Part shown: positions 1 to 61,344 of the stretch, piece by piece
Numbering within the stretch: the stretch's first letter is position 1
How the letters are laid out: each line of letters starts with the position of its first letter
Assembly: GCA_041738235.1 (NCBI GenBank)
Contig: JBGSQF010000013.1
Coordinates: 1-61,344, forward strand
Length of the DNA: 61,344 nt
Direction of reading: 5' to 3'
From: Minisyncoccia bacterium
GTDB lineage: Bacteria > Patescibacteriota > Minisyncoccia > Moranbacterales > GCA-2747515
Program-made: the position numbers and the translations under genes
The notes under the pieces: generated by a model
The model's database searches: none
What the model was told of the DNA's origin: nothing
The model's input: only the letters and a program-made list of their open reading frames with translations

Positions 1-2
1 CT

Positions 3-122
3 TTTTCCATGTCGTCGCTCAATGACGGCAAGAGCCATGAGTATCGACTCTATGCGATCAACTATCCCAGCGGAGACAATCCGCAGCTTACCAACGGGAA
101 GTTCTCGCAGACATGCAGATGA
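3..122 (+). CDS. possible 3' end of a gene entering from upstream (frame 3: ...SLNDGKSHEYRLYAINYPSGDNPQLTNGKFSQTCR*)
   Basis: Open from the window edge to TGA 120-122. More protein-like than the R/S/T-rich frame-1 track ORF 22..204. No family recognised. Segment is GC-richer than the following genes. Confidence 0.2.
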   Translation, partial: FSMSSLNDGKSHEYRLYAINYPSGDNPQLTNGKFSQTCR

Positions 123-196
123 CCCACACCGCCACTCCCAATACCGTTTGAGAGAGCAAGGATGCTCGACGGAGGTGACTATGTGGCAAACGACGA

Positions 197-232
197 CGAC
201 CTAGGAGTGCAATGCTCCTGGGTCGTTTTTTT
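197..232 (+). terminator. rho-independent terminator
   Basis: 11-bp stem (197-207 pairs with 215-225, one G-U), 7-nt loop, then a T7 run at 226-232. Confidence 0.7.
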
Positions 233-317
233 ATGGGGAAAACTTGTGTTTCTTTTTTTGGATTGGTATAATATAGAAAGTTAGCAAAAAATCTTTTTAA
301 AAAATAAAAGCATCTTC

Positions 318-944
318 GTGAATAGTAAAAATAAAAAAAATTGGCTGTTCTTTGGGGGGATGGCTTTGTTGATCGTCCTCTCTGTGGGAGCTACCTACTA
401 TCGATATGTTGTTGCGCGAGATTATTTTGTGACTTTTGAGGCGCCCTGCGATCCAGAAGTGGAGTCGTGTTTTTTGTATGAATGTGACCCAGAGGCAGTG
501 GATGCTGAATGTTCCGGAGATCCGGCAGAGGATACATATTATTATAAAAACATGCAAAAGAAGGCTTATGCTTTACGGAATTGTGTAGGGGATCCGGGAG
601 GTTGTGTCGAGGCCACCTGTGCAGAGGGAGAAGAGGATTGTATGGAGATACAATGTGGCTCTTTGAATGCGAATTCGGATGGTGAATGTTACGGCCCGGG
701 ACTTATAGGGGAAGACGCAACCATGGATGATGATACAGCTACCGATGACAGTGAAGAGGTGACCGATCAGGATACCGCAGTTGGAGATGGGGTGGTGGAT
801 GAGGAGGATGAGGGTATGGTAGAGGATGGTAATATGGATGAGGATACGGATAAAAGGGAAGACGTGATTGATGGGAGTGGAGATGGGAGCGCCTCAATCC
901 AAGATAATCAGCAAAGTACTGGAAATGATGGAAATACTTTATAA
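318..944 (+). CDS. membrane-anchored Cys-rich protein with acidic low-complexity tail (hypothetical)
   Basis: GTG 318 (alternative ATG 360). N-terminal TM helix WLFFGGMALLIVLSVGATYY, an 11-Cys region, then a D/E-rich tail. No family recognised. Confidence 0.6.
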   Translation: MNSKNKKNWLFFGGMALLIVLSVGATYYRYVVARDYFVTFEAPCDPEVESCFLYECDPEAVDAECSGDPAEDTYYYKNMQKKAYALRNCVGDPGGCVEATCAEGEEDCMEIQCGSLNANSDGECYGPGLIGEDATMDDDTATDDSEEVTDQDTAVGDGVVDEEDEGMVEDGNMDEDTDKREDVIDGSGDGSASIQDNQQSTGNDGNTL

Positions 945-1078
945 TAGGGGACAATATTTAGGTAGCGGCATTGATAGTAAGGATTTTTGACACTCTTTTC
1001 ATTCGTGAGGGGAGTTTTTCAGGTTCTTACAGGGTAAGGTTTACAACGAGGAATCCTTAGACTTCCTGTTTTGAGTTC

Positions 1079-1107
1079 TTGACAAAAGCATTAAAACATT
1101 GTATAAT
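1079..1107 (+). promoter_or_regulatory. consensus sigma70-type promoter
   Basis: TTGACA (1079-1084), 17 nt spacer, TATAAT (1102-1107), 57 nt upstream of ATG 1165. Confidence 0.55.
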
Positions 1108-1164
1108 CAATGGTTTGGTTGATTGGGGATCATAACGTTTCTCTTAATTGGTAATGTTTTTGAA

Positions 1165-2469
1165 ATGAACATTCTTTTTATTTCTGAGGATATGTCGGGC
1201 GGAGATCTTGCATATCGTCTAAAAAAGGAAGGAAATAAAGTGCGTCTCTTTGTTCGTAACCAGAGCCAGGCTCATGCTTTAGATGGAATGATCACCAAGG
1301 TTGGTGACTGGAAGAAAGAGCTTTCATGGGTAGGTGAGAAAGGCCTTATCGTATTTGATAGTACTGGATTTGGAAGAACCCAAGATGAGCTTCGTCAGGC
1401 GGGATACTCAGTCGTTGGAGGGTGTGCCTTGGGTGACAAAATAGAGGACGATCGCCATTTTGGGAAAAATATAATGGATCAATGTGGGATCAAGACGATC
1501 CAGTCACACGCATTTCATTCAATTCGAGATGCTGTTAAGTTTGTTTCAAAAGAAAGGGGGGAGTGGGTCATTAAGCAAAATGGGCACACTTCGAAGATCT
1601 ATAATTACGTTGGGCAGATGCCTGATGCGAGTGACGTGGTAGATGTTTTAAAATCGTATGGGAAAAATAATAAGAAGGACTCTGCGTATATTGAACTCCA
1701 GCGATGTGTTCGAGGGGTGGAAATAGGAGTTGGACGTTATTTTAATGGAAATGATTGGGTTGGACCGTTAGAGATGAATGTTGAGCATAAAAGTCTCTTT
1801 CCAAATGGTATTGGTCCGAAAACGTATGAAATGGGTACGTTAATGTGGTATGACGATAACGTAGAAGAGAACAAGATCTTTCGGGAAACTTTAGCAAAGA
1901 TGAAAGACTATCTTCGTGAAATCGGTTTTCATGGGGATATTGATATTAATTGTATTGTTAATGAGGCAGGCATTTATCCTTTGGAGCTTACTGCTCGATT
2001 TGGTTTTCCAGCTACTCAGTTGCAGAGCATTATTCATGTTTCTCCGTGGGGAGAGTTTTTAAAGGCTGTCGCAGATGGGGATGCTTATACCTTAAAATAT
2101 AGAAAGGGTTTTGGTGTTACCGTGGTTGTTGCAACGCCGCCATTTCCATATGAAGCTGTTTCAAAGCGATATTCCATGGAGGGAACTCATATATTTTTTA
2201 AGTCTCCCCTTACGAAGGAAGAGAGAAACAGGATCCACTTCGAAGAAGTTTCTATGAGCAAAGACGGGTCGTTCTATTTATCTAATCGAAATGGTTTTGT
2301 TTTACATGCGAGCGGTATGGGAACAACTATTCAAGATGCACAAGACCAGGTATATGCTTTGATCGATAAGATCGTTATTCCTAAGAAGTTTTATCGTAAT
2401 GATATTGGAAAGAAATTTGCAGAGGTTGAAATGGATCTTTTGAGGTCATGGGGATATTGTCACGCTTAA
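1165..2469 (+). CDS. PurD-like (phosphoribosylamine-glycine ligase-like) ATP-grasp protein, divergent
   Basis: ATG 1165 preferred over TTG 1123. PurD-like N-terminus (MNILFIS..SGGDLAYRLKKEG). GIGPKTYEMGT resembles the PurD GPNTGGMG loop. ATP-grasp length. No other pur genes nearby. Confidence 0.7.
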   Translation: MNILFISEDMSGGDLAYRLKKEGNKVRLFVRNQSQAHALDGMITKVGDWKKELSWVGEKGLIVFDSTGFGRTQDELRQAGYSVVGGCALGDKIEDDRHFGKNIMDQCGIKTIQSHAFHSIRDAVKFVSKERGEWVIKQNGHTSKIYNYVGQMPDASDVVDVLKSYGKNNKKDSAYIELQRCVRGVEIGVGRYFNGNDWVGPLEMNVEHKSLFPNGIGPKTYEMGTLMWYDDNVEENKIFRETLAKMKDYLREIGFHGDIDINCIVNEAGIYPLELTARFGFPATQLQSIIHVSPWGEFLKAVADGDAYTLKYRKGFGVTVVVATPPFPYEAVSKRYSMEGTHIFFKSPLTKEERNRIHFEEVSMSKDGSFYLSNRNGFVLHASGMGTTIQDAQDQVYALIDKIVIPKKFYRNDIGKKFAEVEMDLLRSWGYCHA

Positions 2470-2478
2470 GATCGCTAT

Positions 2479-3411
2479 ATGATGAGCGCATGGTTCATTT
2501 TTGCTATCCTGAGCACAGTTGTTAGTGCTGTAGTTCAGGTCATCGATGTATATCTTCGTGAAGATAGGATATTTGTTGATCCTATAGAGCCAACAGTAGT
2601 TTCCGGTTTGATGCAAGCAATGCTTTGGATCGTCATTCCGTTTGTTGGCTTTCAGCTTCCTGGGAATACCTGGATCGTTTTTCTGGCGATCTTTGGTGGA
2701 ATACTTCATATCTTGTCACTCTTTTTTTACTTTAGGGCGGTTTTTTCTTTTGGGGACATTTCTCTTATTGCTATTCTATGGAATTTACTATTGGCAGTGG
2801 TCCCATTGTTAGCCTATCTCTTTCTTGGAGAGTTATTGACCATTGGAGAATATGTTGGAATAGTGATGCTATTTGCGGGCGCGTTCTTTATCACATATTC
2901 TAAAGATACGGATAATCGGATCTTCTTTCGCGTCGCAGGGTTAATGCTTGTTGCTGTTGTATTAATGTCGATTTCCATCGTGTGTTTAAAGAACGTGTAT
3001 GAATATACAAGTTATTGGAATGGCTATTTGCTGTATAACTTTGGGATCGTTGGGGGCACCGCGTTGGGGTGCTTATTATTCTTGGGTAAAAAAACAGGGA
3101 GACGTCTAAGGAAAACCACGCAGAAATTTCTCTATTTTTTTATTTTTGTAGAGTTTCTGCAACTTGTTGGAGACTCTCTTTCGAATAGGGCAACCAGCCT
3201 TGGTCCAGCGTCGTTAGTGACAGCTATTGAAAGTACCCAGTCCTTTTTTGTTATCGTTGTGAGCGTTATCGTTGCTTTTTTTGTTCGCCTTTTCTTTAGA
3301 AAAAAAGAGTTACTGGTAAAGAGTATCCAGGCAATGCAATTTCAGGCATTGCCTATGAAGATAGTTGCTTTGATTTTTATGTTTATTGGGGCGTATCTTG
3401 TGAGTGGTTAA
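2479..3411 (+). CDS. polytopic membrane protein, DMT/EamA-like transporter (tentative)
   Basis: About 10 hydrophobic helices arranged as two halves. Family call by topology only. Confidence 0.55.
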   Translation: MMSAWFIFAILSTVVSAVVQVIDVYLREDRIFVDPIEPTVVSGLMQAMLWIVIPFVGFQLPGNTWIVFLAIFGGILHILSLFFYFRAVFSFGDISLIAILWNLLLAVVPLLAYLFLGELLTIGEYVGIVMLFAGAFFITYSKDTDNRIFFRVAGLMLVAVVLMSISIVCLKNVYEYTSYWNGYLLYNFGIVGGTALGCLLFLGKKTGRRLRKTTQKFLYFFIFVEFLQLVGDSLSNRATSLGPASLVTAIESTQSFFVIVVSVIVAFFVRLFFRKKELLVKSIQAMQFQALPMKIVALIFMFIGAYLVSG

Positions 3412-3418
3412 GTTATTG

Positions 3419-3964
3419 ATGAAAAAAAATATTCTTATGAAACAGAAAAACGTATTTCAAGTAAAAAATAAACCAGACTCAAAGTCTCTCTCTGCTATTT
3501 TGGAGTTGGAGAAAGTTTGTTTCCCTGTTGAGTGGCAATATCCAGATGCTCGAGAGTATTATCAGGAGATGCTAGAAAAGCCATCTGCCATACATTTGTT
3601 TCTTGAGTCAGAGGGTAAATGTGTGGGTTATCTTTTGGCCGTTCCCCAAGATGACGTGCATGAAGATCTTGTAGTACATGATCCTGAATTTACCAAGGAC
3701 AAAAATTGCTACTATTTGGAGACGATCGGTGTTCATCCGGAGTATCTGGGGCAAGGTGGTGGAAAGATGCTCGTTTCGGCACTGGTAGACGAGGTTCGAA
3801 GAAGAGGAGACATGGATAAAATATCAGCACATGCCCGAACATTGAATGGCTTTAGTTTGAGCATACGGAAGAGTTTTTCCAAAGACATCATTGAAATTCG
3901 AGACATTGATCATTGGCATTTTGGAGGTGGAGAACCATACGAATATATCAAATGGAAAATTTGA
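3419..3964 (+). CDS. GNAT family N-acetyltransferase
   Basis: GNAT motif A: IGVHPEYLGQGGGKMLVSALVDEVRRRG. ATG 3419 lies inside the ORF that opens at GTG 3404. Confidence 0.75.
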   Translation: MKKNILMKQKNVFQVKNKPDSKSLSAILELEKVCFPVEWQYPDAREYYQEMLEKPSAIHLFLESEGKCVGYLLAVPQDDVHEDLVVHDPEFTKDKNCYYLETIGVHPEYLGQGGGKMLVSALVDEVRRRGDMDKISAHARTLNGFSLSIRKSFSKDIIEIRDIDHWHFGGGEPYEYIKWKI

Positions 3965-4034
3965 TCCTTTGATATGGCACATTCGGTAGAAAAATGGTAT
4001 AGTTCTCGTATATATAAAATAAAAAAAATATTTT

Positions 4035-5756
4035 ATGATCTGCTCCGGATTTCCTGACCCACAATTACTCTTTTTTGTTGAGGGCGCTCCTCCTTTGCTA
4101 TATTACTCCCATATACCTGTAATGATCATTTCTTTATTGTTGGGTTTTTACGTGTATTTTGTGGGACAGAAGACAGTGGCTAGCAGGATACTTCTTACAA
4201 TATCTATTGTTTTTTCGTTGTGGGTTTTGTGCAACTTGATAACTTGGACAAGTAATGATAGTACGATAATATTCTTTGTCTGGGCATTTTTTGGAATATT
4301 ATTTGCGCTGGTATCTTTGTTGAGCGTATATTTCGTATATGTTTTTTCAGACAAAAAAGACATCTCACTTTTTAAGAAATTGATCTTTGGACTGATTCTT
4401 TTACCGATCATTGTGCTGACCCCGACACGGCACAATATTGAAGTGTTCGATCTTGGTGTGTGTGGTATACCAAATGGTGGGACCTACTTTAATGCCTACT
4501 ATTATGTTGTGGGGTTGCTCTCTTTTATTTGGATCCTGGGGATTTTGGTGTCTCGTATAAGGTCCAAGGGGGTTCCCAGGGAAATGAAGAAACAGATCCT
4601 ATTATTAGGTATTGGCGTTGAGTTTTTCTTATTTTCATTCTTTTTAGCGGGTGCTTTGGCGAGTTATTTTGTGGATATGGGTTATGTGGCAGACTTCGGT
4701 TTGGAATTTTATGGGCTTTTTGGAATGCCTATTTTTATGGCTTTTCTTACTTACATTATTGTTCGGTACAAGGCGATGAATGTGAAACTCTTGGGTGCCC
4801 AAGTTCTCGTTATGGCGATGACGATCCTTATTGGATCGCAATTCTTTTTTGTTAAGAGTTCTATTAACAAGGTTCTCACGGCGATCACATTTGTTCTGGT
4901 TATCGGTTTTGGATATATTCTGATTCGTTCTATTCAGCGAGAGTTGGAAAGAAGAGAAGAATTGCAAATGATGACAGAGCGGCTATCGCAAGCAAATGAA
5001 CGACTGAAAAAATTAGATCGTGCAAAGTCTGACTTTATTTCCATCGCATCGCATCAACTTCGTACGCCACTTACGGCGATCAAAGGATTTATATCGCTTA
5101 TCTTAGAGGGGAGCTATGGTTCCGTGACCGGGGATGTGCAGAACGCTCTCAATAAAGTATATCTTTCTAATGAACGATTGATCCATCTTGTAGAAGATCT
5201 GTTGAACATCTCGCGTATAGAATCTGGAAAATTGCAATTTCGCATGGAGAGTTGTGATCTCACCGCGCTTCTTCGTGATGTAACGGATATGTTTGTGTTG
5301 CGAGCAAAAGAAAAGGGTCTCAAGCTCACTTTGGATATTCCTTCGGGTACATTACCTTTGATTATGACAGATGGCCAAAAGGTGAGGGAAGTAATCTCTA
5401 ACCTTATTGATAACGCGATCAAATATTCTGAGACGGGAGAGGTAAAAATTCAGGTAATAAGTATGAACGAGGGAGTTCGCGTTTTGGTAAAAGATACCGG
5501 TATGGGAATCGAGCAAGAGGACCTTCCTTATCTTTTTCAAAAGTTTTCGCGAGGAAAGGACATTGGACGTGTACATGCTAACGGTACGGGGTTGGGTTTG
5601 TATGTGGGAAAAAATCTTATGGAGGCTCTTGGTGGTTCTATTGCAGTGGAATCCGATGGTCCGGGGAAGGGGGCGACATTTTCGATCGTACTACCCGCTA
5701 CACTTCCTGATACTATATTAAGGCGCACTGAACAGCAGGTATTCGAACAGGTGTAG
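4035..5756 (+). CDS. sensor histidine kinase with multi-TM N-terminal domain
   Basis: About 8 N-terminal TM helices. H-box SIASHQLRTPLTAIKGF. HATPase_c boxes NLIDNAIKYS, DTGMGI, GTGLGL. Confidence 0.9.
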   Translation: MICSGFPDPQLLFFVEGAPPLLYYSHIPVMIISLLLGFYVYFVGQKTVASRILLTISIVFSLWVLCNLITWTSNDSTIIFFVWAFFGILFALVSLLSVYFVYVFSDKKDISLFKKLIFGLILLPIIVLTPTRHNIEVFDLGVCGIPNGGTYFNAYYYVVGLLSFIWILGILVSRIRSKGVPREMKKQILLLGIGVEFFLFSFFLAGALASYFVDMGYVADFGLEFYGLFGMPIFMAFLTYIIVRYKAMNVKLLGAQVLVMAMTILIGSQFFFVKSSINKVLTAITFVLVIGFGYILIRSIQRELERREELQMMTERLSQANERLKKLDRAKSDFISIASHQLRTPLTAIKGFISLILEGSYGSVTGDVQNALNKVYLSNERLIHLVEDLLNISRIESGKLQFRMESCDLTALLRDVTDMFVLRAKEKGLKLTLDIPSGTLPLIMTDGQKVREVISNLIDNAIKYSETGEVKIQVISMNEGVRVLVKDTGMGIEQEDLPYLFQKFSRGKDIGRVHANGTGLGLYVGKNLMEALGGSIAVESDGPGKGATFSIVLPATLPDTILRRTEQQVFEQV

Positions 5757-5886
5757 AGGGCTGAGTCCGTATGCGCGATCTATTGACTATTTTACTCACC
5801 TGGCGACCTACATCCCCAGGTTTTTTATGGGAAGTTATTGTGAGAGGATGATAAATAGTGTATGATTGAGGTGTAAACTCTTAAAT

Positions 5887-6738
5887 ATGACGAATATGAC
5901 CAGGATCCTTTTAGTGGAGGATGATCCAATGATCGCCGAAATATATCAAAAAAAGTTTCTCTCTTCCGGGTTTGAGGTTGATGTGGCAGCGACAGCAACC
6001 GAAGTGTTCCAAAAAGTCCAGGAAAAGGGATATGACCTTATGCTGCTCGATCTGGTACTTCCAGAGATGAATGGAATAGAGATACTCCGGAAGCTCAAGA
6101 ATGATACGCAGTTGCGTGATCCGAATTTGAAGGTTTTGATATTTAGTAACCTTAATGATCAGGAAAATCAGGAAAAGGCATTGGAATTGGGGGCTATTGG
6201 CTTTATAGAGAAGTCGATGTATAACCCGGCGGAGTTGGTGGAGGAGGTCCAAAGAATATTGCATGAATCTTCCGAGAGGGAAAAGAACGCGGAAAGAAGG
6301 ATGGAAACCTCTTTTGGAGAACAGCGGTCGGAAGCATCGCTCAAGAAAAGGATCCTCTTTATAGAGGATGAGGAAGTTTTTCGAGAAATGTTTGGTGGTA
6401 AGTTGAGAGATGAAGGATATGAAGTCGATGTGGTAAGTAACGGAATGGCTGGAGCGCAAATGGCTCTTGAGGGAAATTATGATCTGGTGATCACTGATAT
6501 GATGATCCCAGGTTTAAGGGGAGATGAGGTAGTGCAACAAATACGCGCCACAGAAAGGGTCAAAGACGTTCCCATTCTTGTGATCTCTGCTTCTGCCACA
6601 GATGATGAAATAGAGCATGTTAAAAGCTTGGGCATACAGGAGTTTTATTTAAAAACGAGCATAACCCCGACCATTCTTTTTGAAAAGGTTCAGGGTGTTT
6701 TTGCAGAAGGTGATCATACTGGTGGATCGACAGAGTGA
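5887..6738 (+). CDS. response regulator with two tandem receiver domains and no output domain
   Basis: REC1 is ILLVEDD...DLMLLDLVLPEMNG. REC2 is ILFIEDE...DLVITDMMIPGLRG. They are joined by a charged linker. ATG 5887 lies inside the ORF that opens at 5866. Confidence 0.85.
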   Translation: MTNMTRILLVEDDPMIAEIYQKKFLSSGFEVDVAATATEVFQKVQEKGYDLMLLDLVLPEMNGIEILRKLKNDTQLRDPNLKVLIFSNLNDQENQEKALELGAIGFIEKSMYNPAELVEEVQRILHESSEREKNAERRMETSFGEQRSEASLKKRILFIEDEEVFREMFGGKLRDEGYEVDVVSNGMAGAQMALEGNYDLVITDMMIPGLRGDEVVQQIRATERVKDVPILVISASATDDEIEHVKSLGIQEFYLKTSITPTILFEKVQGVFAEGDHTGGSTE

Positions 6739-6790
6739 TGTTTGGTGGTAAAGTATTTTTTAACGAAGGGTTGGTCGGACAATAAATACC

Positions 6791-7987
6791 ATGAAACTAT
6801 TTTCGGCGTACAATGCACATATTAAAACCCTCTTTGCTATGACGGGCATTTTTGGTTTTTCTATGGCGATCCTTACATTCACGATGGCGCCGTACTTACA
6901 AAGAGCTCTTGGAACCAATAACATAAGTGTGGTCTATTTGATCCCAGAGGTGATAGTTCTAATTTGCTTTTCTTGGTTTTTGGGAAGGGTGGGACGGGCT
7001 GGAAAAATGGTTGTCTTTTTCTTTCTTGTTTTTTTTCAGATCCTTCTTCTCTCGGCGGTCATTTCTTTTGAGGGAACAAGGATGAGCACATTCTTTATTG
7101 TGATCCACTTAGCGATCCTACCTTTTTTGATGATATTACTGGATATGCTTTTGGAAGCACATTCACGAGACGAGGATACAGGCAGAGTACGTGGTATGTA
7201 TATATTTTTTGCAAGTTTTGGGTTTTTGATCGCTCCTGTGATAGCAGGATCTTTGGTGGATCGATACGGATTCTCTTCCTTGTTTTTTGTAGCGATCTTG
7301 TGCTACGTCGTAATGTTTTTATTGGCTCTTTCGAGATATCTTTCTGAAGGAACTCCGGAAATCTTGAACAAGATCTCTCTTTTAGAGATCGCACAGAGAT
7401 TGCTCAGAGACGGGGACATTGGACGTATTTATATCATTTCTCTTTTGTTGGAGGGTTTCTATGTTATGAGTGTTATCACATTTCCGTTGTATCTCATTAA
7501 GATGGGGCTTACACTTTCGCAGTCAGGTCTTATCTTTACCGTTATGCTTCTCCCTTTCATACTGTTTGCTTATCCGGCGGGTCGACTTGCGGACATTCGG
7601 TGGGGAGAAAAAGAAATATTGGTAAGTGCGATGATATTTCTGGGCATTGTGCTTTTGGTTATCTCTAGGGTGGAAACGGGGAGCATGTATGTGTGGATGG
7701 CTCTTTTCTTTTCTACAAGAATTGGCGCTTCTCTCATGGAGACTATGCGTGATTCCTACTTTTTTAGAAAGGTGGGGGGTGAAGATGTGGAACTTATTTC
7801 TTTTTTTCGCACTGCGCGATCTATTGGAATTCTGATAGCGGCTGGTATAACTTTTATATTTTTGTACTTTGGGGAGTTCTACGATAAACTCTTTGTGTTT
7901 TCTGCGGTATGTATTTTCTTGGGGGCTTTAGTGGCGCTTCAACTACGAGATTCAGAACCGAATGGATCGAAAGTGGGCAACGCATAA
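6791..7987 (+). CDS. MFS-type transporter (substrate unknown)
   Basis: 398 aa with about 12 hydrophobic segments, 6+6 with a central loop. Confidence 0.65.
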   Translation: MKLFSAYNAHIKTLFAMTGIFGFSMAILTFTMAPYLQRALGTNNISVVYLIPEVIVLICFSWFLGRVGRAGKMVVFFFLVFFQILLLSAVISFEGTRMSTFFIVIHLAILPFLMILLDMLLEAHSRDEDTGRVRGMYIFFASFGFLIAPVIAGSLVDRYGFSSLFFVAILCYVVMFLLALSRYLSEGTPEILNKISLLEIAQRLLRDGDIGRIYIISLLLEGFYVMSVITFPLYLIKMGLTLSQSGLIFTVMLLPFILFAYPAGRLADIRWGEKEILVSAMIFLGIVLLVISRVETGSMYVWMALFFSTRIGASLMETMRDSYFFRKVGGEDVELISFFRTARSIGILIAAGITFIFLYFGEFYDKLFVFSAVCIFLGALVALQLRDSEPNGSKVGNA

Positions 7988-8001
7988 TATCATGTATTTG
8001 T

Positions 8002-8721
8002 ATGTATAGTATAAAGTTGGAACAATTCGAAGGACCCATGGATCTACTCCTGCAACTGATAGAGAAGAATGAGTTAGATATCACACGAGTGAGTTTGGCG
8101 CGAGTAGCAGATCAATTCATTGAGTACATGGAGAGTAACCATAATCTTCCGTTGGAACAAATGGCTGACTTTCTAGATACTGCTGCGAGGTTACTGTTGC
8201 TCAAATCAAAGGCGTTACTTCCAGTTTTGCAGTTTACTGAGGAAGAGGAGGAGGAGATCGTGGACTTAGAGGAAAGACTGAGGTTATACGCCTTGTTCAA
8301 GGAAAAAGCGATGCTGTTGGGAGGAATGGCGGAGGAGCAAAGATATATGTTCTCGCGTGAGGCGTTTGTGGGTCTGGATAAGATGTTTCTTCCTGATCCT
8401 TCGATGCTGCGGGTGCTCTCTTCAGATCTTGAGAGCGCGCTTAAAAAACTTCTCGATACTATTCCTGACCCAGAGAAGCTGAAAGAAAAGATATTGAGAA
8501 GAACTATACGACTAGAGGAAAAGATCAAACGACTCAAAGAGCTTATTTTGCAGAGGACAAAATTTACTTTTTTTGAGATCATACGAGATAGGCGTGACCA
8601 TGGTGAGATCGTTGTTTCATTTCTTGCAATATTGGAACTGGTACGTCAGAAACATATGACCGTTCGGCAAGAGGACAATTTTGGAGATATGTATGTGGAA
8701 AAAATAGTAGAGGGTAAGTAA
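8002..8721 (+). CDS. scpA: segregation and condensation protein A
   Basis: Signature LEQFEGPMDLLLQLIEKNELDITRVSLARVADQFIEYM. ATG 8002 chosen because the ORF opening at 7909 overlaps the MFS gene. Confidence 0.85.
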   Translation: MYSIKLEQFEGPMDLLLQLIEKNELDITRVSLARVADQFIEYMESNHNLPLEQMADFLDTAARLLLLKSKALLPVLQFTEEEEEEIVDLEERLRLYALFKEKAMLLGGMAEEQRYMFSREAFVGLDKMFLPDPSMLRVLSSDLESALKKLLDTIPDPEKLKEKILRRTIRLEEKIKRLKELILQRTKFTFFEIIRDRRDHGEIVVSFLAILELVRQKHMTVRQEDNFGDMYVEKIVEGK

Positions 8722-8756
8722 GGTATGGAAGCAAATAAGGTACAGTTTTATGATTA

Positions 8757-9323
8757 ATGTTTAGAGATACACATATGGAAATAGGATCTAAGATAGAGTC
8801 AATTCTGTTAGCATATGGAGAGCCGATAGCACTTTCAAAATTGGCAAAGGTTTTAGGGGAGCAAGAGGATGTGATTAGGGAGACTGTTGAAAAGTTGGAC
8901 GCTGAATATTTGGAACAACGGCGAGGATTTGCTATACTAAGAAAAGAGAATTTTGTTCAGTTGGTTTCACATCCTGATTGCGCCGAATCTATACGGAAAC
9001 TGAAGCGTATTGAGGATGAAACCACTCTTTCTCCAGCCACTCTTGAGGTGCTGTCGATCATTGCTTATCGTTCGCCGATCACTCGATCGGAGATCGAGAT
9101 GATACGAGGGGTGAATTGTAGTTCGATCCTACGATCCTTATCCATACGTGGTTTGGTGGACAGAATAGAGGAGAGTGGGGATGGTCGGTCTTATACGTAT
9201 TCCCCGTCATTTTCATTACTGAAGATACTTGGAGTTAAAACATTAGAAGATTTACCCGAATATGCCAATCTTTCAAGAAACGGAAAACTCTATCCAGATC
9301 AAAAAGAGTCCGTTTCCGCGTAG
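8757..9323 (+). CDS. scpB: segregation and condensation protein B
   Basis: ScpB winged-helix signature EVLSIIAYRSPITRSEIEMIRGVNCSSILRSLSIRGLV. Directly follows scpA. Alternative start ATG 8775. Confidence 0.85.
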   Translation: MFRDTHMEIGSKIESILLAYGEPIALSKLAKVLGEQEDVIRETVEKLDAEYLEQRRGFAILRKENFVQLVSHPDCAESIRKLKRIEDETTLSPATLEVLSIIAYRSPITRSEIEMIRGVNCSSILRSLSIRGLVDRIEESGDGRSYTYSPSFSLLKILGVKTLEDLPEYANLSRNGKLYPDQKESVSA

Positions 9324-10341
9324 TCTATTTCTTATTTCTTTTGCTGCTATGTCGGTCGTTTTTTGGTTTTCTGGAGGAATATTGGCAGAACATCTTGCTC
9401 AAGGAAAGGAGAAAGGTCAACCCGCTATACCCCAAATTGAAACAGTTCGGGGAGCGCAGGATTTTAAAAAAGAGGTGAACCGTGTTTATCTAGAAGATCT
9501 TTTTCCCGTAGAAAAAAGTATACCTGTGCGTCAAATGGCCTATGGGGACATCGCAATTCCAAATGCACATTCTTCGTTGATACTTGACGCTCAATCAGGG
9601 GCCATCTTATATCATGAAAATGGGACAGTGCATCGACAAATTGCATCGCTTACGAAAATGATGACCGCACTTTTAGTGATGGAAAATATCAAATCACTTG
9701 ATGAGGTGGTTACTATTACCGACGATGTATATGGGATCGAGGGAACGGTGGTGGGGTGTCCTCGAACAGGATATTGTACGAGTAATAAATTGGTTGCTGG
9801 AGAGCAGTTGACCGTGAGGGATCTGTTGCGAGCGATGCTGATGAATAGTACCAACGATGCGGCCTTGGCGCTCGGGATCCATATTTCAGGAAGTGAGGAG
9901 GCATTTGTCGCCAAGATGAACGCCCGTGCACAGGAATTAGGGCTTCGAGATACACATTTTTGTACGCCGTCGGGACTCGAACCGGATGGAATGGAAAATT
10001 CTTGTTATTCTACGGCGTATGATATTGCTCGCATTGCGGCACAGGCGCTCCCGTACGAAGATGTCTGGAAGATATTACAAAGTCCGCCTATGACGATATA
10101 TTCCGTTGATGGAAAGCGATCACATGAGATCCTTAACACTGATCAAATACTTGGATCATACCCAAATATTATGGGCGCTAAGACCGGATTTACACCAGCG
10201 GCGGGACGTTCTCTTTTGGCGGTGGCGCATGATGGGAAAGGAAATAATCCCGTCGTAGCGGTACTTTTGGATGATCCGTATCGATGGGATGATATCAAAC
10301 AAATGCTGTCTTGGGCGTATAGCGCTTATCGGTGGGAGTAA
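9262..10341 (+). CDS. D-alanyl-D-alanine carboxypeptidase (serine peptidase S11, low-MW PBP)
   Basis: Motifs SLTK (SxxK), NSTND (SxN), KTGFT (KTG). N-terminal TM anchor. The real start may be ATG 9349, because the ORF 5' end overlaps scpB. Confidence 0.85.
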   Translation: MPIFQETENSIQIKKSPFPRSLFLISFAAMSVVFWFSGGILAEHLAQGKEKGQPAIPQIETVRGAQDFKKEVNRVYLEDLFPVEKSIPVRQMAYGDIAIPNAHSSLILDAQSGAILYHENGTVHRQIASLTKMMTALLVMENIKSLDEVVTITDDVYGIEGTVVGCPRTGYCTSNKLVAGEQLTVRDLLRAMLMNSTNDAALALGIHISGSEEAFVAKMNARAQELGLRDTHFCTPSGLEPDGMENSCYSTAYDIARIAAQALPYEDVWKILQSPPMTIYSVDGKRSHEILNTDQILGSYPNIMGAKTGFTPAAGRSLLAVAHDGKGNNPVVAVLLDDPYRWDDIKQMLSWAYSAYRWE

Positions 10342-10367
10342 TATTTTTTGAGAATAGATACAAGTTC

Positions 10368-10404
10368 AAAGGCCCCGGGCGATGTTGCGCGATCGGGGCC
10401 TTTT
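10368..10404. terminator. bidirectional hairpin terminator between convergent genes
   Basis: aaaggccccg (10368-10377) pairs with cggggccttt (10394-10403), flanked by A and T runs. Confidence 0.6.
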
Positions 10405-10437
10405 GGTTGAGGTTGCGGGAGAGTGTCTTTGAAACTC

Positions 10438-11259
10438 CTATGTCAGGGGGCTGTCGGAGATCACCCAAAGGGCTTCATTCCTTTGTGGGCCCAACTTTGC
10501 CACCAGCCAGCCAGTGTTATCGAGCAAAAATACCTGGGGATCTGTCCGGAGGATACTTCTGTGAAAGTAGGCATCTTCGGATATCTGGTTCAGGAGATTT
10601 CGGTAGCTTTGCACGAGGATCTCGGCGAACTTTCGATCCCTTTTGGCATAAGTCCCTAGCCAGAGCATATCTCCATTCGAGAAGAACATCTCTACTCGTA
10701 GAGATCTCCAGTAGGAGTTTATTCTGATGACCGGTTTCCCTGCTGGCATAAAGGAAGCGAGCCACCTCTGTAGCTCTTCGAGGAAGGTTTCTGATAAACT
10801 CTCCGTAGCCAATAAGCTGTTACTGGGAACCCTCAGATCTCTGAGTTTTGCAATGAATCTTGCCTGGTCTCCGCGTCGAGCCGCTTCCACGAGGCGGATG
10901 ATCTTTTTCCATACTGGATTAGCGGGGTTTTCTTCTGTTGCCTCCTGGTGCAGGTGGAGCATTTTAAGAAATGCGGTAAAGATCGCCTTGTCGGTGGGAG
11001 CACCTGGTAGGGAGTAATCCCTTCCATCCCATACCATCCAGCAGGCTTGAACTGCTTCTGGGTAGCGGACGATCCCATCTCGGGCAATGATCCGGAGAAG
11101 GTTAAGGGATCGGTGAAATTGGTTGATACCCAACCATTCCCATTCTCGGTTGATCCAAAGGCGCAGCCAGATGACGACTGCGACCAAAGGGTTGCGTTTT
11201 ACTTCTATTGTCGGCACTGTTAATCTCCTTGCTGGCTGAGGGTAGTTTGACCAAAACAT
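10438..11259 (-). CDS. orphan Trp-rich hypothetical protein (273 aa), compositionally atypical
   Basis: Only the 3' 822 nt of track ORF 10438..11895 is retained (ATG at 11259). The rest is antisense to mraY. Visibly GC-richer than neighbours. No family recognised. Confidence 0.5.
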   Translation of the reverse strand: MFWSNYPQPARRLTVPTIEVKRNPLVAVVIWLRLWINREWEWLGINQFHRSLNLLRIIARDGIVRYPEAVQACWMVWDGRDYSLPGAPTDKAIFTAFLKMLHLHQEATEENPANPVWKKIIRLVEAARRGDQARFIAKLRDLRVPSNSLLATESLSETFLEELQRWLASFMPAGKPVIRINSYWRSLRVEMFFSNGDMLWLGTYAKRDRKFAEILVQSYRNLLNQISEDAYFHRSILRTDPQVFLLDNTGWLVAKLGPQRNEALWVISDSPLT

Positions 11260-11352
11260 TGTTCGAGTTTTATGTGTCGAACGATCTATGATAGCACGGT
11301 TCCCTCGTGCGTCAATCTCGACTTGAAGTAGTGGATATGCTAGAATAACTCT

Positions 11353-12462
11353 ATGGAAATTGCCAGTATACAAAATATTCCCGAGGTGGTGAATGTCCTC
11401 AAAGTACTTTCGACCGGAGTGATCGCTTTCTTTCTGGCATTTTTTTTGACGCCTATTTGGACCAATATCCTTTTTAAATATAAGATTGGTATTAAGATCA
11501 AGGACTGTTCGGTGCAAGGGGAAAAATTGACCTACGTGAGTTCGCTCCATAAATGTAAGAACGGCACACCGACGATGGGTGGAGTGATCGTATGGGTTTC
11601 GGTGGTCATACTTGCATTTCTTTCGGAGTGGCTTTTTCCGTTGATGGCAGTTTGGACAAACACAAACTTTATTGCTCGGTTGGATTTTCTTAATCGGGCA
11701 CAAACATGGCTTCCACTGTTTGCGTTGGGTATGGGTGGTCTTTTGGGACTTTTGGATGATTATATGAGTGTGCGTGGGATCGGGAAGAACAAAGGAGGGG
11801 GAATGCGATTTCTGATGCGTTTTTATTGGCTTGTTATCATTGCGGGCGTAGGAGCCTGGTGGTTTTATGATAAGCTTGGATGGGACAAGATCCACATTCC
11901 GGCCATGGGGGATTTCTCTATCGGATTGTGGTATATTCCCGTGTTTATATTTGTGATCCTTTTTACGGCGATCTCCTCTAACGAAACGGATGGGCTTGAT
12001 GGTTTGAATGGTGGAGTACTTCTTATGGCATTTGCGGCATTTTCCGTGATTGCTGCTACACAGAACAGAATGGACTTGGCAAGTTTTTGTGCAGCAGTGT
12101 CGGGAGCGCTCCTGGCCTTTTTGTGGTTTAATGTCTATCCAGCTCGATTTTTTATGGGAGATACGGGGGCGATGTCACTGGGAATCACATTGGGTGTAGT
12201 GGCCATGCTGACAAATTCCGTGGTTGTGCTTTTTATCATCGCTTTCCTCTATGTTCTCGAGTCGGGATCGGTGGCAATACAACTCACCTCCAAACGTTGG
12301 TTTCATCGGAAGGTGTTTCTTGCGGCGCCCCTGCACCATCACTTTGAGGCAAAAGGTTGGCCGGAACCAAAAGTAGTGATGCGCGCCTGGATATTTACGA
12401 TGTTTTCTACGATCATTGGAGTGATCATTGCGATCCTCGGAGGCGGAAAAGGATTATTATGA
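11353..12462 (+). CDS. mraY: phospho-N-acetylmuramoyl-pentapeptide transferase
   Basis: MraY signatures HKCKNGTPTMGG and NETDGLDGL. About 10 TM helices, 369 aa. Confidence 0.92.
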   Translation: MEIASIQNIPEVVNVLKVLSTGVIAFFLAFFLTPIWTNILFKYKIGIKIKDCSVQGEKLTYVSSLHKCKNGTPTMGGVIVWVSVVILAFLSEWLFPLMAVWTNTNFIARLDFLNRAQTWLPLFALGMGGLLGLLDDYMSVRGIGKNKGGGMRFLMRFYWLVIIAGVGAWWFYDKLGWDKIHIPAMGDFSIGLWYIPVFIFVILFTAISSNETDGLDGLNGGVLLMAFAAFSVIAATQNRMDLASFCAAVSGALLAFLWFNVYPARFFMGDTGAMSLGITLGVVAMLTNSVVVLFIIAFLYVLESGSVAIQLTSKRWFHRKVFLAAPLHHHFEAKGWPEPKVVMRAWIFTMFSTIIGVIIAILGGGKGLL

Positions 12463-12549
12463 AAAATTTGGAAAGTTGGAGTGACGTAGATAAGAGTTGA
12501 GCAGTTTGGTATTGAAGATTACGTACAACCTGCTAATGAGTAACTTGCT

Positions 12550-13737
12550 ATGAAGCTTTGGTTCATAAAATTTGGTAAGGCTTTGTCAGCGCTTAAAAGG
12601 GAAGGGCTCATTCGAGGAGGAAGACGCATTCTCACCTCTTTTTTTGCATTATTTCGAAAAGTAGGGAGCGGAGATATTCTATTTATTACCGGAGGACTGG
12701 GGGATAGTGCATTGTATCGATCGTGGCACGTGGCGGAGGAGCTGGAGTTGCAGGGTTTCAAGTGCGCTGTAACAGTTCAGGACAATCCTTTTTTACTTCG
12801 GTACGTTGAACGGTTTTCGGTGTTTATCTTTCATCGAGTCATGGTGACGCCATCGGTAAGAAAGATGATCGAAGATATTAAGGTTCAACACAAAACGATC
12901 ATATTTGAGACGGATGACCTGGTATACGATGCAGAGTATCTGAAACATATGGATATGATGCGGAATATGAACGCATTCGAGAAGATGCAATATCAGGGTG
13001 GCGTGGGGGCGGAGATCCTTGCCGATCCATATGTTTCTGTATGCACCACCACGACCACATATCTTGCTGATAAACTTCGCGATCGGGGTAAGAAGGTGTT
13101 TATTGTACCTAATCGACTTACCAAAGAAGATGTTCATATGGCATCTCAGATCACTCCTCATTACTCATTGCCACATTCAGATACGGTGGCCATTGGTTAC
13201 TTTTCTGGTACCAAGAGTCATGACAAGGATTTTGCGGTGGCTGCCCCGGCATTGCGAGATATTTTGGAGAAATATCCCCAAACACGACTTCTTCTTGCGG
13301 GGCCATTAGAGTCTGGAAGTATCTTAGCCTCATTTACTGATCGTATCGAGGCGATCCCATATGTACCAAGGGAGGAACATTTCAAAAATGTCGCTCGCGT
13401 TGATATTAATATTGCTCCACTGGAAATAGGGAACCCTTTTTGTGAATCAAAGTCGGAACTGAAGTTCTTTGAGGCGGGCATTGTGGGGGTTCCGACGGTA
13501 GCGAGTGCTACACAAACATTTCGTGACGCGATCGCTGACGGTGTAGATGGATGTTTGGCCAGTACGGGGGAGGAATGGTATGATAGAATCTCTCGTTTAG
13601 TGGAAAATGAAAACTTTCGGAAGAATATGGGAGAACTAGCGCAACGCACCACGCTGCTTCGGTATACTACAAAGAGTGCGAGGAATGAGGAATATTATCA
13701 ATTTTTAAGGAGACATATTAAGCATGTAAAAATATAA
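12550..13737 (+). CDS. GT-B glycosyltransferase (family 1/4-like)
   Basis: C-terminal GT-B signature ESKSELKFFEAGIVGVPTVAS...DGVDG. Confidence 0.8.
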   Translation: MKLWFIKFGKALSALKREGLIRGGRRILTSFFALFRKVGSGDILFITGGLGDSALYRSWHVAEELELQGFKCAVTVQDNPFLLRYVERFSVFIFHRVMVTPSVRKMIEDIKVQHKTIIFETDDLVYDAEYLKHMDMMRNMNAFEKMQYQGGVGAEILADPYVSVCTTTTTYLADKLRDRGKKVFIVPNRLTKEDVHMASQITPHYSLPHSDTVAIGYFSGTKSHDKDFAVAAPALRDILEKYPQTRLLLAGPLESGSILASFTDRIEAIPYVPREEHFKNVARVDINIAPLEIGNPFCESKSELKFFEAGIVGVPTVASATQTFRDAIADGVDGCLASTGEEWYDRISRLVENENFRKNMGELAQRTTLLRYTTKSARNEEYYQFLRRHIKHVKI

Positions 13738-13757
13738 GCATGTAAACATAGGGAAAT

Positions 13758-14109
13758 ATGAATGAGTTTCAGAAAACGCTTGAGAGGAAGATGGATGAGT
13801 TTGTGCATGCGTGCTATGCTATAACAAAAGTCTTTCCAAGGGAGGAGTTGTTTGGATCTTCTTCTCAGCTTCGTAGAGCATCATTATCAGTTATTCTTAA
13901 TTTTCTGGAAGGATTTGGTCGACAAAGAACTGCAGTAAAGAAAAATTTTTGGGAAATATCGTATGGGTCTCTGAAAGAATCAATGTATCTTTTAAGGTTT
14001 TGTAAGGACGAGATTTTGTTCTGAGCGTCAAGCAAGCAAGGCGATCGCCTTGGGGGAGGAAATAGGTGCTATGCTGTGGAAGATGATCCGATCTCTTGAT
14101 AAAAAATGA
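13758..14109 (+). pseudogene. four-helix-bundle protein (23S rRNA intervening-sequence protein family), frameshifted
   Basis: Family signature FPREELFGSSSQLRRASLSVILNFLEG. Frame 0 stops at 14022-14024. The family-typical C-terminus ERQASKAIALGEEIGAMLWKMIRSLDKK* continues in the +1 frame to 14109. Confidence 0.6.
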
Positions 14110-14159
14110 TCATTCTCATTTGCTGATATGTCCCCATGCTGAAATGTTTAAATGTTTAA

Positions 14160-14945
14160 ATGCTTATGGCCCGTCATCACGAAAACTATTTTGAGCTTAT
14201 TTGGATGCTTGCCAAGACCGATTTTAAGCTTCGTTATCAGGGGTCGGCTTTGGGGTATGTTTGGGCTCTGCTTAAACCGCTACTTATGTTCCTTATATTG
14301 AATTTTGTATTTTCGTCGCTTTTTAACGCTCGCGGGAGTGGGATAGAACACTACTCCCTTCAGCTTTTAGTGGCTATCATGATGTTTAACTTTTTTGGCG
14401 AGGGATCAAGCGCTGGAATGCAGTCGCTTCTCAATAAATCTCAGTTGGTTACAAAGATCTATGTACCGAGATGGACGATAATTTTTGCTGCAACACTCAA
14501 TAGTGCAATGATATTTTTGATGAATCTTGTGGTGATCGTATTGTTTTTTTCTTGGTATCAATATCTTCCCAGTTTGGCCTCGATCGCGATGTTCTTTGTT
14601 TCATCAATATCCATCTTTGTTCTTGTGGTGTCGTTTGCTTTTTTTACAGCGCCGCTTTTTGTTCGCTTTCGCGATCTCTCGCTGATTTGGGAGGTGATCA
14701 TTTCACTTTTATTCTATATGACTCCAATTTTTTATCCGCTTCAGATGCTTCCCGCAAATGTTCAACAACTTCTTCTTCTCAATCCTATGGCATTTATTAT
14801 CCACTTTACAAAAGAATCCCTTGTTTCTAATCATTTTGCTGAGCTCTGGCAGTACGGGATGTTCTTCTTGATTCTTGCTTCAGGATTTGCATTAAGTATC
14901 TGGTTATATAATAAACTTGCTCCTAGAATTGCTGAGGAAATGTAG
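14160..14945 (+). CDS. ABC-2 type polysaccharide/teichoic-acid exporter permease (Wzm/TagG-like)
   Basis: FKLRYQGSALGYVWALLKPLLMFLILNFVF signature. Six TM helices, 261 aa. Confidence 0.85.
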   Translation: MLMARHHENYFELIWMLAKTDFKLRYQGSALGYVWALLKPLLMFLILNFVFSSLFNARGSGIEHYSLQLLVAIMMFNFFGEGSSAGMQSLLNKSQLVTKIYVPRWTIIFAATLNSAMIFLMNLVVIVLFFSWYQYLPSLASIAMFFVSSISIFVLVVSFAFFTAPLFVRFRDLSLIWEVIISLLFYMTPIFYPLQMLPANVQQLLLLNPMAFIIHFTKESLVSNHFAELWQYGMFFLILASGFALSIWLYNKLAPRIAEEM

Positions 14946-14973
14946 GGGTTATGTAGATCAGTTGAGAAAAAGC

Positions 14974-15711
14974 ATGCTAGGTCAACTTCCAACGGTATCC
15001 ATTATCACGCCAACATACAATTCTGAAAAATATATTGAGAATTGTATTTTGAGCGTAGCGAGTCAGGATTATAAGAACAAAGAGCATATTATTATTGATG
15101 GAGCATCAAAAGATGCTACAGTTGAAATAGTAAAGATCTTTTCCGCTAAATATTCACACATTAGGTGGGTATCGGAAGACGATCTGGGTATTTACGATGC
15201 GATGAATAAGGGGATCAATAAAAGTACGGGGGAATGGCTATATTTTATGGGAAGTGATGATGTTTTTGTAAAAAATACCGTACTTTCATCAATCTTTAAA
15301 AAGAGATATACCTCTCATGTTGATATGCTTTATGGGGATGTGTTTATTGGAGAGGGGGATCATGTCTTTGGGGGTGAGTTTAATTTTGACCGAGTATCAA
15401 AACAAAATATTTCTCATCAGGCTATTTTTTATTCTAGGAGTTTATTTAATAGATTTGGTGGATATGATCTACGTTATTCATCTTGGTCTGATTGGGATTT
15501 TAATTTTCGTTGTTTTCTTGATCGAGATGTGCGAAAAGAATATCTACCTTTGGTCATTGCTCGGTTTGCTTTAGGTGGATATTCTTCAAAGCATAAGGAT
15601 CTTAAGCTTTATGCTGATAGATTGAAGATGTTTCGTGAATACCTTTCTGAAGAGTGTTGTGGTGTATATAAAGAAGCGTTAGAAACCGCTGGGATAAATC
15701 ATGACTTTTAG
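14974..15711 (+). CDS. family 2 glycosyltransferase (GT-A)
   Basis: VSIITPTYNSEKYIENCILSVASQDY...IIIDGASKD and a GSDD motif. ATG 14974 lies inside the ORF that opens at 14917. Confidence 0.85.
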   Translation: MLGQLPTVSIITPTYNSEKYIENCILSVASQDYKNKEHIIIDGASKDATVEIVKIFSAKYSHIRWVSEDDLGIYDAMNKGINKSTGEWLYFMGSDDVFVKNTVLSSIFKKRYTSHVDMLYGDVFIGEGDHVFGGEFNFDRVSKQNISHQAIFYSRSLFNRFGGYDLRYSSWSDWDFNFRCFLDRDVRKEYLPLVIARFALGGYSSKHKDLKLYADRLKMFREYLSEECCGVYKEALETAGINHDF

Positions 15712-15753
15712 TTTGTGATCGCCAAGATACTATAATTGACTATTGAGGAGTTA

Positions 15754-16812
15754 ATGATTGTTATAAAAATTGCGTTTGCTTTTGATCATAACTTTTATAG
15801 ACAGGCTGGTGTGGCTATCAGCAGTCTTCTTGATTTTGCTGACAGTGCAGTAACTTATGAGATCTACTGCTTATGCTCTTATGATGTGAAGGAGTCTGAC
15901 AAAAGAGAATTGGCAAATGTGGTGAAGGAAAGATCAAGAAGCATTAAGATACATTTTAAAATGATGGATTGTGTTTTTGATGAATCTTATGAGGTGAGAG
16001 GCATCACAAAGGCAACTTATTTTAGACTTCTTCTACATCGGTTGTTGCCGGATGTTGATAAGATTATATACTCGGATGTTGATGTATTGTTTAAGGGGAA
16101 TTTGTTAGAGGTTTGGGAGCAAGAATTAGGAGATAACTTGCTTGGGGTAGTCAAGGGACCAATAGTAAATAGGACAGAGAACTTCAAAGAGTATGTAGAG
16201 AGATTTGACTATTTTAAAAGATATTTATGGACAGCAAGAGGAACCTACTTTAATGCCGGTTTTCTTTTGATGAATCTGGAAGGGATAAGAAGGGAGAATC
16301 TTGAAGAGCGGTGGATTCAGATGACGAGGAAAAATTATAACTTTCAGGATCAGGATATTTTAAATATTACTTGTTCGGGGCGAGTCACTTTTCTTCCTCC
16401 GAAATTTAACGTTTTGATTCACGTTATTGAATCCACAAATTATTATAAGGATCTTGTTGATGAAAAGGTGTTTTGTGCACAGGAGGTAGAGGATATATAT
16501 AACCATCCTGTGGTTATACATTTTGCAATTCAAAAGCCATGGGATTTTAGGGGCTTGGAACGCTTCGATGAGTGGTGGGAGTATACAAGGAACAGAACTC
16601 CCTTCTTTGATTATTTTTTTATGAGAAGTGAATGTATTGAAATGCAGAAAGAGTTGTCTTTGCTTTTTAAATGTGCAAAAATGGACGTAAGTAGAAATCT
16701 ATTGATTTCAGCTTGCTTCACCCGCGCCTTAATAGTGTTAAAGAGGGGTTTTAAGATATTTAGGGGATTGTGTCGCCAATGCGTTAGGGGTGTAGTATCT
16801 TTTGGGAGGTAG
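15754..16812 (+). CDS. family 8 glycosyltransferase (RfaJ/LgtC-like)
   Basis: GT8 motifs IAFAFDHNF, YFRLLL..LLP, SDVDV (DxD), NAGFLLMNL, QDQDILN. Confidence 0.8.
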   Translation: MIVIKIAFAFDHNFYRQAGVAISSLLDFADSAVTYEIYCLCSYDVKESDKRELANVVKERSRSIKIHFKMMDCVFDESYEVRGITKATYFRLLLHRLLPDVDKIIYSDVDVLFKGNLLEVWEQELGDNLLGVVKGPIVNRTENFKEYVERFDYFKRYLWTARGTYFNAGFLLMNLEGIRRENLEERWIQMTRKNYNFQDQDILNITCSGRVTFLPPKFNVLIHVIESTNYYKDLVDEKVFCAQEVEDIYNHPVVIHFAIQKPWDFRGLERFDEWWEYTRNRTPFFDYFFMRSECIEMQKELSLLFKCAKMDVSRNLLISACFTRALIVLKRGFKIFRGLCRQCVRGVVSFGR

Positions 16813-16942
16813 CTTGATAGTACGGTTTTAGTATAGAAGTTCTGATGATTATTTCAAAATAATCATCGAGTTGGGTTATGTTTGTAAAAAGATTGAAAAA
16901 AGTGTTGAGACATTGGCGAAGTAATATGCAAGATATGAACAT

Positions 16943-17467
16943 ATGAAAAAAGGAGTTACGATTTGGCTTACGGGTCTGCCTTGTAGTGGTAAGACTACCA
17001 TAGCCCTTGAGATCGAGAGGTATTTTAAGAAGAATAATCTTCCCGTTCAGCGCTTGGACGGAGATGTTGTTCGTGGGACTCTTAGTAAAGACCTTGGTTT
17101 TTCCAAGGAAGACCGCGATAAGAATATTGAGCGCATTTCTTATGTTGCTCAGATGCTTGTGAATAATGGTGTGAATGTTGTAGTGGCATTTGTTTCACCG
17201 TATAGAAAGATGCGTGACTTTGCTCGAAGTGTTTGTCTAAATTTCTGCGAAGTCTATGTGAAATGCGATGTGGAAGAATGTATGAAACGAGATGTGAAAG
17301 GAATGTATAAAAAAGCTCTTAGTGGAGAGATCAAGGATTTTACTGGAGTGCAGGATCCTTACGAGGAACCGGAACACCCTGATGTTATTGTGGATACAAG
17401 GAAACACTCCCTGAAGGATTGTGTAAAACAGATAATTGTGGACTTGGAAGAGAGAAAAGACGAATAG
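16943..17467 (+). CDS. cysC: adenylylsulfate (APS) kinase
   Basis: P-loop GLPCSGKTT, LDGDVVR, and the 174-aa length typical of CysC. Confidence 0.9.
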   Translation: MKKGVTIWLTGLPCSGKTTIALEIERYFKKNNLPVQRLDGDVVRGTLSKDLGFSKEDRDKNIERISYVAQMLVNNGVNVVVAFVSPYRKMRDFARSVCLNFCEVYVKCDVEECMKRDVKGMYKKALSGEIKDFTGVQDPYEEPEHPDVIVDTRKHSLKDCVKQIIVDLEERKDE

Positions 17468-17492
17468 TTTTTGACGCCTTAGAGGATGAGAT

Positions 17493-18350
17493 ATGACGTA
17501 TTCTATTGTCAAAACATTTAAGAAATTTTTTAAGAAAAGACCGTTTCACATAGTGGCTCTTTTGTCTGTGCGTAATGAAGAACAATATATGGAGAGATGT
17601 CTCAGGCATCTTATTCAACAGGGGATCGATGTATATATTATTGATAATGACTCTGAGGATAACACACGAGAAATTGCTGAGAAATTTCTCGGCCATGGGG
17701 TGATGCATATTGAACGTTTTCCTTATAATGGATACTTTGACCATGTTGGGATTCTTCAGAGGAAGGAGGGGTTGTCGCGGGAAATTGATGCTGACTGGTT
17801 TATCCATCATGATGCTGATGAAATTCGTGAGGCCCCCTTGCCGTATAAGACTCTTTATGAAGCTATATATGATGTCGATAAACAAGGGTATAATGTTATC
17901 AACTTTGATGAATTTGTTTTTACTTCAACAGATCCCGAAGAATCTTTTGAGGGAAAGGATTATGTGTCTGAGATGGGATATTACTATTTTTTTGAACCAG
18001 GAATAATGAGGCGCATGAATGCTTGGAAGAAAAATCGGAGCGTTTCAATAGTGGAGAGTGGTGGGCACAGTATTGAATCTTCAAATTTGAGAGTGTTTCC
18101 GGTGAATTTTATATTGCGACATTATATTTATCTGAGTAAGGCTTACGCGGAGAAGAAATATACTGAGAGAAAGTTTTCTGAGAAAGAGATCGAGGAAAGA
18201 GGTTGGCATGGAAGAAGGGCTGTGATTAAACCTGGTGAAGTGATGGTTCCTTCAAAGGAGATTTTAAAGAGATGCAGGAACGATGGAATATGGGACAGGT
18301 CCGATCCATGGAAAAAGCACTACTTCTTGCATAATGGTGAGCGGTACTAA
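17493..18350 (+). CDS. GT-A glycosyltransferase (Glyco_tranf_2_4 / PF13704-like)
   Basis: LSVRNEEQYMERCLRHLIQQGIDVYIIDNDSEDNT ... DADWFIHHDADE. Confidence 0.6.
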   Translation: MTYSIVKTFKKFFKKRPFHIVALLSVRNEEQYMERCLRHLIQQGIDVYIIDNDSEDNTREIAEKFLGHGVMHIERFPYNGYFDHVGILQRKEGLSREIDADWFIHHDADEIREAPLPYKTLYEAIYDVDKQGYNVINFDEFVFTSTDPEESFEGKDYVSEMGYYYFFEPGIMRRMNAWKKNRSVSIVESGGHSIESSNLRVFPVNFILRHYIYLSKAYAEKKYTERKFSEKEIEERGWHGRRAVIKPGEVMVPSKEILKRCRNDGIWDRSDPWKKHYFLHNGERY

Positions 18351-18358
18351 ATAAATAT

Positions 18359-19168
18359 ATGTTTGGTGGTTTTACAGGCACATTATTGAATAGGCCAACT
18401 CCAATTATAATTGGGGGTTTTTATCGTTCAGGAACAAGTTTAGTGCGAAGGATCTTAGATTCCCATTCGGATATCCACTGTCCTTCTGAGATCAAGTTTT
18501 TTAAAGATTTCTATGGAGATTATCCTGCTGATCCTCTTGCTCATGTGAGGTTCTTCTCTACTGTGAAGAATGTGGGTCTTTCGGAAAGTGAGATACTGAA
18601 CGAAAGTCTCAAGTTTTTTGTAAAGCTCCATGAATTAGCAGCGAAGAAGAAGGGAAAAAGAAGGTGGGCTGATAAAAATCCAGATAATCTTCTTTATCTT
18701 GATCACTGGATGCAAGCTCTTAAAGAGATGCAGTTTGTTTTTGTTGTTAGAAATCCGCTTGATGTGATGGCCTCTTTGCTTGAAGTTAAATTTGAGAAAA
18801 CCATACCAGAAGCATTTGAAGAAAAGATCGAAATATACTCCCAGTTTCTTTTACGTGGGATCGATTTTTTTGAGAAAAATAAAGATTTAGCATTTGTTTT
18901 AAAATATGAAAATCTTGTGCAGAACACTGATGATGAATTACAAAAACTCTTTAGCTTTCTTGGTGAAAGGTTTGAGCCAAAAGTTAAGGCAGATTTTGCA
19001 AGTAGTGAAAGGGGTTCTGGTATAGAGGATCCGAAGGTAGGAAATAGAAAAAATATTCATACAGATAGTATAGACCGATGGAAAAGAGATCTCACATCAA
19101 AGCAAGTCGATCTAACCATCAAGAGGATCACTCCATTGATGAAGAGGGTGGGTTGCTCGTGGTCGTAA
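18359..19168 (+). CDS. PAPS-dependent sulfotransferase
   Basis: 5'-phosphosulfate-binding loop GGFYRSGTSLVRR and 3'-phosphate-binding-like VVRNPLDVMAS. Confidence 0.8.
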   Translation: MFGGFTGTLLNRPTPIIIGGFYRSGTSLVRRILDSHSDIHCPSEIKFFKDFYGDYPADPLAHVRFFSTVKNVGLSESEILNESLKFFVKLHELAAKKKGKRRWADKNPDNLLYLDHWMQALKEMQFVFVVRNPLDVMASLLEVKFEKTIPEAFEEKIEIYSQFLLRGIDFFEKNKDLAFVLKYENLVQNTDDELQKLFSFLGERFEPKVKADFASSERGSGIEDPKVGNRKNIHTDSIDRWKRDLTSKQVDLTIKRITPLMKRVGCSWS

Positions 19169-19220
19169 GGATGTTGACCTTTTTGTGCTGTTCGGTTGCA
19201 AGATCTTATTTTAGAAACAT

Positions 19221-20024
19221 ATGAAGGTAGACAAACAACATCGTGAAAGTTTATTCAAAATTATCCGAGGAGCTGGAAAGATGATGATGGATTCTTACCA
19301 TGCCAAGCATATTATTTACAAGAAGAGGGATAGAACTTTGGTTACGGAAGTGGATAGAAATGTTGATAAGAGAATATGTGATGGATTACAAAAACTTTTT
19401 CCCAAAATACCAGTTCTCAGCGAAGAGCGAAAGGATTTGCGGGAAAGATTGAAGGGTGAATGTGTCTGGATCCTCGATCCGCTTGACGGAACTCTTGATT
19501 TTATTGATAAAACGCGGGAATTTAGTGTTATGCTTGGTCTTGTTGTTGAAAACGAGCCAATCTTTGGAATAGTTTATCTTCCAGTGACTAGAGAACTTTT
19601 CTGGTCACATCGGAGAGAAGGATCATTTATATGTATTGATGGGAGGGAGGAAAGTATACGGGTAAGTTCTCGAAATATAAACCATGCAAGACTGCTTGTC
19701 AGTCGTTCTCATTTGGGACAACTTGAAAGTAGGTTGGCGAGAAAGTACTTTGGTAAATCAATAGAAATGGGGTCATCTGGGGTAAAAATGGTTCGAATTG
19801 CCCAAGGAAAAGCTGAAGCCTACATAAATTCCAGTGACAAAAGTTCGGAATGGGATACCTGTGGAGCTACTGTTATTCTTCAGGAGGCTGGTGGGAACAT
19901 CAGTGACATGGATGGTAATATCATTCGGTATAACGGCATAGATTCTCGTCACAGACATGGTTATGTTGCCACCAATGGAGTATGTCACAATGACATTTTG
20001 GAAGCTATTAGGTCTAATAAATAA
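19221..20024 (+). CDS. cysQ: 3'(2'),5'-bisphosphate nucleotidase, IMPase family (CysQ-like)
   Basis: IMPase motifs SEERKD, WILDPLDGTLDF, WDTCGATVILQEAGG. Sits between sulfotransferase and sat. Confidence 0.75.
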   Translation: MKVDKQHRESLFKIIRGAGKMMMDSYHAKHIIYKKRDRTLVTEVDRNVDKRICDGLQKLFPKIPVLSEERKDLRERLKGECVWILDPLDGTLDFIDKTREFSVMLGLVVENEPIFGIVYLPVTRELFWSHRREGSFICIDGREESIRVSSRNINHARLLVSRSHLGQLESRLARKYFGKSIEMGSSGVKMVRIAQGKAEAYINSSDKSSEWDTCGATVILQEAGGNISDMDGNIIRYNGIDSRHRHGYVATNGVCHNDILEAIRSNK

Positions 20025-20029
20025 AAAGT

Positions 20030-21112
20030 ATGGGAACGGTGATCGTACAAGTAAGTGATGAAGTTATTCAGGAGGCAGATAATATTGCTGATAACGTATA
20101 CGCACCACTTCGTGGATTTCTCCATGAGAAAGACTTTTGGTCGGTCTTAAACACATATCGTCTTACTAGTGGAGATGTCTGGGCGATGCCAATATTTTTT
20201 GATATTGGTGATGATCAGTATGAGTTGATCCGTAATAAGAGCGAATGTATTATTTTGGGACGTCAGGGTCAGCGGTTCCGGATGAGTGAATTATCAATCT
20301 ATGAGGTGGATAAAGGCAAGGCTTCCAAAAAAATATTTGGAACAAGTGATACAGCACATCCTGGTGTTGAAAAATTTTTCAGAACGGGAAAGAGATTTGT
20401 TGGGGGGATTGTGGAAAGAATATCTTCTGGCGCGAAAGATAAGTCGTTGCATTATCGCACGCCTGGAGAATTAAAAGAGTTATTTCAAAAAAATAGTTGG
20501 GAGGATGTCGTGGCTTTCCAGACGCGAAATCCCCCCCATCGATCACATGAGTTTTTGCAAAAGCAAGCCCTTGTACGGGCGGACGCTTTACTCGTCCAGC
20601 CAGTCATAGGACCCAAAAAGTCGGGCGATGTTGCGGACGAGTATATTATTGGAGCATATGAGATTCTTTTTGAGAAGTATTATCCAGATCGGAATGCGTT
20701 GTTAAGCACCTTTCATACGTTTATGCGCTATGCAGGACCGCGTGAGGCTGTTTTTCATGCCCTTGTTCGGAAAAACTTTGGGTGCGCTCGTATGATTGTG
20801 GGACGGGATCATGCTGGAGTGGGGAGTTACTATGATTCATATGCGGCACATCATATATTTGATCAGTTTGAGGCTGGGGAGATTGGGATTTCTGTGCTAA
20901 AATATCAAAATGCTTCGTTTTGCACCTCTTGTTTGGATATTCTTTTTGAAGGGGGGTGTAAATGTGCCGTTGAGAATCGTTTGAACATCTCTGGAACCAG
21001 ATTGCGTGAAATGCTCAAGAATGGAGAAGATATTCCTGAAGGTTTTATGCGAAAAGAAGTTTCGCAATATCTCATTCAGAATAATAAGGACCTTTTTTGT
21101 TTGTCCAGATGA
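20030..21112 (+). CDS. sat: sulfate adenylyltransferase (ATP sulfurylase)
   Basis: QTRNPPHRSHE and GRDHAGVG motifs, 360 aa. Confidence 0.9.
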   Translation: MGTVIVQVSDEVIQEADNIADNVYAPLRGFLHEKDFWSVLNTYRLTSGDVWAMPIFFDIGDDQYELIRNKSECIILGRQGQRFRMSELSIYEVDKGKASKKIFGTSDTAHPGVEKFFRTGKRFVGGIVERISSGAKDKSLHYRTPGELKELFQKNSWEDVVAFQTRNPPHRSHEFLQKQALVRADALLVQPVIGPKKSGDVADEYIIGAYEILFEKYYPDRNALLSTFHTFMRYAGPREAVFHALVRKNFGCARMIVGRDHAGVGSYYDSYAAHHIFDQFEAGEIGISVLKYQNASFCTSCLDILFEGGCKCAVENRLNISGTRLREMLKNGEDIPEGFMRKEVSQYLIQNNKDLFCLSR

Positions 21113-22083
21113 AGGAGAAAAGATTGAAAAAAGAAGTTATCTGTATTCTTGGAATGCATCGTAGTGGGACATCAATGATTTCTCGTCTTTTAAATATCTG
21201 TGGACTGTATCTTGGGGAAAAGGAGGAACTAATGGTCGAGCTTGATCTAAGAAGTAACAGAAAGGGACACTGGGAACATAGAGAAATCCTTGCGATTAAC
21301 GATGAAATTCTCAGTATTTTTGGCGGATCATGGGATGATCCCCCAACATTCCCTGATGGTTGGGAAAATGATCCAAGACTTGATACTCTCTTCGTTCAAG
21401 CAAATGTTTTAGTAAAGAGAATGAGCGATCGCTCTTTGGTGTGGGGTTTTAAGGAACCGCGAACCTGTTTAACGCTTCCTTTTTGGAAAAGAGTGATTCC
21501 AGGAATGACCTATGTCATCCCCATTCGGAGCATGTTTGAGATCGCCCAGTCTCTTTACAAGCGAGATAATTTTGCGTTGGCGCGCGGAATCTTTTTGTGT
21601 GTCATCTATTGGGAAAGTATATTAAAGAATACAAACGGCGAAAGACGGATATTTACTTTACAAAGGGACTATTTCGTTGATTGGAGCCGTGAATTGGGGA
21701 GAGTTTTGGATTTCATAGGTTGCAAAGATTTTTCTTTTTTGGGAAAGGAAGGGTTGGTTGGGGAATTCATATCCCCAGATCTTTTTCATAATAGGGCGGA
21801 GAATCTGGTAAGTTTTCAGGAGGCGAGGAATATCCTACCGAAAGTTGTGAAGGAAAACATAATCCTTAGAAAAGAGCTTGAGGAAAGATATCTAGAGATC
21901 AAAGCAAAAGATTCAACAATCGAAGCGAGAGATCTAGAGATCAAAGCAAAAGATTCAACAATCGAAGCGAGAGATTTGGAGATAAAGGAAGTAAAAGAGG
22001 AAGTGCAATTGGTAAAATCCTCAAAATTTTGGAAGTTACGGGAACAGTACACGACACTAAAAAGTCGATTATTTGGATTGTGA
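21109..22083 (+). CDS. sulfotransferase with C-terminal coiled coil and SSKFWKLR tail
   Basis: PSB loop LGMHRSGTSMISRLL and IPIRSMFEIAQS. Heptad-rich C-terminus ending KSSKFWKLREQYTTLKSRLFGL*. ATG 21109 overlaps the sat stop (ATGA). Confidence 0.8.
   Translation: MKEKRLKKEVICILGMHRSGTSMISRLLNICGLYLGEKEELMVELDLRSNRKGHWEHREILAINDEILSIFGGSWDDPPTFPDGWENDPRLDTLFVQANVLVKRMSDRSLVWGFKEPRTCLTLPFWKRVIPGMTYVIPIRSMFEIAQSLYKRDNFALARGIFLCVIYWESILKNTNGERRIFTLQRDYFVDWSRELGRVLDFIGCKDFSFLGKEGLVGEFISPDLFHNRAENLVSFQEARNILPKVVKENIILRKELEERYLEIKAKDSTIEARDLEIKAKDSTIEARDLEIKEVKEEVQLVKSSKFWKLREQYTTLKSRLFGL
21891..21974 (+). repeat. perfect 2 x 42-bp in-frame tandem duplication (LEIKAKDSTIEARD x2)
   Basis: 21891-21932 is identical to 21933-21974. 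A degenerate partial third copy follows. Confidence 0.95.
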
Positions 22084-22266
22084 TCAATGTGAAACTCGAT
22101 TCTTTTAAAGCGATCATCCATACTTGGTACAAGAGAAACATAAAACGTTTTATTCCACGTGGTTTTTTTGTTCTTGTGGGAGACACTTTTCGGGGGACTA
22201 CAAGTATCACGTCTCATATAAAAGGTCAAGAAAAAATACTGATAACTTCCATTAAGAAAGGATCTG

Positions 22267-23420
22267 ATGTTTTGGAAAAAAAGATATCCTTCCGGGATTT
22301 TTTGGTTGTGAGATAAGAGCGCGGTCAATTCTCATTGTTGAACCGAATAAATTTCATGGAGAAACGCTTCCCGGTTTTACAAAATATTTTCAGGATCTGG
22401 GGTACCATGTAGATATCTTTATGCGTATGCGAACATTTGAGGAGAATCCTTTTTCCCGATATCCTCAAACTCTTTATCCGAATATATATAGGGGAAGTTC
22501 GATAGAAATAAAGAACACTCTTGCACTTCGCAAGATTTCTGATTATGACTATATATTCTTTAGTACTAATTTTTATTACTATTACAATAAGGCATATGTG
22601 TCTTATTTGGGATTTTTCCCACAGGCAAGGATCGGTTCTTTATTTGTAGAGCACGGTTTATATTTTTTGCATCATAGTATGTGCAACGCGCTTCATAAAC
22701 AAGGGAGAGTTTTTTCGTTAACGGGTGAGTTGGGAAATGAGGTAGGAATAAAAATGCTCAACCCTCATTACTTTGGTAATGTTCAGATTACTGGGAGGTC
22801 ATCGGATGTGACTCAGTTCATAGTGGTTGGTATTAATGCCGGCAGGAGAAATATGGATTTGCTTGTCAAAGCTGTGGGAGTGCTAATTAAAGAGGGTATT
22901 GAAAATTTTTATGTTACTTGTATAGGCAAGGGGGGGTGTCGACGTGCCTGAGCAGTTAAAAAGGAAGTTTGGTTTTTTCGGTAGACAGCCATTTTCCGTG
23001 CTGTATTAGGAAGTTGAAAAATCGGATTTCGTACTTGCCTTACTAGATCCTTTAGCTGAAGAGCATAGAAAATATCTTAATGGACAGGCAAGTGGGACCA
23101 CTCAATTAAGTCTTGGTTTCGAAAAACCAATGGTACTTGAGAAGAGTTTTGCCCAAATGTATGGTTTTGACAATACAAATGGCCTGATATATGAAGGAGC
23201 GGGACTGGCAGACTGTATGAAATATGCCATAAAAATGGGTCAAGACACGTACAATGCTCTCCAGACTGCCATAGGGGAAAAGTCAGAAAATATAAGATCG
23301 CAGTCACTCAATAACCTTAAAGAATCCCTGAAAAAAATTGAAGAAACGGATCCTAGCTTAAGGCACTCCGCTGAATCTACTGAGCTAAGCTCCTATTTTC
23401 CTGATCAGAGCATTGTTTAA
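22267..23420 (+). pseudogene. disrupted paralogue of the 25574..26875 glycosyltransferase-like gene
   Basis: Readable against the paralogue across three frames. ATG 22267, then a shift in A7 (22276-22282), a shift in G7 (22930-22936), and an in-frame TAG at 23007-23009. Track fragments are 22421..22951 and 23130..23420. Confidence 0.75.
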
Positions 23421-23535
23421 TCTTATAAATCAATATATGATTAGTCTGGATGGTTCTTGCGTGTTTGAACTTAAAGGGAGAGCAAAGGCATGGTTTAAAA
23501 ATGGAGCATATAATTTCTAATCTACAGAAAAAGAG

Positions 23536-24645
23536 ATGAGGCCCAAGAAGGATCCAAAATTAATCATGACACTTTTTGTAAAAGATGAGGTGGATATTAT
23601 TCGCTATAATATAGAATTTCACCTTGCTCATGGAGTGGATTTTATAATTGCAACTGATAACGCTTCTATTGATGGCACAAGGGATATTCTTTTGGAGTAT
23701 CAAAATAAGGGACAGCTATTCTTGATCGATGCTCCGGAGGGAAGTTTTCCCCAGGCGGAATATAATAATAAGATGGCACAGATGGCAATGGAGGAATATG
23801 GCGCGGATGTGATATTTCATTGTGACGCGGATGAGTTTTGGTATCCTAAATATGGGGATCTCAAAACCGAGATATGGGAATCCTTGGAGGATGTTATGAT
23901 TGTAGAGCTTGCCAATGTTCTTTTGGCAGCAAGAAATGGCAATGAGTCTTTTCCCAAGGACGCAAAATACGCTGTAGTGAACCCTATACAGGCTGTTGAT
24001 TACATGAAAGAGACGGAAACAAAAAATCTTTATTTTTTTCGATATCCTCCGAAGGTGATGTTTAAGACAGGAAAGGGGTGTCTTTTGGTGGATCATGGAA
24101 ACCACCATATAATGAATGCAGCTGGGAATTTTGTACAAAGGAATTCTAAAAATATCACTATCTATCATTTTCCCATGAGAAGTAAGGAGAGATTTTTTCA
24201 AAAGGTGATCAAATGCGGTCGAGCAACTGAGAAAAGTAAGGCGTTGGATACAAATCAGAATTTTCACATTCGTCGGTGGTTCGCTGCATACAAAACAGGA
24301 AGGTTGGATGATGAATATGTCCATCTCACGGTGCAAGTGGATGAGGCTAAACAACTTAAGAATCAGGGTTTGCTTGTCGATTTCAGTTTTGAGCATATGA
24401 ATGATGTTGGGCTAGGAAGAGATTTTTCTCCTTTTAGGGAGATTGGGATCTTGGAGAGGGCATTTCAAGATAAAACGCAAGAGCTTCAGGATACAAAGGC
24501 CACGCTTCTTGGATTAACTCACGAGCTTCAGGATACAAAGGCCACGCTTCTTGGATTAACTCACGAGCTTGGGCATTTGAAGTCTTCAAAATTTTGGAAA
24601 TTACGGACAAAGTATATGTCATTAAAAAGCCGATTATTCGGGTGA
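23536..24645 (+). CDS. GT-A glycosyltransferase (PF13704-like) with C-terminal coiled coil and SSKFWKLR tail
   Basis: LFVKDEVDIIRYNIEFHLAHGVDFIIATDNASIDGT ... IFHCDADEFW. Tail KSSKFWKLRTKYMSLKSRLFG*. Confidence 0.65.
   Translation: MRPKKDPKLIMTLFVKDEVDIIRYNIEFHLAHGVDFIIATDNASIDGTRDILLEYQNKGQLFLIDAPEGSFPQAEYNNKMAQMAMEEYGADVIFHCDADEFWYPKYGDLKTEIWESLEDVMIVELANVLLAARNGNESFPKDAKYAVVNPIQAVDYMKETETKNLYFFRYPPKVMFKTGKGCLLVDHGNHHIMNAAGNFVQRNSKNITIYHFPMRSKERFFQKVIKCGRATEKSKALDTNQNFHIRRWFAAYKTGRLDDEYVHLTVQVDEAKQLKNQGLLVDFSFEHMNDVGLGRDFSPFREIGILERAFQDKTQELQDTKATLLGLTHELQDTKATLLGLTHELGHLKSSKFWKLRTKYMSLKSRLFG
24481..24570 (+). repeat. perfect 2 x 42-bp in-frame tandem duplication (ELQDTKATLLGLTH x2) plus 6 nt of a third copy
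   Basis: 24481-24522 is identical to 24523-24564. 24565-24570 repeats the first 6 nt. Confidence 0.95.
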
Positions 24646-24656
24646 TAAATAACCTC

Positions 24657-25403
24657 ATGAATGAGAACATTGCTATTTCTGTAGAAAATGTAAGTAAATC
24701 TTTCCGCATTCCTCATGAGAAAATATCTTCAGTGCGTGGGGTGTTTGTGAATGCTCTTCGTCCCGGCAGGACAACTTACGAAGAGTTTAAAGCTCTCGAC
24801 AATGTGTCCTTTGAGGTAAAGAAGGGTGAATTTTTTGGTATTATCGGGCGTAACGGTAGTGGGAAATCGACACTTCTTAAGATCCTTGCAAATATCTATC
24901 AACCGGATAAAGGAAAAGTTTTTATAGATGGGATGGTCTCACCGTTTCTTGAACTGGGTATAGGATTTAACCCCGAACTTTCCGGACGAGACAACGTGTA
25001 TCTTAATGCTACTGTATTAGGACTTACCAAGAAGCAAATTGATGAGAAATTCGACTCCATCATCGCCTTCTCCGAACTCGATCGGTTTATTGATCAAAAA
25101 CTCAAGAATTATTCTAGTGGGATGCAGGTGCGACTTGCCTTCTCCGTTTCCATATATGCCAATAGAGAGATACTTCTTATGGACGAGGTGTTGGCTGTGG
25201 GGGATGCAAATTTTCACAAAAAGTGTCTTGATCATTTTGAATCTATAAAAGGGAATAAAACCGTTCTACTTGTAACGCACGATCTTGAAACCGCAGAAGA
25301 ATTTTGTGACCGAATAGCAGTTATTGATCAAAGTAAACTTCAATTTGTGGGTTCTCCAAGGGAGTCGGTAAGTATCTATAAAGATCGCATGAAAGAAAAA
25401 TAA
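24657..25403 (+). CDS. ABC exporter ATP-binding protein (Wzt/TagH-like), short form
   Basis: Walker A GRNGSGKSTL, signature YSSGMQVRL, Walker B LLMDEVLAVGD. 248 aa with no C-terminal extension. ATG 24657 lies inside the ORF that opens at 24594. Confidence 0.9.
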   Translation: MNENIAISVENVSKSFRIPHEKISSVRGVFVNALRPGRTTYEEFKALDNVSFEVKKGEFFGIIGRNGSGKSTLLKILANIYQPDKGKVFIDGMVSPFLELGIGFNPELSGRDNVYLNATVLGLTKKQIDEKFDSIIAFSELDRFIDQKLKNYSSGMQVRLAFSVSIYANREILLMDEVLAVGDANFHKKCLDHFESIKGNKTVLLVTHDLETAEEFCDRIAVIDQSKLQFVGSPRESVSIYKDRMKEK

Positions 25404-25573
25404 TCGGGGATAACTTATAAATTTTGCTTCTGAAAGGTTCAAGATAGGTTATCTTCCAGTGTATTTGCTGAGAATCCTTTAAGTCTTACCGGTTTCGTTT
25501 TATGGAAACTATAGGTACGACTTACTAGAACGTAAGAAGAAAATGTTTTATTACCGGATGCTTTAAGAAAAAT

Positions 25574-26875
25574 ATGGATACTTCAAAGAAACAGATTCTT
25601 TTAGAATTTCGTGAACATGGGATCAGGGACAAATCGGTTCTTATTGTAGAGCCAAATGAGTGTCATGGAGAAACGCTTCCCGGCTTTACAAAATATTTTC
25701 AAGATCTGGGATATTGTGTAGATATCTTTATGCGAACGGGAACATTTAATGAGAATCCATTTTCGCGATATCCGCAGAGTCTTTATCCAAATATATACAA
25801 GGGTTGTTCGACAGAGATCAAAAATACTCTCGCATCTCCAGAAATCCTTGAATATGACTATGTGTTTTTCAATAGTAATTGGGAGTATGCTCACGGAAAA
25901 ACATACACGGCATATTTGGGTTTTTTCCCACAAGCAAAGTTTGGGTCGATGTTTGTAGAACATGGTGCTTATTTCTTCCAGAAAAATGAATGTAACTGCC
26001 TATATGGACAAGAAAGGGTTTTTGCATTGACAGATGCATTGGGAGGTGAAATGGGAATAAAGACGCTTAGCCCTCACTATTTTGGGGATGTTCGCATAAC
26101 AAAGAAATCATCGGATGAAGTGAGATTTGCAGTTGTTGGGGTCAGCCCTGATAGAAGAAATGTGGATTTACTTTTAGATGCGGTAGATACACTGACAAAA
26201 GGGGGTGTTGAGAATTTTCGTATTACCTGTATTGGAGATGGAAGGAGGAGTGTTCCTAAAGGGTTGGGAGGAGTGCTTAACTTCTTGGGGAGACAGTCTT
26301 TCTCCGTCCTATATGAAGAGGTGGAGAAAGCGGATTTTATCCTTGCTTTATTGGATCCTTCAAGTGAAAATCATAGGAATTATTTACGTGGGAAAGCAAG
26401 CGGTACTGTTCAGCTAAGTCTTGGATTTGGGAAACCAATGATTATCGAGGAACATTTTGCCGAGGTGTATGGATTTAACAATGAAAATTGCTTGCTGTAC
26501 CGGGGAAATGAATTAGCGTCTACAATGAAAAATGCAATAGAAATGAGTCAAGGTGAGTATTGTAATATCCAGCACGGTCTCAAAGATAAGAAAGACGATT
26601 TGGGCATGAAATCGATAAATAATTTAAGAAGATTCCTAGTCAGGGTGAAAGAACTTGATTTAAGGACAAAGAGATGTGCAGAGCTCATTGACTCTGAAAT
26701 GAATAATATAAGAGATGATATAAACCGGATGAATAGGGTCGTTTATGATCTGAATCGGGAAATAACCTTCATGCGATCATCTAGATTTTGGAAGATGCGA
26801 TGCTTGTGGAATAATGTAAAGGTTTTTGTGTCTTCTCCAGCTAAATTTATAAGAAAGTACTTTAAGATTGTATAA
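25574..26875 (+). CDS. GT-B-like glycosyltransferase-like protein with coiled coil and SSRFWKMR tail
   Basis: C-terminal half is GT-B-like (FAVVGVSPDRRNVDLL..., GKASGTVQLSLGFGKPMII). Ends ...MRSSRFWKMRCLWNNVK...*. Family uncertain. Confidence 0.6.
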   Translation: MDTSKKQILLEFREHGIRDKSVLIVEPNECHGETLPGFTKYFQDLGYCVDIFMRTGTFNENPFSRYPQSLYPNIYKGCSTEIKNTLASPEILEYDYVFFNSNWEYAHGKTYTAYLGFFPQAKFGSMFVEHGAYFFQKNECNCLYGQERVFALTDALGGEMGIKTLSPHYFGDVRITKKSSDEVRFAVVGVSPDRRNVDLLLDAVDTLTKGGVENFRITCIGDGRRSVPKGLGGVLNFLGRQSFSVLYEEVEKADFILALLDPSSENHRNYLRGKASGTVQLSLGFGKPMIIEEHFAEVYGFNNENCLLYRGNELASTMKNAIEMSQGEYCNIQHGLKDKKDDLGMKSINNLRRFLVRVKELDLRTKRCAELIDSEMNNIRDDINRMNRVVYDLNREITFMRSSRFWKMRCLWNNVKVFVSSPAKFIRKYFKIV

Positions 26876-26889
26876 TTTTGTTTAATCCC

Positions 26890-27756
26890 ATGAACGTTGC
26901 TTTCTCTGTTATACTTCCAACGTACAATCGCAAGCTATGTATAGGGCGTGCGATAGATTCTTTGCTATCCCAATCATTTAATAGATTCGAGCTTATTGTT
27001 ATTGATGACGGATCCTCTGATGGTACAAAAGACTTCTTGGAGGATAAATATAACAAAGAGTTGAACGATCGAAAAATCCGATATATTAAACTAGAGGAAA
27101 ATAAGGGGGTTTCTTTTGCTCGAAATGAGGGATTGAAGAGGTCACAATATGAGTGGGTTGCTTACCTTGACTCTGACAATCAAATGAGGCCAGATTTTTT
27201 AGGAACATTTTCTAATTATATTATTCGATACCCTGAGAAAAAGGCATTTTATGCTCAAGCAAGAAAGGTTAATTCAGGAGAAATTGTGGGACATGAGTTT
27301 GATTTTAATCGCTTGATACACGGGAATTATATAGATCTTGGGGTTTTTGTTCATGCTCGTAAATTATATGAGACATTCGGTGGATTTGACATTGGTCTGA
27401 GGAGATTAGTAGATTGGGATTTGATTATTCGGTATTCGGAGGAGTATAGTCTTAAGTTTATAGAGGAGGTGCTATTGGATTATTATGACGGATCGGATTT
27501 CTCAAGGATCACAAACTGTGCCTCCCTTGGAGAAAATTATAAGAAAATAGTTTTAGAGCATTACCAGAGAGTGCCATCGGAGTTTTTTATGGAGCAATAC
27601 AATACATATTATAAGATGTATATGGAACTGGAAGAGAGGATGGCAATACTAGAAAAGAATCTTCAACAAAAAAATCAGCAAATCAAACTTATAGAAGCAT
27701 CAAAATTTTGGAAGCTGAGGGAATTTTTGTTAAAGAATATGAGAAGGAAGATATGA
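26890..27756 (+). CDS. family 2 glycosyltransferase with coiled coil and ASKFWKLR tail
   Basis: FSVILPTYNRKLCIGRAIDSLLSQSF..ELIVIDDGSSDGT and LDSDN. Tail EASKFWKLREFLLKNMRRKI*. Confidence 0.85.
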   Translation: MNVAFSVILPTYNRKLCIGRAIDSLLSQSFNRFELIVIDDGSSDGTKDFLEDKYNKELNDRKIRYIKLEENKGVSFARNEGLKRSQYEWVAYLDSDNQMRPDFLGTFSNYIIRYPEKKAFYAQARKVNSGEIVGHEFDFNRLIHGNYIDLGVFVHARKLYETFGGFDIGLRRLVDWDLIIRYSEEYSLKFIEEVLLDYYDGSDFSRITNCASLGENYKKIVLEHYQRVPSEFFMEQYNTYYKMYMELEERMAILEKNLQQKNQQIKLIEASKFWKLREFLLKNMRRKI

Positions 27757-28739
27757 AAAGTGACGTTTCAATCATAATTGTTAATTATGCCTCAAAGGAG
27801 GATACATTTAAGTGTATCCAAAAGATCAAAGAATATACATCTAAAATCTCCTATGAGATCATTGTTGTTGATAATGCTTCAAGGGAGGACATTGGTACGG
27901 AACTGGTCAAAAAGTATCCAGATGTGATTTTTCTCCAAATGTCTTACAATGCAGGATTTGCTCGGGCAAACAATAGAGGTATTGAGATTTCAGGAGGGAG
28001 GTATGTTTTGCTGCTCAATCCAGACGCATTTATTACTGCAAATTCTGTGGACAGATGTGTCCAAAAGATGGATGCCTATCCCGATATTGTTGCGTCCGGT
28101 TGTCAGCTATTAAATTTGGATGGCAGTAAGCAGTTCTCTGGTGGCTATTTTGAACGAGGGAGACGCTGGATTGTGGAGGTTCCATATTGGAGAAGAGTTG
28201 CCAAGCCGGTGTTTGATCTATTTATAAAGGAGAAACAGCTTGATCCGGATCGTGTAGATTGGATAATAGGGGCTTTTCTTTTGGTCAGAAAGGACCCCCT
28301 GAAAAGAGTTGGGTTATTTGATGAAGATTTCTTTCTCTATGCTGAAGAAATTGAGTTATGTTCTCGTCTTAAGAAGTTTGGTAGGGTGGTTATATTTCGA
28401 GATGTCCAAGTATATCACGTTATGGGCGGATCTTCGAGCTATGCATTTGGGACTGATTGTGTTAATCTATGGGACAGGCGTGAGCGGCAACGTATTCTTT
28501 CTGTTCTTGTTTGGCTTAGAAAACAGTACGGCGTTCCATGGTTTTTGATCTCGCTTAGTTGTTTTATTTTTGCTATTCCATTCTATGCATGTGGAAACAT
28601 TCTTGATGTTCTAAGGGGCAGGCAGACTATTTCCCGGGCATTGTATAAAACTGGTAACTATATCTTAAATTGTTTTGTTTGGCTCTCTTATCTGAGGAGA
28701 ATTATTTCCAATAAACCTTATTTCTATAAAACATTATGA
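27753..28739 (+). CDS. family 2 glycosyltransferase with C-terminal TM helices
   Basis: VSIIIVNYASKEDTFKCI...IIVVDNASRED and LLNPDA. ATG 27753 overlaps the preceding stop (ATGA). Confidence 0.85.
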   Translation: MKSDVSIIIVNYASKEDTFKCIQKIKEYTSKISYEIIVVDNASREDIGTELVKKYPDVIFLQMSYNAGFARANNRGIEISGGRYVLLLNPDAFITANSVDRCVQKMDAYPDIVASGCQLLNLDGSKQFSGGYFERGRRWIVEVPYWRRVAKPVFDLFIKEKQLDPDRVDWIIGAFLLVRKDPLKRVGLFDEDFFLYAEEIELCSRLKKFGRVVIFRDVQVYHVMGGSSSYAFGTDCVNLWDRRERQRILSVLVWLRKQYGVPWFLISLSCFIFAIPFYACGNILDVLRGRQTISRALYKTGNYILNCFVWLSYLRRIISNKPYFYKTL

Positions 28740-30019
28740 GCGATGAAGTTAAACTTATAGCTTTTTATCTGCCACAATTTCATACAATCCCTGAAAATGA
28801 TAAATGGTGGGGAGAAGGGTTTACGGAATGGACGAATGTTCGAAAGGCAAAACCTCTTTTTGATGGTCATTATCAACCTCATGTTCCACACAGTGATATT
28901 GGATATTATAACCTTCGTAACATTGAGACTCAGAAACAGCAGGCAAAAACTGCTCAAAAGTATGGCATTTATGGTTTTTGTTACTATCACTATTGGTTTG
29001 GCGGCAAGAAACTTCTTGAAACGCCATTACAAAATGTCTTACAGCATCCAGAGATCGATCTCCCATTCTGTATATGTTGGGCAAATGAGAATTGGACTAG
29101 GAAATGGGATGGGGCTGAAAAGAAGATTCTCATTGCGCAAAAGCACAGCCCTGAAGATGACTTGGCATTTATTAAGGACGTTATGCCAGCATTAAAAGAT
29201 AGTCGATATATTTTCGTGGATGGCAAGCCTCTTCTTGTGGTTTATCGTCCAGCTTTATTTCCTGATTTCAAGGAAACCGCGAAAATTTGGAGGGCAGAAG
29301 TAAAAAAGAATGGTTTTCCGGGTTTGCATATTGCCCGAGTTGAAAATTTTGATAATGGCGTAGCCCCAGAAAAATTTGGATGTGATATTAATATAGACTT
29401 TTCTCCCGATTTTGATCTTGGTGAGTCGATAAGGTCAAAAAAACCCGCTACTTTTTCCTATGATGATTTGGTGGTGCGGAAGTTATCAAAAATTCGTCCA
29501 TACTCGTTTGTACAGAGTGTTTGTCCTTCCTGGGATAACGCTGCAAGGCGTCAGGATGGGGGTGGTTTTACCTTTGTTCACTCTTCACCAGAAAAATATG
29601 AGTATTGGTTGAAGCATTCAATTAAAAAAACACTTATTGAGGGTGGGCGCTCGGATCATAATATGATTTTTATCAATGCTTGGAATGAGTGGGGGGAGGG
29701 TGCACATTTGGAGCCAGACGAGAAGTATGGCTATGCTTATTTAGAAGCAACAAAAAAAGCTATCCATGATGCTCAAATGGAGGTAAAATCGGGTTTTGTT
29801 TTAGAACAAAAGATATTTAAAGAATTTGGTTCTTTGCTTTTAGAGCGAGGAAAGAATCTCGATGAAATAGCAAGATTAAGTTATGTATTGGAACAAAGAG
29901 AGCAGGAATTAAACCTGATGCGATCGTCGAAGTTTTGGAAAATGCGTGAGGCATGGGAGGGTGTAAAATGGCTGGTGAGAAATCCCCTGAAGTGGACAAA
30001 AAAACATATTCTAAAATAG
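28736..30019 (+). CDS. WbsX-like glycosyltransferase/GH99-like protein with coiled coil and SSKFWKMR tail
   Basis: LIAFYLPQFHTIPENDKWWGEGFTEWTNV is the family signature (PF14307-like). Tail RSSKFWKMREAWEGVKW...*. ATGA overlap with the upstream gene. Confidence 0.8.
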   Translation: MSDEVKLIAFYLPQFHTIPENDKWWGEGFTEWTNVRKAKPLFDGHYQPHVPHSDIGYYNLRNIETQKQQAKTAQKYGIYGFCYYHYWFGGKKLLETPLQNVLQHPEIDLPFCICWANENWTRKWDGAEKKILIAQKHSPEDDLAFIKDVMPALKDSRYIFVDGKPLLVVYRPALFPDFKETAKIWRAEVKKNGFPGLHIARVENFDNGVAPEKFGCDINIDFSPDFDLGESIRSKKPATFSYDDLVVRKLSKIRPYSFVQSVCPSWDNAARRQDGGGFTFVHSSPEKYEYWLKHSIKKTLIEGGRSDHNMIFINAWNEWGEGAHLEPDEKYGYAYLEATKKAIHDAQMEVKSGFVLEQKIFKEFGSLLLERGKNLDEIARLSYVLEQREQELNLMRSSKFWKMREAWEGVKWLVRNPLKWTKKHILK

Positions 30020-30168
30020 TCATGAAATTGATCGATCGATGTTTCTTACATTATACTTGCGCATATTGAAGTTGTGTGGGAGTTGTTGTGAAAAGGTGGA
30101 GAAGTTATAATTTTTTTGGGTTGTTAGTTGTATTACCTCCCTGACCTGATAGTAGGTTATGAAGATCT

Positions 30169-30197
30169 TATTTTGGGAATTTTCATTGTGCTATAAT
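30169..30197 (+). promoter_or_regulatory. possible extended -10 promoter inside the island
   Basis: TGcTATAAT at 30189-30197 with a poor -35. 15 nt upstream of TTG 30212, implying a very short leader. Confidence 0.35.
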
Positions 30198-30211
30198 AAA
30201 AAAGGTTACTA

Positions 30212-32428
30212 TTGGATAAAGAAATAGCTGTGTTAAAGGTTATACAGAAAGTGCGATATATCGTACGGTCGTCTTGGGCAACATTCCAGAATGAAGGAAT
30301 AATAAGACTTTTTCTTCGTGCGTTCTCTTTCCTTGTTTATGGAAAGGGTGTTTTAAATGTGCGAGAATATGAAAAAAGAAGGAAAGACTTCGATGCATTG
30401 CATGGGATTACTTTGTCGGATGCCATACATTGTCTTAGTGGCGCTGAGGGGGAGGACTACACTAAAGAAAGGTGGAAATTTAGGATGGTTGATATTGTTA
30501 TTCCAATTTACAATGGAATGCAATTTCTGCCTGCTTTATTTGAGAGTGTACTAAAAAATTCCGATATTCCCCATAGGCTAATAGTTGTAGATGATGCAAG
30601 TTCTGATGTTAATGTTTGGCCGTTTTTAGAGGAGATGAAGGAAAAATTTGGTGAGGAAAGAATGATCCTGCTAAAAAATAAAAAAAATTTAGGCTTTGTT
30701 GAAACTGTCAATAAGGCGGTTGGTTATACCAAAAACCATTTTGTTCTACTCAATTCTGATACAGAAGTTCCGAGAGAGTGGCTCTCTCGTTTAATGTTGC
30801 CCATTTTTGAAAATAAAAATATAGCGAGCGTTACACCGTTTTCTAATTCGGCAACTATTTTCAGTTTTCCTATCCCCCAACAGGATAATGATCTATTAAC
30901 TGGGTATTCTTTGAGTGAGATCGATGCGGCTTTTCGTCTCGTGTCAGGTTCGAGGAATAGAATAGCCGTCCCAACTGGGATGGGCTTTTGTATGGGGATA
31001 AACAAAGAAGTAGCTAACGAAATAGGAATGTTCGATGCTGAGAAATTTGGTAGGGGATTTGCTGAAGAAAACGATTGGTGTCAGAGAGCTATCAAGAGGG
31101 GATATAGAAATATAGTAGCGCCAAATGTTTTTGTTTATCACAAACATTGCGCTTCTTTCGATAGTGAAGAAAAGAAACAACTGATCGAAAAAAATCTAAA
31201 GACACTGACGGAAACGTATCCTGGTTATCATAAAGATGTACATGACTTTATAGTAAAAGATCCATTTAAGAAGATACGGGATATTGTTTTGTTTCTCATC
31301 TTGGCAAATCCGAAAAATGAACCAGATCGTCCCATATTGGTCTTTAACCATCTTTTAGGAGGAGGATCAGCTGATTTTATGACAAGAGATATGCAGAATC
31401 GGGTTCAGAGGGGTGCTCAAATATTGGAAGTTTCTTATGATGCACGCAGAAGTGAATATTTTCTCGCTTTTTATTCGGGACCCCATACGATTCGTTATAG
31501 GTTTTCTGATTGGAAAGAATTCGATGATCTTTTTCAGTATTTTGCAATTCAGAAGGTGGAAGTAAACCATATTATTTCATTTAAATATCCCTTGGAGACA
31601 ATCTCCTGGATCGATAGGGTTCGTAGAAATAGAGGTGTTCCTGTAAAATTATACTTACATGACTACTATGCGATATGTCCGAATTACACCTTGGTAAATG
31701 AACTTGGTTCTTACTGTGGTATACCGAATCTTCCAAATGAGCTATCAAGATGTACCACGTGTTTATCTAAGACAAGAACACAGTACACTTTATATACCCC
31801 AGGGAAGGTAGATATCATGCAATGGCGCAAGACTTGGGGACATTTTCTGCTCAATCTGGATGAAATAGTTTGTTTTTCTGAGTCATCAAAAAATATCTTA
31901 TTACGAGCGTATCCGCAACTTACCTCTCGGAGTCTCATAGTTCGCCCACATGAAGTGAATTATCTTGATGAGATTTGGAAGGGACCACGTCGTAGAAATT
32001 CGAATGAACCTTTGAACGTGGGTGTTTTGGGGGGGATCAACTTTGTGAAAGGAGCATCTCTGTTGAAGGAACTTGCTTTAATTATCAAGAAGGGAGAAAT
32101 AAACATGCAAATAGTCATTATTGGAGAATATGTGGAAAAACAGAAGCACAAAAATATTACGGTAACGGGGAAATTTCAACTTAAGGACATTGCTCATCTT
32201 ACAAAAAAATACAAGATTGATATTTTCTTTATTCCTTCGATCTGGCCTGAAACATTTTCTTTTACTGCAGAAGAGGTTATGCAGATGGGATATCCTTTAA
32301 TCGTATTTGATATTGGTGCCCCAGCCGAGAGAGTAAGAAGATATAAAAGGGGGATCATTGTCTCTGAGGTTAGTGCTCAGTTGGCCTATAAGGCACTTCA
32401 AAAATATAATGAAAAGTTAAAAATATGA
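30212..32428 (+). CDS. two-domain glycosyltransferase (N-terminal GT2 plus C-terminal GT-B/GT4-like)
   Basis: GT2 part: VDIVIPIYNGMQFL...LIVVDDASSD, NSDTEV. GT-B part: VGVLGGINFVKGASLL..., PSIWPETFSFTAEEVMQMGYPLIVFDIGA. TTG start, 738 aa. Confidence 0.8.
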   Translation: MDKEIAVLKVIQKVRYIVRSSWATFQNEGIIRLFLRAFSFLVYGKGVLNVREYEKRRKDFDALHGITLSDAIHCLSGAEGEDYTKERWKFRMVDIVIPIYNGMQFLPALFESVLKNSDIPHRLIVVDDASSDVNVWPFLEEMKEKFGEERMILLKNKKNLGFVETVNKAVGYTKNHFVLLNSDTEVPREWLSRLMLPIFENKNIASVTPFSNSATIFSFPIPQQDNDLLTGYSLSEIDAAFRLVSGSRNRIAVPTGMGFCMGINKEVANEIGMFDAEKFGRGFAEENDWCQRAIKRGYRNIVAPNVFVYHKHCASFDSEEKKQLIEKNLKTLTETYPGYHKDVHDFIVKDPFKKIRDIVLFLILANPKNEPDRPILVFNHLLGGGSADFMTRDMQNRVQRGAQILEVSYDARRSEYFLAFYSGPHTIRYRFSDWKEFDDLFQYFAIQKVEVNHIISFKYPLETISWIDRVRRNRGVPVKLYLHDYYAICPNYTLVNELGSYCGIPNLPNELSRCTTCLSKTRTQYTLYTPGKVDIMQWRKTWGHFLLNLDEIVCFSESSKNILLRAYPQLTSRSLIVRPHEVNYLDEIWKGPRRRNSNEPLNVGVLGGINFVKGASLLKELALIIKKGEINMQIVIIGEYVEKQKHKNITVTGKFQLKDIAHLTKKYKIDIFFIPSIWPETFSFTAEEVMQMGYPLIVFDIGAPAERVRRYKRGIIVSEVSAQLAYKALQKYNEKLKI

Positions 32429-34515
32429 CGAAAAAAATGACGTTTCTCCTTTTTATAGCGATGTTCTTTTTTCCGGTAAAGGCGTTTGCTTTGACTTTGG
32501 AAGTGCCTTCTCAGTACGGTTCTATCAAGGATGCGGTGAAAGCGGCTTCGGTTGGTGATCGGATAGAGGTTGCTCCTGGGACGTACTATGGGAACATTGA
32601 AATAAGAAAGAACATCGAGTTGGTCTCTACTGGGGGCTCATCTCAGACGATCCTCGATGGTCAAAATTCCGGTTCGGTAGTTCGTTTTGCTAATGCGCAG
32701 TTCGATGGCGTAACTGTTCCAAGAATTGCAGGGTTCACGATTCGTGGGGGAAACAGTGTCGAGGGACAAGGGGGAGGGATCACATTACAGACTACTGATG
32801 TGATTATTGAGGATAATATTATAACAAGCAATAACTCTAAGATGGATGGTGGTGGGATATTGATAAATCAGGATTCCCAAGCTATCCTTCGACGTAATTC
32901 AATAGTGTCAAATACCGCTAAGCGGTTTGGTGGTGGAATCTTCATCGTGGGTGCTTCACATCCTCTCTTGTATGAAAATACGATCTCAAATAACAGCGCT
33001 CAGGGAGCGGTGGTTTCGGCTGGCGGACCAAGTGGAGGGGGTATATTCGTTGACGGAAATTCTTCTCCACAGATCGTGAATAATCTTATTGAGGACAATG
33101 AAGCGGAATTTGCTGGTGGAGGAATTTCTTTGCGAGTCGGATCAGCTTCTGTTGTTGAAGGGAATACTATCTCTAGGAACAAGTCAGCGTATGGTGGAGG
33201 GTTGCATATAGAAACGGAAGGCACTGGTCCAAAGATCACTTCAAACACGATAACAAATAATCAGGCAAATTTGATCCCCAAATATTCTGGATCGGGATAT
33301 GGTGGGGGTATTTCCATTTACAATAGATCTACCCCAATAATATCTGATAACACAATATCAGAGAACTTTGCTGCGCAAGGAGGTGGTGGAATAGTAAGTA
33401 GTGAAAATGCAGACTCTGTTGTTACAGGGAACACTATTTCTAATAATTCAACGACAACATCTTCCGGTTACTATGAAGGGGGTGGTATTTATGTGGCAAG
33501 TTCCACCATGAGAATCAATAATAATGCAATTTATCTTAATGGGGCGAGGTTGGGGGGTGGAGTCGCGCTTTTAGACGGTGCAATTGTTACAATACAAAAC
33601 AATACCATTGTGAAGAATATCTCCCCGTATACCCCAGAAAGACCTTCGGGAGGGGGTATATTTGTTCGGAGTCTTGCGACGAGTGCGAATATAGTGAACA
33701 ACATTATAACGCAGAATCAAGAGTATCAGATCTTTGAAGAAACAAAGCGAGCATCTTTTCGTTTTAATATGGTCAATAATGATAGTCGCGGAATATATTA
33801 TAATTGGAACTCAGGAGCTATAACCAATATTGCCAATCTAGATGCTAGTAGTTTGATTGATGCATCGGATAACTTTAGTGGGATTGAATCATTTCAAAAT
33901 CCTACTGGGAATGATTTCCGTCTTACAATGTTGTCTGAAGCTATTGATAAATCGGGTATTGCCACTCTTTCTAGCTATGACCGTAGAGGATTCTTTCGTA
34001 CGGGAACCAAGCCTGATGTCGGAGCGTATGAATATACTACGGCATCCAGTAGTCCATCATTGGTATATCGTTTCTGGAGTGATACGTATAAGCACCATTT
34101 TTTTACCATATCAAAAAGTGAGAGAGATCAGATAATGAGTACCTATAAAAATAAAGAATGGAGATATGAAGGGATAGCTTTTCGTGCGTATACACTAACT
34201 GATTGTTCTTCTGAGAGAGTATATCGTTTTTGGAGTGATACATACCGTGGGCATTTCTATACTATATCTTCAGCCGAAAAGAACTTAGTTATAAGCTCTT
34301 ACCCTGATAATGTATGGCGTTACGAAGGAGAGGCTTATTGTGCAAAATCTTCAAGTTCTGTAAATGCAGTGCCTCTATATCGTTTTTGGAGTGACACGTA
34401 CAATGGACACTTCTACACCGCGAGCTCTGCGGAAAAGAATTTTATAATCCAGAACTATCCTAGTAATATTTGGCGGTATGAACAAGTCGGATATTATGTT
34501 TATCCAGAGGTATAA
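32425..34515 (+). CDS. secreted right-handed parallel beta-helix (PbH1) repeat protein with three C-terminal YRFWSDTY..HFYT modules
   Basis: Signal peptide MTKKMTFLLFIAMFFFPVKAFA. Many ~22-aa turns with GGGI and N..I..N. ATGA overlap with the upstream GT. Confidence 0.8.
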   Translation: MTKKMTFLLFIAMFFFPVKAFALTLEVPSQYGSIKDAVKAASVGDRIEVAPGTYYGNIEIRKNIELVSTGGSSQTILDGQNSGSVVRFANAQFDGVTVPRIAGFTIRGGNSVEGQGGGITLQTTDVIIEDNIITSNNSKMDGGGILINQDSQAILRRNSIVSNTAKRFGGGIFIVGASHPLLYENTISNNSAQGAVVSAGGPSGGGIFVDGNSSPQIVNNLIEDNEAEFAGGGISLRVGSASVVEGNTISRNKSAYGGGLHIETEGTGPKITSNTITNNQANLIPKYSGSGYGGGISIYNRSTPIISDNTISENFAAQGGGGIVSSENADSVVTGNTISNNSTTTSSGYYEGGGIYVASSTMRINNNAIYLNGARLGGGVALLDGAIVTIQNNTIVKNISPYTPERPSGGGIFVRSLATSANIVNNIITQNQEYQIFEETKRASFRFNMVNNDSRGIYYNWNSGAITNIANLDASSLIDASDNFSGIESFQNPTGNDFRLTMLSEAIDKSGIATLSSYDRRGFFRTGTKPDVGAYEYTTASSSPSLVYRFWSDTYKHHFFTISKSERDQIMSTYKNKEWRYEGIAFRAYTLTDCSSERVYRFWSDTYRGHFYTISSAEKNLVISSYPDNVWRYEGEAYCAKSSSSVNAVPLYRFWSDTYNGHFYTASSAEKNFIIQNYPSNIWRYEQVGYYVYPEV
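34060..34512 (+). repeat. three tandem ~47-50 aa protein modules (DUF5648-like)
   Basis: The three modules are LVYRFWSDTYKHHFFTISKSE..WRYEGIAF, RVYRFWSDTYRGHFYTISSAE..WRYEGEAY and PLYRFWSDTYNGHFYTASSAE..WRYEQVGY. Confidence 0.7.
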
Positions 34516-34658
34516 GCGAAGTTTTCGTGGATCTAGCTGAGCTGTCAATGCAAAAGGGTTCGCAGTCAATAATGATGTCGTTTTGGGACTGTTGTACCCA
34601 TCTCGTTCTGTAGGAGTACCCTGTACAAATCAAGGTGCAGAGATGATGTAATAGAATT

Positions 34659-36026
34659 ATGAAGAAGAATGTGAACAGGGAATCTTTATTTTCGCAACTA
34701 ATTTTATTTTTGAGGAGGGCTGACCTTTTTTATTTTTCTGTCTTAGGAGTTCTTTTTTTTGTTATTTTTAGGGCAAATATTTTGGTACCGCTTGTCAATG
34801 AGGACTTTGATCTCAACGCATTCGGTAAAACGACAACTCAGCTATTTGATGCTTGTGTTCACCAGTATCTTGGGTGGAATGCTAGAATTGGGGATATTTT
34901 ATCCTTGATTCTGAGTACTATCCCAATCGATATTTACAATACTTTTAATGCAGTTGCTACGTTGCTTTTTATATTGGTAATGGTATATATCGCAAAGATT
35001 CCTTTGAACAGGGTTTCAAAAATAGCTCGGGTAAATGCGGTGATCACAGCTTTCTTTTTGCTTGTATTTCTTGTGTATAGACCTGGGGAAGTTTTTTTGT
35101 GGAGAACGGGTTCTGCAAATTATTTCTATCCAGCTCTTTTTATCTTACTTTTTTCTATACCGTGGGTTCATTTGTTTTTTAACGGGAGGGATGTCTTTTC
35201 TGAAATAAAGACACGTTTATTAAGGAATGCGGGATCTTTACTATATATTGTTACGGGTATTGTTATTGGTCACGCAAATGAGAATAGCTCGCCTGTCATA
35301 GCTTTATTTTTGGTGATAAATCTAACCGTTCAGTTTTTGAGGCGTGAAAAAATTAGGTTTTGGATGATCGGGTCGTTTGTTAGTCTTTCTATTGGAGTAA
35401 TTCTTTTATTATTTGGACCCAGTACGCAACATCGTATAGAATTTTACTCGAACGTATTTGGTGTTTCATCCTCACCGGTAAGTCTATTTCTTGATAATGT
35501 TATCAGTGTTACATACTCGTTCTTGCACTTTGGGGTCTATGTTTTTGTACTCATGGTGTTTACATATTTTTTGGTAAAATCAAAATCGAAAAAAATCTTT
35601 TTGCGGTTTTCCATTCTTTATTTTCTTCTGGCTTTATTTTGTGCATTTATTCTGGCTGCAGCGCCTTACCAGGAGCCTAGAGCATACTTTATATCTTCTG
35701 TATTTCTTATATTGGGCGTGATCCATTGTTTGTATTATTTGCAGGATTATGAAAAAGAAGTGTTATTTTTAACGGGTATTGTTATTATTTTTTATTCCCC
35801 ATTCCTTTTGGGTGAATATGGAAATATGCAAAAGAGGCATTATTGGCAATTAGAGCGAATTCGTGTTATTGAGGAATCATTGGATGATACTGGAAATATA
35901 CTGATCCCTAAAATGCCAATGACCTCATCACAGCTGGTTCTTGTGGGTGGGACTGAAGATGAGTCCATAAGAATGAGTCGTTACTTTCACCTATCTCAGG
36001 ACAGAAGGGTGTTAATTGAAAAATAA
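34659..36026 (+). CDS. polytopic membrane protein (about 12 TM), candidate GT-C-type transferase, polymerase or ligase
   Basis: 455 aa, hydrophobic throughout with one larger loop. Last gene of the glycan island. No family recognised with confidence. Confidence 0.55.
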   Translation: MKKNVNRESLFSQLILFLRRADLFYFSVLGVLFFVIFRANILVPLVNEDFDLNAFGKTTTQLFDACVHQYLGWNARIGDILSLILSTIPIDIYNTFNAVATLLFILVMVYIAKIPLNRVSKIARVNAVITAFFLLVFLVYRPGEVFLWRTGSANYFYPALFILLFSIPWVHLFFNGRDVFSEIKTRLLRNAGSLLYIVTGIVIGHANENSSPVIALFLVINLTVQFLRREKIRFWMIGSFVSLSIGVILLLFGPSTQHRIEFYSNVFGVSSSPVSLFLDNVISVTYSFLHFGVYVFVLMVFTYFLVKSKSKKIFLRFSILYFLLALFCAFILAAAPYQEPRAYFISSVFLILGVIHCLYYLQDYEKEVLFLTGIVIIFYSPFLLGEYGNMQKRHYWQLERIRVIEESLDDTGNILIPKMPMTSSQLVLVGGTEDESIRMSRYFHLSQDRRVLIEK

Positions 36027-36224
36027 GCGTTAACAAGATAGGACGATTCGCATTATTATTTTATTGTATAACCGTATATAATTTTTTTTAATAGTCTATT
36101 TTGAGCTTCTTTCAAACGGTTCTTCTAAAAAGGATTATTTTAATTTTAGTAGGTTTCTGGGATGTCTAAAGTGCTTGCCTTACTCTTTTTTCGTGGTATA
36201 CTGGGGAAATTGAAGGTTATAGGG

Positions 36225-38012
36225 ATGTCGAAACGAACTCATAAGAAAAATCTGAGAAACAATATGCAAAAGAAAGGAACTTGGTGGGCGCTTGGGGGGA
36301 TACTGCTTTTGACGGTCATAACGGTTGTTTTTGTTTTTCCACAATTAGTGTCATTTATTCCGCCGGCAAAGGCGGCGATCGATAAATTGAACATCAAATT
36401 GGGGTTGGATCTTCAGGGAGGTGCACGTCTGGAATATGAGGCAAAAACGGATAGTCTTGCGAGTGACCAGGTACAAAGTGCTCTTGATGCCGTGCAAGGG
36501 GTAGTAGAACGTCGTGTAAATGCTATTGGTGTAGGAGAGCCAAAGGTACAACAAGCAACTTCGGGAACTTCACATCGTATTATTGTGGAGATCCCGGGAG
36601 TGAGTGATGTCCGTGATGCAAAAGATAAGATAAAAGATGCGCCACTTCTTGAATTTCGAGAAATGCCCGCAGAAAATCCCGAAGGACAAAAGATCATTGA
36701 TCAATTGAATGCAAGTTCCAAAAAGAACGCGGAGGATACTCTTCAGAAGGCTCTTGCCGGAGATGATTTTTCGGAGTTGATCAAGTCTTCAAGTCCTGAT
36801 CCAAATGCAGTTGAGGCTACTGCTGGGGATCTGGGATTTGTTTCAAAGGGGAAACTCTTACCAGAATTCGATGCTGTGCTTTTTGAAAAGGACCTGGCGG
36901 TCGGTGCTGTCTACCCAGAATTGGTGGAAACGGATTCTGGATGGTTTATTCTCAAGAAGGAAGAAGAGCGTTTTGTAAAGTCTGGGACAGAAGAAGTGGT
37001 TGATGGTCCTGGTGATGGAATAGAAAAACAGGTTCACGCAAAATATATTCCTTTTCGCAAGATGCAACTTTCTGATATTCCGGAGTTGGCATATACAAAG
37101 ACAGGACTTACAGGGCAATATCTTAAGTCGGCAACGGCAAACTTTGCTCAACAACAATATGGACTTTCTGAACCGATGGTGTCGATGCAATTCAATGACG
37201 AGGGAGCAAAAATGTTTGAAGAGGTCACACGTCGCAATGTCGGAAAGCCATTGGCGATATTTATTGATGGAGAACTGGTGACGGCTCCGACCGTGAATGA
37301 TGTGATCGCGGGTGGGCAAGCTCAGATCACTGGAAAATATACACTTGACCAAGCCAAGGAGTTGGCAAGGCGTCTCAACGAAGGAGCATTACCGGTTCCT
37401 TTGGAGCTCGTGGGGGAGGATATCATTAGTCCTTCTTTGGGTCATGAGGAGTTGGTCGCGAGTGTTAAGGCAGGCCTTATGGGGCTTATAGCGGTAATAC
37501 TTTTTGTGATGGTATACTATCGCCTTCCGGGAGTGATCGCAGGATTTGCCTTGGTGTTATACTCACTTTTTATTATCACATTGTTCAAACTTACAGGACT
37601 GGGTGGGGCGCAAACACAGATCACACTGACCCTTTCTGGAATAGCGGGATTTATTTTGTCTGTGGGAATGGCTATTGACGCCAATATTTTGATCTTTGAG
37701 CGAATGAAAGAAGAGTTGCAATCAGGGAAAGGAATTCGGCAGTCGACGCAAGAAGGGTTCAAGCGGGCATGGACGAGCATTCGAGATAGTAACCTTTCAA
37801 CAATTCTTACTTCCCTTATCCTGATCGGCGTGGGCACTGGATTTGTTCAAGGATTTGCTTTGGTCTTGATGTTGGGAGTGATCGTGTCGATGTTCTCGGC
37901 AATGTTCGTGACGCGCGTTATTCTTCTAGCGCTACCACTGGAAAAGTTGGAGAAATTTACATTTCTTTTTCTGGGAAAGGGAGTTCAGGATCGAGAAGTT
38001 AAGAATCGATAA
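36225..38012 (+). CDS. secD: protein translocase subunit SecD with parvulin-like insertion
   Basis: LGLDLQGG, P1-base region LTGQYL...GKPLAIFIDGELVTAPTVN...GALPVPLE, and a C-terminal 6-TM bundle (GIAGFILSVGMAIDANILIFERMKEE). ATG 36225 preferred over 36162. Confidence 0.9.
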   Translation: MSKRTHKKNLRNNMQKKGTWWALGGILLLTVITVVFVFPQLVSFIPPAKAAIDKLNIKLGLDLQGGARLEYEAKTDSLASDQVQSALDAVQGVVERRVNAIGVGEPKVQQATSGTSHRIIVEIPGVSDVRDAKDKIKDAPLLEFREMPAENPEGQKIIDQLNASSKKNAEDTLQKALAGDDFSELIKSSSPDPNAVEATAGDLGFVSKGKLLPEFDAVLFEKDLAVGAVYPELVETDSGWFILKKEEERFVKSGTEEVVDGPGDGIEKQVHAKYIPFRKMQLSDIPELAYTKTGLTGQYLKSATANFAQQQYGLSEPMVSMQFNDEGAKMFEEVTRRNVGKPLAIFIDGELVTAPTVNDVIAGGQAQITGKYTLDQAKELARRLNEGALPVPLELVGEDIISPSLGHEELVASVKAGLMGLIAVILFVMVYYRLPGVIAGFALVLYSLFIITLFKLTGLGGAQTQITLTLSGIAGFILSVGMAIDANILIFERMKEELQSGKGIRQSTQEGFKRAWTSIRDSNLSTILTSLILIGVGTGFVQGFALVLMLGVIVSMFSAMFVTRVILLALPLEKLEKFTFLFLGKGVQDREVKNR

Positions 38013-38026
38013 AGTCTGAAGCTTAT

Positions 38027-38923
38027 ATGAAAAACATCATTCAAAATCGGATCTATACGTATATATTTTCCGGAACATTGGTCCTAGTGAGCGTTGTGGC
38101 TCTTTTTGTGTGGGGGCTTCGTTTTGGTATTGACTTTCAGGGAGGAACGACGCTGGAAGTGAGCGCTTCAAAAGAAGGGGTTGTTTCTATTGATAAACTG
38201 CGCGAGGATCTTACAGCTAAGAATTTTCCAGGACTTTCAATTCAGACATTGAAGAGTGGAAACATTCTTGTCCAATATGGTGTGGTAGAGGGAGGAGGAA
38301 GTGATACGGTATTGGACGCATTGCAGTCGCAGGACCAGGGGGCCCAGATCGTTGATACCAAAACAGTTGGTGGAGTGATCTCTGGGGAAATGCGCAGTAA
38401 ATCAATGCAAGCGGTGATCGCGGCTGTCATTGGTATCGCGCTGTATATTGCATGGTCGTTTCGAAAGGTTTCTCGACCTGTTTCTTCGTGGTTGTATGGT
38501 GCTGGAGCGCTAGTGGCTTTAGTTCACGATATTGCCATTACATTGGGAGTCTTTGCGGTTCTTGGACATTTTTGGGGAGTGGAGGTGGATGTGCCATTTA
38601 TTGCGGCCCTCCTCACTATTTTGGGGTATTCGATCAATGATACGATCGTCGTCTATGATCGTGTTCGAGAGAATATTTTTAGACATGGGCGACAAGAGGA
38701 TTTTGAGATGGTGGTCAATCGATCCGTCAATGAGACCTTGGCGCGATCCTTAAATACTTCTATGACCGTGTTAGTGGTTCTCTTGGCGATTATTCTTTTT
38801 GGTGGTCCAAGTATATTTTATTTTTCACTCGCGCTCTTTGTGGGAATTATCGCTGGAACGTATTCCTCGATATTCATTGCTTCAGCCTTGTTGGTAACAA
38901 TAGAAAAGAGATTCATAAAATAA
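38027..38923 (+). CDS. secF: protein translocase subunit SecF
   Basis: GIDFQGGT, INDTIVVYDRVREN, 6 TM helices. Follows secD. Confidence 0.9.
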   Translation: MKNIIQNRIYTYIFSGTLVLVSVVALFVWGLRFGIDFQGGTTLEVSASKEGVVSIDKLREDLTAKNFPGLSIQTLKSGNILVQYGVVEGGGSDTVLDALQSQDQGAQIVDTKTVGGVISGEMRSKSMQAVIAAVIGIALYIAWSFRKVSRPVSSWLYGAGALVALVHDIAITLGVFAVLGHFWGVEVDVPFIAALLTILGYSINDTIVVYDRVRENIFRHGRQEDFEMVVNRSVNETLARSLNTSMTVLVVLLAIILFGGPSIFYFSLALFVGIIAGTYSSIFIASALLVTIEKRFIK

Positions 38924-38928
38924 ATTGT

Positions 38929-39894
38929 ATGCGCGTATTGGTAACGGGTGGATGTGGGTTCATTGGATCTAATTTCATTCATTATATCCTTGAACGTCAT
39001 TTAGAATGGGACGTGGTGAATTTGGACTTACTGACGTATGCTGGAAATTCAGCGAATGTTTCAAAATGGGAAGGGAATGCGCATTATACTTTTGTTCATG
39101 GAGATATCTGTGATCGTGAGAGGGTAAAAGGTGTGATGCAGGGAGTGGATATGGTAGTGCATTTTGCTGCCGAATCACACGTGGACCGTTCGATCGCTGA
39201 TCCGGGTGCATTTGTTCGTACAAATGTATTGGGCACGCAAATCCTTCTTGATGAGGCTCGCGAGGCAGGCGTGAAGCGTTTTCATCATGTTTCAACTGAT
39301 GAAGTTTTTGGGGCGCTTAAACCTGGGGATAAGGCATTTGATGAACATACCCCGTATGCTCCACATAGTCCCTATTCAGCATCAAAGGCAGGATCGGACC
39401 ATCTTGTTCGGGCATATCGTGATACATATGGATTTCCTGTTACTATTTCGAATTGTTCGAACAATTATGGGCCGTATCATTTTCCAGAGAAGCTTATTCC
39501 ATTGGCGATCACGAATGTTCTTCGTGAAAGAAAGGTTCCAGTATATGGAAAAGGAGAGCAGATTCGCGATTGGTTGTATGTTACGGATCACTGTCGGGCT
39601 ATTGATATGATACTCGAGAAAGGGATGGTTGGCGAAACCTATTGCGTGGGAGGGGATAATCAACCAACAAACCTTGAGATTGTCAGAATAATTCTGGATC
39701 GTCTTGGAAAAGGTGAGGAAATGATCGAGTTTGTGAAAGATCGACCGGGACATGATTTTCGATATGATATTGATTACACCAAAATAAAGAGTAAGCTCGG
39801 GTGGAAGCCGAGCGTCACCCTTTCAGAGGGGTTGGATCAAACGATCAGTTGGTACTTGGAGAATCGATCATGGTGGGAACCACTTATAAAATAG
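38929..39894 (+). CDS. rfbB: dTDP-glucose 4,6-dehydratase
   Basis: GGCGFIGSNF Rossmann motif, catalytic YSASKAGSDHLVRAY, 321 aa. Confidence 0.92.
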   Translation: MRVLVTGGCGFIGSNFIHYILERHLEWDVVNLDLLTYAGNSANVSKWEGNAHYTFVHGDICDRERVKGVMQGVDMVVHFAAESHVDRSIADPGAFVRTNVLGTQILLDEAREAGVKRFHHVSTDEVFGALKPGDKAFDEHTPYAPHSPYSASKAGSDHLVRAYRDTYGFPVTISNCSNNYGPYHFPEKLIPLAITNVLRERKVPVYGKGEQIRDWLYVTDHCRAIDMILEKGMVGETYCVGGDNQPTNLEIVRIILDRLGKGEEMIEFVKDRPGHDFRYDIDYTKIKSKLGWKPSVTLSEGLDQTISWYLENRSWWEPLIK

Positions 39895-40003
39895 GTTGGA
39901 ATCATAATACGGAGAGCTTCCACAATTTCAAGATCAACTGTTTTTATCCAGGAGAGATTACCCAAAATACAAAGTAGCGTTTTGTTTAAAGATCTCAGTT
40001 CTT

Positions 40004-41251
40004 ATGTTCAATCGCCTCTTTATTATCCTACGGCTTGCCGCTCAAAATCTATTTTCCTCGAAAGGAAGAACTTTCTTGACCATCCTGGGTATTATCATTG
40101 GGATCGCCTCGGTCATTATTGTCATGTCGGTAGGAAATAGTGTCCAGTCATTGATCTTGGATCAAGTGAGAAATGTTGGATCAAATCTTGTGGTGGTTAT
40201 CCCTGGAGCCTCTAAGGAAGATGGGCCTCCAGCGGTAGCATTTGGTATTGTAACAACGACACTCATAAATGATGATCTTTTGGCGATACGAAAGAAGAGC
40301 AATGTTCCACATTTGGATTATGCGGCAGGATATTCTCAGGGAAGTGCATTAGTCCGTTATCGCGATCAGAGTTATCAAACTACGGTCATAGGAGTGAGTG
40401 CCGATATGATCAATGTAGAGAATGCTCAAGTTGAAAGTGGGCGTTTCTTTTCTTCTGAAGAGGATGCTGGGCAGAGCAGGATTGCGGTGTTGGGAAGTAC
40501 GCGTGCCAAGGACCTATTTGGATCAGTGAATCCTATTGGTAAAACTGTGCGGATCAAAGACCTGAATTTTAGGGTGATCGGAGTGATGAAAGAGCGTGGA
40601 TCGGCTGCTTTTTCCAACCCTGATGTAAATGTATTCGTTCCTTTGCTTACAGCACAGAATGTGCTATTTGGGAAAAACTATCTGACGTATATTCGAAGTA
40701 AGGTGGATGATGAAAAGAATCTCACGCAAACGAAAGAAGATATCCGAGCACTTTTACGTGACCGTCATGATATTGCGTATGATAGCGAAGAAGATTTTAG
40801 TGTGCGAAGTTTTGATACTGCTTTAGGTATTTTAACAAATGTTACGGATATTTTAAAATATTTTTTGGTTTCGGTTGCATCAATTTCGTTGGTAGTGGGA
40901 GGGATCGGTATCATGAATATCATGTTCATCTCTCTACAGCGGCGTATTCGTGAGATCGGGCTTCGAAAGGCGATCGGGGCTATGAATAGAGATATTGTAT
41001 TTCAAGTGATCGCCGAATCCGTCTTTGTCTCTTTGGTGGGGTCTTTCTTTGGCATTGTATTTGGTATTGCGATAACCTTTTTGACAGCAATTATTATTCA
41101 GCATCTCGGGTATACGTGGACGTTTCTGATCACGCCAACTTCTCTGATGATCGCCGTTGGTATTTCCATCTTGATCGGTATTCTCGCAGGACTCTATCCG
41201 GCACGTTTTGGTGCTCGTATCAGTCCAACAGAGGCTCTTCGGTATGAATGA
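40004..41251 (+). CDS. ABC transporter permease, MacB/FtsX-like
   Basis: N-terminal TM helix, MacB-type periplasmic domain, and a C-terminal FtsX 3-TM with GGIGIMNIMFISLQRRIREIGLRKAIGA. Confidence 0.85.
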   Translation: MFNRLFIILRLAAQNLFSSKGRTFLTILGIIIGIASVIIVMSVGNSVQSLILDQVRNVGSNLVVVIPGASKEDGPPAVAFGIVTTTLINDDLLAIRKKSNVPHLDYAAGYSQGSALVRYRDQSYQTTVIGVSADMINVENAQVESGRFFSSEEDAGQSRIAVLGSTRAKDLFGSVNPIGKTVRIKDLNFRVIGVMKERGSAAFSNPDVNVFVPLLTAQNVLFGKNYLTYIRSKVDDEKNLTQTKEDIRALLRDRHDIAYDSEEDFSVRSFDTALGILTNVTDILKYFLVSVASISLVVGGIGIMNIMFISLQRRIREIGLRKAIGAMNRDIVFQVIAESVFVSLVGSFFGIVFGIAITFLTAIIIQHLGYTWTFLITPTSLMIAVGISILIGILAGLYPARFGARISPTEALRYE

Positions 41252-41306
41252 GTTTACAAGGTTACAAGATCAAAAGTCTATAAAATAAATTGGGTATAAA
41301 TTTGTT

Positions 41307-42560
41307 ATGCGATCCATCTTTCTTGCTATACAACTTTCTTTTCGGAATTTGAGAACGAACTTTGTTCGGACACTTGTGACGCTTATCGGAATTGTGATTT
41401 CCATTGCGGCGATCATTATTGTACTTAGTGCGGGAGGGAGTGTGAAGGAATATGTGCTTGATGAAGTGGGAAGTTACGGTTCGAATACGATCCAGGTGGA
41501 GGTGCGGGTCCCATCAGGAACATCAGCCAAGGACAGGAGTACCAATCAAGCAATTGGTATGGGGGACGTTACGACCATGAAGGTGCGTGATGCAGAACGT
41601 ATTGCTCAGTTATCAAATGTTTCGGCATACTATGCAAGTGTTATTGGACAGGCACTGATGCAGCGTGAGAGTGAGCGAAAACAGGTGATGATATGGGGGG
41701 CTACTCCTGGAATTACGGATGTGGATAAAAATGTCAAGATAGCAGAGGGGGTCTTTTATTCGGCAGAGGATGAAGATGGTGCGGCACGAAAGATCGTACT
41801 CGGATCTGAGGTCAAAGAGACTTTCTTTGGGGATAGGCGGGCAGTGGGAGAAAAGGTCAAGATCAAAGGTCAGAGCTATACGGTGATTGGCGTTCTGGAG
41901 AAACGAGGGAGCTCATTAGGTTTTAACTTTGATGATATGATCTATATGCCACTCAAGACCACGCAAAGTATGATCTTGGGTATTGATCATCTTATTGCGA
42001 TCACGGTAGCTGTTAAAGATGAAGCAAAGATCAACGATACGGCAGAGAGCATTCGCCATATTTTGCGCGATGAACATAATATTGATGACCCAAACTTTGA
42101 TGATTTTGAAGTTATGACGATACAGGAGGCGCAAGATCTTATTAAACAAGTGTTCAATGCTGTTAATATTTTGCTTCTTTCTGTAGCGTCAATTTCGTTG
42201 ATCGTAGGTGGAGTGGGGATCATGAATGTTATGTTCGTGGCTCTTGAAGAGCGACTTTCAGAAATTGGCCTTCGAAAGGCGCTTGGAGCTAGACCACAAG
42301 ATATTATGAAACAGTTCTTGATCGAATCGATCGTGATCTCGGGATTTGGAGGGTTGATCGGTATTGCCTTGGGGGTACTTATTCTCTTCGGACTTCTATT
42401 TGTGGCAGGTCAATTCGGTTTTGTGCTTCCGTCTGGAATTACGCTGCAGACGATCGGCATTGCTGTGGCATTTTCTGTGGGGACAGGTCTTTTCTTTGGA
42501 GTGTACCCCGCGTGGCGGGCTTCGAAGATCGAACCGGTCGTGGCAATGAGACAAGAGTGA
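41307..42560 (+). CDS. ABC transporter permease, MacB/FtsX-like (paralogue)
   Basis: Same architecture as 40004..41251, with GGVGIMNVMFVALEERLSEIGLRKALGA. Confidence 0.85.
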   Translation: MRSIFLAIQLSFRNLRTNFVRTLVTLIGIVISIAAIIIVLSAGGSVKEYVLDEVGSYGSNTIQVEVRVPSGTSAKDRSTNQAIGMGDVTTMKVRDAERIAQLSNVSAYYASVIGQALMQRESERKQVMIWGATPGITDVDKNVKIAEGVFYSAEDEDGAARKIVLGSEVKETFFGDRRAVGEKVKIKGQSYTVIGVLEKRGSSLGFNFDDMIYMPLKTTQSMILGIDHLIAITVAVKDEAKINDTAESIRHILRDEHNIDDPNFDDFEVMTIQEAQDLIKQVFNAVNILLLSVASISLIVGGVGIMNVMFVALEERLSEIGLRKALGARPQDIMKQFLIESIVISGFGGLIGIALGVLILFGLLFVAGQFGFVLPSGITLQTIGIAVAFSVGTGLFFGVYPAWRASKIEPVVAMRQE

Positions 42561-42634
42561 GAAGATCGAGTAAAACTTGCTTGGCATTTTTTTCCATACA
42601 GAAAGGGGGTTGATGACTCTTTATTTCTACCTCT

Positions 42635-42663
42635 TTGACCTTTAACCTTCTTTCCTGTAAGAT
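42635..42663 (+). promoter_or_regulatory. candidate promoter of the mreBCD-mrdA operon
   Basis: TTGACC (42635-42640), 17 nt spacer, TAAGAT (42658-42663), 27 nt upstream of ATG 42691. Confidence 0.4.
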
Positions 42664-42690
42664 GAAAAAGCTCGTATAAACAGAAAAACA

Positions 42691-43776
42691 ATGATAAATC
42701 TTTCTAAAAACCTGTTCCGAAAGGTAACAGGGGCATTTTTTGGTAATCTTTCTAAAGATATTGGAATTGACCTAGGAACGGCCAACACTCTTGTGTATGT
42801 AAAAGGACGAGGGATCGTTATTAATGAACCTTCGGTGGTCGCTGTAAACAAACGTACCGGACAGATCTTGGCTATTGGAAAAGAAGCAAAAAAGATGGTT
42901 GGGAAAACCCCGAGTCATATTGTGGCTACGCGTCCATTGGTGGATGGTGTGATCAGTGATTTTGAGGTTACGGAACAGATGCTTCGATATTTTATTGAAA
43001 AGGTGCACGCTGAATCATTTTCTCTTTTACCTCGTCCACGTGTTCTTATTGGAATTCCTTCAGGTGTGACAGAGGTGGAAAAGCGTGCGGTGATCGATGC
43101 TGCTGTGAGTGCGGGTGCTCGAGAAGCTTATTTGATCGATGAGCCAATGGCAGCAGCTATTGGAGCAAAACTCCCTGTTACTGACCCCGCAGGGAACATG
43201 ATCGTGGATATTGGAGGAGGTACTTCGGAGATCGCTGTTATTTCCTTGGGAGGAGTTGTAGTTGCTCGGTCGCTTCGTATCGCCGGAGATGAAATGAATG
43301 AAGATATTATTCGCTATATGCGTGATGAATTTAACTTATTAATTGGAGAAAAAACAGCTGAAGACGTAAAGATCATGATCGGGAGCGCGCATCCTTTAAA
43401 ACAGGTTCTTGAGATGCCGGTTCGTGGTCGGGACCTGGTAACGGGGATACCAAAAGAAGTGCATGTGACCGATACACAGATCCGTGAGGCGTTATCTCAT
43501 TCGATCAGGATCATTGTTAATAATATCAGGACCATTATTGAGGAAACTCCACCAGAACTTCTTGCTGATATCATGCAGAAAGGCATCATTCTTGCGGGCG
43601 GAGGGAGTTTGGTGCGAGGATTGGATAAGCATGTTGCGAACGAAACAGAAATACCAGTGCGAATGATGGAGGATCCATTGACCGCAGTAGTGCGTGGTAC
43701 GGGGGTGGTTTTAGAAAATTTGGATACTCTTCGAGATGTGCTTGTTGAGAATGAGATCGAGAAGTCGCTTTTGTAG
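42691..43776 (+). CDS. mreB: rod shape-determining protein MreB
   Basis: Actin-fold motifs DLGTANTLVY, DEPMAAAIGA, DIGGGTSE. Confidence 0.95.
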   Translation: MINLSKNLFRKVTGAFFGNLSKDIGIDLGTANTLVYVKGRGIVINEPSVVAVNKRTGQILAIGKEAKKMVGKTPSHIVATRPLVDGVISDFEVTEQMLRYFIEKVHAESFSLLPRPRVLIGIPSGVTEVEKRAVIDAAVSAGAREAYLIDEPMAAAIGAKLPVTDPAGNMIVDIGGGTSEIAVISLGGVVVARSLRIAGDEMNEDIIRYMRDEFNLLIGEKTAEDVKIMIGSAHPLKQVLEMPVRGRDLVTGIPKEVHVTDTQIREALSHSIRIIVNNIRTIIEETPPELLADIMQKGIILAGGGSLVRGLDKHVANETEIPVRMMEDPLTAVVRGTGVVLENLDTLRDVLVENEIEKSLL

Positions 43777-43782
43777 GTGTTT

Positions 43783-44586
43783 ATGCAACCTTCTTTTTGG
43801 AAAAGAAAGATAATAGAGGCTGGAAGTGTTGTGCTTCTTTGTGCGTTTTTGTTGTGGTGGAACCCATCAAGATTATTGACCCCGGTTCGAGATATTTTAT
43901 GGGTCGCTGTTGAGCCAATAGCCATTGTCTTTCAGTACTTACGCGTGGTGCTTTCTGATGTCGGGCATTCGGTGGTCAGTATTGGATCTCTCAAGCAGGA
44001 GAACGCCCGATTAACCTCAGAAGCGATCCGTTTGCAAAGTCGTGTGGCAGAACTTGAGGACATGCAGAAGGAAAACGACCAACTTCGTCAAGAGATCGGT
44101 GTCGCCTTGCGTCATCCAGATCATGTGGCAACAGCTTTGGTGGTGGGGTATGATTCTCGAGGAGTAGGAGATTGGCTTATTATCAATAAGGGTAGTCGTG
44201 ATGGGATCGCATCAGGGATGACCGTCGTTTCCGGGGAGAACGTGCTTGTAGGCATGGTTGAAGAGGTGTTGACATCAACGTCACGAGTGAGTCTTATTAC
44301 GCATCCAAAAAGTGTTTTTAATGTACATACTGTTGAAACACAAGCGAGAGGCGTGGTTCGTGGGAAGTTTGGTTTGGGTATTCTTCTAGACTCTGTTCTT
44401 CAGACGGAAAGCATTCGTAAGGGCGATACGGTAGTTACTTCAGAATGGGGTGAGCAATATCCTCCCGGACTTCTTGTTGGGACTATTAGTGAAGTGGGAA
44501 CATCTCCTGACGGTTTGTTTCAGCAGGCAACGATCCTTTCGCCGATAGATTTCTTTGCTATTCGAACTGTTTCTATTATTCGTTGA
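43783..44586 (+). CDS. mreC: rod shape-determining protein MreC
   Basis: N-terminal TM helix, coiled coil (LKQENARLTSEAIRLQSRVAELEDMQKEN), then beta domains. Position after mreB. Alternative GTG start at 43777. Confidence 0.85.
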   Translation: MQPSFWKRKIIEAGSVVLLCAFLLWWNPSRLLTPVRDILWVAVEPIAIVFQYLRVVLSDVGHSVVSIGSLKQENARLTSEAIRLQSRVAELEDMQKENDQLRQEIGVALRHPDHVATALVVGYDSRGVGDWLIINKGSRDGIASGMTVVSGENVLVGMVEEVLTSTSRVSLITHPKSVFNVHTVETQARGVVRGKFGLGILLDSVLQTESIRKGDTVVTSEWGEQYPPGLLVGTISEVGTSPDGLFQQATILSPIDFFAIRTVSIIR

Positions 44587-44596
44587 GGCATGTGCT

Positions 44597-45139
44597 ATGG
44601 GTGTATTTCTTCGGATAGGCATCATTACGATAGCGATATGTTTGGATATGGTTCTCTCCGGATATTTTGGGGGGTCGCTCATATCACCTAATGTTACTCT
44701 CATGCTTGTTGTGGCGTGGTCACTCTTGCTGGGATTTACGGAATCGATCGGTTGGGTGATGCTTGCAGGTGTTCTTGCTGATATGGTGCTTTTTCGTCCC
44801 TTGGGTTTTTCTATTTTCATGTTCGTAGTGGCTGCATATGCGTCAAGTTTTCTGTCTAAGCGATTTTTTATAAGGCATCCGCTCTGGATATTGGTGCCAT
44901 TTTTTGGTGTTGTAATATTCTCTGTTTGTATGGAAATTCTTGCAGTGGTATTATTTTGGGGAGTGAAGGAGGGGGGGTCACTCATTATGACTTGGATAAT
45001 GCATGGAAGTGTCGTTATGCAAGGACTTCTTATCCTTGTGAACGCCGCGTTATTCTTTTTGAGTTATCGTGTTTTGGATGGCGTTGAAACATTCTTGTCT
45101 TACTATAAACGTAGGGTTCAACCAAAGAAATATGTTTAG
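44597..45139 (+). CDS. mreD: rod shape-determining protein MreD (by position and topology)
   Basis: About 5 TM helices and small size. Sits between mreC and PBP2. ATG 44597 follows the mreC stop. Confidence 0.6.
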   Translation: MGVFLRIGIITIAICLDMVLSGYFGGSLISPNVTLMLVVAWSLLLGFTESIGWVMLAGVLADMVLFRPLGFSIFMFVVAAYASSFLSKRFFIRHPLWILVPFFGVVIFSVCMEILAVVLFWGVKEGGSLIMTWIMHGSVVMQGLLILVNAALFFLSYRVLDGVETFLSYYKRRVQPKKYV

Positions 45140-47009
45140 AAAATATCGTGTTCACATTCAGGATGGGTCAGAGATCGATGATGGCCTTCTCACACTTGGA
45201 GAAAAAGAAGCTTCACGACTCCGTCCTGCTCTGAATAGGAGTAATACAAAGATCGCCTGGGGGATCGTTTTTGTGCTGTTTTTAGTGTTTGTTGGGAAGC
45301 TCTACGATCTTAACGTTGTTCATGGAAAGTATTATGTAGAAAAGGCGATGAACAATAAAACAAGAGAGTACGCCCTTCCGGCACCTCGTGGAAAGATATA
45401 TGACCGATCGGGAAAAGTTTTGGCTCAAAATGTGCCCTCGACCGATATTGTTGCCATAGCATCGTACCTTCCGTCGGAAAGTGGTGCGCTTGGTAGTTTG
45501 GTTCAAGAGACATCCTCGCTATTTTCCATTTCAGAGGAGGATATTCGCGGATCATTTGATGATATGAAGAAGAGTCGTCAGCCACAAGTGGTCCTCAAGA
45601 AAAATGCTTCACGAGAAGAAGTTCTGCGCTTTCTAGAAAGACAGGATCATTTTCCGGGCATTTTTGTGCAGCAGTCGGTGAAAAGACAGTACGAGGAAAG
45701 TGCTATATTCTCGCATATTATTGGGTATGAGGGAAGAATCAGTGTTGATGAATTGGAACAACACCCAACATACACACTTAACGATTCGATCGGACGACAG
45801 GGTCTGGAGCGATCCTACGAGGATGGTCTTCGTGGAACACCTGGTGCAAGACGATTAGAGGTAGACGCTTTCGGTCGGGTTCAGAAAGAGATCTCCTCGC
45901 TTGAACCTATCCCGGGGGATGACCTTGTATTGAGCATTGACGGAGGGTTACAGAAAAAATTATTTGATGCAATGTCTCAAGAGTTAGAGAAATCAGATCT
46001 TCATAGTGGTGCCGCGGTAGCGCTTGACCCGAGAAATGGGGAGGTTTTGGCTTTAGTAAGTTTTCCATCTTTTGATAACAACGTATTTGCGAACGGAGTC
46101 GACCGAGAAGGTTATTCGCTTATTACGGGTGATCCTCATAGACCAATGTTCAATCGTGCCATTTCTGGGGTCTATCCACCCGGATCGACCATAAAACCAA
46201 TTGTGGCGGTGGCGGCATTGGACGAGAACATTATCTCGGAAAATAAACAGATCGAAAGTCGTGGAGGAATCAGTGTTGGAAGCTTCGCATTTGGTGATTG
46301 GAAAGCCCATGGATTCACGGATATTCGTCATGCCATAGCTGTATCGAGCGATGTATTTTTTTATACGATTGGGGGGGGATATGGTGATGTTGCCGGTCTC
46401 GGAATGGATCTTATGAAAAAATATGATGATCTTTTTGGATTGGGGGAAAAAACAGGTATAGATCTTCCCTCGGAGGCATCGGGAGTTGTGCCAGATGAGG
46501 CATGGAAAAAAGAGACGATAGGCGAACAATGGTATGTGGGGGACAGTTATCATGCCGCTATTGGGCAGGGATTTGTGTTGGCAACTCCGCTTCAAATGGC
46601 TTCGGCGATGGCAGTTATTGCTAATGGTGGAACTTTATATCAACCGAAGATCGTGTCACAAATGCGGGATGCGTCAGGGAGCGTGGAGTCTTTTCCTTCC
46701 AAGGTCCGTCGGGAGAATTTTGTTTCTGCCCATGCACTTGGGGTGGTTCGAGAGGGAATGCGCTTGACGGTGACGGAGGGGACAGCACAGCAGTTGAAAG
46801 ATCTGCCAGTGGAAGTTGCGGGGAAGACAGGAACGGCACAGTTCGGTACGGAGGAAAAAACTCACGGTTGGTTTGAATCATTTGCTCCCTATCAGGATGC
46901 GAAGATCGTTTTGGTGGTTATGATAGAGGGTCAAGCCAAAGAAGATACGTATAATGCCGTCCCTATTACGCATGAGGTTCTTGATTGGTATTTCTCACAG
47001 GATAAGTAG
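45132..47009 (+). CDS. mrdA: penicillin-binding protein 2 (class B transpeptidase)
   Basis: STIKP (SxxK), SSD, KTGTA. N-terminal TM anchor plus a dimerisation domain. ATG 45132 overlaps the end of mreD. Confidence 0.9.
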   Translation: MFRKYRVHIQDGSEIDDGLLTLGEKEASRLRPALNRSNTKIAWGIVFVLFLVFVGKLYDLNVVHGKYYVEKAMNNKTREYALPAPRGKIYDRSGKVLAQNVPSTDIVAIASYLPSESGALGSLVQETSSLFSISEEDIRGSFDDMKKSRQPQVVLKKNASREEVLRFLERQDHFPGIFVQQSVKRQYEESAIFSHIIGYEGRISVDELEQHPTYTLNDSIGRQGLERSYEDGLRGTPGARRLEVDAFGRVQKEISSLEPIPGDDLVLSIDGGLQKKLFDAMSQELEKSDLHSGAAVALDPRNGEVLALVSFPSFDNNVFANGVDREGYSLITGDPHRPMFNRAISGVYPPGSTIKPIVAVAALDENIISENKQIESRGGISVGSFAFGDWKAHGFTDIRHAIAVSSDVFFYTIGGGYGDVAGLGMDLMKKYDDLFGLGEKTGIDLPSEASGVVPDEAWKKETIGEQWYVGDSYHAAIGQGFVLATPLQMASAMAVIANGGTLYQPKIVSQMRDASGSVESFPSKVRRENFVSAHALGVVREGMRLTVTEGTAQQLKDLPVEVAGKTGTAQFGTEEKTHGWFESFAPYQDAKIVLVVMIEGQAKEDTYNAVPITHEVLDWYFSQDK

Positions 47010-47106
47010 GGGGTGATTGACAGATCGTTCATTTAGGAGTAGTATTCTCTTTATTGTGAGAAAAAATGGGGTTATATGTGAATTTATTGCTCTAAAATCA
47101 GAAAAT

Positions 47107-47562
47107 ATGGTAACATGGCTTACAGAGGACGGGCTTAAAAAGATCCAGGAGGAACTAGAGTCCCGAAGAACGACAGTGCGACAAGAGATCGCGCATGCTA
47201 TAAAGGAGGCAAAGGAACAGGGGGATCTGAGTGAGAACGCTGAATATTCTGCTGCGCGGCAGCGACAAGGAGAAAACGAATCACGCATTACCGAATTGGA
47301 GATCCTTGTGAAGAACGCTCGTGTGGCGGAAAAAAAAGGAGGATCGAACAAAGTGCAATTTGGATCTTGTGTTTCTATACGAACAGGAAATAACGTCATG
47401 AAATTTGAGATCGTTGGGACGAATGAGGTAGACCCTGCCAAGGGGAAGATATCCGATCAATCTCCTATGGGGCGTGCGTTTATGGGGAAGGAGAAAGGGG
47501 ATAACGTGATCGTAGAGACACCTTCAGGGAAAACGGATTTTGAGATCCTTGAGATCGAATAA
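47107..47562 (+). CDS. greA: transcription elongation factor GreA
   Basis: LTEDGLKKIQEELE...QGDLSENAEYSAARQRQ coiled coil plus a C-terminal FKBP-like domain. ATG 47107 lies inside the ORF that opens at 47017. Confidence 0.9.
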   Translation: MVTWLTEDGLKKIQEELESRRTTVRQEIAHAIKEAKEQGDLSENAEYSAARQRQGENESRITELEILVKNARVAEKKGGSNKVQFGSCVSIRTGNNVMKFEIVGTNEVDPAKGKISDQSPMGRAFMGKEKGDNVIVETPSGKTDFEILEIE

Positions 47563-47669
47563 AGTAACTGTTATGGATGGTTTTATACAAAATAGTTGGT
47601 GGCGCAATGATATTCTCATGAGAGGATGTTTTGTTGCGTCTTGAGTTGGTTGTGTATTCTACGACTTTA

Positions 47670-47705
47670 CAAAACACCCTCTCAGCGAGAGGGTGTTTTG
47701 CTTTT
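47670..47705 (+). terminator. rho-independent terminator after greA
   Basis: acaccctctc (47674-47683) pairs with gagagggtgt (47687-47696), followed by tttgctttt. Confidence 0.7.
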
Positions 47706-47733
47706 ATCGTCACCGATGATGTGGAGGAAGGCA

Positions 47734-47826
47734 ATGAAGAAGTGTGAATGGATGGACTCTTGGCCACGCAAGAAACAACCAAGAGAACCGGAGCCTCAGC
47801 CTCAACCGAGGCCAAAGGATCCATAA
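47734..47826 (+). CDS. possible 30-aa basic, Pro-rich peptide (MKKCEWMDSWPRKKQPREPEPQPQPRPKDP)
   Basis: GGAGGAAGG lies 3 nt upstream of ATG 47734. Isolated between two terminators. No homology recognised. Confidence 0.25.
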   Translation: MKKCEWMDSWPRKKQPREPEPQPQPRPKDP

Positions 47827-47854
47827 GGGCGTCTATTGCGGAGGTGCTCATTTC

Positions 47855-47897
47855 AAAAAATAGGCGAGGGGAATCTTCCCCCTCGCCATCTTTTTTA
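47855..47897. terminator. bidirectional terminator
   Basis: ggcgagggg (47863-47871) pairs with cccctcgcc (47879-47887), flanked by A6 on one side and T6 on the other. Confidence 0.75.
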
Positions 47898-47918
47898 GAA
47901 TATCCTATGGTTTTGTGA

Positions 47919-48299
47919 CTATTCCTCTTCTGCTTCGATCTTTTTTGCCCCAGTCTTTTTAAAGGTGACGGAGAACTGTGGTTCGTAGAGGGTATTGTAT
48001 TCGTCGGAGATCTCGATCGATTCTCCTTTCATGAGTGTGGTCATAGCGATATCGGAGATCATTTGTTTGAGGTCGGTGATCTCGTCTCGTAGCTCTTCGA
48101 ATCGATGGTAGCGTGTTCCCATTTGTTCCTGTGCGTGTGTTTCGATGAGTTTTTTTTGTTCACGCTTTTCTTGCATCTCTTCTATGAGTTTTTGGTATTC
48201 TGAATCGTGAGCGAGGAAATCTTTATATTCTTTTCGGATCGAGCGTTGTTCGGTATTGAGTTCTTGCATTCTGGAAAACAGCGATTGGAGATCTTGCAT
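47919..48299 (-). CDS. coiled-coil hypothetical protein (126 aa)
   Basis: Charged heptad-rich sequence, clean ATG, and a terminator downstream on the minus strand. No family recognised. Confidence 0.6.
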   Translation of the reverse strand: MQDLQSLFSRMQELNTEQRSIRKEYKDFLAHDSEYQKLIEEMQEKREQKKLIETHAQEQMGTRYHRFEELRDEITDLKQMISDIAMTTLMKGESIEISDEYNTLYEPQFSVTFKKTGAKKIEAEEE

Positions 48300-48407
48300 A
48301 TTTTTATATTAAGAAATAAGTAAGAGGAAGTATATCATGATTTCTTGTTTGTGGGAAAGTTATAAAAAGGGTATTATGAGAGAGAATTGATATGTTTATC
48401 TTTTAAT

Positions 48408-49535
48408 ATGCGAATTGGTATTGATGCACGGTTTTATGGGACTCTTGGGAAAGGGTTAGGCCGGTACACACAACAATTGATCACTCATTTGGAAAAGATG
48501 GATACAGAGAATACGTATTTCATTTTTTTGCGTTCTGAAAATTTTGATGTGTATAACCCCCAGAATCCAAATTTTCACAAGGTTCTCGCAGATGTTCCTT
48601 GGTATTCATGGAAAGAGCAACTGCTTTTTCCTCGAATCTTATTGAAATATCGCTGTGATGTAGTACATTTTACTCATTTTAATGTCCCACTTTTTTATAC
48701 TAGGTCATTTGTACTTACCGTGCATGATCTTATTCTTTTTCATTTTCCGACGATCCGATCTACAACACGATCCGTTCTTGGTTATTGGATGAAGTATCTT
48801 ATGTATCGGATCATCTTGTGGAGCGCCTTGAGTCGTGCAAGACGTATCATTACGGTGTCTCAATATACTCGGGATGACATATCAAGTAACTTCCATATAG
48901 AAAAAGAAAAGATGATCGTGACGTATCAAGCAGCAACGGATATCCGAGAGAAAGGGAATGTAGAAAATACGAAATATGATCCTCGCCCATTCGTCTCAGA
49001 ATATGGTATACTAAGTAAGTATTTTCTTTATGTGGGGAATGCATACCCGCATAAGAACCTGGAACGACTTCTTGAGGCGTTTCAGAGGATCAACGATACA
49101 CAAATAATACTGGTTTTAGTTGGGAAAAAAGATTATTTCTATGAGCGACTCCAGCGTTATGTAGAGAGACGATCGATCCAGCGTGTTATTTTTACGGGAG
49201 AAGTTTCTGATGGGGATCTTGAATGTTTATACCGAGGGGCGATGGCGTATGTGTTTCCTTCTCTTTACGAGGGATTTGGTTTACCTCCATTTGAGGCGAT
49301 GGCCTTGGGTACACCAGTGGTGGCTGCTTCGAGAGCCGCTCTTCCGGAAGTTTTGGGTTCTGCGGCATTGTATTTTGATCCAGAGGATATTGAAGATATG
49401 ACCAAAAAGCTTGTTTTGCTTTCGGGTGATGAGAAGCTTCGTGCAGATCTGGTGGAGAAGGGATACCGTCGTGTGAAAGAATTTTCATGGACAAGACTTG
49501 CTCAGGATACCCAGGAAGTCTACCAGTCTGTATAG
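48408..49535 (+). CDS. GT-B glycosyltransferase (family 4-like)
   Basis: [18 protein letters not shown] N-terminus. C-terminal [25 protein letters not shown] (EX7E). Confidence 0.85.
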   Translation: [375 protein letters not shown]

Positions 49536-49594
49536 AAGTACTGCTGTTGAATCTGGATAAAAGCTATTTTTTCAAAGAATAAAAACTTGTTTTA

Positions 49595-52534
49595 ATGAGA
49601 TCAAAGAAAAACACAACGCCAATAAATGAATTTGATGGGGTCCAGGACGATCTTTCTTCGCAGGAGAAGTTGGTTTTTTTTGGTGTTTCTGAAGAAGATG
49701 AGGAAGATGAATCTCGTTATTTTGGCTCTCCTTATGGTGAGGACACAGATCAGATAGTTCCTCCCGCTGAAAGACGAGTGGACGCTCAGATCAGATCAGG
49801 GGAAACTAACACTGTCGAGAAACAAGACCGTTCGGAATTTGTAGAAGAGGTTTCTTTCTCGAGAGCATCTCGACCGTTTGTTCGTCAAGAACGAGAAAGG
49901 CCAGAAGTTCCTTCTTGGATGTTGAAAAAGGATCGATCGCATCTAAATTTTTCGGACATTCGGCCGCCACGTCCGATGGCGGATCAGAGGGAGTCAATAA
50001 AAACATTCCGTGAGGAGATTGTTCCGGTCAATGTGAACAGAGTTCCCACTCCCCAAGTAGAGGAAATAAAAGAACAGGTGTCGACACAAGAACAAGAGTT
50101 GCCATATCTCGAGAACAAAAAAGAAGTCCCACTATCGTTTCAAGAGGTTATCCAGCCAGCTATAGCAGACAAGGAAAATGTTACTTTTCCAAAGCAATGG
50201 GATCTGGAAAAGGATATAACGCCTGTTGTTGAGAACGAGAGCACTTTGTCGTCGTACGTGCAAGAGCTCGTACCTTCTGAGGAGGTTCTTCCACAGTCCG
50301 TTGAACAGTATGTTCCAGTTGAGGAGGATCGGGCGACTGAGAGAGTTGACGTGGTTGAAGTTCCTGAGGCACTCACAGAAGAGGCGGGGGTCCCTGAACC
50401 AAGGGTCTTTGCGGAAAGTCAGGAGCTGTTGGAATTACAGCACAGAGATGATTCTATTGGGAGTTTACAATGGGACAGCAGCCAAGATCAACTCACTTTC
50501 CCCAAAAATGCTCCTCAGGGGAATAGGGGCGTTTCCTCCCTATTTGGAAAGGCACTCTCTCTGAAATGGTTTCACTTCCCAAAATTTGCATATACGTATG
50601 CAATGTTAGGAGGTATGCTGTTATTGGGATTTGGTACACTGTCTTATGTGATGCGCGGTATTGATTTGCAGGGGTCGGTATTGGGCGTGAGCGACCAGGG
50701 TATGAGTGGGACCCTTTCGGCAATTGATTCTTTGAAAAAACAGGATTTTTCTGCATCGAGTCAGCAATTCGAACAGGCATCAGAGTTGTTTGGATCCGCT
50801 TCTCATGAGATATCTTCATGGGCTGGACTTCTTTCCGATATTCCAGCACCTATACCTATTCTTTCTAAGATATCATCTGGAAAAAATGCCTTGCAAGCCG
50901 GTGAGCATCTTGCGCTTGCCGGAAAATATATGACAGAGATCGTTGAGACCGCATCGACCGTGAGAGATTCTTCAGTAGAGAAACTTTCTCTTCTGGATTT
51001 ATTTAAAAGAAGCGTTGACCTCTCAAATCAGGCACGTGATGAACTTATGGCGGCCCAAGAGGCATTGCAGAAGGTGCGTCTTTCAGATATCCCGGAAGAT
51101 AAAAGAGATCGCTTTGCACAACTCAAACAAACACTTCCAGTACTTCTCGCAGGATTGGATGTTGTTCACGCCAACGCCCCCGCATTTACTGATGTTTTGG
51201 GAGGAAATGGTCCGAGGAAGTACCTCTTTCTTTTTCAGAACAATCAAGAGGCTCGTGCTACAGGGGGATTTATTGGAAGTTATGGGATATTGGATATGAA
51301 AGATGGTGAAATACGGAAATTCTTTATTAATGGGATATTTGATCCTGACGGACAGTTGAAGGTGGATATCGTCCCTCCGCAACCTATTCGCAAGGTGAGT
51401 GCAGCATGGAGCCTACATGATAGTAATTGGTTTGCGGACTTCCCAACTTCAGCGGAAAAAGCAATATTCTTTTACGAAAAAACAGGTGGTCCAACAGTAG
51501 ATGGTGTTATCACCATCACGCCAGTGGTTTTGCAACGGTTGCTAGAGGCCACTGGTCCGGTATATCTTCCGGAATACGACGTAACTATAAACGCAGATAA
51601 TGTTATAGAAAAACTTCAATATAAGGTGGAGGTAGATTACGACAAAGAGGAGAATAAACCAAAGAAGATTCTGGGTGACCTTGCTCCAATCCTGCTGGAC
51701 AGAATAATGAACATGAAAGATCCGGAGTTGGTGGCGCATATTGTTGAGGCATTACATTCTTCTCTCAGTGAGAAACATATTTTGTTGTACTCTCGAAATG
51801 AGGCATTACAAAAGATGTATAAGGATCTTGGCTGGTCGGGCGAGCTTAAAGAAACTTCTAACGATTTTTTGAGCGTTGTAAATAGTAACGTCAATGGATT
51901 TAAAACGGACGGCGTTATTGAGCAGACAGTTCGACACCATGCGGATATACAAGAGGATGGTTCTGTTGTTGATACAGTGACCGTGACGCGAAAACATAAT
52001 GGTGGGGATACACCGTATGAGTGGTGGAATGCAGTAAATGCTGATTATATGCGGTTGTATGTCCCAAAAGGATCGCAACTTATTTCGGTCAAGGGACAGA
52101 CACGGGAAGTCGTAAAAGATCCGCTTGACTACAATGCTCTGGGATTTCAGCACGATGAGCTAGTGGATCAGATCGAATCAACGCTTCATATCGATCAGAA
52201 CAGTGGTACACAAATATTCGAAGAGTCTGGAAAAACGGTTTTTGGTAATTGGGTATATGTGAGTCCGAAGGAGTCGGTTACTGTCGAATATGTGTATAGG
52301 CTCCCATTTCAGGTGATGCAGCAGAAAGATCAAAAGGAGATCCCATATTCTCTGCTTACGCAGAAGCAGTCGGGTTCTTTGCCGAGTAATTTCTTTGCCA
52401 CAATATCGTATCCAAAATACTGGAAGATCAATTGGCTATCTCCCTCAAGTGTGGAAACGAGTTCGGGGTCTACATCGTACGAGGGGTTACTGGCAACGGA
52501 TCTCTTTCAGGGATATGTGTTCGACACGGAGTAA
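49595..52534 (+). CDS. large DUF4012-like membrane-anchored extracytoplasmic protein
   Basis: About 330 aa of acidic low-complexity N-terminus, one TM helix (YAMLGGMLLLGFGTLSYVM), and a core with FQNNQEARATGGFIGSYG. Confidence 0.75.
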   Translation: MRSKKNTTPINEFDGVQDDLSSQEKLVFFGVSEEDEEDESRYFGSPYGEDTDQIVPPAERRVDAQIRSGETNTVEKQDRSEFVEEVSFSRASRPFVRQERERPEVPSWMLKKDRSHLNFSDIRPPRPMADQRESIKTFREEIVPVNVNRVPTPQVEEIKEQVSTQEQELPYLENKKEVPLSFQEVIQPAIADKENVTFPKQWDLEKDITPVVENESTLSSYVQELVPSEEVLPQSVEQYVPVEEDRATERVDVVEVPEALTEEAGVPEPRVFAESQELLELQHRDDSIGSLQWDSSQDQLTFPKNAPQGNRGVSSLFGKALSLKWFHFPKFAYTYAMLGGMLLLGFGTLSYVMRGIDLQGSVLGVSDQGMSGTLSAIDSLKKQDFSASSQQFEQASELFGSASHEISSWAGLLSDIPAPIPILSKISSGKNALQAGEHLALAGKYMTEIVETASTVRDSSVEKLSLLDLFKRSVDLSNQARDELMAAQEALQKVRLSDIPEDKRDRFAQLKQTLPVLLAGLDVVHANAPAFTDVLGGNGPRKYLFLFQNNQEARATGGFIGSYGILDMKDGEIRKFFINGIFDPDGQLKVDIVPPQPIRKVSAAWSLHDSNWFADFPTSAEKAIFFYEKTGGPTVDGVITITPVVLQRLLEATGPVYLPEYDVTINADNVIEKLQYKVEVDYDKEENKPKKILGDLAPILLDRIMNMKDPELVAHIVEALHSSLSEKHILLYSRNEALQKMYKDLGWSGELKETSNDFLSVVNSNVNGFKTDGVIEQTVRHHADIQEDGSVVDTVTVTRKHNGGDTPYEWWNAVNADYMRLYVPKGSQLISVKGQTREVVKDPLDYNALGFQHDELVDQIESTLHIDQNSGTQIFEESGKTVFGNWVYVSPKESVTVEYVYRLPFQVMQQKDQKEIPYSLLTQKQSGSLPSNFFATISYPKYWKINWLSPSSVETSSGSTSYEGLLATDLFQGYVFDTE

Positions 52535-52691
52535 TGATTGATGCTTGCGGAGTATTTTGTTTACAGCATGTGGTGGGGAATTTGATTGACGGAAGAACCT
52601 TTTTCTTGTAGTATTTTAATGCGATTCTGAATGAGCTGACCGTGATCTTTTTCGAAGGAATTTTTATTTTTTTCAACTACTTCTTACTATA

Positions 52692-54317
52692 ATGTACAAA
52701 GCGCTTCTTGCCGTTTTTTCTTTTGTTCGGAGAAAAATACAATCGAGAAATAGCCCCATGGAATCAGTAGCGGGAGCGGCATTCGTTCTGGCTATTTTTG
52801 GCATAGCGAGCCGTTTGTTGGGTTTGGTGCGCGATAGGATCCTTGCATCACAATTTGGTGCGGGGGACGTTTTGGATGTGTATTATGCAGCTTTCCGAGT
52901 GCCAGACCTTTTGTATAGTTTACTGGTTCTAGGCGCGCTCAGCGCTGCGTTCATACCCGTATTTACTGAGGTGATGGAGCGTTCCGACGAGAAACGTGCA
53001 TGGGAGCTGGCATCCTCAGTGCTTACTCTTTTAGTAGTGGCGATGCTTATTCTTTCCGTATTTGGTATCGTGTTCCTACCATGGATCGTCCCGCTTATTG
53101 CGCCTGGGTTTGACGCCGGTAAGCAACAAATGGTCGTGGAGTTTGCGCGTATTATGTTTTTGAGTCCTTTATTCCTTGGAGCGAGTGCGGTATTGGGTGG
53201 AGTGCTTGTGTCGCGAAGATGCTTTTGGGCATATTCGGTTGCGCCACTTTTTTACAATGTGGGTATTATTCTTGGAGCAACGGTGGGAGTGCAATTTTGG
53301 GGGATCAAGGGTTTGGCGTGGGGCGTTGCCATCGGATCGGTGATGCATTTTATGGCACAGATGGTCTCAGCAAGAAACATCGGTTTTACTTTTTTTTGGC
53401 AAAAGTTTTCATTCTGGAAGGATGAATCGGTCCGAAGGATCGTTGGTCTTATGATTCCCCGTACGCTTACAGTTGCTGCCAATCAGATCAATTTGTTTGT
53501 AATAACTATCTTTGCTTCAACACTGACTGCCGGAAGTTTAGCGATCTTTAACTTCGCCAATAATTTACAGAGCATTCCATTGGCGCTTTTTGGAATATCA
53601 TTTGCTACGGCTGTATTTCCGCGACTCAGTACATTGTCGGCCAAGAAGGATCACGATGGATTTTCTCACACCTTCTATCGGACGCTCCGGCGAATCCTCT
53701 TTTTTGTGATCCCGATCACAGTGCTTATGCTTGTTCTTCGTGCACAGATCGTTCGAGTGGTACTAGGATCAGGACATTTCGACTGGGAAGACACCGTTCT
53801 TACTTTTGGAGTGTTGGGGATCCTCGCAGTAAGTTTGTTTGCGCAAAGCTTGTTGCCTCTTTTGGCAAGATCCTTTTACTCTCTGCAAAACACTAAAACG
53901 CCATTCTTCATATCTCTGTTCTCGGAGGGGGTGAATGTATTTCTGGCTCTTGCGCTTATTAGAGAGTACGGTGTGTATGGTCTTGCTATCGCATTCACGG
54001 TTGCCGCGATCGTGCAGATGTCTCTCATGATGTTCTTTTTAAGAAAATGGGTGAGTTATTCGAGTCGAGAAAATATCGTACAATTTCTCTTGAGGCTCTC
54101 GGCAGCTTCATTGGTAGCGGGTCTGGTGGCACAAGGCATGAAGAGCTTTTGGGGGACGGTGACCAACTTAAGTACCTTTTGGGAGGTCTTTGCTCAGTTG
54201 GTATTTTCTGGTGGTGCCGGTGTAGGTATCTTTATTTTAATGGCAATGTACCTTCATATCGATGAATTCGAGGATTTTAAAAAGAATATCATGAAAAAGG
54301 TTTTTGGTGTTGTTTAA
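52692..54317 (+). CDS. murJ: lipid II flippase MurJ (MviN)
   Basis: SRLLGLVRDRILASQFGAGDVLDVYYAAFRVPDLLY and about 14 TM helices. Confidence 0.9.
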   Translation: MYKALLAVFSFVRRKIQSRNSPMESVAGAAFVLAIFGIASRLLGLVRDRILASQFGAGDVLDVYYAAFRVPDLLYSLLVLGALSAAFIPVFTEVMERSDEKRAWELASSVLTLLVVAMLILSVFGIVFLPWIVPLIAPGFDAGKQQMVVEFARIMFLSPLFLGASAVLGGVLVSRRCFWAYSVAPLFYNVGIILGATVGVQFWGIKGLAWGVAIGSVMHFMAQMVSARNIGFTFFWQKFSFWKDESVRRIVGLMIPRTLTVAANQINLFVITIFASTLTAGSLAIFNFANNLQSIPLALFGISFATAVFPRLSTLSAKKDHDGFSHTFYRTLRRILFFVIPITVLMLVLRAQIVRVVLGSGHFDWEDTVLTFGVLGILAVSLFAQSLLPLLARSFYSLQNTKTPFFISLFSEGVNVFLALALIREYGVYGLAIAFTVAAIVQMSLMMFFLRKWVSYSSRENIVQFLLRLSAASLVAGLVAQGMKSFWGTVTNLSTFWEVFAQLVFSGGAGVGIFILMAMYLHIDEFEDFKKNIMKKVFGVV

Positions 54318-54346
54318 TGGGAAGGACTAAAAAATAAAATATCTGT

Positions 54347-54694
54347 ATGAACATCTTCTTTCGTTGGATCTTGATGGCGCTAGCGTTCTATCTAATAGCC
54401 TATTTTGTTCCGGGCATAGCGATCGCTAGTGGAGTGACGGCACTCATACTGGCTTTCTTCTGGGGCGTGGTCAATGTTTTGCTCAAGCCTATCCTTATTC
54501 TTTTGACGCTTCCTATTACACTGCTCACCCTAGGACTCTTTACGTTGGTGATAAATGGATTTATGTTTTGGGTTCTTTCGCTTTTTGTGAAAGGATTCTA
54601 TGTGCAGGATTTCTGGTCGGCCATGGTAGGAGCTTTGCTGCTCTCGGTTGCTTCTTGGGCGATAGAAAAGATGGGAGAGAAGCAGGGGGAATAG
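54347..54694 (+). CDS. DUF360 / phage holin 4 family small membrane protein
   Basis: 115 aa with 4 TM helices. VNVLLKPILILLTLPITLLTLGLFTLVINGFMFWVLS. Confidence 0.7.
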   Translation: MNIFFRWILMALAFYLIAYFVPGIAIASGVTALILAFFWGVVNVLLKPILILLTLPITLLTLGLFTLVINGFMFWVLSLFVKGFYVQDFWSAMVGALLLSVASWAIEKMGEKQGE

Positions 54695-54721
54695 ACTACT
54701 TCAGGATAATAAGGATCGTTT

Positions 54722-54746
54722 AAAAGGCGGGAAGACCCGCTTTTTT
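54722..54746 (+). terminator. rho-independent terminator
   Basis: ggcggg (54726-54731) pairs with cccgc (54736-40), followed by a T6 run. Confidence 0.65.
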
Positions 54747-54761
54747 GGTGCGAATAGAGTA

Positions 54762-54790
54762 TTGACAATAACACTCATTTGTGATATAAT
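54762..54790 (+). promoter_or_regulatory. perfect consensus sigma70 promoter with extended -10
   Basis: TTGACA (54762-54767), 17 nt spacer, TGaTATAAT (54782-54790). Confidence 0.6.
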
Positions 54791-54825
54791 AGAAGGTCAA
54801 AATAGAACTTTAACAATGTGGATCT

Positions 54826-54908
54826 GAGGGCGTTTTTTGGGAAAAGGAGTATTCTTCTGAATCCAAAAAGCGCTCTCACAAGCGCCTAAGTTCGCCCATC
54901 CCTGGGCG
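54826..54908 (+). promoter_or_regulatory. structured 5' leader (two hairpins) of the GC-rich lipoprotein gene
   Basis: A 15-bp stem (54826-54840 pairs with 54863-54877, two G-U pairs) has a 22-nt loop containing AAGGAG. A second 6-bp hairpin is at 54893-54908. Confidence 0.35.
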
Positions 54909-54938
54909 TAAGGTAAATCCACAACATTGGAGCATGCG

Positions 54939-55421
54939 ATGAACAAGTCCTTTTCTTTTTCTTTGATTTCTCTGATCCTGGTCGCCACCCTGTTGAACGG
55001 GTGCGCGACTGATTATGCTCAGCAACGCGCTGGGCAGGCGGGGATCGGCGCTTTGGTGGGTGCCGCGGGCGGAGCCCTCGTGGGGTCCGTCTTAGGAGGA
55101 TCTGGGGGTGCCAGGGACGGCGCTAAGATCGGTGCCGTCCTTGGTGCCGGGGCGGGGTGGAACAGTCCGCCTCCGGGATCCGTCCCTCAAGGAGGAGTCG
55201 CCTATGCACCCTATGGAGGGGTGGGAGACGCCTGCTGGACGGCGTACCCGTACGACACTCGGCGTAGACTTATATGCGCTGAGAACGCTCGGGACGAGGC
55301 GTTCCGGCAGCAGCAGGCTGCGGAACGTCAGGCTGACCGGGAGGCGGTGGAGATCGGACGTCAGTCCGAATCCTACCGCTATGGTGGCGGAGGAAGATAT
55401 CTCCGCCGATACGGCTGGTAG
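54939..55421 (+). CDS. glycine-zipper lipoprotein (17-kDa antigen / SlyB-like), very GC-rich
   Basis: Signal peptide plus lipobox-like LLNGC. GIGALVGAAGGALVGSVLGGSGG...IGAVLGAGAG. GGAG lies 7 nt upstream of ATG 54939. Confidence 0.75.
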   Translation: MNKSFSFSLISLILVATLLNGCATDYAQQRAGQAGIGALVGAAGGALVGSVLGGSGGARDGAKIGAVLGAGAGWNSPPPGSVPQGGVAYAPYGGVGDACWTAYPYDTRRRLICAENARDEAFRQQQAAERQADREAVEIGRQSESYRYGGGGRYLRRYGW

Positions 55422-55442
55422 GAACCCTGCGCAGGGACGCGC

Positions 55443-55498
55443 AAAAAAACGGGAGGTGTAGTACCGAGGCAATTGCCTTTGTGACACCCCCGTTTTTT
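55443..55498 (+). terminator. long hairpin terminator
   Basis: aaaaaaacgggaggtgt pairs with acacccccgtttttt. An inner hairpin aggcaattgcct sits in the loop. Followed by a T6 run. Confidence 0.6.
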
Positions 55499-55519
55499 AA
55501 ATGGTTGTAAAAGATCTAT

Positions 55520-55546
55520 TTAGCACTCTTGACTATACTCTGCTAA
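55520..55546 (+). promoter_or_regulatory. degenerate CIRCE-like element overlapping a candidate groES promoter
   Basis: TTAGCACTC-N9-CTCTGCTAA: the left arm is perfect and the right arm matches 6/9. TTGACT (55529-55534), 17 nt spacer, TATACT (55552-55557). Confidence 0.45.
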
Positions 55547-55598
55547 TTTTTTATACTGGGAGCACAGTGCGTAAAGATTAATTTGTAAAGAAACGAAT

Positions 55599-55883
55599 AT
55601 GGCAAAAATAGGAATTCGTCCCATTGGGGACTATGTGCTTGTTGAGCAAAAAAAGGTCGAAAAGAAAACTGAAACGGGGCTTTACCTTCCTGACAGCGCT
55701 TCGCAGGAACGGGCCAAACAGGGAAAGGTTGTTGCGATTGGAGAAGGGAAGAAGGTCTTGGTAAAGAAGGGTGAGACGATCATTTACAAAGGGTATTACG
55801 GTGAGGATGATATTATCAAGGAAGGAAAGAAGGAGTATCTTTTGGTGAAAGCGGAAGATGTGATCGCTGTAGTGGAGGAATAA
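55599..55883 (+). CDS. groES: co-chaperonin GroES
   Basis: IRPIGDYVLVEQ...ETGLYLPDSA...GKVVAIGEG, 94 aa. Confidence 0.95.
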   Translation: MAKIGIRPIGDYVLVEQKKVEKKTETGLYLPDSASQERAKQGKVVAIGEGKKVLVKKGETIIYKGYYGEDDIIKEGKKEYLLVKAEDVIAVVEE

Positions 55884-55908
55884 TGATCCTTGATGAGCGT
55901 TGGAAATG

Positions 55909-55930
55909 AAAACCCCCGAAAGGGGGTTTT
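55909..55930 (+). terminator. rho-independent terminator directly after groES
   Basis: aaaaccccc GAAA gggggtttt (9-bp stem with a GNRA-type loop). Confidence 0.8.
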
Positions 55931-56005
55931 AGAGTGGTCAGATAATGATATTGGATGGTCCCACGTAGAAGATGTTCTTTGTGGGACCAATGGGGAAGAT
56001 ATTCC

Positions 56006-56158
56006 TTAGAGTCTTTTCTTTCGCGCGGGGAAAGAAAGCGGCAAAAAGGCTACTCCGATGGCAAGGAAGATCGTTCCGGTTATTGGGCCATGGATAAGAA
56101 AACCCATGATACTGGAAGCAATGCAACCTGTTCCAATAAACAGGGAGAGTAGTTTCAT
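56006..56158 (-). CDS. possible 50-aa small membrane protein
   Basis: MKLLSLFIGTGCIASSIMGFLIHGPITGTIFLAIGVAFLPLSFPRAKEKTL*. Below the track length cut-off. A hairpin at 55957-55988 lies downstream. Confidence 0.3.
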   Translation of the reverse strand: MKLLSLFIGTGCIASSIMGFLIHGPITGTIFLAIGVAFLPLSFPARKKRL

Positions 56159-56190
56159 AAGGACGTTCTCTCTTGGACTGGAAAAGAATG

Positions 56191-56263
56191 TGCGCTCGGC
56201 AGGAATCGGACCTGCGACCTTCTGGACCGCAACCAGACGCTCTATCCACTGAGCTACGAGCGC
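56191..56263 (-). tRNA. tRNA-Arg (anticodon GCG), CCA not encoded
   Basis: Hand-folded cloverleaf: GCGCTCG/CGAGCGC acceptor, GCTC..GAGC D arm, TCTGG-TTGCGGT-CCAGA anticodon arm, GCAGG-TCCGATT-CCTGC T arm. 73 nt. Confidence 0.85.
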
Positions 56264-56281
56264 GAATATGACAAATGTAGA

Positions 56282-56740
56282 CTAGAAGAGATCCCCCAAT
56301 ATGTCAATGATGCCCTCTTCGTGTTTTTTTTCTGGGAGACTTTTGAGAAGTTGCTCTCGAATGATGACCGGGTCCATGTCTCCGAGAGGTATCTTCACAT
56401 ACGGCAGGATCTCTGCTTGGGTGTGGAGGCTGATATATTGCTTTCCTCCCGGTTCATAGAAGATCCAAAAGGAGTTGATGTTTTCGTAGGGGTAGAGCTC
56501 ATTTCCCACGCGGATGCCATCTTCGGTTATCATGAATGTCATCAGGGGAGGATCTTTCTCGATCAGAAGGTAACCAACAACGCCTATAAGGATAAAGGTT
56601 ATTGCCATTATGGGGCTGTTTGTAAAAAGGGCGTAGAAAATGATGACAGCCAAAAACAGCATTGCTATGAGGTACCAGCGTTTTGTTTTTTCTTTTTTTG
56701 AATACTCTTTTGTTTCCCAGTGGAAGAAGACGCGAGTCAT
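56282..56740 (-). CDS. membrane protein with two TM helices and a small C-terminal soluble domain (hypothetical)
   Basis: WYLIAMLFLAVIIFYALF and IMAITFILIGVVGYLLI helices. No family recognised. Confidence 0.6.
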   Translation of the reverse strand: MTRVFFHWETKEYSKKEKTKRWYLIAMLFLAVIIFYALFTNSPIMAITFILIGVVGYLLIEKDPPLMTFMITEDGIRVGNELYPYENINSFWIFYEPGGKQYISLHTQAEILPYVKIPLGDMDPVIIREQLLKSLPEKKHEEGIIDILGDLF

Positions 56741-56867
56741 AGAAATAAAAATAGGGGACTGTGCGTATGTATTGTCAAACGGAGTGTCACAGTATAGAAT
56801 AGAGTGATACTGTTTGCAGTGATCTTATAAGTACAGTATAAGCAATTTTATTCATAAAGACAAATGT

Positions 56868-58112
56868 ATGTTTGGAAAAGATGAGCTCAATATGTGTCAG
56901 AAATGTAATTTATGGTTGGAGAAAGTAAAGCAATTGAAATCACTAAGTTCCAAGGACCTTTTTATTCTCAAAAATCCTCGAAGGGTAACGGCAGTAAATT
57001 ATCCTGTGCGTATGGATAATGGATCGATCCGCTTGGTGAGCGCTTTTCGTGTGCAATATAACGACGCCATTGGACCAACAAAAGGAGGAATACGGATGCA
57101 TGAATCGGTGGATCAGGAAGAGGTGAGCGAATTGGCATTTCTTATGTCACTCAAAACCGCTCTTATGGGTCTTCCTTATGGGGGAGCTAAAGGAGGTATC
57201 AAGATCGACCCAACCAATCTGAGTGAAGGGGAACTTGAGCGTGTTTCACGTGGATATGTTAAGGAAATGCGTAATATCTTTGGACCCGAAAAAGACATTC
57301 CAGCTCCGGATGTGAACACCGACGCGCGAGTGATGGCGTGGATGTTGGACGAATATGAACAGATCGTTGGACACAGTGCCCCAGGAATGATCACGGGGAA
57401 GCCGATCATTTTGGGAGGAAGTCTTGGGCGTGATACGTCCACGGCGCGTGGTGCCTTTTTTATCATCAATGAAATGTTTGGTGACATAAAGGGAGCAACT
57501 GTGGCTATTCAAGGATTTGGGAACGCTGGGGGAAATCTTGCTAAATTCTTACATCAAGCGGGATTCCGTGTGGTGGCGGTGAGCGATGCTTCTGGTGGTA
57601 TTTATAATGAGAAGGGACTCAATATAGAAGCCATCGTTGCGAATAAAGGCACGAAATCCGGCTTTGAGAAGGTCGTTTCTGAGGGAAGTATGATCACCAA
57701 TGAAGAACTTTTGGCTCTTGATGTCGATCTGTTGGTTCCTGCTGCTTTGGGAGGGGTGATCACCAAGGAAAATGCTGGTCGTGTGAAGGCCAAGAAGATC
57801 CTTGAGGTAGCAAATGCGCCTGTTATGAGTGATGCGGAAGAGATATTAGACAAGAAAGGTATTGAGATCATTCCTGACATTTTGGCCAATGCGGGAGGGG
57901 TGATCGTGAGCTATTTTGAGTGGGCGCAGAACATGCAAAACTTTTATTGGACGGAACAAGAGGTGGATGATCGCTTGAGAGAGAAGATGGTATCGGTCTA
58001 CACTGCGATCAAAAAAGTTCAGCAAGAGGAAAAGATCTCTGTTCGTTCCGCAAGCTATGTGCTGGCCATTGCCAGGATCTTGCAGGCGGAAAAGCTTAGA
58101 GGAAGACTCTAA
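56868..58112 (+). CDS. gdhA: glutamate dehydrogenase (Glu/Leu/Phe/Val dehydrogenase family)
   Basis: GPTKGGIRMH, GLPYGGAKGGI, Rossmann GFGNAGG, 414 aa. Confidence 0.9.
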   Translation: MFGKDELNMCQKCNLWLEKVKQLKSLSSKDLFILKNPRRVTAVNYPVRMDNGSIRLVSAFRVQYNDAIGPTKGGIRMHESVDQEEVSELAFLMSLKTALMGLPYGGAKGGIKIDPTNLSEGELERVSRGYVKEMRNIFGPEKDIPAPDVNTDARVMAWMLDEYEQIVGHSAPGMITGKPIILGGSLGRDTSTARGAFFIINEMFGDIKGATVAIQGFGNAGGNLAKFLHQAGFRVVAVSDASGGIYNEKGLNIEAIVANKGTKSGFEKVVSEGSMITNEELLALDVDLLVPAALGGVITKENAGRVKAKKILEVANAPVMSDAEEILDKKGIEIIPDILANAGGVIVSYFEWAQNMQNFYWTEQEVDDRLREKMVSVYTAIKKVQQEEKISVRSASYVLAIARILQAEKLRGRL

Positions 58113-58145
58113 TGGAGTAGGTAAGTGGTGATTTGAATGAATAAC

Positions 58146-58180
58146 AAAAGGACAGGGTTTATTCCCTGTCCTTTTGTTTC
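58146..58180. terminator. bidirectional terminator after gdh
   Basis: aaaaggacaggg (58146-58157) pairs with ccctgtcctttt (58164-58175). Confidence 0.75.
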
Positions 58181-58262
58181 TATAAATGACGAAGGTCGAA
58201 ATGTGCGCGGGCATTTCGACCTATTTCCTTGTCGTATGTGAGTCTTCTCCTTATATCGGTGT

Positions 58263-58448
58263 TTATTGGGTGTTCTCGTGGATGATGGCAGTTATGACGC
58301 TACCTCCAGCGAAGAAGACCACCATGATCCATGTCCCACCAAGGAGCGGTGGGACGAATTGCGCCACGGCAAGGAGTAAACTTGCTCCAAGCCAGACAGG
58401 TATTCCGTTTCTGGGAATGGTCCTCCGGGGGACCCGATTCTTTTTCAA
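58263..58448 (-). CDS. small two-TM membrane protein (61 aa from TTG 58448)
   Basis: GGAGG lies 5 nt upstream of TTG 58448. IPVWLGASLLLAVAQFV and TWIMVVFFAGGSVITAII helices. The track ORF extends to 58544 without support. Confidence 0.4.
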   Translation of the reverse strand: MKKNRVPRRTIPRNGIPVWLGASLLLAVAQFVPPLLGGTWIMVVFFAGGSVITAIIHENTQ

Positions 58449-58611
58449 GACGTCCTCCAGCGGACTATTCCGCAGTTGGTAGTAAAAAGCACATAAAGTG
58501 TAGCATAGAAATTGTCGATTGTGAAGTTTTTGGTATTTTTTCAAATGACAAAACCGGCTCGTGTTGCGATAGCCGGTTTATTCCGTGTCTTTCTCGGATG
58601 TGAGCGATGTT

Positions 58612-59187
58612 TTATCGCCCTATGCGTGGCAGAGGAGGTTTTATTTGTTTGGGGCAGAGTAGGATCCCCAGGATCGTCAGAAGCAGTCCTCCAAGGATGA
58701 AGCCATAGATGAGACCCATCCAACACCCCATAGCTCCAAGGTAAGCCGGGAATGCGCCTTTTGGGTTTGGATGTGGTGACCCCATTTCCCCAACCACCAT
58801 CCCTGTAGTGGCGATAATGAGGCAAAGTAGCCAATACCCCCAGTTGGACCGGACTTCTTCTTCCGAGATCCTCTTGACCACGGTAGAAGATCCTTCGATC
58901 GTGATCTCCAAAACATCTCTCGAGATGTTTTCGGAGAAGCTAACCGACCAAGGGATTGGGATTGCGTTTTCTGCAAGGACGCATCTCGAGGATCCATTCT
59001 CTTCAGCCTCTTTGAAGCATTCATCGGGGATCACGCCTTCATATTTGGCTTTGTATGTGGTGGGATAGCAGAGAAATATCCCATGACTCATGAATGGTTT
59101 CCCCGGACAGAGAGGTATCTCCGCAGTGGCAACATTGGCGAAGCTGGTTGCCAAGAAAAGCAAGAACCCAACGATTCGTGCTGACAT
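58612..59187 (-). CDS. secreted or membrane protein with signal peptide, Cys-containing ectodomain and C-terminal TM helices (hypothetical)
   Basis: GGAGG lies 7 nt upstream of ATG 59187. Signal peptide MSARIVGFLLFLATSFANVATA. GC-richer than the flanks. Confidence 0.6.
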   Translation of the reverse strand: MSARIVGFLLFLATSFANVATAEIPLCPGKPFMSHGIFLCYPTTYKAKYEGVIPDECFKEAEENGSSRCVLAENAIPIPWSVSFSENISRDVLEITIEGSSTVVKRISEEEVRSNWGYWLLCLIIATTGMVVGEMGSPHPNPKGAFPAYLGAMGCWMGLIYGFILGGLLLTILGILLCPKQIKPPLPRIGR

Positions 59188-59372
59188 GGAAAATCCTCCG
59201 GTGTTTGTAGGGATTCTGTGATCCGTGCAGTTGCAACGGATTCTTTATGATGTCGAGAATAACAAAGACTGTCAAGTTTGTGGTTTTATGGAAGAACTGA
59301 CGGTGAATCTGTATGTAGGGGGACTTTCTATAAGTGAAAGAAAATCTCTTAATATAAGTAGTAATTGGTAGA

Positions 59373-59399
59373 GTTAGCACTCGGACTTGACGAGTGCTA
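59373..59399 (+). promoter_or_regulatory. CIRCE operator (HrcA binding site), perfect consensus
   Basis: TTAGCACTC-GGACTTGAC-GAGTGCTAA, 76 nt upstream of the hrcA ATG. Confidence 0.9.
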
Positions 59400-59474
59400 A
59401 AAGTGGAATTATAATGAGTGTGTAATGATCGAGGTGCGGGATATAATAACTCAATTTTCAATCTTGACCACGTT

Positions 59475-60245
59475 ATGAATGAGCGACAGAAACACATTCT
59501 TGCGGCAGTAGTGAAGGAATACACGGAAACAGCTTTGCCGGTAGGGTCTGGGGTTTTGGTGCAGAAATATCTTCCGGACGTCAGTAGTGCCACGATCCGA
59601 AATGACATGGCTGAGCTGGAGGATGAAGGGTATCTTTATCAACCCCATATCAGCTCAGGACGTATTCCGACGGACGAGGGGTATCGATACTTTGTGGAAG
59701 AGGTGATGGAGGATCGGGAGCTTTCTCTGGATGAGCAACAATCCCTTCAGAAGGAACTTTTGCAGCTTCGGGCTAAGAATGTACGACTTGCACGAACGAC
59801 GGCGAAACTCCTTTCTGCACTATCGGGCGGTGTTGGACTTTCTGGTGTGGTGTCGAAGAACAAAGAAGAGTTTTATGAGTTTGGGCTTCCTCATCTGCTT
59901 GAGCAGGCGACAGAACGAGGGGATATTGATGAAGTATGTCGATTGGCGGAGGTGTTGGATCTTATTGATGAAAAATTGGATGTATTGCTTGATAGGGTGA
60001 AGGATGGGGAAACGCGGATATTTATCGGAAAGGAGAATCCTATTAGCGAGATATCGGGGTATTCAATGGTGGTGTCGCCGTACACATCCAAGGGGGGTGA
60101 TCGCGGAGTGATAGCCCTTATTGGCCCAAAGCGTATGGAGTATGCGAAGAACAAATCATTGATCGATTACGTAAAGCGGTTACTGAGTTCTTCCGGGGTT
60201 GTCATAGTGATACTTTCTAGCGGGGCGGTAGTACTAATTTCGTAA
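59475..60245 (+). CDS. hrcA: heat-inducible transcription repressor HrcA (short form)
   Basis: N-terminal wHTH QKHILAAVVKEYTETALPVGSGVLVQKY...SATIRNDMAELEDEGYL. ATG 59475 lies inside the ORF that opens at 59418. Confidence 0.88.
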   Translation: MNERQKHILAAVVKEYTETALPVGSGVLVQKYLPDVSSATIRNDMAELEDEGYLYQPHISSGRIPTDEGYRYFVEEVMEDRELSLDEQQSLQKELLQLRAKNVRLARTTAKLLSALSGGVGLSGVVSKNKEEFYEFGLPHLLEQATERGDIDEVCRLAEVLDLIDEKLDVLLDRVKDGETRIFIGKENPISEISGYSMVVSPYTSKGGDRGVIALIGPKRMEYAKNKSLIDYVKRLLSSSGVVIVILSSGAVVLIS

Positions 60246-60255
60246 TATTAGTGAC

Positions 60256-61206
60256 ATGGAAAAAAAGAAAATGAGCCATGAGCATCGTCGAAACTTTGCC
60301 GAGGTACAGATATTTTCTGGGGGCATCATTGTGAACAAAGATGATAAGATATTTCTCGCCAAGGGACAGAAATTTGGCAATAAATATATTTTTCCGGGGG
60401 GGAAGGTTGAAGCGAATGAAAGCATTGAAGAGGCAGCCATTCGGGAAATAAGAGAAGAAACAGGGATGCAGGTAGAGATCGAGTCCCAGCTGCACTTCAG
60501 TGAGTTTCGTGATCGTCCGGAGGCGGCATATAAAAATAAACGGTTTGTTCTTTGCGATCTGGTTCTGAGGTATTCTGGTGATGAAAGTGAAATAGAGCTG
60601 AATGATGAATATGACGGTGATCACGGATGGTTTTCGGTCGGTGAGGCCCTTGCGCTCGACCTTGGAGGTAATGTTCGTGAAACAGTCCTTGCTTATCGAG
60701 AGTATGTGGAACGAAAGAGTTCGATGGATAACTGGAAGCGTGCGGTAGCGGAGTTTGAGAATTACAAGAAAAGCAAGATGAATTTGGAGCGAGATATGGC
60801 AGGGCGGGCGGTGGAGGATTTTGCCTATCGATTACTTCCTGTGGTAGATAATTTCCACGCTTCGACCGATCACATCCCGGATGACCAGAAGGAAAGCGGT
60901 TGGGTACAGGGGATCATGTATATTCAAAAACAGTTGGAGCAAGTTCTGCAAGAAATGGGCATTGAGGAGATCGTGACGAAAGAGGGGGACACATTCGATC
61001 CACGTGTGCATGAAGCAGTAGCTGAAACAAACAAAGACCAGAAAGTGGCAGGTGATGAGGAGGAGAAAGATGAGGATGAGGATGACGAGCAACAGGAAAT
61101 AGCGGATAAGGAAAAGAATAATGCGGAGAAGATAAAGCAGGTTCTGGTGAAGGGATACAAACGAGGAGAACGGGTGGTTCGAGCGGCGAGAGTGATAGTT
61201 GTGTAG
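60256..61206 (+). CDS. grpE: Nudix hydrolase - GrpE fusion protein
   Basis: Perfect Nudix box GKVEANESIEEAAIREIREETGM (aa 49-71). GrpE core AEFENYKKS...LLPVVDNF...GDTFDPRVHEAV...VKGYKRGERVVRAARVIV. One continuous ORF. Confidence 0.85.
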   Translation: MEKKKMSHEHRRNFAEVQIFSGGIIVNKDDKIFLAKGQKFGNKYIFPGGKVEANESIEEAAIREIREETGMQVEIESQLHFSEFRDRPEAAYKNKRFVLCDLVLRYSGDESEIELNDEYDGDHGWFSVGEALALDLGGNVRETVLAYREYVERKSSMDNWKRAVAEFENYKKSKMNLERDMAGRAVEDFAYRLLPVVDNFHASTDHIPDDQKESGWVQGIMYIQKQLEQVLQEMGIEEIVTKEGDTFDPRVHEAVAETNKDQKVAGDEEEKDEDEDDEQQEIADKEKNNAEKIKQVLVKGYKRGERVVRAARVIVV

Positions 61207-61268
61207 AGAGGAATTTTGATCGTAAAGTTGGGTAAAAAGTTAATTTATTGAGAAAGGGGGTGACAAAT

Positions 61269-61344
61269 ATGCGCAGAGGACTTATGCAATGGCATCCTAT
61301 GTTGGATGTCGACCAATTCTTCGACAACGACTTCCTGAGCGGGG
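61269..61344 (+). CDS. possible small heat-shock protein (Hsp20-like) N-terminus, truncated by window end
   Basis: AAAGGGGG lies 8 nt upstream of ATG 61269. MRRGLMQWHPMLDVDQFFDNDF resembles sHSP N-termini. Only 25 codons are visible. Confidence 0.35.
   Translation, partial: MRRGLMQWHPMLDVDQFFDNDFLSG

Follow-up and report, generated by a model that had tools for sequence, protein, structure and literature searches.

The WbdD systems of Escherichia coli O9a and Klebsiella O3 and O5 and the WbbB system of Klebsiella O12 combine an ABC-2 permease and a Wzt ATPase with cytoplasmic chain assembly by several glycosyltransferases (GTs). In all characterised terminated systems the protein that bears the terminator contains a coiled-coil ruler and a C-terminal membrane helix, and each comes with a carbohydrate-binding module (CBM) on Wzt; sulfate is absent from the terminators listed (Kelly et al. 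2024, PMC11231755). Dedicated PAPS synthesis is coupled to PF13469-type carbohydrate sulfotransferases in the rhizobial systems for sulfated surface polysaccharides and Nod factors (NodPQ with NodH, NoeE, KpsS and LpsS), where these enzymes modify secreted or surface glycoconjugates (PMC11625862). Wall teichoic acid and secondary cell-wall polymer export through TagGH and the assembly of S-layer glycans, both in monoderm bacteria, offer a further comparison. Marine and cyanobacterial clusters for sulfated capsular or extracellular polysaccharides (e.g. Vibrio sp. KMM 8419 and Cobetia marina) also contain sulfotransferases, and sulfation of their polysaccharides has been proven; the hosts are Gram-negative, with assembly mostly of the Wzx/Wzy or Kps type and PAPS drawn from a general pool.

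Here we describe a block of about 24 kb (12550–36026) in a 61,344-nucleotide stretch of DNA (the window) from a 408 kb contig. Sequence, profile and structure evidence identifies Sat, CysC, a CysQ-like PAP phosphatase, two sulfotransferases (ST1 and ST2), ten GT genes and a Wzm/Wzt exporter. Sat, CysC and the phosphatase are interleaved with ST1 and ST2, and are flanked by the GTs and the exporter. The GC content is 37–41% within the block and 43–48% in the flanks. Judged from sequence comparison, the host is a CPR bacterium, placed with Candidatus Moranbacteria by its PBP2 homologues, all named examples of which are Candidatus Moranbacteria/Moraniibacteriota (53–57% identity).

The block shares its mode of export and its set of cytoplasmic GTs with the WbdD/WbbB systems, but CPR bacteria are not expected to make LPS and the product is therefore unlikely to be an O antigen. 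CPR cells are generally regarded as monoderm-like, so the way the polymer is exported and where it probably ends up would be comparable to TagGH and S-layer systems, and TagH is among the best NCBIfam names of the ATPase. In contrast to teichoic acid, the polymer would be glycosidic, given ten GT genes, and would apparently carry sulfate instead of phosphodiester links; TagO/WecA, TagB/F, an LCP ligase and an O-oligosaccharyltransferase were not found in the window. It counts against the glycan-locus reading that the block lacks an initiating phosphoglycosyltransferase, a ligase and an LCP enzyme; by NCBIfam, the upstream PF00953 gene is MraY rather than WecA. The block resembles the rhizobial systems in its dedicated PAPS supply, but its Sat is a homomeric ATP sulfurylase rather than CysDN/NodPQ, CysQ is included, and a Wzm/Wzt assembly block encloses the sulfotransferases. 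The ST1 cassette is itself present in Mesorhizobium genomes (L018, L021), and to our knowledge a coiled-coil architecture of the ST2 type has not been described for rhizobial sulfotransferases. The marine and cyanobacterial clusters differ from this Wzm/Wzt locus of a CPR bacterium, which has Sat, CysC and CysQ inside it.

Sulfate activation and PAP recycling genes

The genes for PAPS synthesis and recycling are as follows.

16943–17467, + strand: CysC, APS kinase (APS to PAPS); Pfam APS_kinase, 197 bits; P-loop GLPCSGKTT
19221–20024, + strand: CysQ-like 3'(2'),5'-bisphosphate nucleotidase (PAP removal); Pfam Inositol_P, 175 bits
20030–21112, + strand: Sat, ATP sulfurylase (sulfate to APS); Pfam ATP-sulfurylase, 262 bits, and PUA_2, 91 bits; QTRNPPHRSHE and GRDHAGVG

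An earlier note on this DNA had quoted five motifs for these enzymes and the sulfotransferases, and all are present, each exactly once per named ORF: the two Sat motifs and GLPCSGKTT as listed, WILDPLDGT in the CysQ-like protein, and RSGTS in both ST1 (18359–19168) and ST2 (21097–22083). The family searches that it proposed are borne out for APS_kinase, ATP-sulfurylase, Inositol_P and ST1, which pass Pfam thresholds, but not for ST2, which scores 16.6 bits against a cutoff of 27. Among NCBIfam models, CysC exceeds the TIGR00455 cutoff (215 versus 139 bits) and Sat reaches 382 bits against the NF003166 cutoff of 387. The top model for the CysQ-like protein is CysQ (TIGR01331, 185 bits, under the equivalog cutoff of 229), followed by HisN at 120 bits.

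Related loci occur in other CPR genomes. The close relative L002 has the order MraY–GT4a–Wzm–GT2–GT8–CysC–GT2_4a–ST1–CysQ–Sat–ST2 at 76–95% amino-acid identity, so that, by the synteny comparison suggested earlier, the genes do not lie together by chance. Parcubacteria loci L075 and L076 retain a reduced core (GT4a–Wzm–GT2b–Wzt–(CysC+CysQ fusion)–ST2; 42–67% identity), and Moraniibacteriota locus L006 has CysC–CysQ–ST1 adjoining large GT2 proteins. Together with sat and cysC in dozens of CPR/DPANN genomes (He et al. 2021, PMC7906910), these loci, in at least three other CPR contigs (L002, L006, L075–L077), indicate that the earlier description of the island as unusual for a CPR-like organism was overstated.

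He et al. read the CPR/DPANN sat, cysC and cysN genes as sulfate reduction (PMC7906910). Sat and CysC could likewise serve assimilatory or dissimilatory sulfur metabolism here (PAPS or APS to sulfite), their position in a glycan block being incidental, but we consider this very unlikely. A Pfam scan of about 60 ORFs in the 61 kb window of the 408 kb contig found no PAPS/APS reductase or sulfite reductase, as the earlier note had stated, and no cysteine synthase. Sat and CysC are intermixed with two sulfotransferase genes and a PAP phosphatase gene in an order kept in L002, and the L075 fusion of CysC to the orthologous CysQ domain, adjoining ST2, is sensible only if sulfotransferases consume the PAPS. 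Use of PAPS by sulfotransferases acting on an exported glycan, which the earlier note had also preferred to assimilation, is the best-supported reading, because the block surrounds Sat, CysC and CysQ with two sulfotransferases, ten GT genes and Wzm/Wzt. It is supported further by the arrangement kept in L002, by the CysC–CysQ fusion directly upstream of the ST2 orthologue and adjoining Wzm/Wzt in a second CPR lineage, and by the fusion, in other phyla, of ST1's partner GT to Wzt and of ST2 to polymerase GTs.

Glycosyltransferases, exporter and accessory genes

The remaining features of the block, apart from the sulfotransferases and the GT that adjoins ST1, are these.

12550–13737, + strand: GT4a, GT-B glycosyltransferase (Glycos_transf_1/GT4-type); Pfam PF13692/PF00534
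13758–14024, + strand: small 23S-rRNA-IVP-family four-helix-bundle protein; Pfam PF05635, 70 bits
14160–14945, + strand: Wzm, ABC-2 type polysaccharide export permease; Pfam ABC2_membrane, 54 bits
14917–15711, + strand: GT2a, GT2 glycosyltransferase; Pfam Glycos_transf_2, 91 bits
15736–16812, + strand: GT8 glycosyltransferase; Pfam Glyco_transf_8, 144 bits
22277–23375, + strand: pseudogene copy of the GT-B gene at 25574–26875; no start codon, frameshift near 22932, in-frame stop
23536–24645, + strand: GT2_4b, PF13704/GT92-like GT with C-terminal coiled coil and SSKFWKLR tail (aa 350); Pfam PF13704, 49 bits, PF01697, 33 bits
24474–24570, + strand: 42-nt tandem repeat in the GT2_4b coiled coil, 2.3 copies; TRF, 96% matches
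24594–25403, + strand: short Wzt/TagH-type ABC exporter ATPase; Pfam ABC_tran, 81 bits
25574–26875, + strand: u433, GT-B (GT4-like) GT with 77-aa coiled-coil helix and SSRFWKMR tail; assigned by structure
26878–27756, + strand: GT2b, GT2 glycosyltransferase with coiled coil and SKFWKLR tail (aa 275); Pfam Glycos_transf_2, 110 bits
27708–28739, + strand: GT2c, GT2 glycosyltransferase with C-terminal hydrophobic segment(s) (TM-like segment, aa 274); Pfam Glycos_transf_2, 64 bits
28736–30019, + strand: WbsX-family GT with coiled coil and SSKFWKMR tail (aa 397); Pfam PF14307, 436 bits
30212–32428, + strand: bifunctional GT2 + GT1, candidate polymerase; Pfam Glycos_transf_2 (aa 95–270), Glycos_transf_1 (aa 600–731)
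32425–34515, + strand: secreted or membrane-anchored right-handed beta-helix (NosD/CASH) protein with C-terminal DUF5648 repeats; Pfam Beta_helix 115, NosD 57, DUF5648 100 bits
34659–36026, + strand: DUF6056 polytopic membrane protein with at least nine hydrophobic segments; Pfam PF19528, 163 bits; TM scan

The count of about ten GTs given previously is accurate: nine are confirmed by Pfam (one GT4/GT1, three GT2, one GT8, two PF13704, one WbsX and the GT2 + GT1 bifunctional protein) and the tenth, u433, is GT-B by structure. It has no significant Pfam family, with just two sub-threshold matches of coiled-coil type, but its AF2 model (pLDDT 88) has ManT, BshA, MshA and PimA as best Foldseek matches, and its 909 representative homologues are often fused to GT2 or GT4 domains. 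The pseudogene matches u433 by tblastn at 64% identity over aa 5–223 and, in another frame, at 51% over aa 223–370, and the two form a DNA repeat (D1) that is 74% identical. GT4a has orthologues in L002 (89% identity) and L075 (55%), and GT2b is 50% identical in L075. GT2a probably starts downstream of the listed TTG. GT2c may be a GtrB/ArnC-like polyprenyl-phosphate sugar synthase. A C-terminal coiled coil followed by a basic S(S)KFWK(L/M)R tail is common to ST2, GT2_4b, u433, GT2b and WbsX.

Both exporter genes named in the earlier note are confirmed. The top NCBIfam name for Wzm is galactan exporter Wzm/RfbD, and the best names for the ATPase are TagH and galactan Wzt/RfbE, all under their cutoffs; Wzm and Wzt are 62% and 67% identical in L075, respectively. 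The ATPase has no Wzt_C domain or C-terminal CBM by Pfam. All block genes do lie on one strand, but this layout is not specific to the block because nearly the entire window is on the + strand, and the ATGA overlaps, described as several, number two (at 28736 and 32425).

The 23S-rRNA-IVP-family gene is probably a passenger outside the pathway; similar small genes occur near related loci L017 and L077. The beta-helix protein has an N-terminal hydrophobic segment and could modify or bind the glycan. DUF5648 proteins also flank CPR loci L075 and L077. The DUF6056 protein, which has no sequence relative in the PDB, is a candidate GT-C-type extracytoplasmic transferase.

The sulfotransferases and their possible roles

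18359–19168, + strand: ST1, PAPS-dependent sulfotransferase (Sulfotransfer_3, TPST/CurM-ST-like); Pfam PF13469, 91 bits, PF00685, 41 bits
17493–18350, + strand: GT2_4a, PF13704-type GT-A glycosyltransferase, conserved partner of ST1; Pfam PF13704/PF00535
21097–22083, + strand: ST2, divergent sulfotransferase and candidate chain terminator; likely start ATG 21109; identified by hhalign, homologues and AF2/Foldseek
21886–21987, + strand: 42-nt tandem repeat (14 aa, two heptads) in the ST2 coiled coil, 2.5 copies; TRF, 93% matches

Across 22 homologues of ST1, neither the 5'-PSB loop RSGTS nor the 3'-PB segment RNPLDxxASL varies. Profile searches of the PDB identify the CurM sulfotransferase (5e-16) and TPST1/2 (about 1e-14), and there is a weak NCBIfam match to NoeE. 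Of 56 genome loci with an ST1 orthologue, 40 encode a PF13704-type GT homologue no more than 1.5 kb away from it. This GT is fused to a Wzt nucleotide-binding domain and Wzt_C CBM in at least six loci, such triple fusions being followed by ST1, and apparently to ST1 itself in L031 and L058, where ORF coordinates overlap. Sequence comparisons thus define a new finding, that ST1 and the neighbouring PF13704 GT are a pair conserved across many phyla, the GT often being fused to Wzt and a CBM.

ST2 is composed of a sulfotransferase head (about aa 9–220), a long coiled-coil helix and a basic SSKFWKLR tail. The earlier note had counted two sulfotransferases, and both appear genuine: despite its sub-cutoff Pfam score, the ST2 family matches the ST1 family by hhalign (99.2% probability, E 1.8e-19), most ST2 homologues carry PF13469/PF00685, and the confident AF2 model (pLDDT 85; helix 236–303, tail helix 306–322) has TPST2/TPST1, CurM ST and Stf9 as best Foldseek matches. 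Other phyla have ST2 as the N-terminal domain of multi-GT proteins of 800–1500 aa with WbsX, GT1 and GT2 domains (ST2–WbsX–GT1–GT2 in L009), and in P0307 an ST2-like domain is fused to ABC_tran.

Among solved structures, both families come closest to tyrosylprotein sulfotransferases and the CurM polyketide sulfotransferase, and one JGI homologue of ST1 is annotated as a protein-tyrosine sulfotransferase. ST1, ST2 or both might accordingly act on tyrosines in proteins, in the manner of TPST and RaxST, or on a lipid or small metabolite. Fold similarity in this superfamily does not predict the acceptor, and non-glycan acceptors seem most unlikely given that both genes lie within a ten-GT block, that other phyla have the partner GT of ST1 joined to Wzt of the polysaccharide exporter and to a CBM, and that ST2 is fused to WbsX/GT1/GT2 domains and to ABC_tran.

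For a glycan acceptor, the layout of ST2 suggests a more specific role. Its N-terminal catalytic head, extended coiled coil of variable length and C-terminal tail resemble WbdD and WbbB, and its N-terminal fusion to polymerase GTs in other phyla, alongside a Wzt with a Wzt_C CBM, resembles WbbB in particular. The head is a PAPS sulfotransferase rather than a kinase/methyltransferase or Kdo transferase, so sulfate may be the chain cap. The coiled coils of ST2 and GT2_4b contain near-perfect 42-nt (two-heptad) tandem repeats, with two of the ST2 copies 98% identical. Repeat copy number varies, as about 19 aa are missing at this site in the close relative P0258. Coiled coils with the same 14-aa repeat recur in the giant ST2 proteins from other phyla, where they precede an S(T)SW(K/R)xxxPLR motif. 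As a point against, the ST2 tail has no measurable amphipathicity (muH 0.28, no better than shuffles). We propose ST2 only tentatively as a WbdD/WbbB-like terminator and ruler, an analogy we rate somewhat below an even chance.

Alternatively, ST1 and ST2 may sulfate internal residues of the repeat unit, with the tails simply tethering enzymes to a membrane complex and no cap or ruler involved, a substantial possibility that itself falls a little short of even. Known bacterial sulfated polysaccharides include the Vibrio and Cobetia capsular polysaccharides, in which sulfate sits within repeat units. Unlike in the WbdD/WbbB systems, the coiled-coil tail of ST2 is shared by four GTs, so that the coiled coil may be a scaffold only. 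The Wzt of the window also differs in lacking a CBM, which makes a cap less likely in this particular organism; characterised CBM-less exporters carry unterminated chains (PMC11231755). Against repeat-unit decoration, ST2 lies N-terminal to a variable repeat coiled coil and polymerase GTs as in WbbB/WbdD, homologous cassettes of other phyla do have Wzt_C CBMs, and coiled-coil repeat number differs among close relatives.

In the mechanism we envisage, a membrane-associated complex of several enzymes, joined through the S(S)KFWK(L/M)R tails, would build the polymer on a polyprenyl carrier on the cytoplasmic side, and the polymer would be sulfated with locally made PAPS while CysQ clears PAP. ST1 would act jointly with GT2_4a; if ST2 is a terminator, it would add sulfate at the non-reducing end and stop elongation, its coiled coil setting chain length. 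The polymer would then be exported through Wzm/Wzt, with possible further modification outside by the DUF6056 and beta-helix proteins. The block is thus probably an ABC-transporter-dependent cell-surface glycan locus with its own sulfate-activation and recycling module, which would give this CPR bacterium a dedicated PAPS supply for a putatively sulfated exported glycan.

Gene content of the block and its flanks

As predicted from sequence, the route from sulfate through APS to PAPS is complete in the block at 12550–36026, where it is co-located, and conserved, with a CysQ-like PAP phosphatase, two sulfotransferases, ten glycosyltransferases (GTs) and a Wzm/Wzt exporter. Motif search located each of the motifs quoted in the earlier note exactly where that note had put it. 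The PAPS module, the first sulfotransferase (ST1) and the exporter are assigned as listed.

Sulfation and export genes of the block, with strand and Pfam assignment
14160–14945, + strand: Wzm, ABC-2 permease; PF01061
16943–17467, + strand: CysC (APS kinase); PF01583 at 197 bits, P-loop GLPCSGKTT
18359–19168, + strand: ST1; Sulfotransfer_3 (PF13469) at 91 bits versus a cutoff of 27
19221–20024, + strand: CysQ-like phosphatase, inositol-monophosphatase fold; Pfam at 175 bits
20030–21112, + strand: Sat (ATP sulfurylase with a PUA-like domain); PF01747 at 262 bits
24594–25403, + strand: Wzt/TagH-type ABC ATPase; PF00005

CysC scores 215 bits against the NCBIfam model TIGR00455, above its cutoff of 139. 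Sat contains the QxRNPxHxxH and GRDHAG motifs (residues 164 and 258) and reaches 382 bits against NF003166, slightly under the subfamily cutoff of 387. The top NCBIfam model for the phosphatase is CysQ (TIGR01331), at 185 bits and under the equivalog cutoff of 229, followed by HisN at 120; it is a candidate CysQ, with some support from context, since CysC and the orthologous domain form one protein in a Parcubacteria contig (L075). The permease and the ATPase lie inside the GT cluster, as had been claimed, and the top NCBIfam names for these exporter genes are galactan exporter Wzm/Wzt and TagH, all under the equivalog cutoffs.

The earlier count of about ten GTs stands. Nine genes are confirmed by Pfam (one GT4/GT1, three GT2, one GT8, two PF13704, WbsX and one GT2+GT1 bifunctional gene), and the tenth is u433, a 433-residue ORF at 25574–26875 that matches no Pfam family and has 909 representative homologues, often fused to GT2 or GT4 domains. 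Its structure model (pLDDT 88) adopts a GT-B fold nearest to ManT, BshA, MshA and PimA, followed by a 77-residue helix, and u433 is therefore counted as a GT. A PDB sequence search returned no match for u433 as a single sequence and none for the DUF6056 protein encoded at the end of the block. Two candidate genes, 22421–22951 and 23130–23420, were rejected; both are pieces of a decayed u433 paralogue (22277–23375), located between the second sulfotransferase gene and a GT gene, which lacks a start codon and is interrupted by one frameshift and by a stop codon in frame. An ORF in a close CPR relative (L002:11525–12088) is a fragment of the same decayed paralogue, at 75% identity.

All ORFs of the block are on the + strand, as first described, an arrangement that is not special because nearly the entire window is on that strand. 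The several ATGA overlaps that had been reported reduce to two real ones (28736 and 32425). G+C is 37–41% in the block versus 43–48% in the flanks. An initiating polyprenyl-phosphate phosphoglycosyltransferase of the WecA, TagO or WbaP type was not found in the block and may be encoded elsewhere. The sole PF00953 gene, at 11353–12462, was considered as a WecA-like initiating transferase and rejected: it scores as MraY (TIGR00445, 189 bits versus a cutoff of 192; WecA, 30 bits) and lies outside the pathway.

Both flanks are housekeeping in character, with ScpA/B, DD-carboxypeptidase and MraY upstream and SecDF, an epimerase, MacB-type permeases, MreBCD, PBP2, GreA and MurJ downstream. All named matches among the best 120 PBP2 homologues belong to Candidatus Moranbacteria/Moraniibacteriota (53–57% identity), with closer relatives at 69–87%; the named matches support placement in the CPR and bear out the description of the host as CPR-like. 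The contig that contains the window is 407,907 bp long. One 82% relative (L078) is syntenic with the window from secF to murJ, and in another contig (L073) mreC lies at the contig start. In a 70% relative, a type II CRISPR-Cas9 locus (Cas9, Cas1 and Cas2; L071:1–4569) is found about 2.6 kb upstream of mreB, at the position occupied in the window by the MacB-type permeases.

SecD (36162–38012) has a PPIC-type peptidyl-prolyl isomerase domain inserted between the P1 subdomains (residues 183–268), and the GrpE encoded at 60256–61206, downstream of hrcA, bears a fused N-terminal NUDIX hydrolase domain. A large DUF4012 protein (979 residues, 49595–52534) follows a GT4 glycosyltransferase (48387–49535); this pair, conserved in L078, possibly forms a further envelope-related module. 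Near the block, just one minus-strand gene is convincing (10438–11259, about 274 residues, without a Pfam match); it sits between DD-carboxypeptidase and MraY, where G+C is higher (47%). L002 has a minus-strand gene call at the equivalent position (3–764). The 485-residue ORF listed for the window gene owes its length to a spurious antisense extension into mraY.

Two further families accompany glycan loci. Small genes of the 23S-rRNA-intervening-sequence family (PF05635) recur in or beside them (window 13758–14024, L077:9177–9536 and L017), and DUF5648-repeat proteins adjoin sulfation/glycan loci in three CPR contigs (window 32425–34515, L075:19003–20883 and L077:9604–11179). The window DUF5648 protein has three repeats at 156-nt spacing (34064–34418). 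That these proteins bind or anchor a sulfated polymer is pure speculation.

The second sulfotransferase and the coiled-coil tails

A Pfam search of 16943–22083 recovers Sat, CysC, the inositol-monophosphatase fold and ST1 above threshold and leaves the second sulfotransferase, ST2 (21097–22083, + strand), under its cutoff, at 16.6 bits versus 27 for Sulfotransfer_3. The earlier note had called both genes sulfotransferases and had listed such a shortfall as counting against its reading; for ST2 it is outweighed by other evidence, and membership in the PAPS sulfotransferases is drawn from profile, homologues and structure model, not from its own Pfam score. The majority of 478 ST2 homologues carry PF13469 or PF00685, and one is annotated as a sulfotransferase in a Parcubacteria genome. 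The ST2 and ST1 family profiles align with 99.2% probability (hhalign, E = 1.8e-19) over the 5'-phosphosulfate loop, a WxxKxP segment and the 3'-phosphate-binding RxPxxxxxSL segment. Across 32 ST2 sequences HRSGTS and R140 are nearly invariant and S148 is invariant; in 22 ST1 sequences, R23–S27 (the 5'-phosphosulfate loop, RSGT[ST]) and R131/S139 (Rx7S) are invariant. The AlphaFold2 model of ST2 (pLDDT 85) consists of a head with a sulfotransferase core and a 68-residue helix. Its top Foldseek matches in the PDB are all sulfotransferases, the closest being TPST2, TPST1, CurM ST, Stf9 and 3-OST.

A shared C-terminal design, in which a predicted coiled coil leads into a conserved basic S(S)KFWK(L/M)R tail, is found in five of the block's proteins: ST2, u433, the PF13704-type GT2_4b (23536–24645), GT2b (26878–27756) and WbsX (28736–30019). 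The coiled coils of ST2 and GT2_4b are encoded in part by a near-perfect 42-nt tandem repeat, present in 2.5 copies at 21886–21987 and 2.3 copies at 24474–24570. The repeat corresponds to 14 residues, or two heptads, so that the coiled-coil register is preserved. ST2 of the close relative has about 19 residues fewer at the repeat site, and the similar copy numbers in ST2 and GT2_4b suggest recent, possibly coordinated, length changes. In giant ST2 proteins from other phyla the head is followed by a 14-residue repeat in two to five copies (ISDRDSEIMGLKQG is an example from L009 and ERDGQINHLNQVVT one from L016), then by an S(T/N)SW(K/R)xxxPLR motif and GT domains. The tails of u433 and WbsX are amphipathic helices. 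The ST2 and GT2_4b tails showed no significant amphipathicity in the same test; membrane binding by the basic (+4) ST2 tail is therefore an assumption.

Recurrence in CPR genomes and across phyla

The island had been expected to be unusual for a CPR organism, and related loci in at least three other CPR contigs instead make it recurrent. Synteny holds in the relatives: gene order from MraY to ST2 is unchanged in a 12 kb contig of the close relative L002, at 76–95% identity, and a reduced core of GT4a (12550–13737 in the window), Wzm, GT2b, Wzt, CysC, CysQ and ST2 is found at 42–67% identity in L075 (a 469 kb contig of a Parcubacteria group bacterium, JGI 3300037810 contig Ga0376277_0000129) and its near-copy L076. 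In a Moraniibacteriota contig (L006), CysC, CysQ and ST1 lie beside large GT2 proteins. The Parcubacteria contigs encode a single 436-residue protein (L075:8698–10008 and L076:4337–5647) in which CysC is fused to a CysQ-like domain of the inositol-monophosphatase fold. In L075 this gene is directly upstream of the ST2 orthologue and adjoins Wzm/Wzt, and Sat is absent within 10 kb on either side.

It is difficult to account for a predicted fusion of APS kinase with PAP phosphatase other than as support for sulfotransferases. Together with the gene context, this fusion argues against use of the PAPS for assimilation, a reading that we disfavour. The genes sat, cysC and cysN occur in dozens of CPR/DPANN genomes and have been interpreted as sulfate reduction (He et al. 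2021, PMC7906910); the present locus offers an alternative for sat and cysC.

The ST1 family is highly conserved, with 442 proteins at E ≤ 1e-5. The 67 genome loci in which it was found are spread over many phyla; Nitrospirota, Desulfobacterota, Chlorobi, Chromatiaceae, Mesorhizobium, Chloroflexota and Verrucomicrobiota are all represented. At the 56 loci with a clear ST1 orthologue, a homologue of GT2_4b or of its paralogue GT2_4a (17493–18350) lies within 1.5 kb of ST1 in 40 and within 400 bp in 33, and 22 have an ST2 homologue, usually directly downstream of ST1. At least six loci, from Desulfobacterota, Chlorobi, Pseudomonadota and others, encode a 700–736-residue protein that joins the Wzt nucleotide-binding domain, a Wzt_C carbohydrate-binding module (CBM) and a C-terminal GT2_4a. 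We found no description of this exporter–GT fusion in the literature searched.

Wzt–CBM–GT2_4a triple fusions, each followed by ST1
L011:7837–9978
L016:1501–3663
L012:7788–9998
L009:4841–6964
L015:3830–5932
L061:6920–9130

Matches to GT2_4a and ST1 within one ORF in L031 and L058 suggest that these two are also fused. In L005, L009, L011, L012, L016, L021, L024 and L053, a protein of 820–1490 residues has the ST2 homologue at its N-terminus and WbsX, GT1 and/or GT2 domains in its C-terminal part; in the window these domains are divided among individual genes (ST2, WbsX and a GT2+GT1 gene at 30212–32428). The cassette Wzt-CBM-GT2_4-ST1-ST2(coiled coil)-GT is present in the cultured strains Mesorhizobium humile VK2B, Allochromatium palmeri DSM 15591 and Thiorhodococcus fuscus KCTC 5701. 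A non-glycan acceptor for the sulfotransferases is suggested only by fold likeness to TPST and CurM ST, and the Wzt and GT fusions speak against such an acceptor. Given these fusions, protein-tyrosine sulfation was also rejected as the primary reading of ST1, for which it had been considered from TPST similarity.

Proposed assembly model and a possible sulfate cap

We propose that the enzymes, grouped into a complex by their shared tails, would assemble the polymer on a lipid carrier at the cytoplasmic face of the membrane, and that the polymer would be sulfated with PAPS made locally and then exported by Wzm/Wzt. Outside the cell, the polytopic DUF6056 protein (34659–36026) and the secreted beta-helix/DUF5648 protein (32425–34515) may further handle it. 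The predicted layout of ST2 (catalytic head, coiled coil and C-terminal tail) resembles that of WbdD and WbbB. In systems of this type the terminator always belongs to a ruler protein that has a coiled coil and a C-terminal membrane helix, a cap-reading CBM is present on every exporter, and methyl, methylphosphate and Kdo are the terminators known so far (Kelly et al. 2024, PMC11231755). By analogy, ST2 could cap the non-reducing end while its coiled coil sets chain length, an idea that we put forward tentatively.

Unlike those exporters, the window Wzt (269 residues) has no Wzt_C CBM by Pfam, which is the main point against capping here; cassettes homologous to this one in other phyla (L004, L011, L016, L021 and L049) do include the CBM. 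With the lack of measurable amphipathicity in the ST2 tail and the presence of coiled-coil tails on GTs as well, this makes sulfation of internal repeat-unit residues, in place of a cap, a serious alternative.

Extended beyond the window, the capping proposal holds that sulfate is a new chain cap in ABC-transporter-dependent assembly and that ST2-type proteins are a new terminator/ruler class reaching from CPR to Proteobacteria, accompanied outside CPR by a Wzt-CBM-GT2_4-ST1 module that builds or reads the sulfated terminus. As a corollary, CPR sat and cysC would serve surface-glycan sulfation, not assimilation or sulfate reduction. We regard this wider proposal as possible but rather doubtful. 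Members of the class would combine a sulfotransferase head, a variable-copy 14-residue-repeat coiled coil and an SxxW(K/R) motif, and might or might not include polymerase GTs. In the searchable library we found no paper linking a sulfotransferase to Wzt, CBMs, coiled-coil chain length or termination, and the single paper found for sulfotransferase and candidate phyla radiation is unrelated.

Cluster-encoded sulfotransferases for sulfated polysaccharides are known, such as rhizobial KpsS/NoeE/NodH with NodPQ (PMC11625862) and those of Vibrio and Cobetia capsules, and ABC-transporter-dependent assembly with coiled-coil terminators is well known (PMC11231755). Three features are new: both of these are predicted to occur together in a CPR bacterium whose block also contains Sat, CysC and CysQ; a repeat-based coiled coil carries a sulfotransferase in the place of the terminator; and the Wzt-CBM-GT2_4-ST1-ST2 cassette is widespread and apparently undescribed.

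Glycan sulfation would reinterpret CPR sat and cysC genes that metagenomic surveys have scored as sulfate-reduction capacity (PMC7906910). A sulfate cap, if true, would be new chemistry beside the few known terminators, and the cassette in cultured strains is a tractable route to asking whether sulfate caps chains and licenses export. The prevailing view is that CPR bacteria live attached to host cells, and their surface chemistry, so far little described, is probably central to attachment. A sulfated wall or surface glycan, strongly anionic and with a dedicated PAPS supply, would give the CPR cell surface a concrete feature that can be tested.

Follow-up and report, generated by a model that had tools for sequence, protein, structure and literature searches.

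The question raised by this locus is why five enzymes of different families, encoded together in a locus for a sulfated glycan that relies on a Wzm/Wzt ABC transporter, all end in the same way. In the six-frame translation of the window, the whole stretch of 61,344 nucleotides that was analysed, FWK[LM]R is matched exactly five times, always on the + strand and 11 to 24 residues before a stop, and each copy forms the end of a different enzyme. Since composition-preserving shuffling yields 8 matches in 300 shuffles, an expectation of 0.027 per window, the shared tail is real. The sequences confirm the preliminary description, which had reported five C-termini with this motif, and the coordinates it gave for them; its "five catalytic folds" are indeed five different families, but two of the five both have the GT-A fold. 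The coil before the motif is here called the stalk, and the motif with the residues behind it the foot.

Gene 1 (21109..22083, + strand) is an open reading frame for a tailed, sulfotransferase-like protein of 324 amino acids that ends in KSSKFWKLREQYTTLKSRLFGL and a stop. Its earlier designation as a sulfotransferase is weak in Pfam (PF13469, E 0.0096, below the family cut-off), but both of its PAPS-binding motifs align to a neighbouring bona fide sulfotransferase (18359-19168). The stalk (21814..22023, +) is predicted by AF2 as one helix, residues 236-305 (70 amino acids, about 105 A if straight), in a single-sequence model whose pLDDT of 62-89 refers to the stalk part only. Within this stalk the heptad a/d positions have an occupancy of 0.67, compared with 0.13 in the rest (p = 0.007), and Tandem Repeats Finder identifies within it a 42-bp, or two-heptad, tandem repeat of 2.5 copies with 93% matches (21886..21987, +). 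The foot (22018..22080, +) consists of SSKFWKLR and 13 further residues, with a break between SS and K followed by a predicted helix (residues 307-322). Gene 2 (23536..24645, +) encodes a GT-A glycosyltransferase of 369 amino acids, PF13704/GT92-like in Pfam (E 8e-13, with a further match at 6e-8), and ends in KSSKFWKLRTKYMSLKSRLFG and a stop. Its stalk also contains a 42-bp tandem repeat (24474..24570, +; Tandem Repeats Finder, 2.3 copies, 96% matches), and its foot (24583..24642, +) shares 49 of 63 nucleotides (78%) with that of gene 1, one fewer than had been counted by hand. The 60 nucleotides upstream are 33% identical, the similarity ending at the motif, and the remaining tail pairs of the window keep the motif at 41-56% nucleotide identity; the 78% is a local feature of the first pair.

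The Wzt ATPase that follows (24657..25403, +) is a short form, with PF00005 as its only Pfam domain and the carbohydrate-binding Wzt_C domain absent from the same search. The mechanical open reading frame starts at a TTG (24594) within the gene 2 tail, while the stop of gene 2 is first followed by an ATG at 24657. The Wzm ABC-2 permease belongs to the same locus (14160..14945, +; PF01061, E 2.4e-14).

Gene 3 (25574..26875, +; 433 amino acids) has no sequence match in Pfam or the PDB. Its AF2 model (pLDDT 89.2, pTM 0.83) identifies it through Foldseek as a GT-B, GT4-like glycosyltransferase, matching PimA (2gej, E 3e-10) as well as BshA, WaaG and MshA, with PimA, BshA and WaaG all at about 1e-10, and bears out the label "GT-B-like" given to it before. 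AF2 and DSSP assign its stalk to one helix, residues 326-402 (77 amino acids, about 115 A if straight; 26549..26779, +; heptad test p = 0.011), and its foot, SSRFWKMR in a long form with 24 further residues (26777..26872, +), to a break at residue 403 and helices 404-418 and 422-430. A paralogue of gene 3 revealed by tblastn (22277..23375, +) is 64% identical over residues 5-223 and, in the next frame, 51% identical over residues 223-370; it stops after the ...SLNNLK helix, with neither coil nor motif, and is either a pseudogene or the product of a sequencing frameshift near 22932. Gene 4 (26890..27756, +; 288 amino acids) is a GT2 glycosyltransferase of GT-A fold (PF00535, E 1.4e-31) ending in EASKFWKLREFLLKNMRRKI and a stop, with the motif at 27697-27720 (+) and a heptad pattern in its tail (p = 0.003). 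Gene 5 (28736..30019, +; 427 amino acids) encodes a WbsX-family enzyme (PF14307, E 1.7e-130, residues 7-339) whose motif (29924-29947, +) is again of the long form, with 23 residues behind it. Pfam thus agrees with the families first proposed for genes 2, 4 and 5. The statement that heptad-rich sequence precedes each motif holds for four of the five tails (p <= 0.011), the signal of the WbsX tail being weaker (p = 0.2).

The AF2 models of two different proteins, genes 3 and 1, give the same anatomy: a helix of 77 or 70 residues, a break at SS, and a helix of about 15 residues. Among some 320 tails, the a/d positions of the heptads stand in a fixed relation to the motif over at least five heptads; a +1 skip then occurs at SSK, followed by a new 3-4-3-4 series at F+3, L+6, W+10, L+13 and L+17. 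Adjacent repeats within stalks have periods of 7, 14, 21 and 28 only: coil length shifts in steps of whole heptads, a ruler-like evolution to which the two 42-bp repeats in the stalks of genes 1 and 2 also belong. The foot is rich in Trp and Phe and carries a charge of +2 to +7. Its Eisenberg hydrophobic moment (0.14-0.41) does not differ from that of shuffles and one foot by itself has a Wimley-White interfacial energy close to neutral, so that "amphipathic", as the tail had been called, is weakly supported and "basic-aromatic" describes it better. The near-invariance of SSKFWKLR goes beyond the usual conservation of lipid-binding amphipathic helices and hints at a specific partner.

Outside the window, at least 899 clusters of proteins are matched by a profile of the tail (E <= 1e-3), in which the median number of residues behind the motif is 16, and the motif occurs at more than 500 genome sites, mostly cyanobacterial. 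It is almost always C-terminal, at a sharply conserved distance of 15-17 residues from the end. Carriers include GT1/GT4 (GT-B), GT2 (GT-A), SAM-MT, FkbM, sulfotransferase, radical SAM and PhyH enzymes; the early impression that similar C-termini occur on glycan enzymes of other phyla was therefore right. The tail is an add-on, because 36 of 39 homologues of the gene 3 enzyme lack it; in one GT2 family it is present on 11 of 48 members, and an orthologue elsewhere with 79% identity keeps the same tail. These distributions support a discrete module whose gain and loss do not follow the catalytic domain, as had been suggested. Of 78 foreign loci, 46 have Wzm and Wzt no more than 10 kb away, as do 31 of the 41 whose flanks are complete; the tail is strongly linked to Wzm/Wzt loci. 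Though widespread, the module is without annotation: no Pfam or NCBIfam model, PDB entry or paper describing the motif was found. The earlier remark that no functional description exists is correct for the motif but not for the architecture, which is the established one of WbdD.

WbdD of E. coli O9a and K. pneumoniae O3 is a methyltransferase-kinase that terminates chains and contains a coiled-coil molecular ruler. The cited accounts describe a trimeric coiled-coil ruler, a C-terminal region conferring membrane association, and a membrane-proximal region on which the assembly complex is scaffolded (PMC11231755, PMC3482155, PMC5082667). As in the window, a catalytic domain, a lengthy coiled coil and then a C-terminal region follow one another, and the gene adjoins wzm and wzt. 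At residue 592 of E. coli WbdD, at the end of the coil, stands IEKIHRSRSWRMTKGYRYLGL, which shares with the window tails hydrophobic a(-5) and d(-2), Ser(+1), Trp(+4), [KR](+5) and [LIM](+6). This is a form of NSxSWRITxPLR[WYF], a probable sister motif in the same position, present in proteobacterial, plasmid-borne MT, FkbM, sulfotransferase, GT2 and RgpF-like proteins, and likewise without name or described function. It follows a coiled coil in the same heptad register and lies either 10 to 15 residues from the C-terminus, as is often the case, or about 110 residues before it, as in WbdD. Its core is S-W-R-I-T-x-P-L-R rather than K-F-W-K-L-R-x-x-W, and the Pro points to a turn of another kind behind the motif. 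An intermediate form was found in a cyanobacterial locus. Aligned by hhalign, the two classes reach 93.6% probability (P = 2e-7) with their motifs in register, a score attained by none of 150 shuffles of the motif columns; generic coiled coil accounts for about half of it, motif-only profiles reach 45%, and WbdD is not detected by tail profile A3 in HMMER (-1.1 bits). On these sequence comparisons, the probable equivalent of the window's module is the membrane-proximal end of the WbdD ruler.

It is moderately likely, by analogy with WbdD, that the whole is a portable stalk-and-foot that tethers enzymes at a membrane assembly site. Such a module would comprise a stalk in the form of a parallel coiled coil whose length varies (about 40-77 residues in the window), a conserved hinge, or skip of one residue in the heptads, at Ser-Ser, and a basic-aromatic helix of 20-30 residues with the consensus SSKFWKLRxxWFxLKRxLGL. 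Carried by otherwise soluble glycan-building or -modifying enzymes, it would oligomerise them and bring the foot to the inner membrane on its cytoplasmic side, where undecaprenyl-linked glycans would be made for Wzm/Wzt export, the catalytic domain being kept at a membrane distance set by the stalk. A single foot would bind membrane weakly, so that oligomerisation of the stalk would give avidity. The module would then match, probably by homology, the WbdD ruler end, where the membrane-associating, polymerase-recruiting region begins. What the sequences show is a conserved, mobile module with a register-locked anatomy and a genomic linkage to Wzm/Wzt; that it associates with the membrane, its state of oligomerisation and its function as a ruler are what we infer from this likeness. 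A strict ruler role in the window is unproven, because four of the five tailed enzymes are no obvious chain terminators. In the WbdD system, moreover, only the terminator has a stalk, against five enzymes, glycosyltransferases among them, in the window, about 110 residues follow the motif rather than 11 to 24, and Wzt possesses the carbohydrate-binding domain that accompanies terminator/ruler systems; its absence from the window Wzt speaks against a tether or ruler.

A tentative alternative to the tether is that the foot docks specifically to proteins and does not bind lipid, with feet of different enzymes co-assembling into one hetero-oligomeric platform or binding a conserved partner, for example Wzm/Wzt or the polymerase. 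The motif would then serve as a "plug-and-play" address tag for the assembly line, close to the preliminary idea of a docking signal that gathers enzymes at the exporter. This alternative is favoured by the extreme conservation of SSKFWKLR..W across phyla, by the Wzm/Wzt linkage, and by the foot's own heptad series, whose aromatic a/b face fits helix-helix packing; WbdA, too, is described as recruited by the membrane-proximal region of WbdD (PMC3482155, PMC11231755). Two to five tailed enzymes occur in 36 of the 78 loci (46%), and giant polymerases of such loci carry the motif internally, beside a tailed methyltransferase. However, the other 42 loci have just one tailed gene within 20 kb, tails of one locus are barely more similar (identity 0.495) than those of different genomes (0.444), and neighbour clustering gave no conserved non-enzymatic neighbour besides Wzm/Wzt.

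It is improbable that the motif has no part in targeting and only caps the coil structurally or determines how it oligomerises, by fixing its register or trimer state, while the stalk simply renders the enzymes oligomeric. The locked register of coil and motif and its internal occurrence between coil and GT modules would fit, and polar d positions (T/Q/A) with aromatic core residues may be compatible with higher-order coils; yet a cap leaves unexplained why the motif is found almost exclusively with glycan enzymes and Wzm/Wzt loci, why the foot is so strongly positive and why the distance of 15-17 residues to the C-terminus is sharply conserved, and AF2 predicts a break at SS instead of a continuous coil. 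Chance, low complexity or recent duplication of one 3' gene end, for which the 78% identity of the first two tails would allow a local exchange in that pair, is refuted by five matches against 0.027 expected, by the 899 clusters, by the lower identity of the other pairs and by occurrence in other genomes, including the 79%-identical orthologue.

The tether reading can be compared with two further systems. In K. pneumoniae O7 ORF6 and O12 WbbB, terminator, coiled coil and polymerase GT modules are described as one polypeptide (PMC11231755), whereas the window enzymes are separate polypeptides, each with its own stalk. Cyanobacterial relatives resemble that published layout and carry the motif at the coil/GT junction; among them are P0080, which reads MT - motif - GT2 - GT2 - motif, and proteins of 1,400-2,100 amino acids that have SKLWKIR or SDWWKLR internally.

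C-terminal membrane-targeting sequences of the MinD/FtsA type are poorly conserved and clearly amphipathic. The foot is likewise a short C-terminal basic and hydrophobic helix, for which effective membrane binding would need oligomerisation, but it is near-invariant, weakly amphipathic and always placed after a register-locked coiled coil.

The five tails of the preliminary description are confirmed: a six-frame translation of the window contains the motif FWK[LM]R five times and no more, always 11 to 24 residues before the stop codon of a gene on the + strand. Shuffled sequences yield 0.027 such matches per window, and chance is excluded as the origin of the five motifs. The catalytic parts of the five tailed glycan enzymes (genes 1 to 5) are unrelated in sequence, with local scores of 27-50 between them, and belong to five families. 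Gene 1 has a weak Pfam sulfotransferase match but aligns with the sulfotransferase encoded nearby at both PAPS-binding signatures; gene 2 is PF13704/GT92-like with a GT-A fold; gene 3 is a GT-B enzyme (AF2 pLDDT 89; Foldseek PimA E 3e-10); gene 4 is a GT2 enzyme with a GT-A fold; and gene 5 is a WbsX protein. PDB sequence searches with the proteins of genes 1 and 3 gave no match. A paralogue of gene 3 (25574-26875) carrying a frameshift is found at 22277-23375 (+), with 64% and 51% identity in its two frames, the frame changing near 22932. Neither coil nor motif is present at its end, so the window has a copy of the gene without a tail between two genes that carry one. The tails of genes 1 and 2 had been described as alike at the nucleotide level in 50 of 63 positions. 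The likeness is high from the motif to the stop codon, the count being 49 of 63, and falls to only 33% identity over the 60 nt upstream; the remaining pairs of tails in the window share 41-56% of their nucleotides.

Each tail consists of a coiled-coil stalk and a foot that contains the SSKFWKLR motif. The foot occurs in a short form (genes 1, 2 and 4), with 11 to 13 residues after the motif, and a long form (genes 3 and 5), with 23 or 24 residues and an extra basic helix, and the stalks vary from roughly 40 to 77 residues among the window enzymes. In the AF2 model of gene 3, a helix of 77 residues (326-402) is broken at the Ser-Ser pair and followed by helices at 404-418 and 422-430. The model of gene 1 has a helix of 70 residues (236-305), a break at the same pair and a helix at 307-322; it was made without an alignment, with catalytic domain pLDDT below 40, and is confident in the tail part alone. 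An extended coiled coil is thus predicted between the catalytic domain and the predicted membrane-proximal end. The tail had been held to be coiled-coil and amphipathic: the first property is borne out by the long predicted helix and by heptad periodicity, significant in four of the five tails, and the second is not. The hydrophobic moment is 0.14-0.41, and 20% of the shuffles of the consensus reach the value of the consensus itself; Arg+7 and Lys+14 (counted from the first Ser) lie on the hydrophobic side of the helix.

The register of the stalk is fixed over about 320 tails, with hydrophobic residues in position a at -33, -26, -19, -12 and -5 and in position d from -30 to -2. The next position a (+2) is Lys, and a new 3-4-3-4 series (F+3, L+6, W+10, L+13, L+17) starts one residue late; the one-residue skip at SSK is therefore a conserved part of the tail. 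The Phe of every window tail occupies position b when the register of the stalk is continued. Near-identical adjacent repeats have periods of 7, 14, 21 and 28 residues in 25, 33, 5 and 16 of 295 tails, respectively, and almost never any other period, a pattern in the sequences that points to whole heptads as the unit of stalk evolution. Tandem repeats of 42 bp (two heptads), 93-96% identical, have arisen independently in the stalks of gene 1 (21886-21987) and gene 2 (24474-24570) and indicate that these stalks have recently changed their length in register.

Three familiar types of C-terminus were considered for the cationic (+2 to +7) and aromatic foot. A classical amphipathic membrane-targeting helix is unsupported by the hydrophobic-moment test and would lack a clean polar/apolar split. 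A tail-anchored or transmembrane C-terminus would need a hydrophobic stretch of at least 18 residues, which is absent, and the sequence after the motif is charged, for example EQYTTLKSRLFGL and EAWEGVKWLVRNPLKWTKKHILK. A C-terminal secretion or sorting signal was rejected, given internal copies of the motif in multi-module proteins and cytoplasmic carriers.

The proposed scan of public databases for the motif was productive. A tail profile of 34 positions, scored against 1.84 billion cluster representatives, matched 899 clusters at E <= 1e-3 and 42 at E <= 1e-10, with a median of 16 residues after the motif (5th-95th percentile 12-48) and the consensus (coil)-I-x-A-M-E-S-S-K-F-W-K-L-R-x-x-W-F-x-L-K-R-x-L-G-L. 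A word-index homologue search with the tail alignment returned fragments of up to 104 amino acids, which were used for the motif logo and not for domain architecture. In a Pfam census of 78 matches of at least 200 amino acids, GT1/GT4-type enzymes (18), GT2 enzymes (13) and SAM methyltransferases (about 12) are the most numerous, followed by FkbM (6), sulfotransferases (3-5), radical SAM (2) and PhyH (1); the matches fall into 35 Pfam families, and none of the 25 commonest lies outside glycan building or modification. Of more than 598 sites that fit the tail pattern in species-representative genomes, 519 were confirmed, and the top 80 are nearly all from cyanobacteria, together with one Binatia MAG, one deltaproteobacterial MAG and one unclassified MAG. 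Pfam-A 2025 gave only spurious sub-threshold coiled-coil matches to the tail (Cast, DUF1664, Tnp_22_trimer), no NCBIfam 20.0 model matches it, and literature searches with the motif strings found nothing relevant. The tail module is real, widespread and unannotated.

The tail behaves as an addition to enzymes that otherwise end earlier. Among 39 homologues of the gene 3 GT-B enzyme, 36 stop right after the conserved ...SLNNLK helix, and the tail is present only in the window protein, its 79% orthologue and one relative of 39% identity, whose different stalk is made of SLSEEIN repeats. One GT2 family from foreign loci carries the tail on 11 of its 48 members. At least two tailed ORFs within 20 kb are found in 36 of 78 foreign loci, with a maximum of five. 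Concerted evolution of tails was also considered: tails of one locus are slightly more alike than tails of different genomes (0.495 vs 0.444 identity), an effect that is small and confounded by phylogeny and was therefore not used as a sign of hetero-oligomers.

A Wzm+Wzt pair lies no farther than 10 kb away, mostly in the same orientation, in 46 of the 78 loci, and in 31 of the 41 whose flanks are both complete. Genes that recur around the tails encode Wzt (median 468 aa, with the Wzt_C carbohydrate-binding domain), Wzm, tailed methyltransferases and giant multi-GT proteins. As in loci of WbdD-type rulers, both transporter genes are present in the window, Wzm at 14160-14945 and Wzt at 24657-25403 (+; ORF possible from 24594), the latter amid the five tailed genes. 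Wzt_C is present in most related loci, including cyanobacterial ones and L091, a non-cyanobacterial metagenomic locus with the order Wzt(+Wzt_C), pyruvyl transferase, tail, GT2, GT4. In this locus (L091:2455-3790), an ORF of 64 amino acids overlaps the polysaccharide pyruvyl transferase gene in another frame and consists only of coil and SSKFWKLR foot; either a tailed enzyme has been split by a frameshift, or stalk and foot are here a protein of their own.

In the terminator WbdD, the catalytic domains are carried on a trimeric coiled-coil ruler, the C-terminal region serves membrane association and recruitment of the polymerase WbdA, and an altered coil length leads to an altered O-antigen length (PMC3482155, PMC5082667, PMC11231755). 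The coil of WbdD from E. coli HS ends at residue 592, reading IEKIHRSRSWRMTKGYRYLGL, and a cyanobacterial neighbour of the FWK[LM]R-type (F-class) tails ends ...DIQNSKSWKITAPLRW, 17 residues after a SKSWKIT motif. With this SKSWKIT tail, tblastn against plasmids found methyltransferase, FkbM, sulfotransferase, GT2 and RgpF-like genes of Alpha- and Gammaproteobacteria, and the ten matches that were read have a consistent N-S-x-S-W-[KR]-[IL]-T-x-P-L-R-[WYF] after the coil. This sister motif is placed 10-15 residues from the stop, before about 110 residues (as in WbdD) or before GT modules. Both classes have in common a(-5), d(-2), S(+1), W(+4), [KR](+5) and [LIM](+6). They are aligned in register by hhalign with 93.6% probability (P = 2e-7), and the observed score of 28.9 is reached by none of 150 motif-column shuffles (15.5 +/- 2.1, maximum 24.9); profiles of the motif only give 45% hhalign probability, and HMMER with the tail profile gives WbdD -1.1 bits and does not link the two classes. 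Homology of the two classes is judged from these alignments to be probable and not proven. Neither motif profile matches any PDB chain. A metagenome scan with an alignment of the WbdD junction and the tail from foreign locus L006 confirmed only two loci, its patterns being dominated by the coiled-coil part, and a homologue search with the same material gave two matches, both fragments of WbdD.

Internal copies of the motif are found at coil/GT junctions of giant polymerase-type proteins, paralleling the architectures of K. pneumoniae O7 and O12. The foreign cyanobacterial loci L004, L007 (L007:10227-16544), L012, L020, L050, L053 and L060 encode proteins of 1,400-2,100 amino acids that contain several GT modules and an internal AIKSSKLWKIREKW or SDWWKLREKWW after an N-terminal coil, with a tailed methyltransferase gene immediately upstream. 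The database protein P0080 (1087 aa) has the motif twice, in the order methyltransferase, coil, motif (397), GT2, GT2, coil, motif (1064).

The tail is a sequence-defined variant of a known architectural principle and not a new kind of system. On balance we lean towards a portable, WbdD-like stalk-and-foot, in which the stalk would oligomerise otherwise soluble enzymes and the foot would keep them where the glycan is assembled at the membrane, at a height set by the stalk. The window differs from the textbook system in several respects. In the WbdD system, Wzt reads the cap with a C-terminal carbohydrate-binding module, whereas in the window Wzt (248-269 aa) only PF00005 was found and Wzt_C is absent. 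A chain-terminating cap (methyl, phosphate, Kdo) is a WbdD-type trait, and the only plausible capper in the window is the sulfotransferase-like gene 1; the other four tailed enzymes are of glycosyltransferase type and not obvious terminators. Tailed proteins of cyanobacterial loci are often methyltransferases. Finally, the window has five separate stalked enzymes of differing stalk length.

The main rival takes the foot as a specific docking element for other feet, for Wzm/Wzt or for a polymerase; the extreme conservation of the foot favours it, and we regard it as a possible but less probable account, compatible with tethering. A common docking signal that gathers enzymes at the exporter was the reading of the preliminary description, in which the observation itself is confirmed and the interpretation partly supported. 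A further and rather improbable reading makes the foot a universal address code, by which the feet would bring all their enzymes together in a single membrane platform at Wzm/Wzt or in its vicinity, with heptad-quantised stalks setting the catalytic heights. If so, the place of each enzyme would encode in what order and where along the growing chain glycosylation, sulfation and capping occur, in an assembly line of many rulers and not a single terminator ruler, into which new enzymes are plugged by acquiring a tail. That the foot is purely an oligomerisation cap is very unlikely, as this leaves the genomic context unexplained.

The concept of rulers and scaffolds in ABC-transporter-dependent glycan assembly is based on few enterobacterial prototypes, with "coiled coil" as the sole recognisable marker. 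A sharp signature is now available for the predicted membrane-proximal end of the stalk, in two probably related classes that neither Pfam nor NCBIfam contains. It could serve to annotate hundreds to thousands of enzymes, to recognise ABC-dependent glycan loci and to locate the site at which stalk length should be measured. The stalk is not confined to terminators, being carried by polymerising glycosyltransferases, sulfotransferases and others, often several per locus. The extended model makes the spatial organisation of glycan assembly directly testable by foot swaps and stalk-length edits, and the module might serve as a portable tag that brings engineered enzymes to the site of glycan assembly.

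The tailed genes lie in a co-directional glycan-biosynthesis locus that occupies about 11.3-36 kb of the window, with a GC content of ~38% vs ~44% in the flanks. It includes, besides Wzm and Wzt, a GT4-family initiating transferase (11353), a GT1 enzyme (12550), GT2, GT8 and GT2_4 enzymes, further GTs, a secreted beta-helix protein and a DUF6056 membrane protein. The PAPS supply is complete, with APS kinase (16943), a CysQ-like phosphatase (19221) and ATP sulfurylase (20030) at 16943-21112 (+), and a second, untailed sulfotransferase is encoded at 18359-19168 (+); the product of the locus is probably a sulfated glycan. At 32425-36026 (+), the right-handed beta-helix protein, with a signal peptide and a triple DUF5648 C-terminus, is followed by the polytopic DUF6056 protein, and the two possibly carry out periplasmic or outer glycan-processing steps. 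The GT8 enzyme (15736-16812, +) has a basic/hydrophobic C-terminus (...ALIVLKRGFKIFRGLCRQCVRGVVSFGR) without the motif, and the GT2 enzyme at 27708-28739 has predicted transmembrane segments at its end. Other enzymes of the locus thus seem to associate with the membrane in different ways.

The flanking genes are housekeeping genes (ScpA, D-Ala-D-Ala carboxypeptidase, SecDF, LolC/E-like permeases, MreB, PBP2, MurJ), and the locus is therefore chromosomal and belongs to a diderm bacterium. Nearly all long ORFs of the window (1-61344) are on the + strand, and the GC skew is positive, 0.13-0.31, in every 2-kb bin. One tRNA-Arg was found by Rfam and tRNA scans, and SecD (36162-38012, +) has a PPIase (rotamase) domain inserted at residues ~183-268.

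Follow-up and report, generated by a model that had tools for sequence, protein, structure and literature searches.

A stalk-bearing sulfotransferase in an ABC-exporter glycan locus, architecturally analogous to WbdD and possibly a chain-capping enzyme

The gene at 21109..22083 of the window (the whole 61,344-nucleotide stretch analysed; every feature given here lies on its + strand) encodes a PAPS-type sulfotransferase of 324 residues, in which the catalytic head is followed by a 53-residue helix with a 14-residue duplication and then by a basic/aromatic tail (SSKFWKLREQYTTLKSRLFGL). An earlier sequence-only reading had described a head, stalk and tail of this kind within an exporter glycan locus, and the ORF list, the homologues, the AlphaFold model and the Foldseek search uphold that description as a whole. 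It had also likened the protein to WbdD, which in Escherichia coli O9a/O8 and Klebsiella O3/O5 terminates chains as a kinase-methyltransferase or a methyltransferase and carries a coiled-coil ruler. The best explanation, favoured tentatively and held to be somewhat short of probable, is that the enzyme is a docked glycan sulfotransferase from a family of terminator type, able perhaps to cap chains in a system whose export is not gated by the cap, with a stalk that serves mainly to position enzymes. That sulfate acts as a "stop cap and ruler" is a plausible but unproven idea, as is stalk length as the ruler in particular.

The sulfotransferase head and its locus

The ORF list gives the gene as 21097..22083 with a TTG start; the ATG at 21109, which overlaps the stop codon of the upstream ATP-sulfurylase gene (ATGA), yields the 324-residue product. 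In a single-sequence Pfam search the protein matches Sulfotransfer_3 (PF13469) with an E-value of 0.0096 and 16.6 bits, under the gathering cut-off of 27, but PF13469 is carried by the majority of its 478 homologues, including most of those at 35-50% identity, and it thus appears to be a divergent member of that family. The family profile matches solved sulfotransferases in the PDB, and a Foldseek search with the AlphaFold (AF2) model (pLDDT 90) returned TPST2, the CurM sulfotransferase, Stf9 and Stf1. Within the head (21109..21798; residues 1 to ~230), the 5'-PSB loop GMHRSGTS and residues E56, K115, R118 and S148 show little or no variation among 65 homologues. By fold and motifs, the protein is a PAPS-type sulfotransferase, and the modifying head proposed for it is borne out on each of these counts. 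Its closest homologue among GTDB representatives (44% identity) belongs to Candidatus Moraniibacteriota.

The best structural matches of the head are tyrosylprotein sulfotransferases (E ~2e-5, TM ~0.4), which would suit a non-glycan acceptor, such as a protein tyrosine in the manner of RaxST/TPST, or a lipid, the position in a glycan locus then being incidental. These matches are weak and fold-general, however, the gene is translationally coupled inside a block of glycosyltransferase (GT) and ABC-exporter genes, and fusions to GT modules and to Wzt occur among relatives, all of which makes such an acceptor very improbable.

The locus encodes its own PAPS pathway, namely an ATP sulfurylase (20030..21112) and the APS kinase CysC (16943..17467) for the first and second steps of PAPS provision, and a CysQ-like protein of the inositol-monophosphatase family (19221..20024) for the removal of PAP. 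A second sulfotransferase (18359..19168) has solid PF13469/PF00685 hits, is weakly NoeE-like and bears neither stalk nor tail; such a pair of one stalked and one stalk-less sulfotransferase is present in the window and recurs in two other loci (L084 and L090). The PAPS genes form one operon-like block with a WecA-like initiator, Wzm/Wzt and ~11 GTs. The initiating enzyme is a polyprenyl-phosphate sugar-phosphate transferase of the WecA/MraY family (11353..12462), the ABC-2 permease Wzm is encoded at 14160..14945 and the nucleotide-binding subunit Wzt at 24657..25403, so that gene content points to cytoplasmic assembly on a polyprenyl carrier followed by Wzm/Wzt export, and the exporter glycan locus recognized previously is indeed one. 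The source is probably a member of the CPR/Patescibacteria, and "O-antigen" is therefore likely the wrong term for the product.

The Wzt of this locus is a protein of ~248 residues with ABC_tran only, lacking the C-terminal carbohydrate-binding module (CBM), and no Wzt_C module, separate or remnant, was found in the window below E 0.3 by tblastn with eight Wzt_C modules. Among its closest 120 relatives, 70 are long (~390-435 residues, with Wzt_C on those listed) and 48 short.

The stalk and tail, and the glycosyltransferases that share them

The sequence-only reading had called for a structure prediction and a measurement of the stalk, and the model supplies both. The head is joined through a low-confidence linker of about 20-25 residues (21799..21858; residues ~231-250, pLDDT 60-72) to a single long helix of 53 residues and ~8 nm (21859..22017; residues 251-303), predicted with confidence (pLDDT 85-97). 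A 42-bp tandem repeat of 2.5 copies (21886..21987; TRF score 176, 93% matches) encodes the duplicated 14-residue unit, LEIKAKDSTIEARD, twice over. The stalk had been called heptad-rich with a duplicated unit of this length; the duplication stands, and the heptad pattern holds only in part, with hydrophobic residues at 100% of a-positions and 38% of d-positions, and charged residues making up 50% of the helix, which may oligomerise.

The length of the stalk varies among relatives. An orthologue at 78% identity has exactly one 14-residue unit fewer, stalks of close strains differ by 7 or 14 residues, and the spacer ranges five-fold across the family, from 63 to 346 residues, with repeats of heptad multiples recurring in the stalks of relatives (e.g. 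14 residues three times in L002). Only two long-period tandem repeats are present in the 61 kb, both of 42 bp, one in the sulfotransferase stalk and the other in the stalk of a GT92-like enzyme. In the sister strain, the sulfotransferase stalk is shorter by 14 residues, whereas the GT92-like stalk retains both units and is longer by 7; the two lengths vary independently between these strains, and the idea of a matched lengthening of the two repeat-bearing stalks was therefore dropped.

The stalk is followed by a conserved tail (SKFWKLREQYTTLKSRLFGL; 22021..22080), modelled as a helix at residues 306-322, with a net charge of +4 and 4 aromatic residues. The tail had been described as basic, aromatic and amphipathic. 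The first two terms hold, but its helical hydrophobic moment (0.25) is matched by shuffled sequences (0.27 +/- 0.13), and none of the five tails in the window has an Eisenberg moment above that of shuffled sequences; amphipathicity is accordingly not established.

Four GTs of the window share this tail and a stalk with the sulfotransferase: a GT2_4/GT92-like enzyme (23536..24645; SSKFWKLR), whose stalk holds the second 42-bp repeat (24474-24570), a GT-B fold enzyme (25574..26875; SSRFWKMR), a GT2 enzyme (26878..27756; ASKFWKLR) and a WbsX-family enzyme (28736..30019; SSKFWKMR). Their stalks of roughly 40-58 residues are similar in length to that of the sulfotransferase, and its head would consequently be placed no farther out than the GT heads; the window thus lacks a coiled coil that sets the putative terminator apart from the polymerising GTs. 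The polymerase-like two-domain protein noted at 30212..32428 is confirmed as a GT2+GT1 protein; this polymerase candidate bears no tail and could be the membrane-proximal polymerase. Specific orthology between it and the GT modules that are fused to sulfotransferases in other genomes was rejected, the similarity being that of GT2 domains generally (23-36%).

These observations bear directly on a full WbdD-type model, in which stalk length sets the modal length of the glycan and the cap is needed for export. The order of head, stalk and tail matches that of WbdD, and the in-register 14-residue indel between strains, the recurrent heptad-multiple repeats and the five-fold variation of the spacer would each suit a ruler. 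However, with a Wzt that lacks a CBM, export could not be gated on a cap by any known means, the stalks of the GTs are of similar length, the sulfotransferase and GT92-like stalks have changed independently, and the flexible linker ahead of the stalk speaks against a rigid ruler, so that this model in its entirety is unlikely for the locus.

Relatives and known chain terminators

Several loci in other genomes (L019, L054, L076, L077 and L084/L085) display the order wzm-wzt-sulfotransferase, the last gene coming immediately after the exporter pair in L019, L054, L076 and L084, with a Wzt_C CBM on Wzt and a coiled coil and tail on the sulfotransferase, and relatives linked in this way occur in several phyla. 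In L084/L085, where the relative is 48% identical, the tail is found on the sulfotransferase only, and in other genomes the sulfotransferase is usually the sole tail-bearing protein of its locus. Wzm/Wzt genes lie within 10 kb in 13 of the 24 loci of tail-bearing homologues, compared to 10 of 56 others (p=0.002), and stalked homologues also adjoin a CBM-less Wzt (L082, L089 and L035). The family further includes single polypeptides with the sulfotransferase at the N-terminus, then coiled coil and tail, and then GT2-GT1, GT2-GT2, GT2-WbsX or GT4 modules (L035, L078, L048, L070 and L002). Fusion to the exporter is seen in P0051, which joins a Wzt nucleotide-binding domain through a charged helix to a sulfotransferase (66% and 52% identical to the Wzt and sulfotransferase of the window, respectively), and in Paenibacillus, with Wzt-TPR-sulfotransferase fusions. 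The wb cluster of Aeromonas salmonicida holds an unexplained sulfotransferase-domain ORF beside Wzt and WbbB, an observation that is uninformative here.

The likeness to WbdD lies in the succession of modifying head, extended helix and C-terminal docking region, in the encoding of both within Wzm/Wzt loci, and in several relatives with the identical gene order, wzm-wzt(CBM)-enzyme. The heads differ, as a sulfotransferase has a fold unrelated to the methyltransferase and kinase of WbdD, and PDB profile and fold searches for WbdD homology of the head did not retrieve WbdD, their hits being sulfotransferases and other types of P-loop kinase. The non-catalytic part comprises ~95 residues, compared to ~250 for the C-terminal region of WbdD (PMC3482155), the Wzt of the locus has no CBM, and stalk and tail are also borne by four GTs. 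The proposed WbdD-type resemblance thus stands as a head-stalk-tail analogy with a matching family context, and fails in the window as to a CBM on Wzt and a stalk and tail specific to the sulfotransferase. The architectural analogy is real, and the family-wide data back it better than could be seen from the sequence alone.

A second likeness is to WbbB of Klebsiella O12 and ORF6 of Klebsiella O7, each of which combines terminator, coiled coil and polymerase GT modules in one polypeptide (PMC11231755). This layout is exactly that of the five fused relatives given above, whereas the enzyme of the window stands alone and ends after its tail, and sulfate would take the place of beta-Kdo or methyl-phosphate as its cap (PMC11231755). 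In all of the characterised capped systems the cap is read by a CBM (PMC11231755, PMC9445017), and the bare nucleotide-binding domain that forms the Wzt of the window instead resembles the CBM-less Wzt of Klebsiella O2a/O1. Transporter systems of the O2a type function without a chain-length-determining terminator, and the terminal pyruvate of Klebsiella O1 controls neither chain length nor export (PMC11231755); these systems differ from the locus in their chemistry and in lacking a comparable modifying enzyme on a stalk.

Alternatively, the enzyme may be a decorating sulfotransferase acting on internal residues of each repeat unit, with stalk and tail as a generic anchor, to the membrane or to a complex, common to the enzymes of the assembly line, and length set as in Klebsiella O2a, where extension is coupled to a CBM-less exporter. 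Consistent with this are the CBM-less Wzt of the window, the precedent of terminator-free O2a-type transport (PMC11231755), and the presence of the stalk/tail module on the four GTs, on a GT2 in a Parcubacteria relative and on a GT2-coiled-coil protein from another phylum (L068). The dedicated PAPS pathway suggests a high sulfate flux and, with two sulfotransferases in the locus, would fit heavy internal sulfation; against capping, too, the stalk is short (~8 nm) and half charged, with weak d-positions. On the other side, the stalk-less sulfotransferase of the locus could already perform internal sulfation, and in most other loci the sulfotransferase alone is stalked, and either adjoins a Wzt with a CBM or precedes GT modules in a fusion. 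Decoration is accordingly a serious possibility, though one that we consider less than probable.

Sulfate is also seen on glycans elsewhere. In mammals, the HNK-1 sulfotransferase acts on matriglycan and its sulfate stops elongation by LARGE1, a precedent for sulfate as a chain-stopping cap, albeit from a eukaryotic Golgi enzyme in an unrelated context, without stalk ruler or ABC export. The rhizobial NodH/NoeE, the sulfotransferases of cyanobacterial synechan and the mycobacterial Stf enzymes are likewise PAPS-dependent, of PF13469/PF00685 type and active in glycan or glycolipid pathways; to our knowledge, they decorate defined internal or terminal positions, have no coiled-coil stalk or tail and no tie to Wzm/Wzt. 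A literature search, the scope of which excluded the 2019 census of predicted terminators by Mann, Kimber and Whitfield, the Whitfield review of 2020 and Hagelueken 2015, found no bacterial sulfate cap for an ABC-dependent pathway and no link between a sulfotransferase and WbdD or a bacterial molecular ruler.

A proposed docked sulfotransferase and the wider family

In the favoured explanation, that of a docked and possibly capping glycan sulfotransferase, the enzyme would sulfate a polyprenyl-linked glycan at the cytoplasmic face ahead of export by Wzm/Wzt, with PAPS provided by the ATP sulfurylase, APS kinase and CysQ of the locus. Since the family, a widespread one, elsewhere fills the slot of WbdD, WbbB and Klebsiella O7 ORF6, we infer that sulfate is most likely placed on the distal (non-reducing) terminus of the chain as it grows, where it would block extension. 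The last ~95 residues may constitute a reusable docking device composed of the flexible linker, the ~53-residue helical spacer and the S-x-x-W-K/R tail, for which the membrane or a partner protein is the presumed docking site. The locus would represent a derived variant in which export proceeds without gating by a cap-reading module, and as its stalk and tail would also dock four GTs, the stalk here may mainly assemble and position enzymes.

The caps known to stop and license ABC-exported glycans are methyl, methyl-phosphate and Kdo, with pyruvate as a non-gating group (PMC11231755, PMC9445017). It is conceivable, if rather doubtful when all of its parts are taken jointly, that sulfate is a further chain-terminating cap in use across phyla (CPR, Nitrospirota, Desulfobacterota, Actinomycetota, Paenibacillus and nitrifiers), set by stalked sulfotransferases and read by Wzt CBMs, with CBM-less lineages relying for coupling on the S-x-x-W-K/R tail or on direct Wzt-sulfotransferase fusion (P0051; Paenibacillus) and with the tail building a multi-enzyme, membrane-docked factory. 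Family members are carried by cultured organisms, among them Nitrosovibrio sp. Nv4, Nitrosospira sp. Nsp11, Paenibacillus spp., Cohnella yongneupensis and Alicyclobacillus mengziensis, and the idea is therefore directly testable.

Sulfotransferases and glycosyltransferases in several phyla carry the S-x-x-W-K/R tail at the end of a helical stalk, and this tail resembles a portable docking module, the partner of which would reveal how such assembly lines are organised. If sulfate is indeed a cap, it would be a new and strongly anionic cap chemistry that implies a new class of cap-reading Wzt modules, and the logic of terminator and ruler would extend to uncultured CPR bacteria and to envelopes of Gram-positive type.

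Sulfotransferase head, stalk and tail

The open reading frame at 21109-22083 (+; 324 residues) was confirmed as real, and the stop of the ATP sulfurylase gene before it overlaps this frame's ATG (ATGA), which suggests translational coupling. As a single sequence, its product matches Pfam Sulfotransfer_3 below threshold (E 0.0096; 16.6 bits against 27); 478 homologues are retrieved at E <= 1e-3, most of them bearing PF13469. An alignment of 65 homologues reveals the PAPS 5'-phosphosulfate loop GMHRSGTS along with invariant or near-invariant E56, K115, P117, R118 and S148, and the profile built from it matches solved sulfotransferases, with no match among solved structures resembling WbdD. In the AlphaFold2 model (mean pLDDT 90), residues 1 to about 225 form the sulfotransferase head, which a linker modelled at low confidence (about 226-250; pLDDT 60-72) joins to a single long helix, the stalk (251-303; pLDDT 85-97); after a break comes a terminal helix (306-322). 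Foldseek pairs the head with tyrosylprotein sulfotransferases, the sulfotransferase domains of CurM and olefin synthase, and mycobacterial Stf9/Stf1. Family, PAPS motifs, confident fold and structural matches all agree with the sulfotransferase head proposed by the sequence-only reading, and the protein is a PAPS-type sulfotransferase with an intact active site, a helical spacer and a conserved tail.

The stalk measures 53 residues, or about 8 nm, in the predicted structure, and the duplicated 14-residue unit recognized earlier within it is indeed encoded by a 42-bp tandem repeat at 21886-21987 (2.5 copies, 93% matches). Since the 78%-identical orthologue of a sister strain is exactly one such unit shorter and otherwise collinear, the duplication is recent and in heptad register. 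In the best heptad frame the a-positions are 100% hydrophobic, the d-positions 38%, and half of the residues are charged; as modelled, the stalk is compatible with a single charged helix as well as with a weak coiled coil. The tail, SSKFWKLREQYTTLKSRLFGL, had been described as basic, aromatic and amphipathic. It is aromatic with a net charge of +4, but its helical hydrophobic moment (0.25, against 0.27 +/- 0.13 in shuffled sequences) does not rise above that of shuffled sequences, and the amphipathic character is not upheld. The spacer, counted between the conserved His and the Trp of the tail, comprises 81 residues here, compared to 63-346 across the family, whose stalks often hold 7- or 14-residue tandem repeats.

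The glycan locus and its exporter

All genes from 11.3 to 36 kb lie on the + strand. Upstream of the stalked sulfotransferase are a WecA-family initiating transferase (11353-12462), a GT1 glycosyltransferase (GT; 12550-13737), Wzm (14160-14945), a GT2 (14917-15711), a GT8 (15736-16812), an APS kinase (16943-17467), another GT2 (17493-18350), a stalk-less sulfotransferase (18359-19168) with clear PF13469/PF00685 matches and a weak likeness to the Nod-factor sulfotransferase NoeE, a CysQ-like phosphatase (19221-20024) and the ATP sulfurylase (20030-21112). Downstream follow a probable pseudogene (22277-23375), a GT2_4/GT92-like gene (23536-24645), Wzt (24657-25403), a 433-residue protein (25574-26875), two GT2 genes (26878-27756 and 27708-28739), a WbsX GT (28736-30019), a two-domain GT2+GT1 protein (30212-32428), a beta-helix/DUF5648 protein (32425-34515) and a DUF6056 membrane protein (34659-36026). 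With Wzm, Wzt and the two-domain GT all present, the ABC-exporter glycan locus recognized earlier is borne out, and it constitutes a dedicated PAPS supply joined to a pathway for an ABC-exported, polyprenyl-linked glycan. A non-glycan acceptor for the stalked sulfotransferase is very improbable. Genes are ordered alike in the sister strain between the WecA-like initiator and the stalked sulfotransferase, at which its contig ends. The nearest relatives of the enzyme and of Wzt occur in CPR bacteria (Moranbacteria, Parcubacteria, Paceibacterota, Minisyncoccota) and the best curated matches of Wzt are teichoic-acid and galactan exporters; the product is thus probably a CPR cell-envelope glycan rather than an LPS O-antigen.

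Translated in two frames, the putative pseudogene is 64% and 51% identical to the GT-B protein of 25574-26875, whose gene it resembles as a degraded paralogue; it bears a frameshift near 22932, an in-frame stop and an N-terminus with no start codon beside a poly-A run, and lacks both the tail and the end of the stalk. The locus closes with the right-handed beta-helix/NosD-like protein, which carries a C-terminal DUF5648, and after it the DUF6056 protein; a DUF5648 protein likewise flanks a Parcubacteria locus (L082). Beyond these, a SecD (36162-38012, +) contains a PPIC-type peptidyl-prolyl isomerase domain (residues about 183-268) inserted between the first P1 domain and the P1 head. GC skew is strongly positive (0.13-0.31) in all 2-kb windows of 1-61344 at a GC content of 37-48%, the + strand holds almost every long ORF, and several proteins have CPR/Patescibacteria nearest relatives.

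The Wzt encoded here is a bare nucleotide-binding domain (NBD), and a search of the window with eight Wzt_C carbohydrate-binding modules (CBMs) from related loci found none (best E 0.3). In every characterized capped system, by contrast, a Wzt CBM reads the cap (PMC11231755; PMC9445017). The Klebsiella O2a/O1 transporters are CBM-less, as here; they require no cap for export, and no terminator sets the length of their chains (PMC11231755; PMC9445017). Judged from its sequence, export in the window cannot be gated by a CBM. Among the 120 closest Wzt relatives, CBM-bearing and CBM-less forms are interleaved (70 long, 48 short).

A stalk and tail shared with glycosyltransferases

Scanning the window for the tail, by motif and with a small HMM, picked out five ORFs whose C-terminus is a helical segment and then S-[SK]-[KR]-F-W-K-[LM]-R, namely the sulfotransferase, the GT92-like protein (23536-24645), the 433-residue protein (25574-26875), a GT2 (26878-27756) and the WbsX GT (28736-30019). 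The 433-residue protein has neither a Pfam nor an NCBIfam match and belongs to a small family (39 matches), some members of which are fused to GT2 or DUF6492; its confident AlphaFold model, built from a homologue alignment, adopts a GT-B fold matching BshA, PimA and MshA (E about 1e-10), and all four tail-bearing partners are therefore glycosyltransferases. Their stalks span roughly 40-58 residues, about equal to that of the sulfotransferase, whose head is no further from its tail than theirs. A second 42-bp repeat at 24474-24570 (+; 2.3 copies, 96% matches), encoding ELQDTKATLLGLTH twice, lies in the GT92-like stalk; apart from it and the sulfotransferase repeat, the 61 kb contain no long-period tandem repeat. 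The GT92-like stalk of the sister strain (L086) retains both units, diverged, plus one extra heptad. Stalk lengths differ in steps of whole heptads, as would be expected were helical phase important. Co-variation of the two stalk lengths was considered and rejected, the sister strain's stalk being 14 residues shorter in the sulfotransferase and 7 longer in the GT92-like protein.

Outside the window, the tail occurs on a GT2 of the Parcubacteria locus (L082, 6659-7516) and on a GT2-coiled-coil protein of Geomonas (L068, 1301-3082). More generally, GTs and sulfotransferases of several phyla carry, behind a helical segment, a conserved C-terminal S-x-x-W-K/R motif (variants SKFWKLR and SxSWRxTxPLR), and the Pfam scans run reported no family over it. 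Because GTs elsewhere carry it too, the tail is predicted to serve for docking in general rather than to mark terminators. The proposal that stalk length sets glycan length is consequently unsupported in the window, where CBM-gated export is lacking and the stalk does not set the sulfotransferase apart from four similarly stalked GTs; the same features make it unlikely that the WbdD-type model holds in full, with a ruler and with export depending on the cap.

Stalked sulfotransferases in the terminator position

Relatives were surveyed with one genome per species, keeping 80 loci whose neighbors were identified by BLAST, Pfam and contig look-ups. A sulfotransferase with coiled coil and tail (S-x-S-W-R-x-T-x-P-L-R) lies directly downstream of wzm and a Wzt_C-bearing wzt in Nitrospirota (L019), an actinomycete (L054) and Desulfocapsaceae (L076), and 8 kb away in Sedimenticola (L077). 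In L084/L085, wzm and a Wzt_C-bearing wzt directly precede a stalked sulfotransferase 48% identical to that of the window over 73% of its length, the only tail-bearing ORF within 10 kb. The arrangement in L019, L054, L076 and L084/L085 is that of wzm-wzt-wbdD. In other relatives, the sulfotransferase-coiled coil-tail unit is fused ahead of GT2+GT1 (L035, L078), GT2+GT2 (L048), GT2+WbsX (L070) or GT4 (L002), the terminator-coiled coil-polymerase layout known in WbbB and Klebsiella O7 ORF6 (PMC11231755). In the metagenome protein P0051, a natural fusion on a truncated contig, a Wzt NBD with 66% identity to that of the window is joined through a charged helix of about 130 residues to a sulfotransferase of this family (52% identical). 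Wzt of Paenibacillus (L056, L057 and L058, at about 15.9 kb) is an NBD-TPR-Sulfotransfer_1 protein, the last domain sitting where a CBM is usual.

Wzm/Wzt genes lie within 10 kb of 13 of the 24 tail-bearing homologue loci, compared to 10 of the remaining 56 (Fisher p = 0.002), and the sulfotransferase is the sole tail-bearing ORF in 17/20 loci with the S-W-R variant, a count in which the regular expression may overlook diverged tails. Stalked homologues also adjoin CBM-less Wzt (L082/L083, L089, L035, L031, L080). The closest species-representative homologue, the GT4 fusion of Candidatus Moraniibacteriota (L002, 9932-12319), has three tandem 14-residue units KQIAEQEKVNAQLS in its stalk, and its neighboring Wzt, with an NBD 72% identical to the window's, carries Wzt_C. 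The likeness to WbdD thus holds for gene order and for the GT and Wzt fusions of the family, and falters on the CBM-less Wzt and the tail common to four GTs.

In the proposed working of the enzyme, the tail would dock it at the membrane or on a partner, and the head would act on the lipid-linked chain as it grows, at a distance of some 6-10 nm. As its orthologues and fused relatives are found where terminators sit, the enzyme would probably sulfate the non-reducing end and block further extension; any internal sulfation would fall to the stalk-less sulfotransferase (18359-19168), and a stalked/stalk-less pair recurs in L084/L085 and L090. By this analogy, sulfate capping is tentatively favored, while decoration of the glycan with no capping is a serious contender.

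Caps named in the reports consulted are methyl, methyl-phosphate, Kdo and a non-gating pyruvate (PMC11231755; PMC9445017). The literature searched yielded no paper tying a sulfotransferase to WbdD or to a ruler in bacteria. A 2019 bioinformatic census of terminator chemistry by Mann, Kimber and Whitfield (Glycobiology 29:822) reportedly "predicted new chemistries", according to its abstract, and may already list sulfotransferases, so no priority is claimed for a sulfate cap. A eukaryotic precedent for such a cap is the HNK-1 sulfotransferase acting on matriglycan. Being CBM-less, the window is not typical of the stalked-sulfotransferase family, and it is the family-level pattern that is of value.
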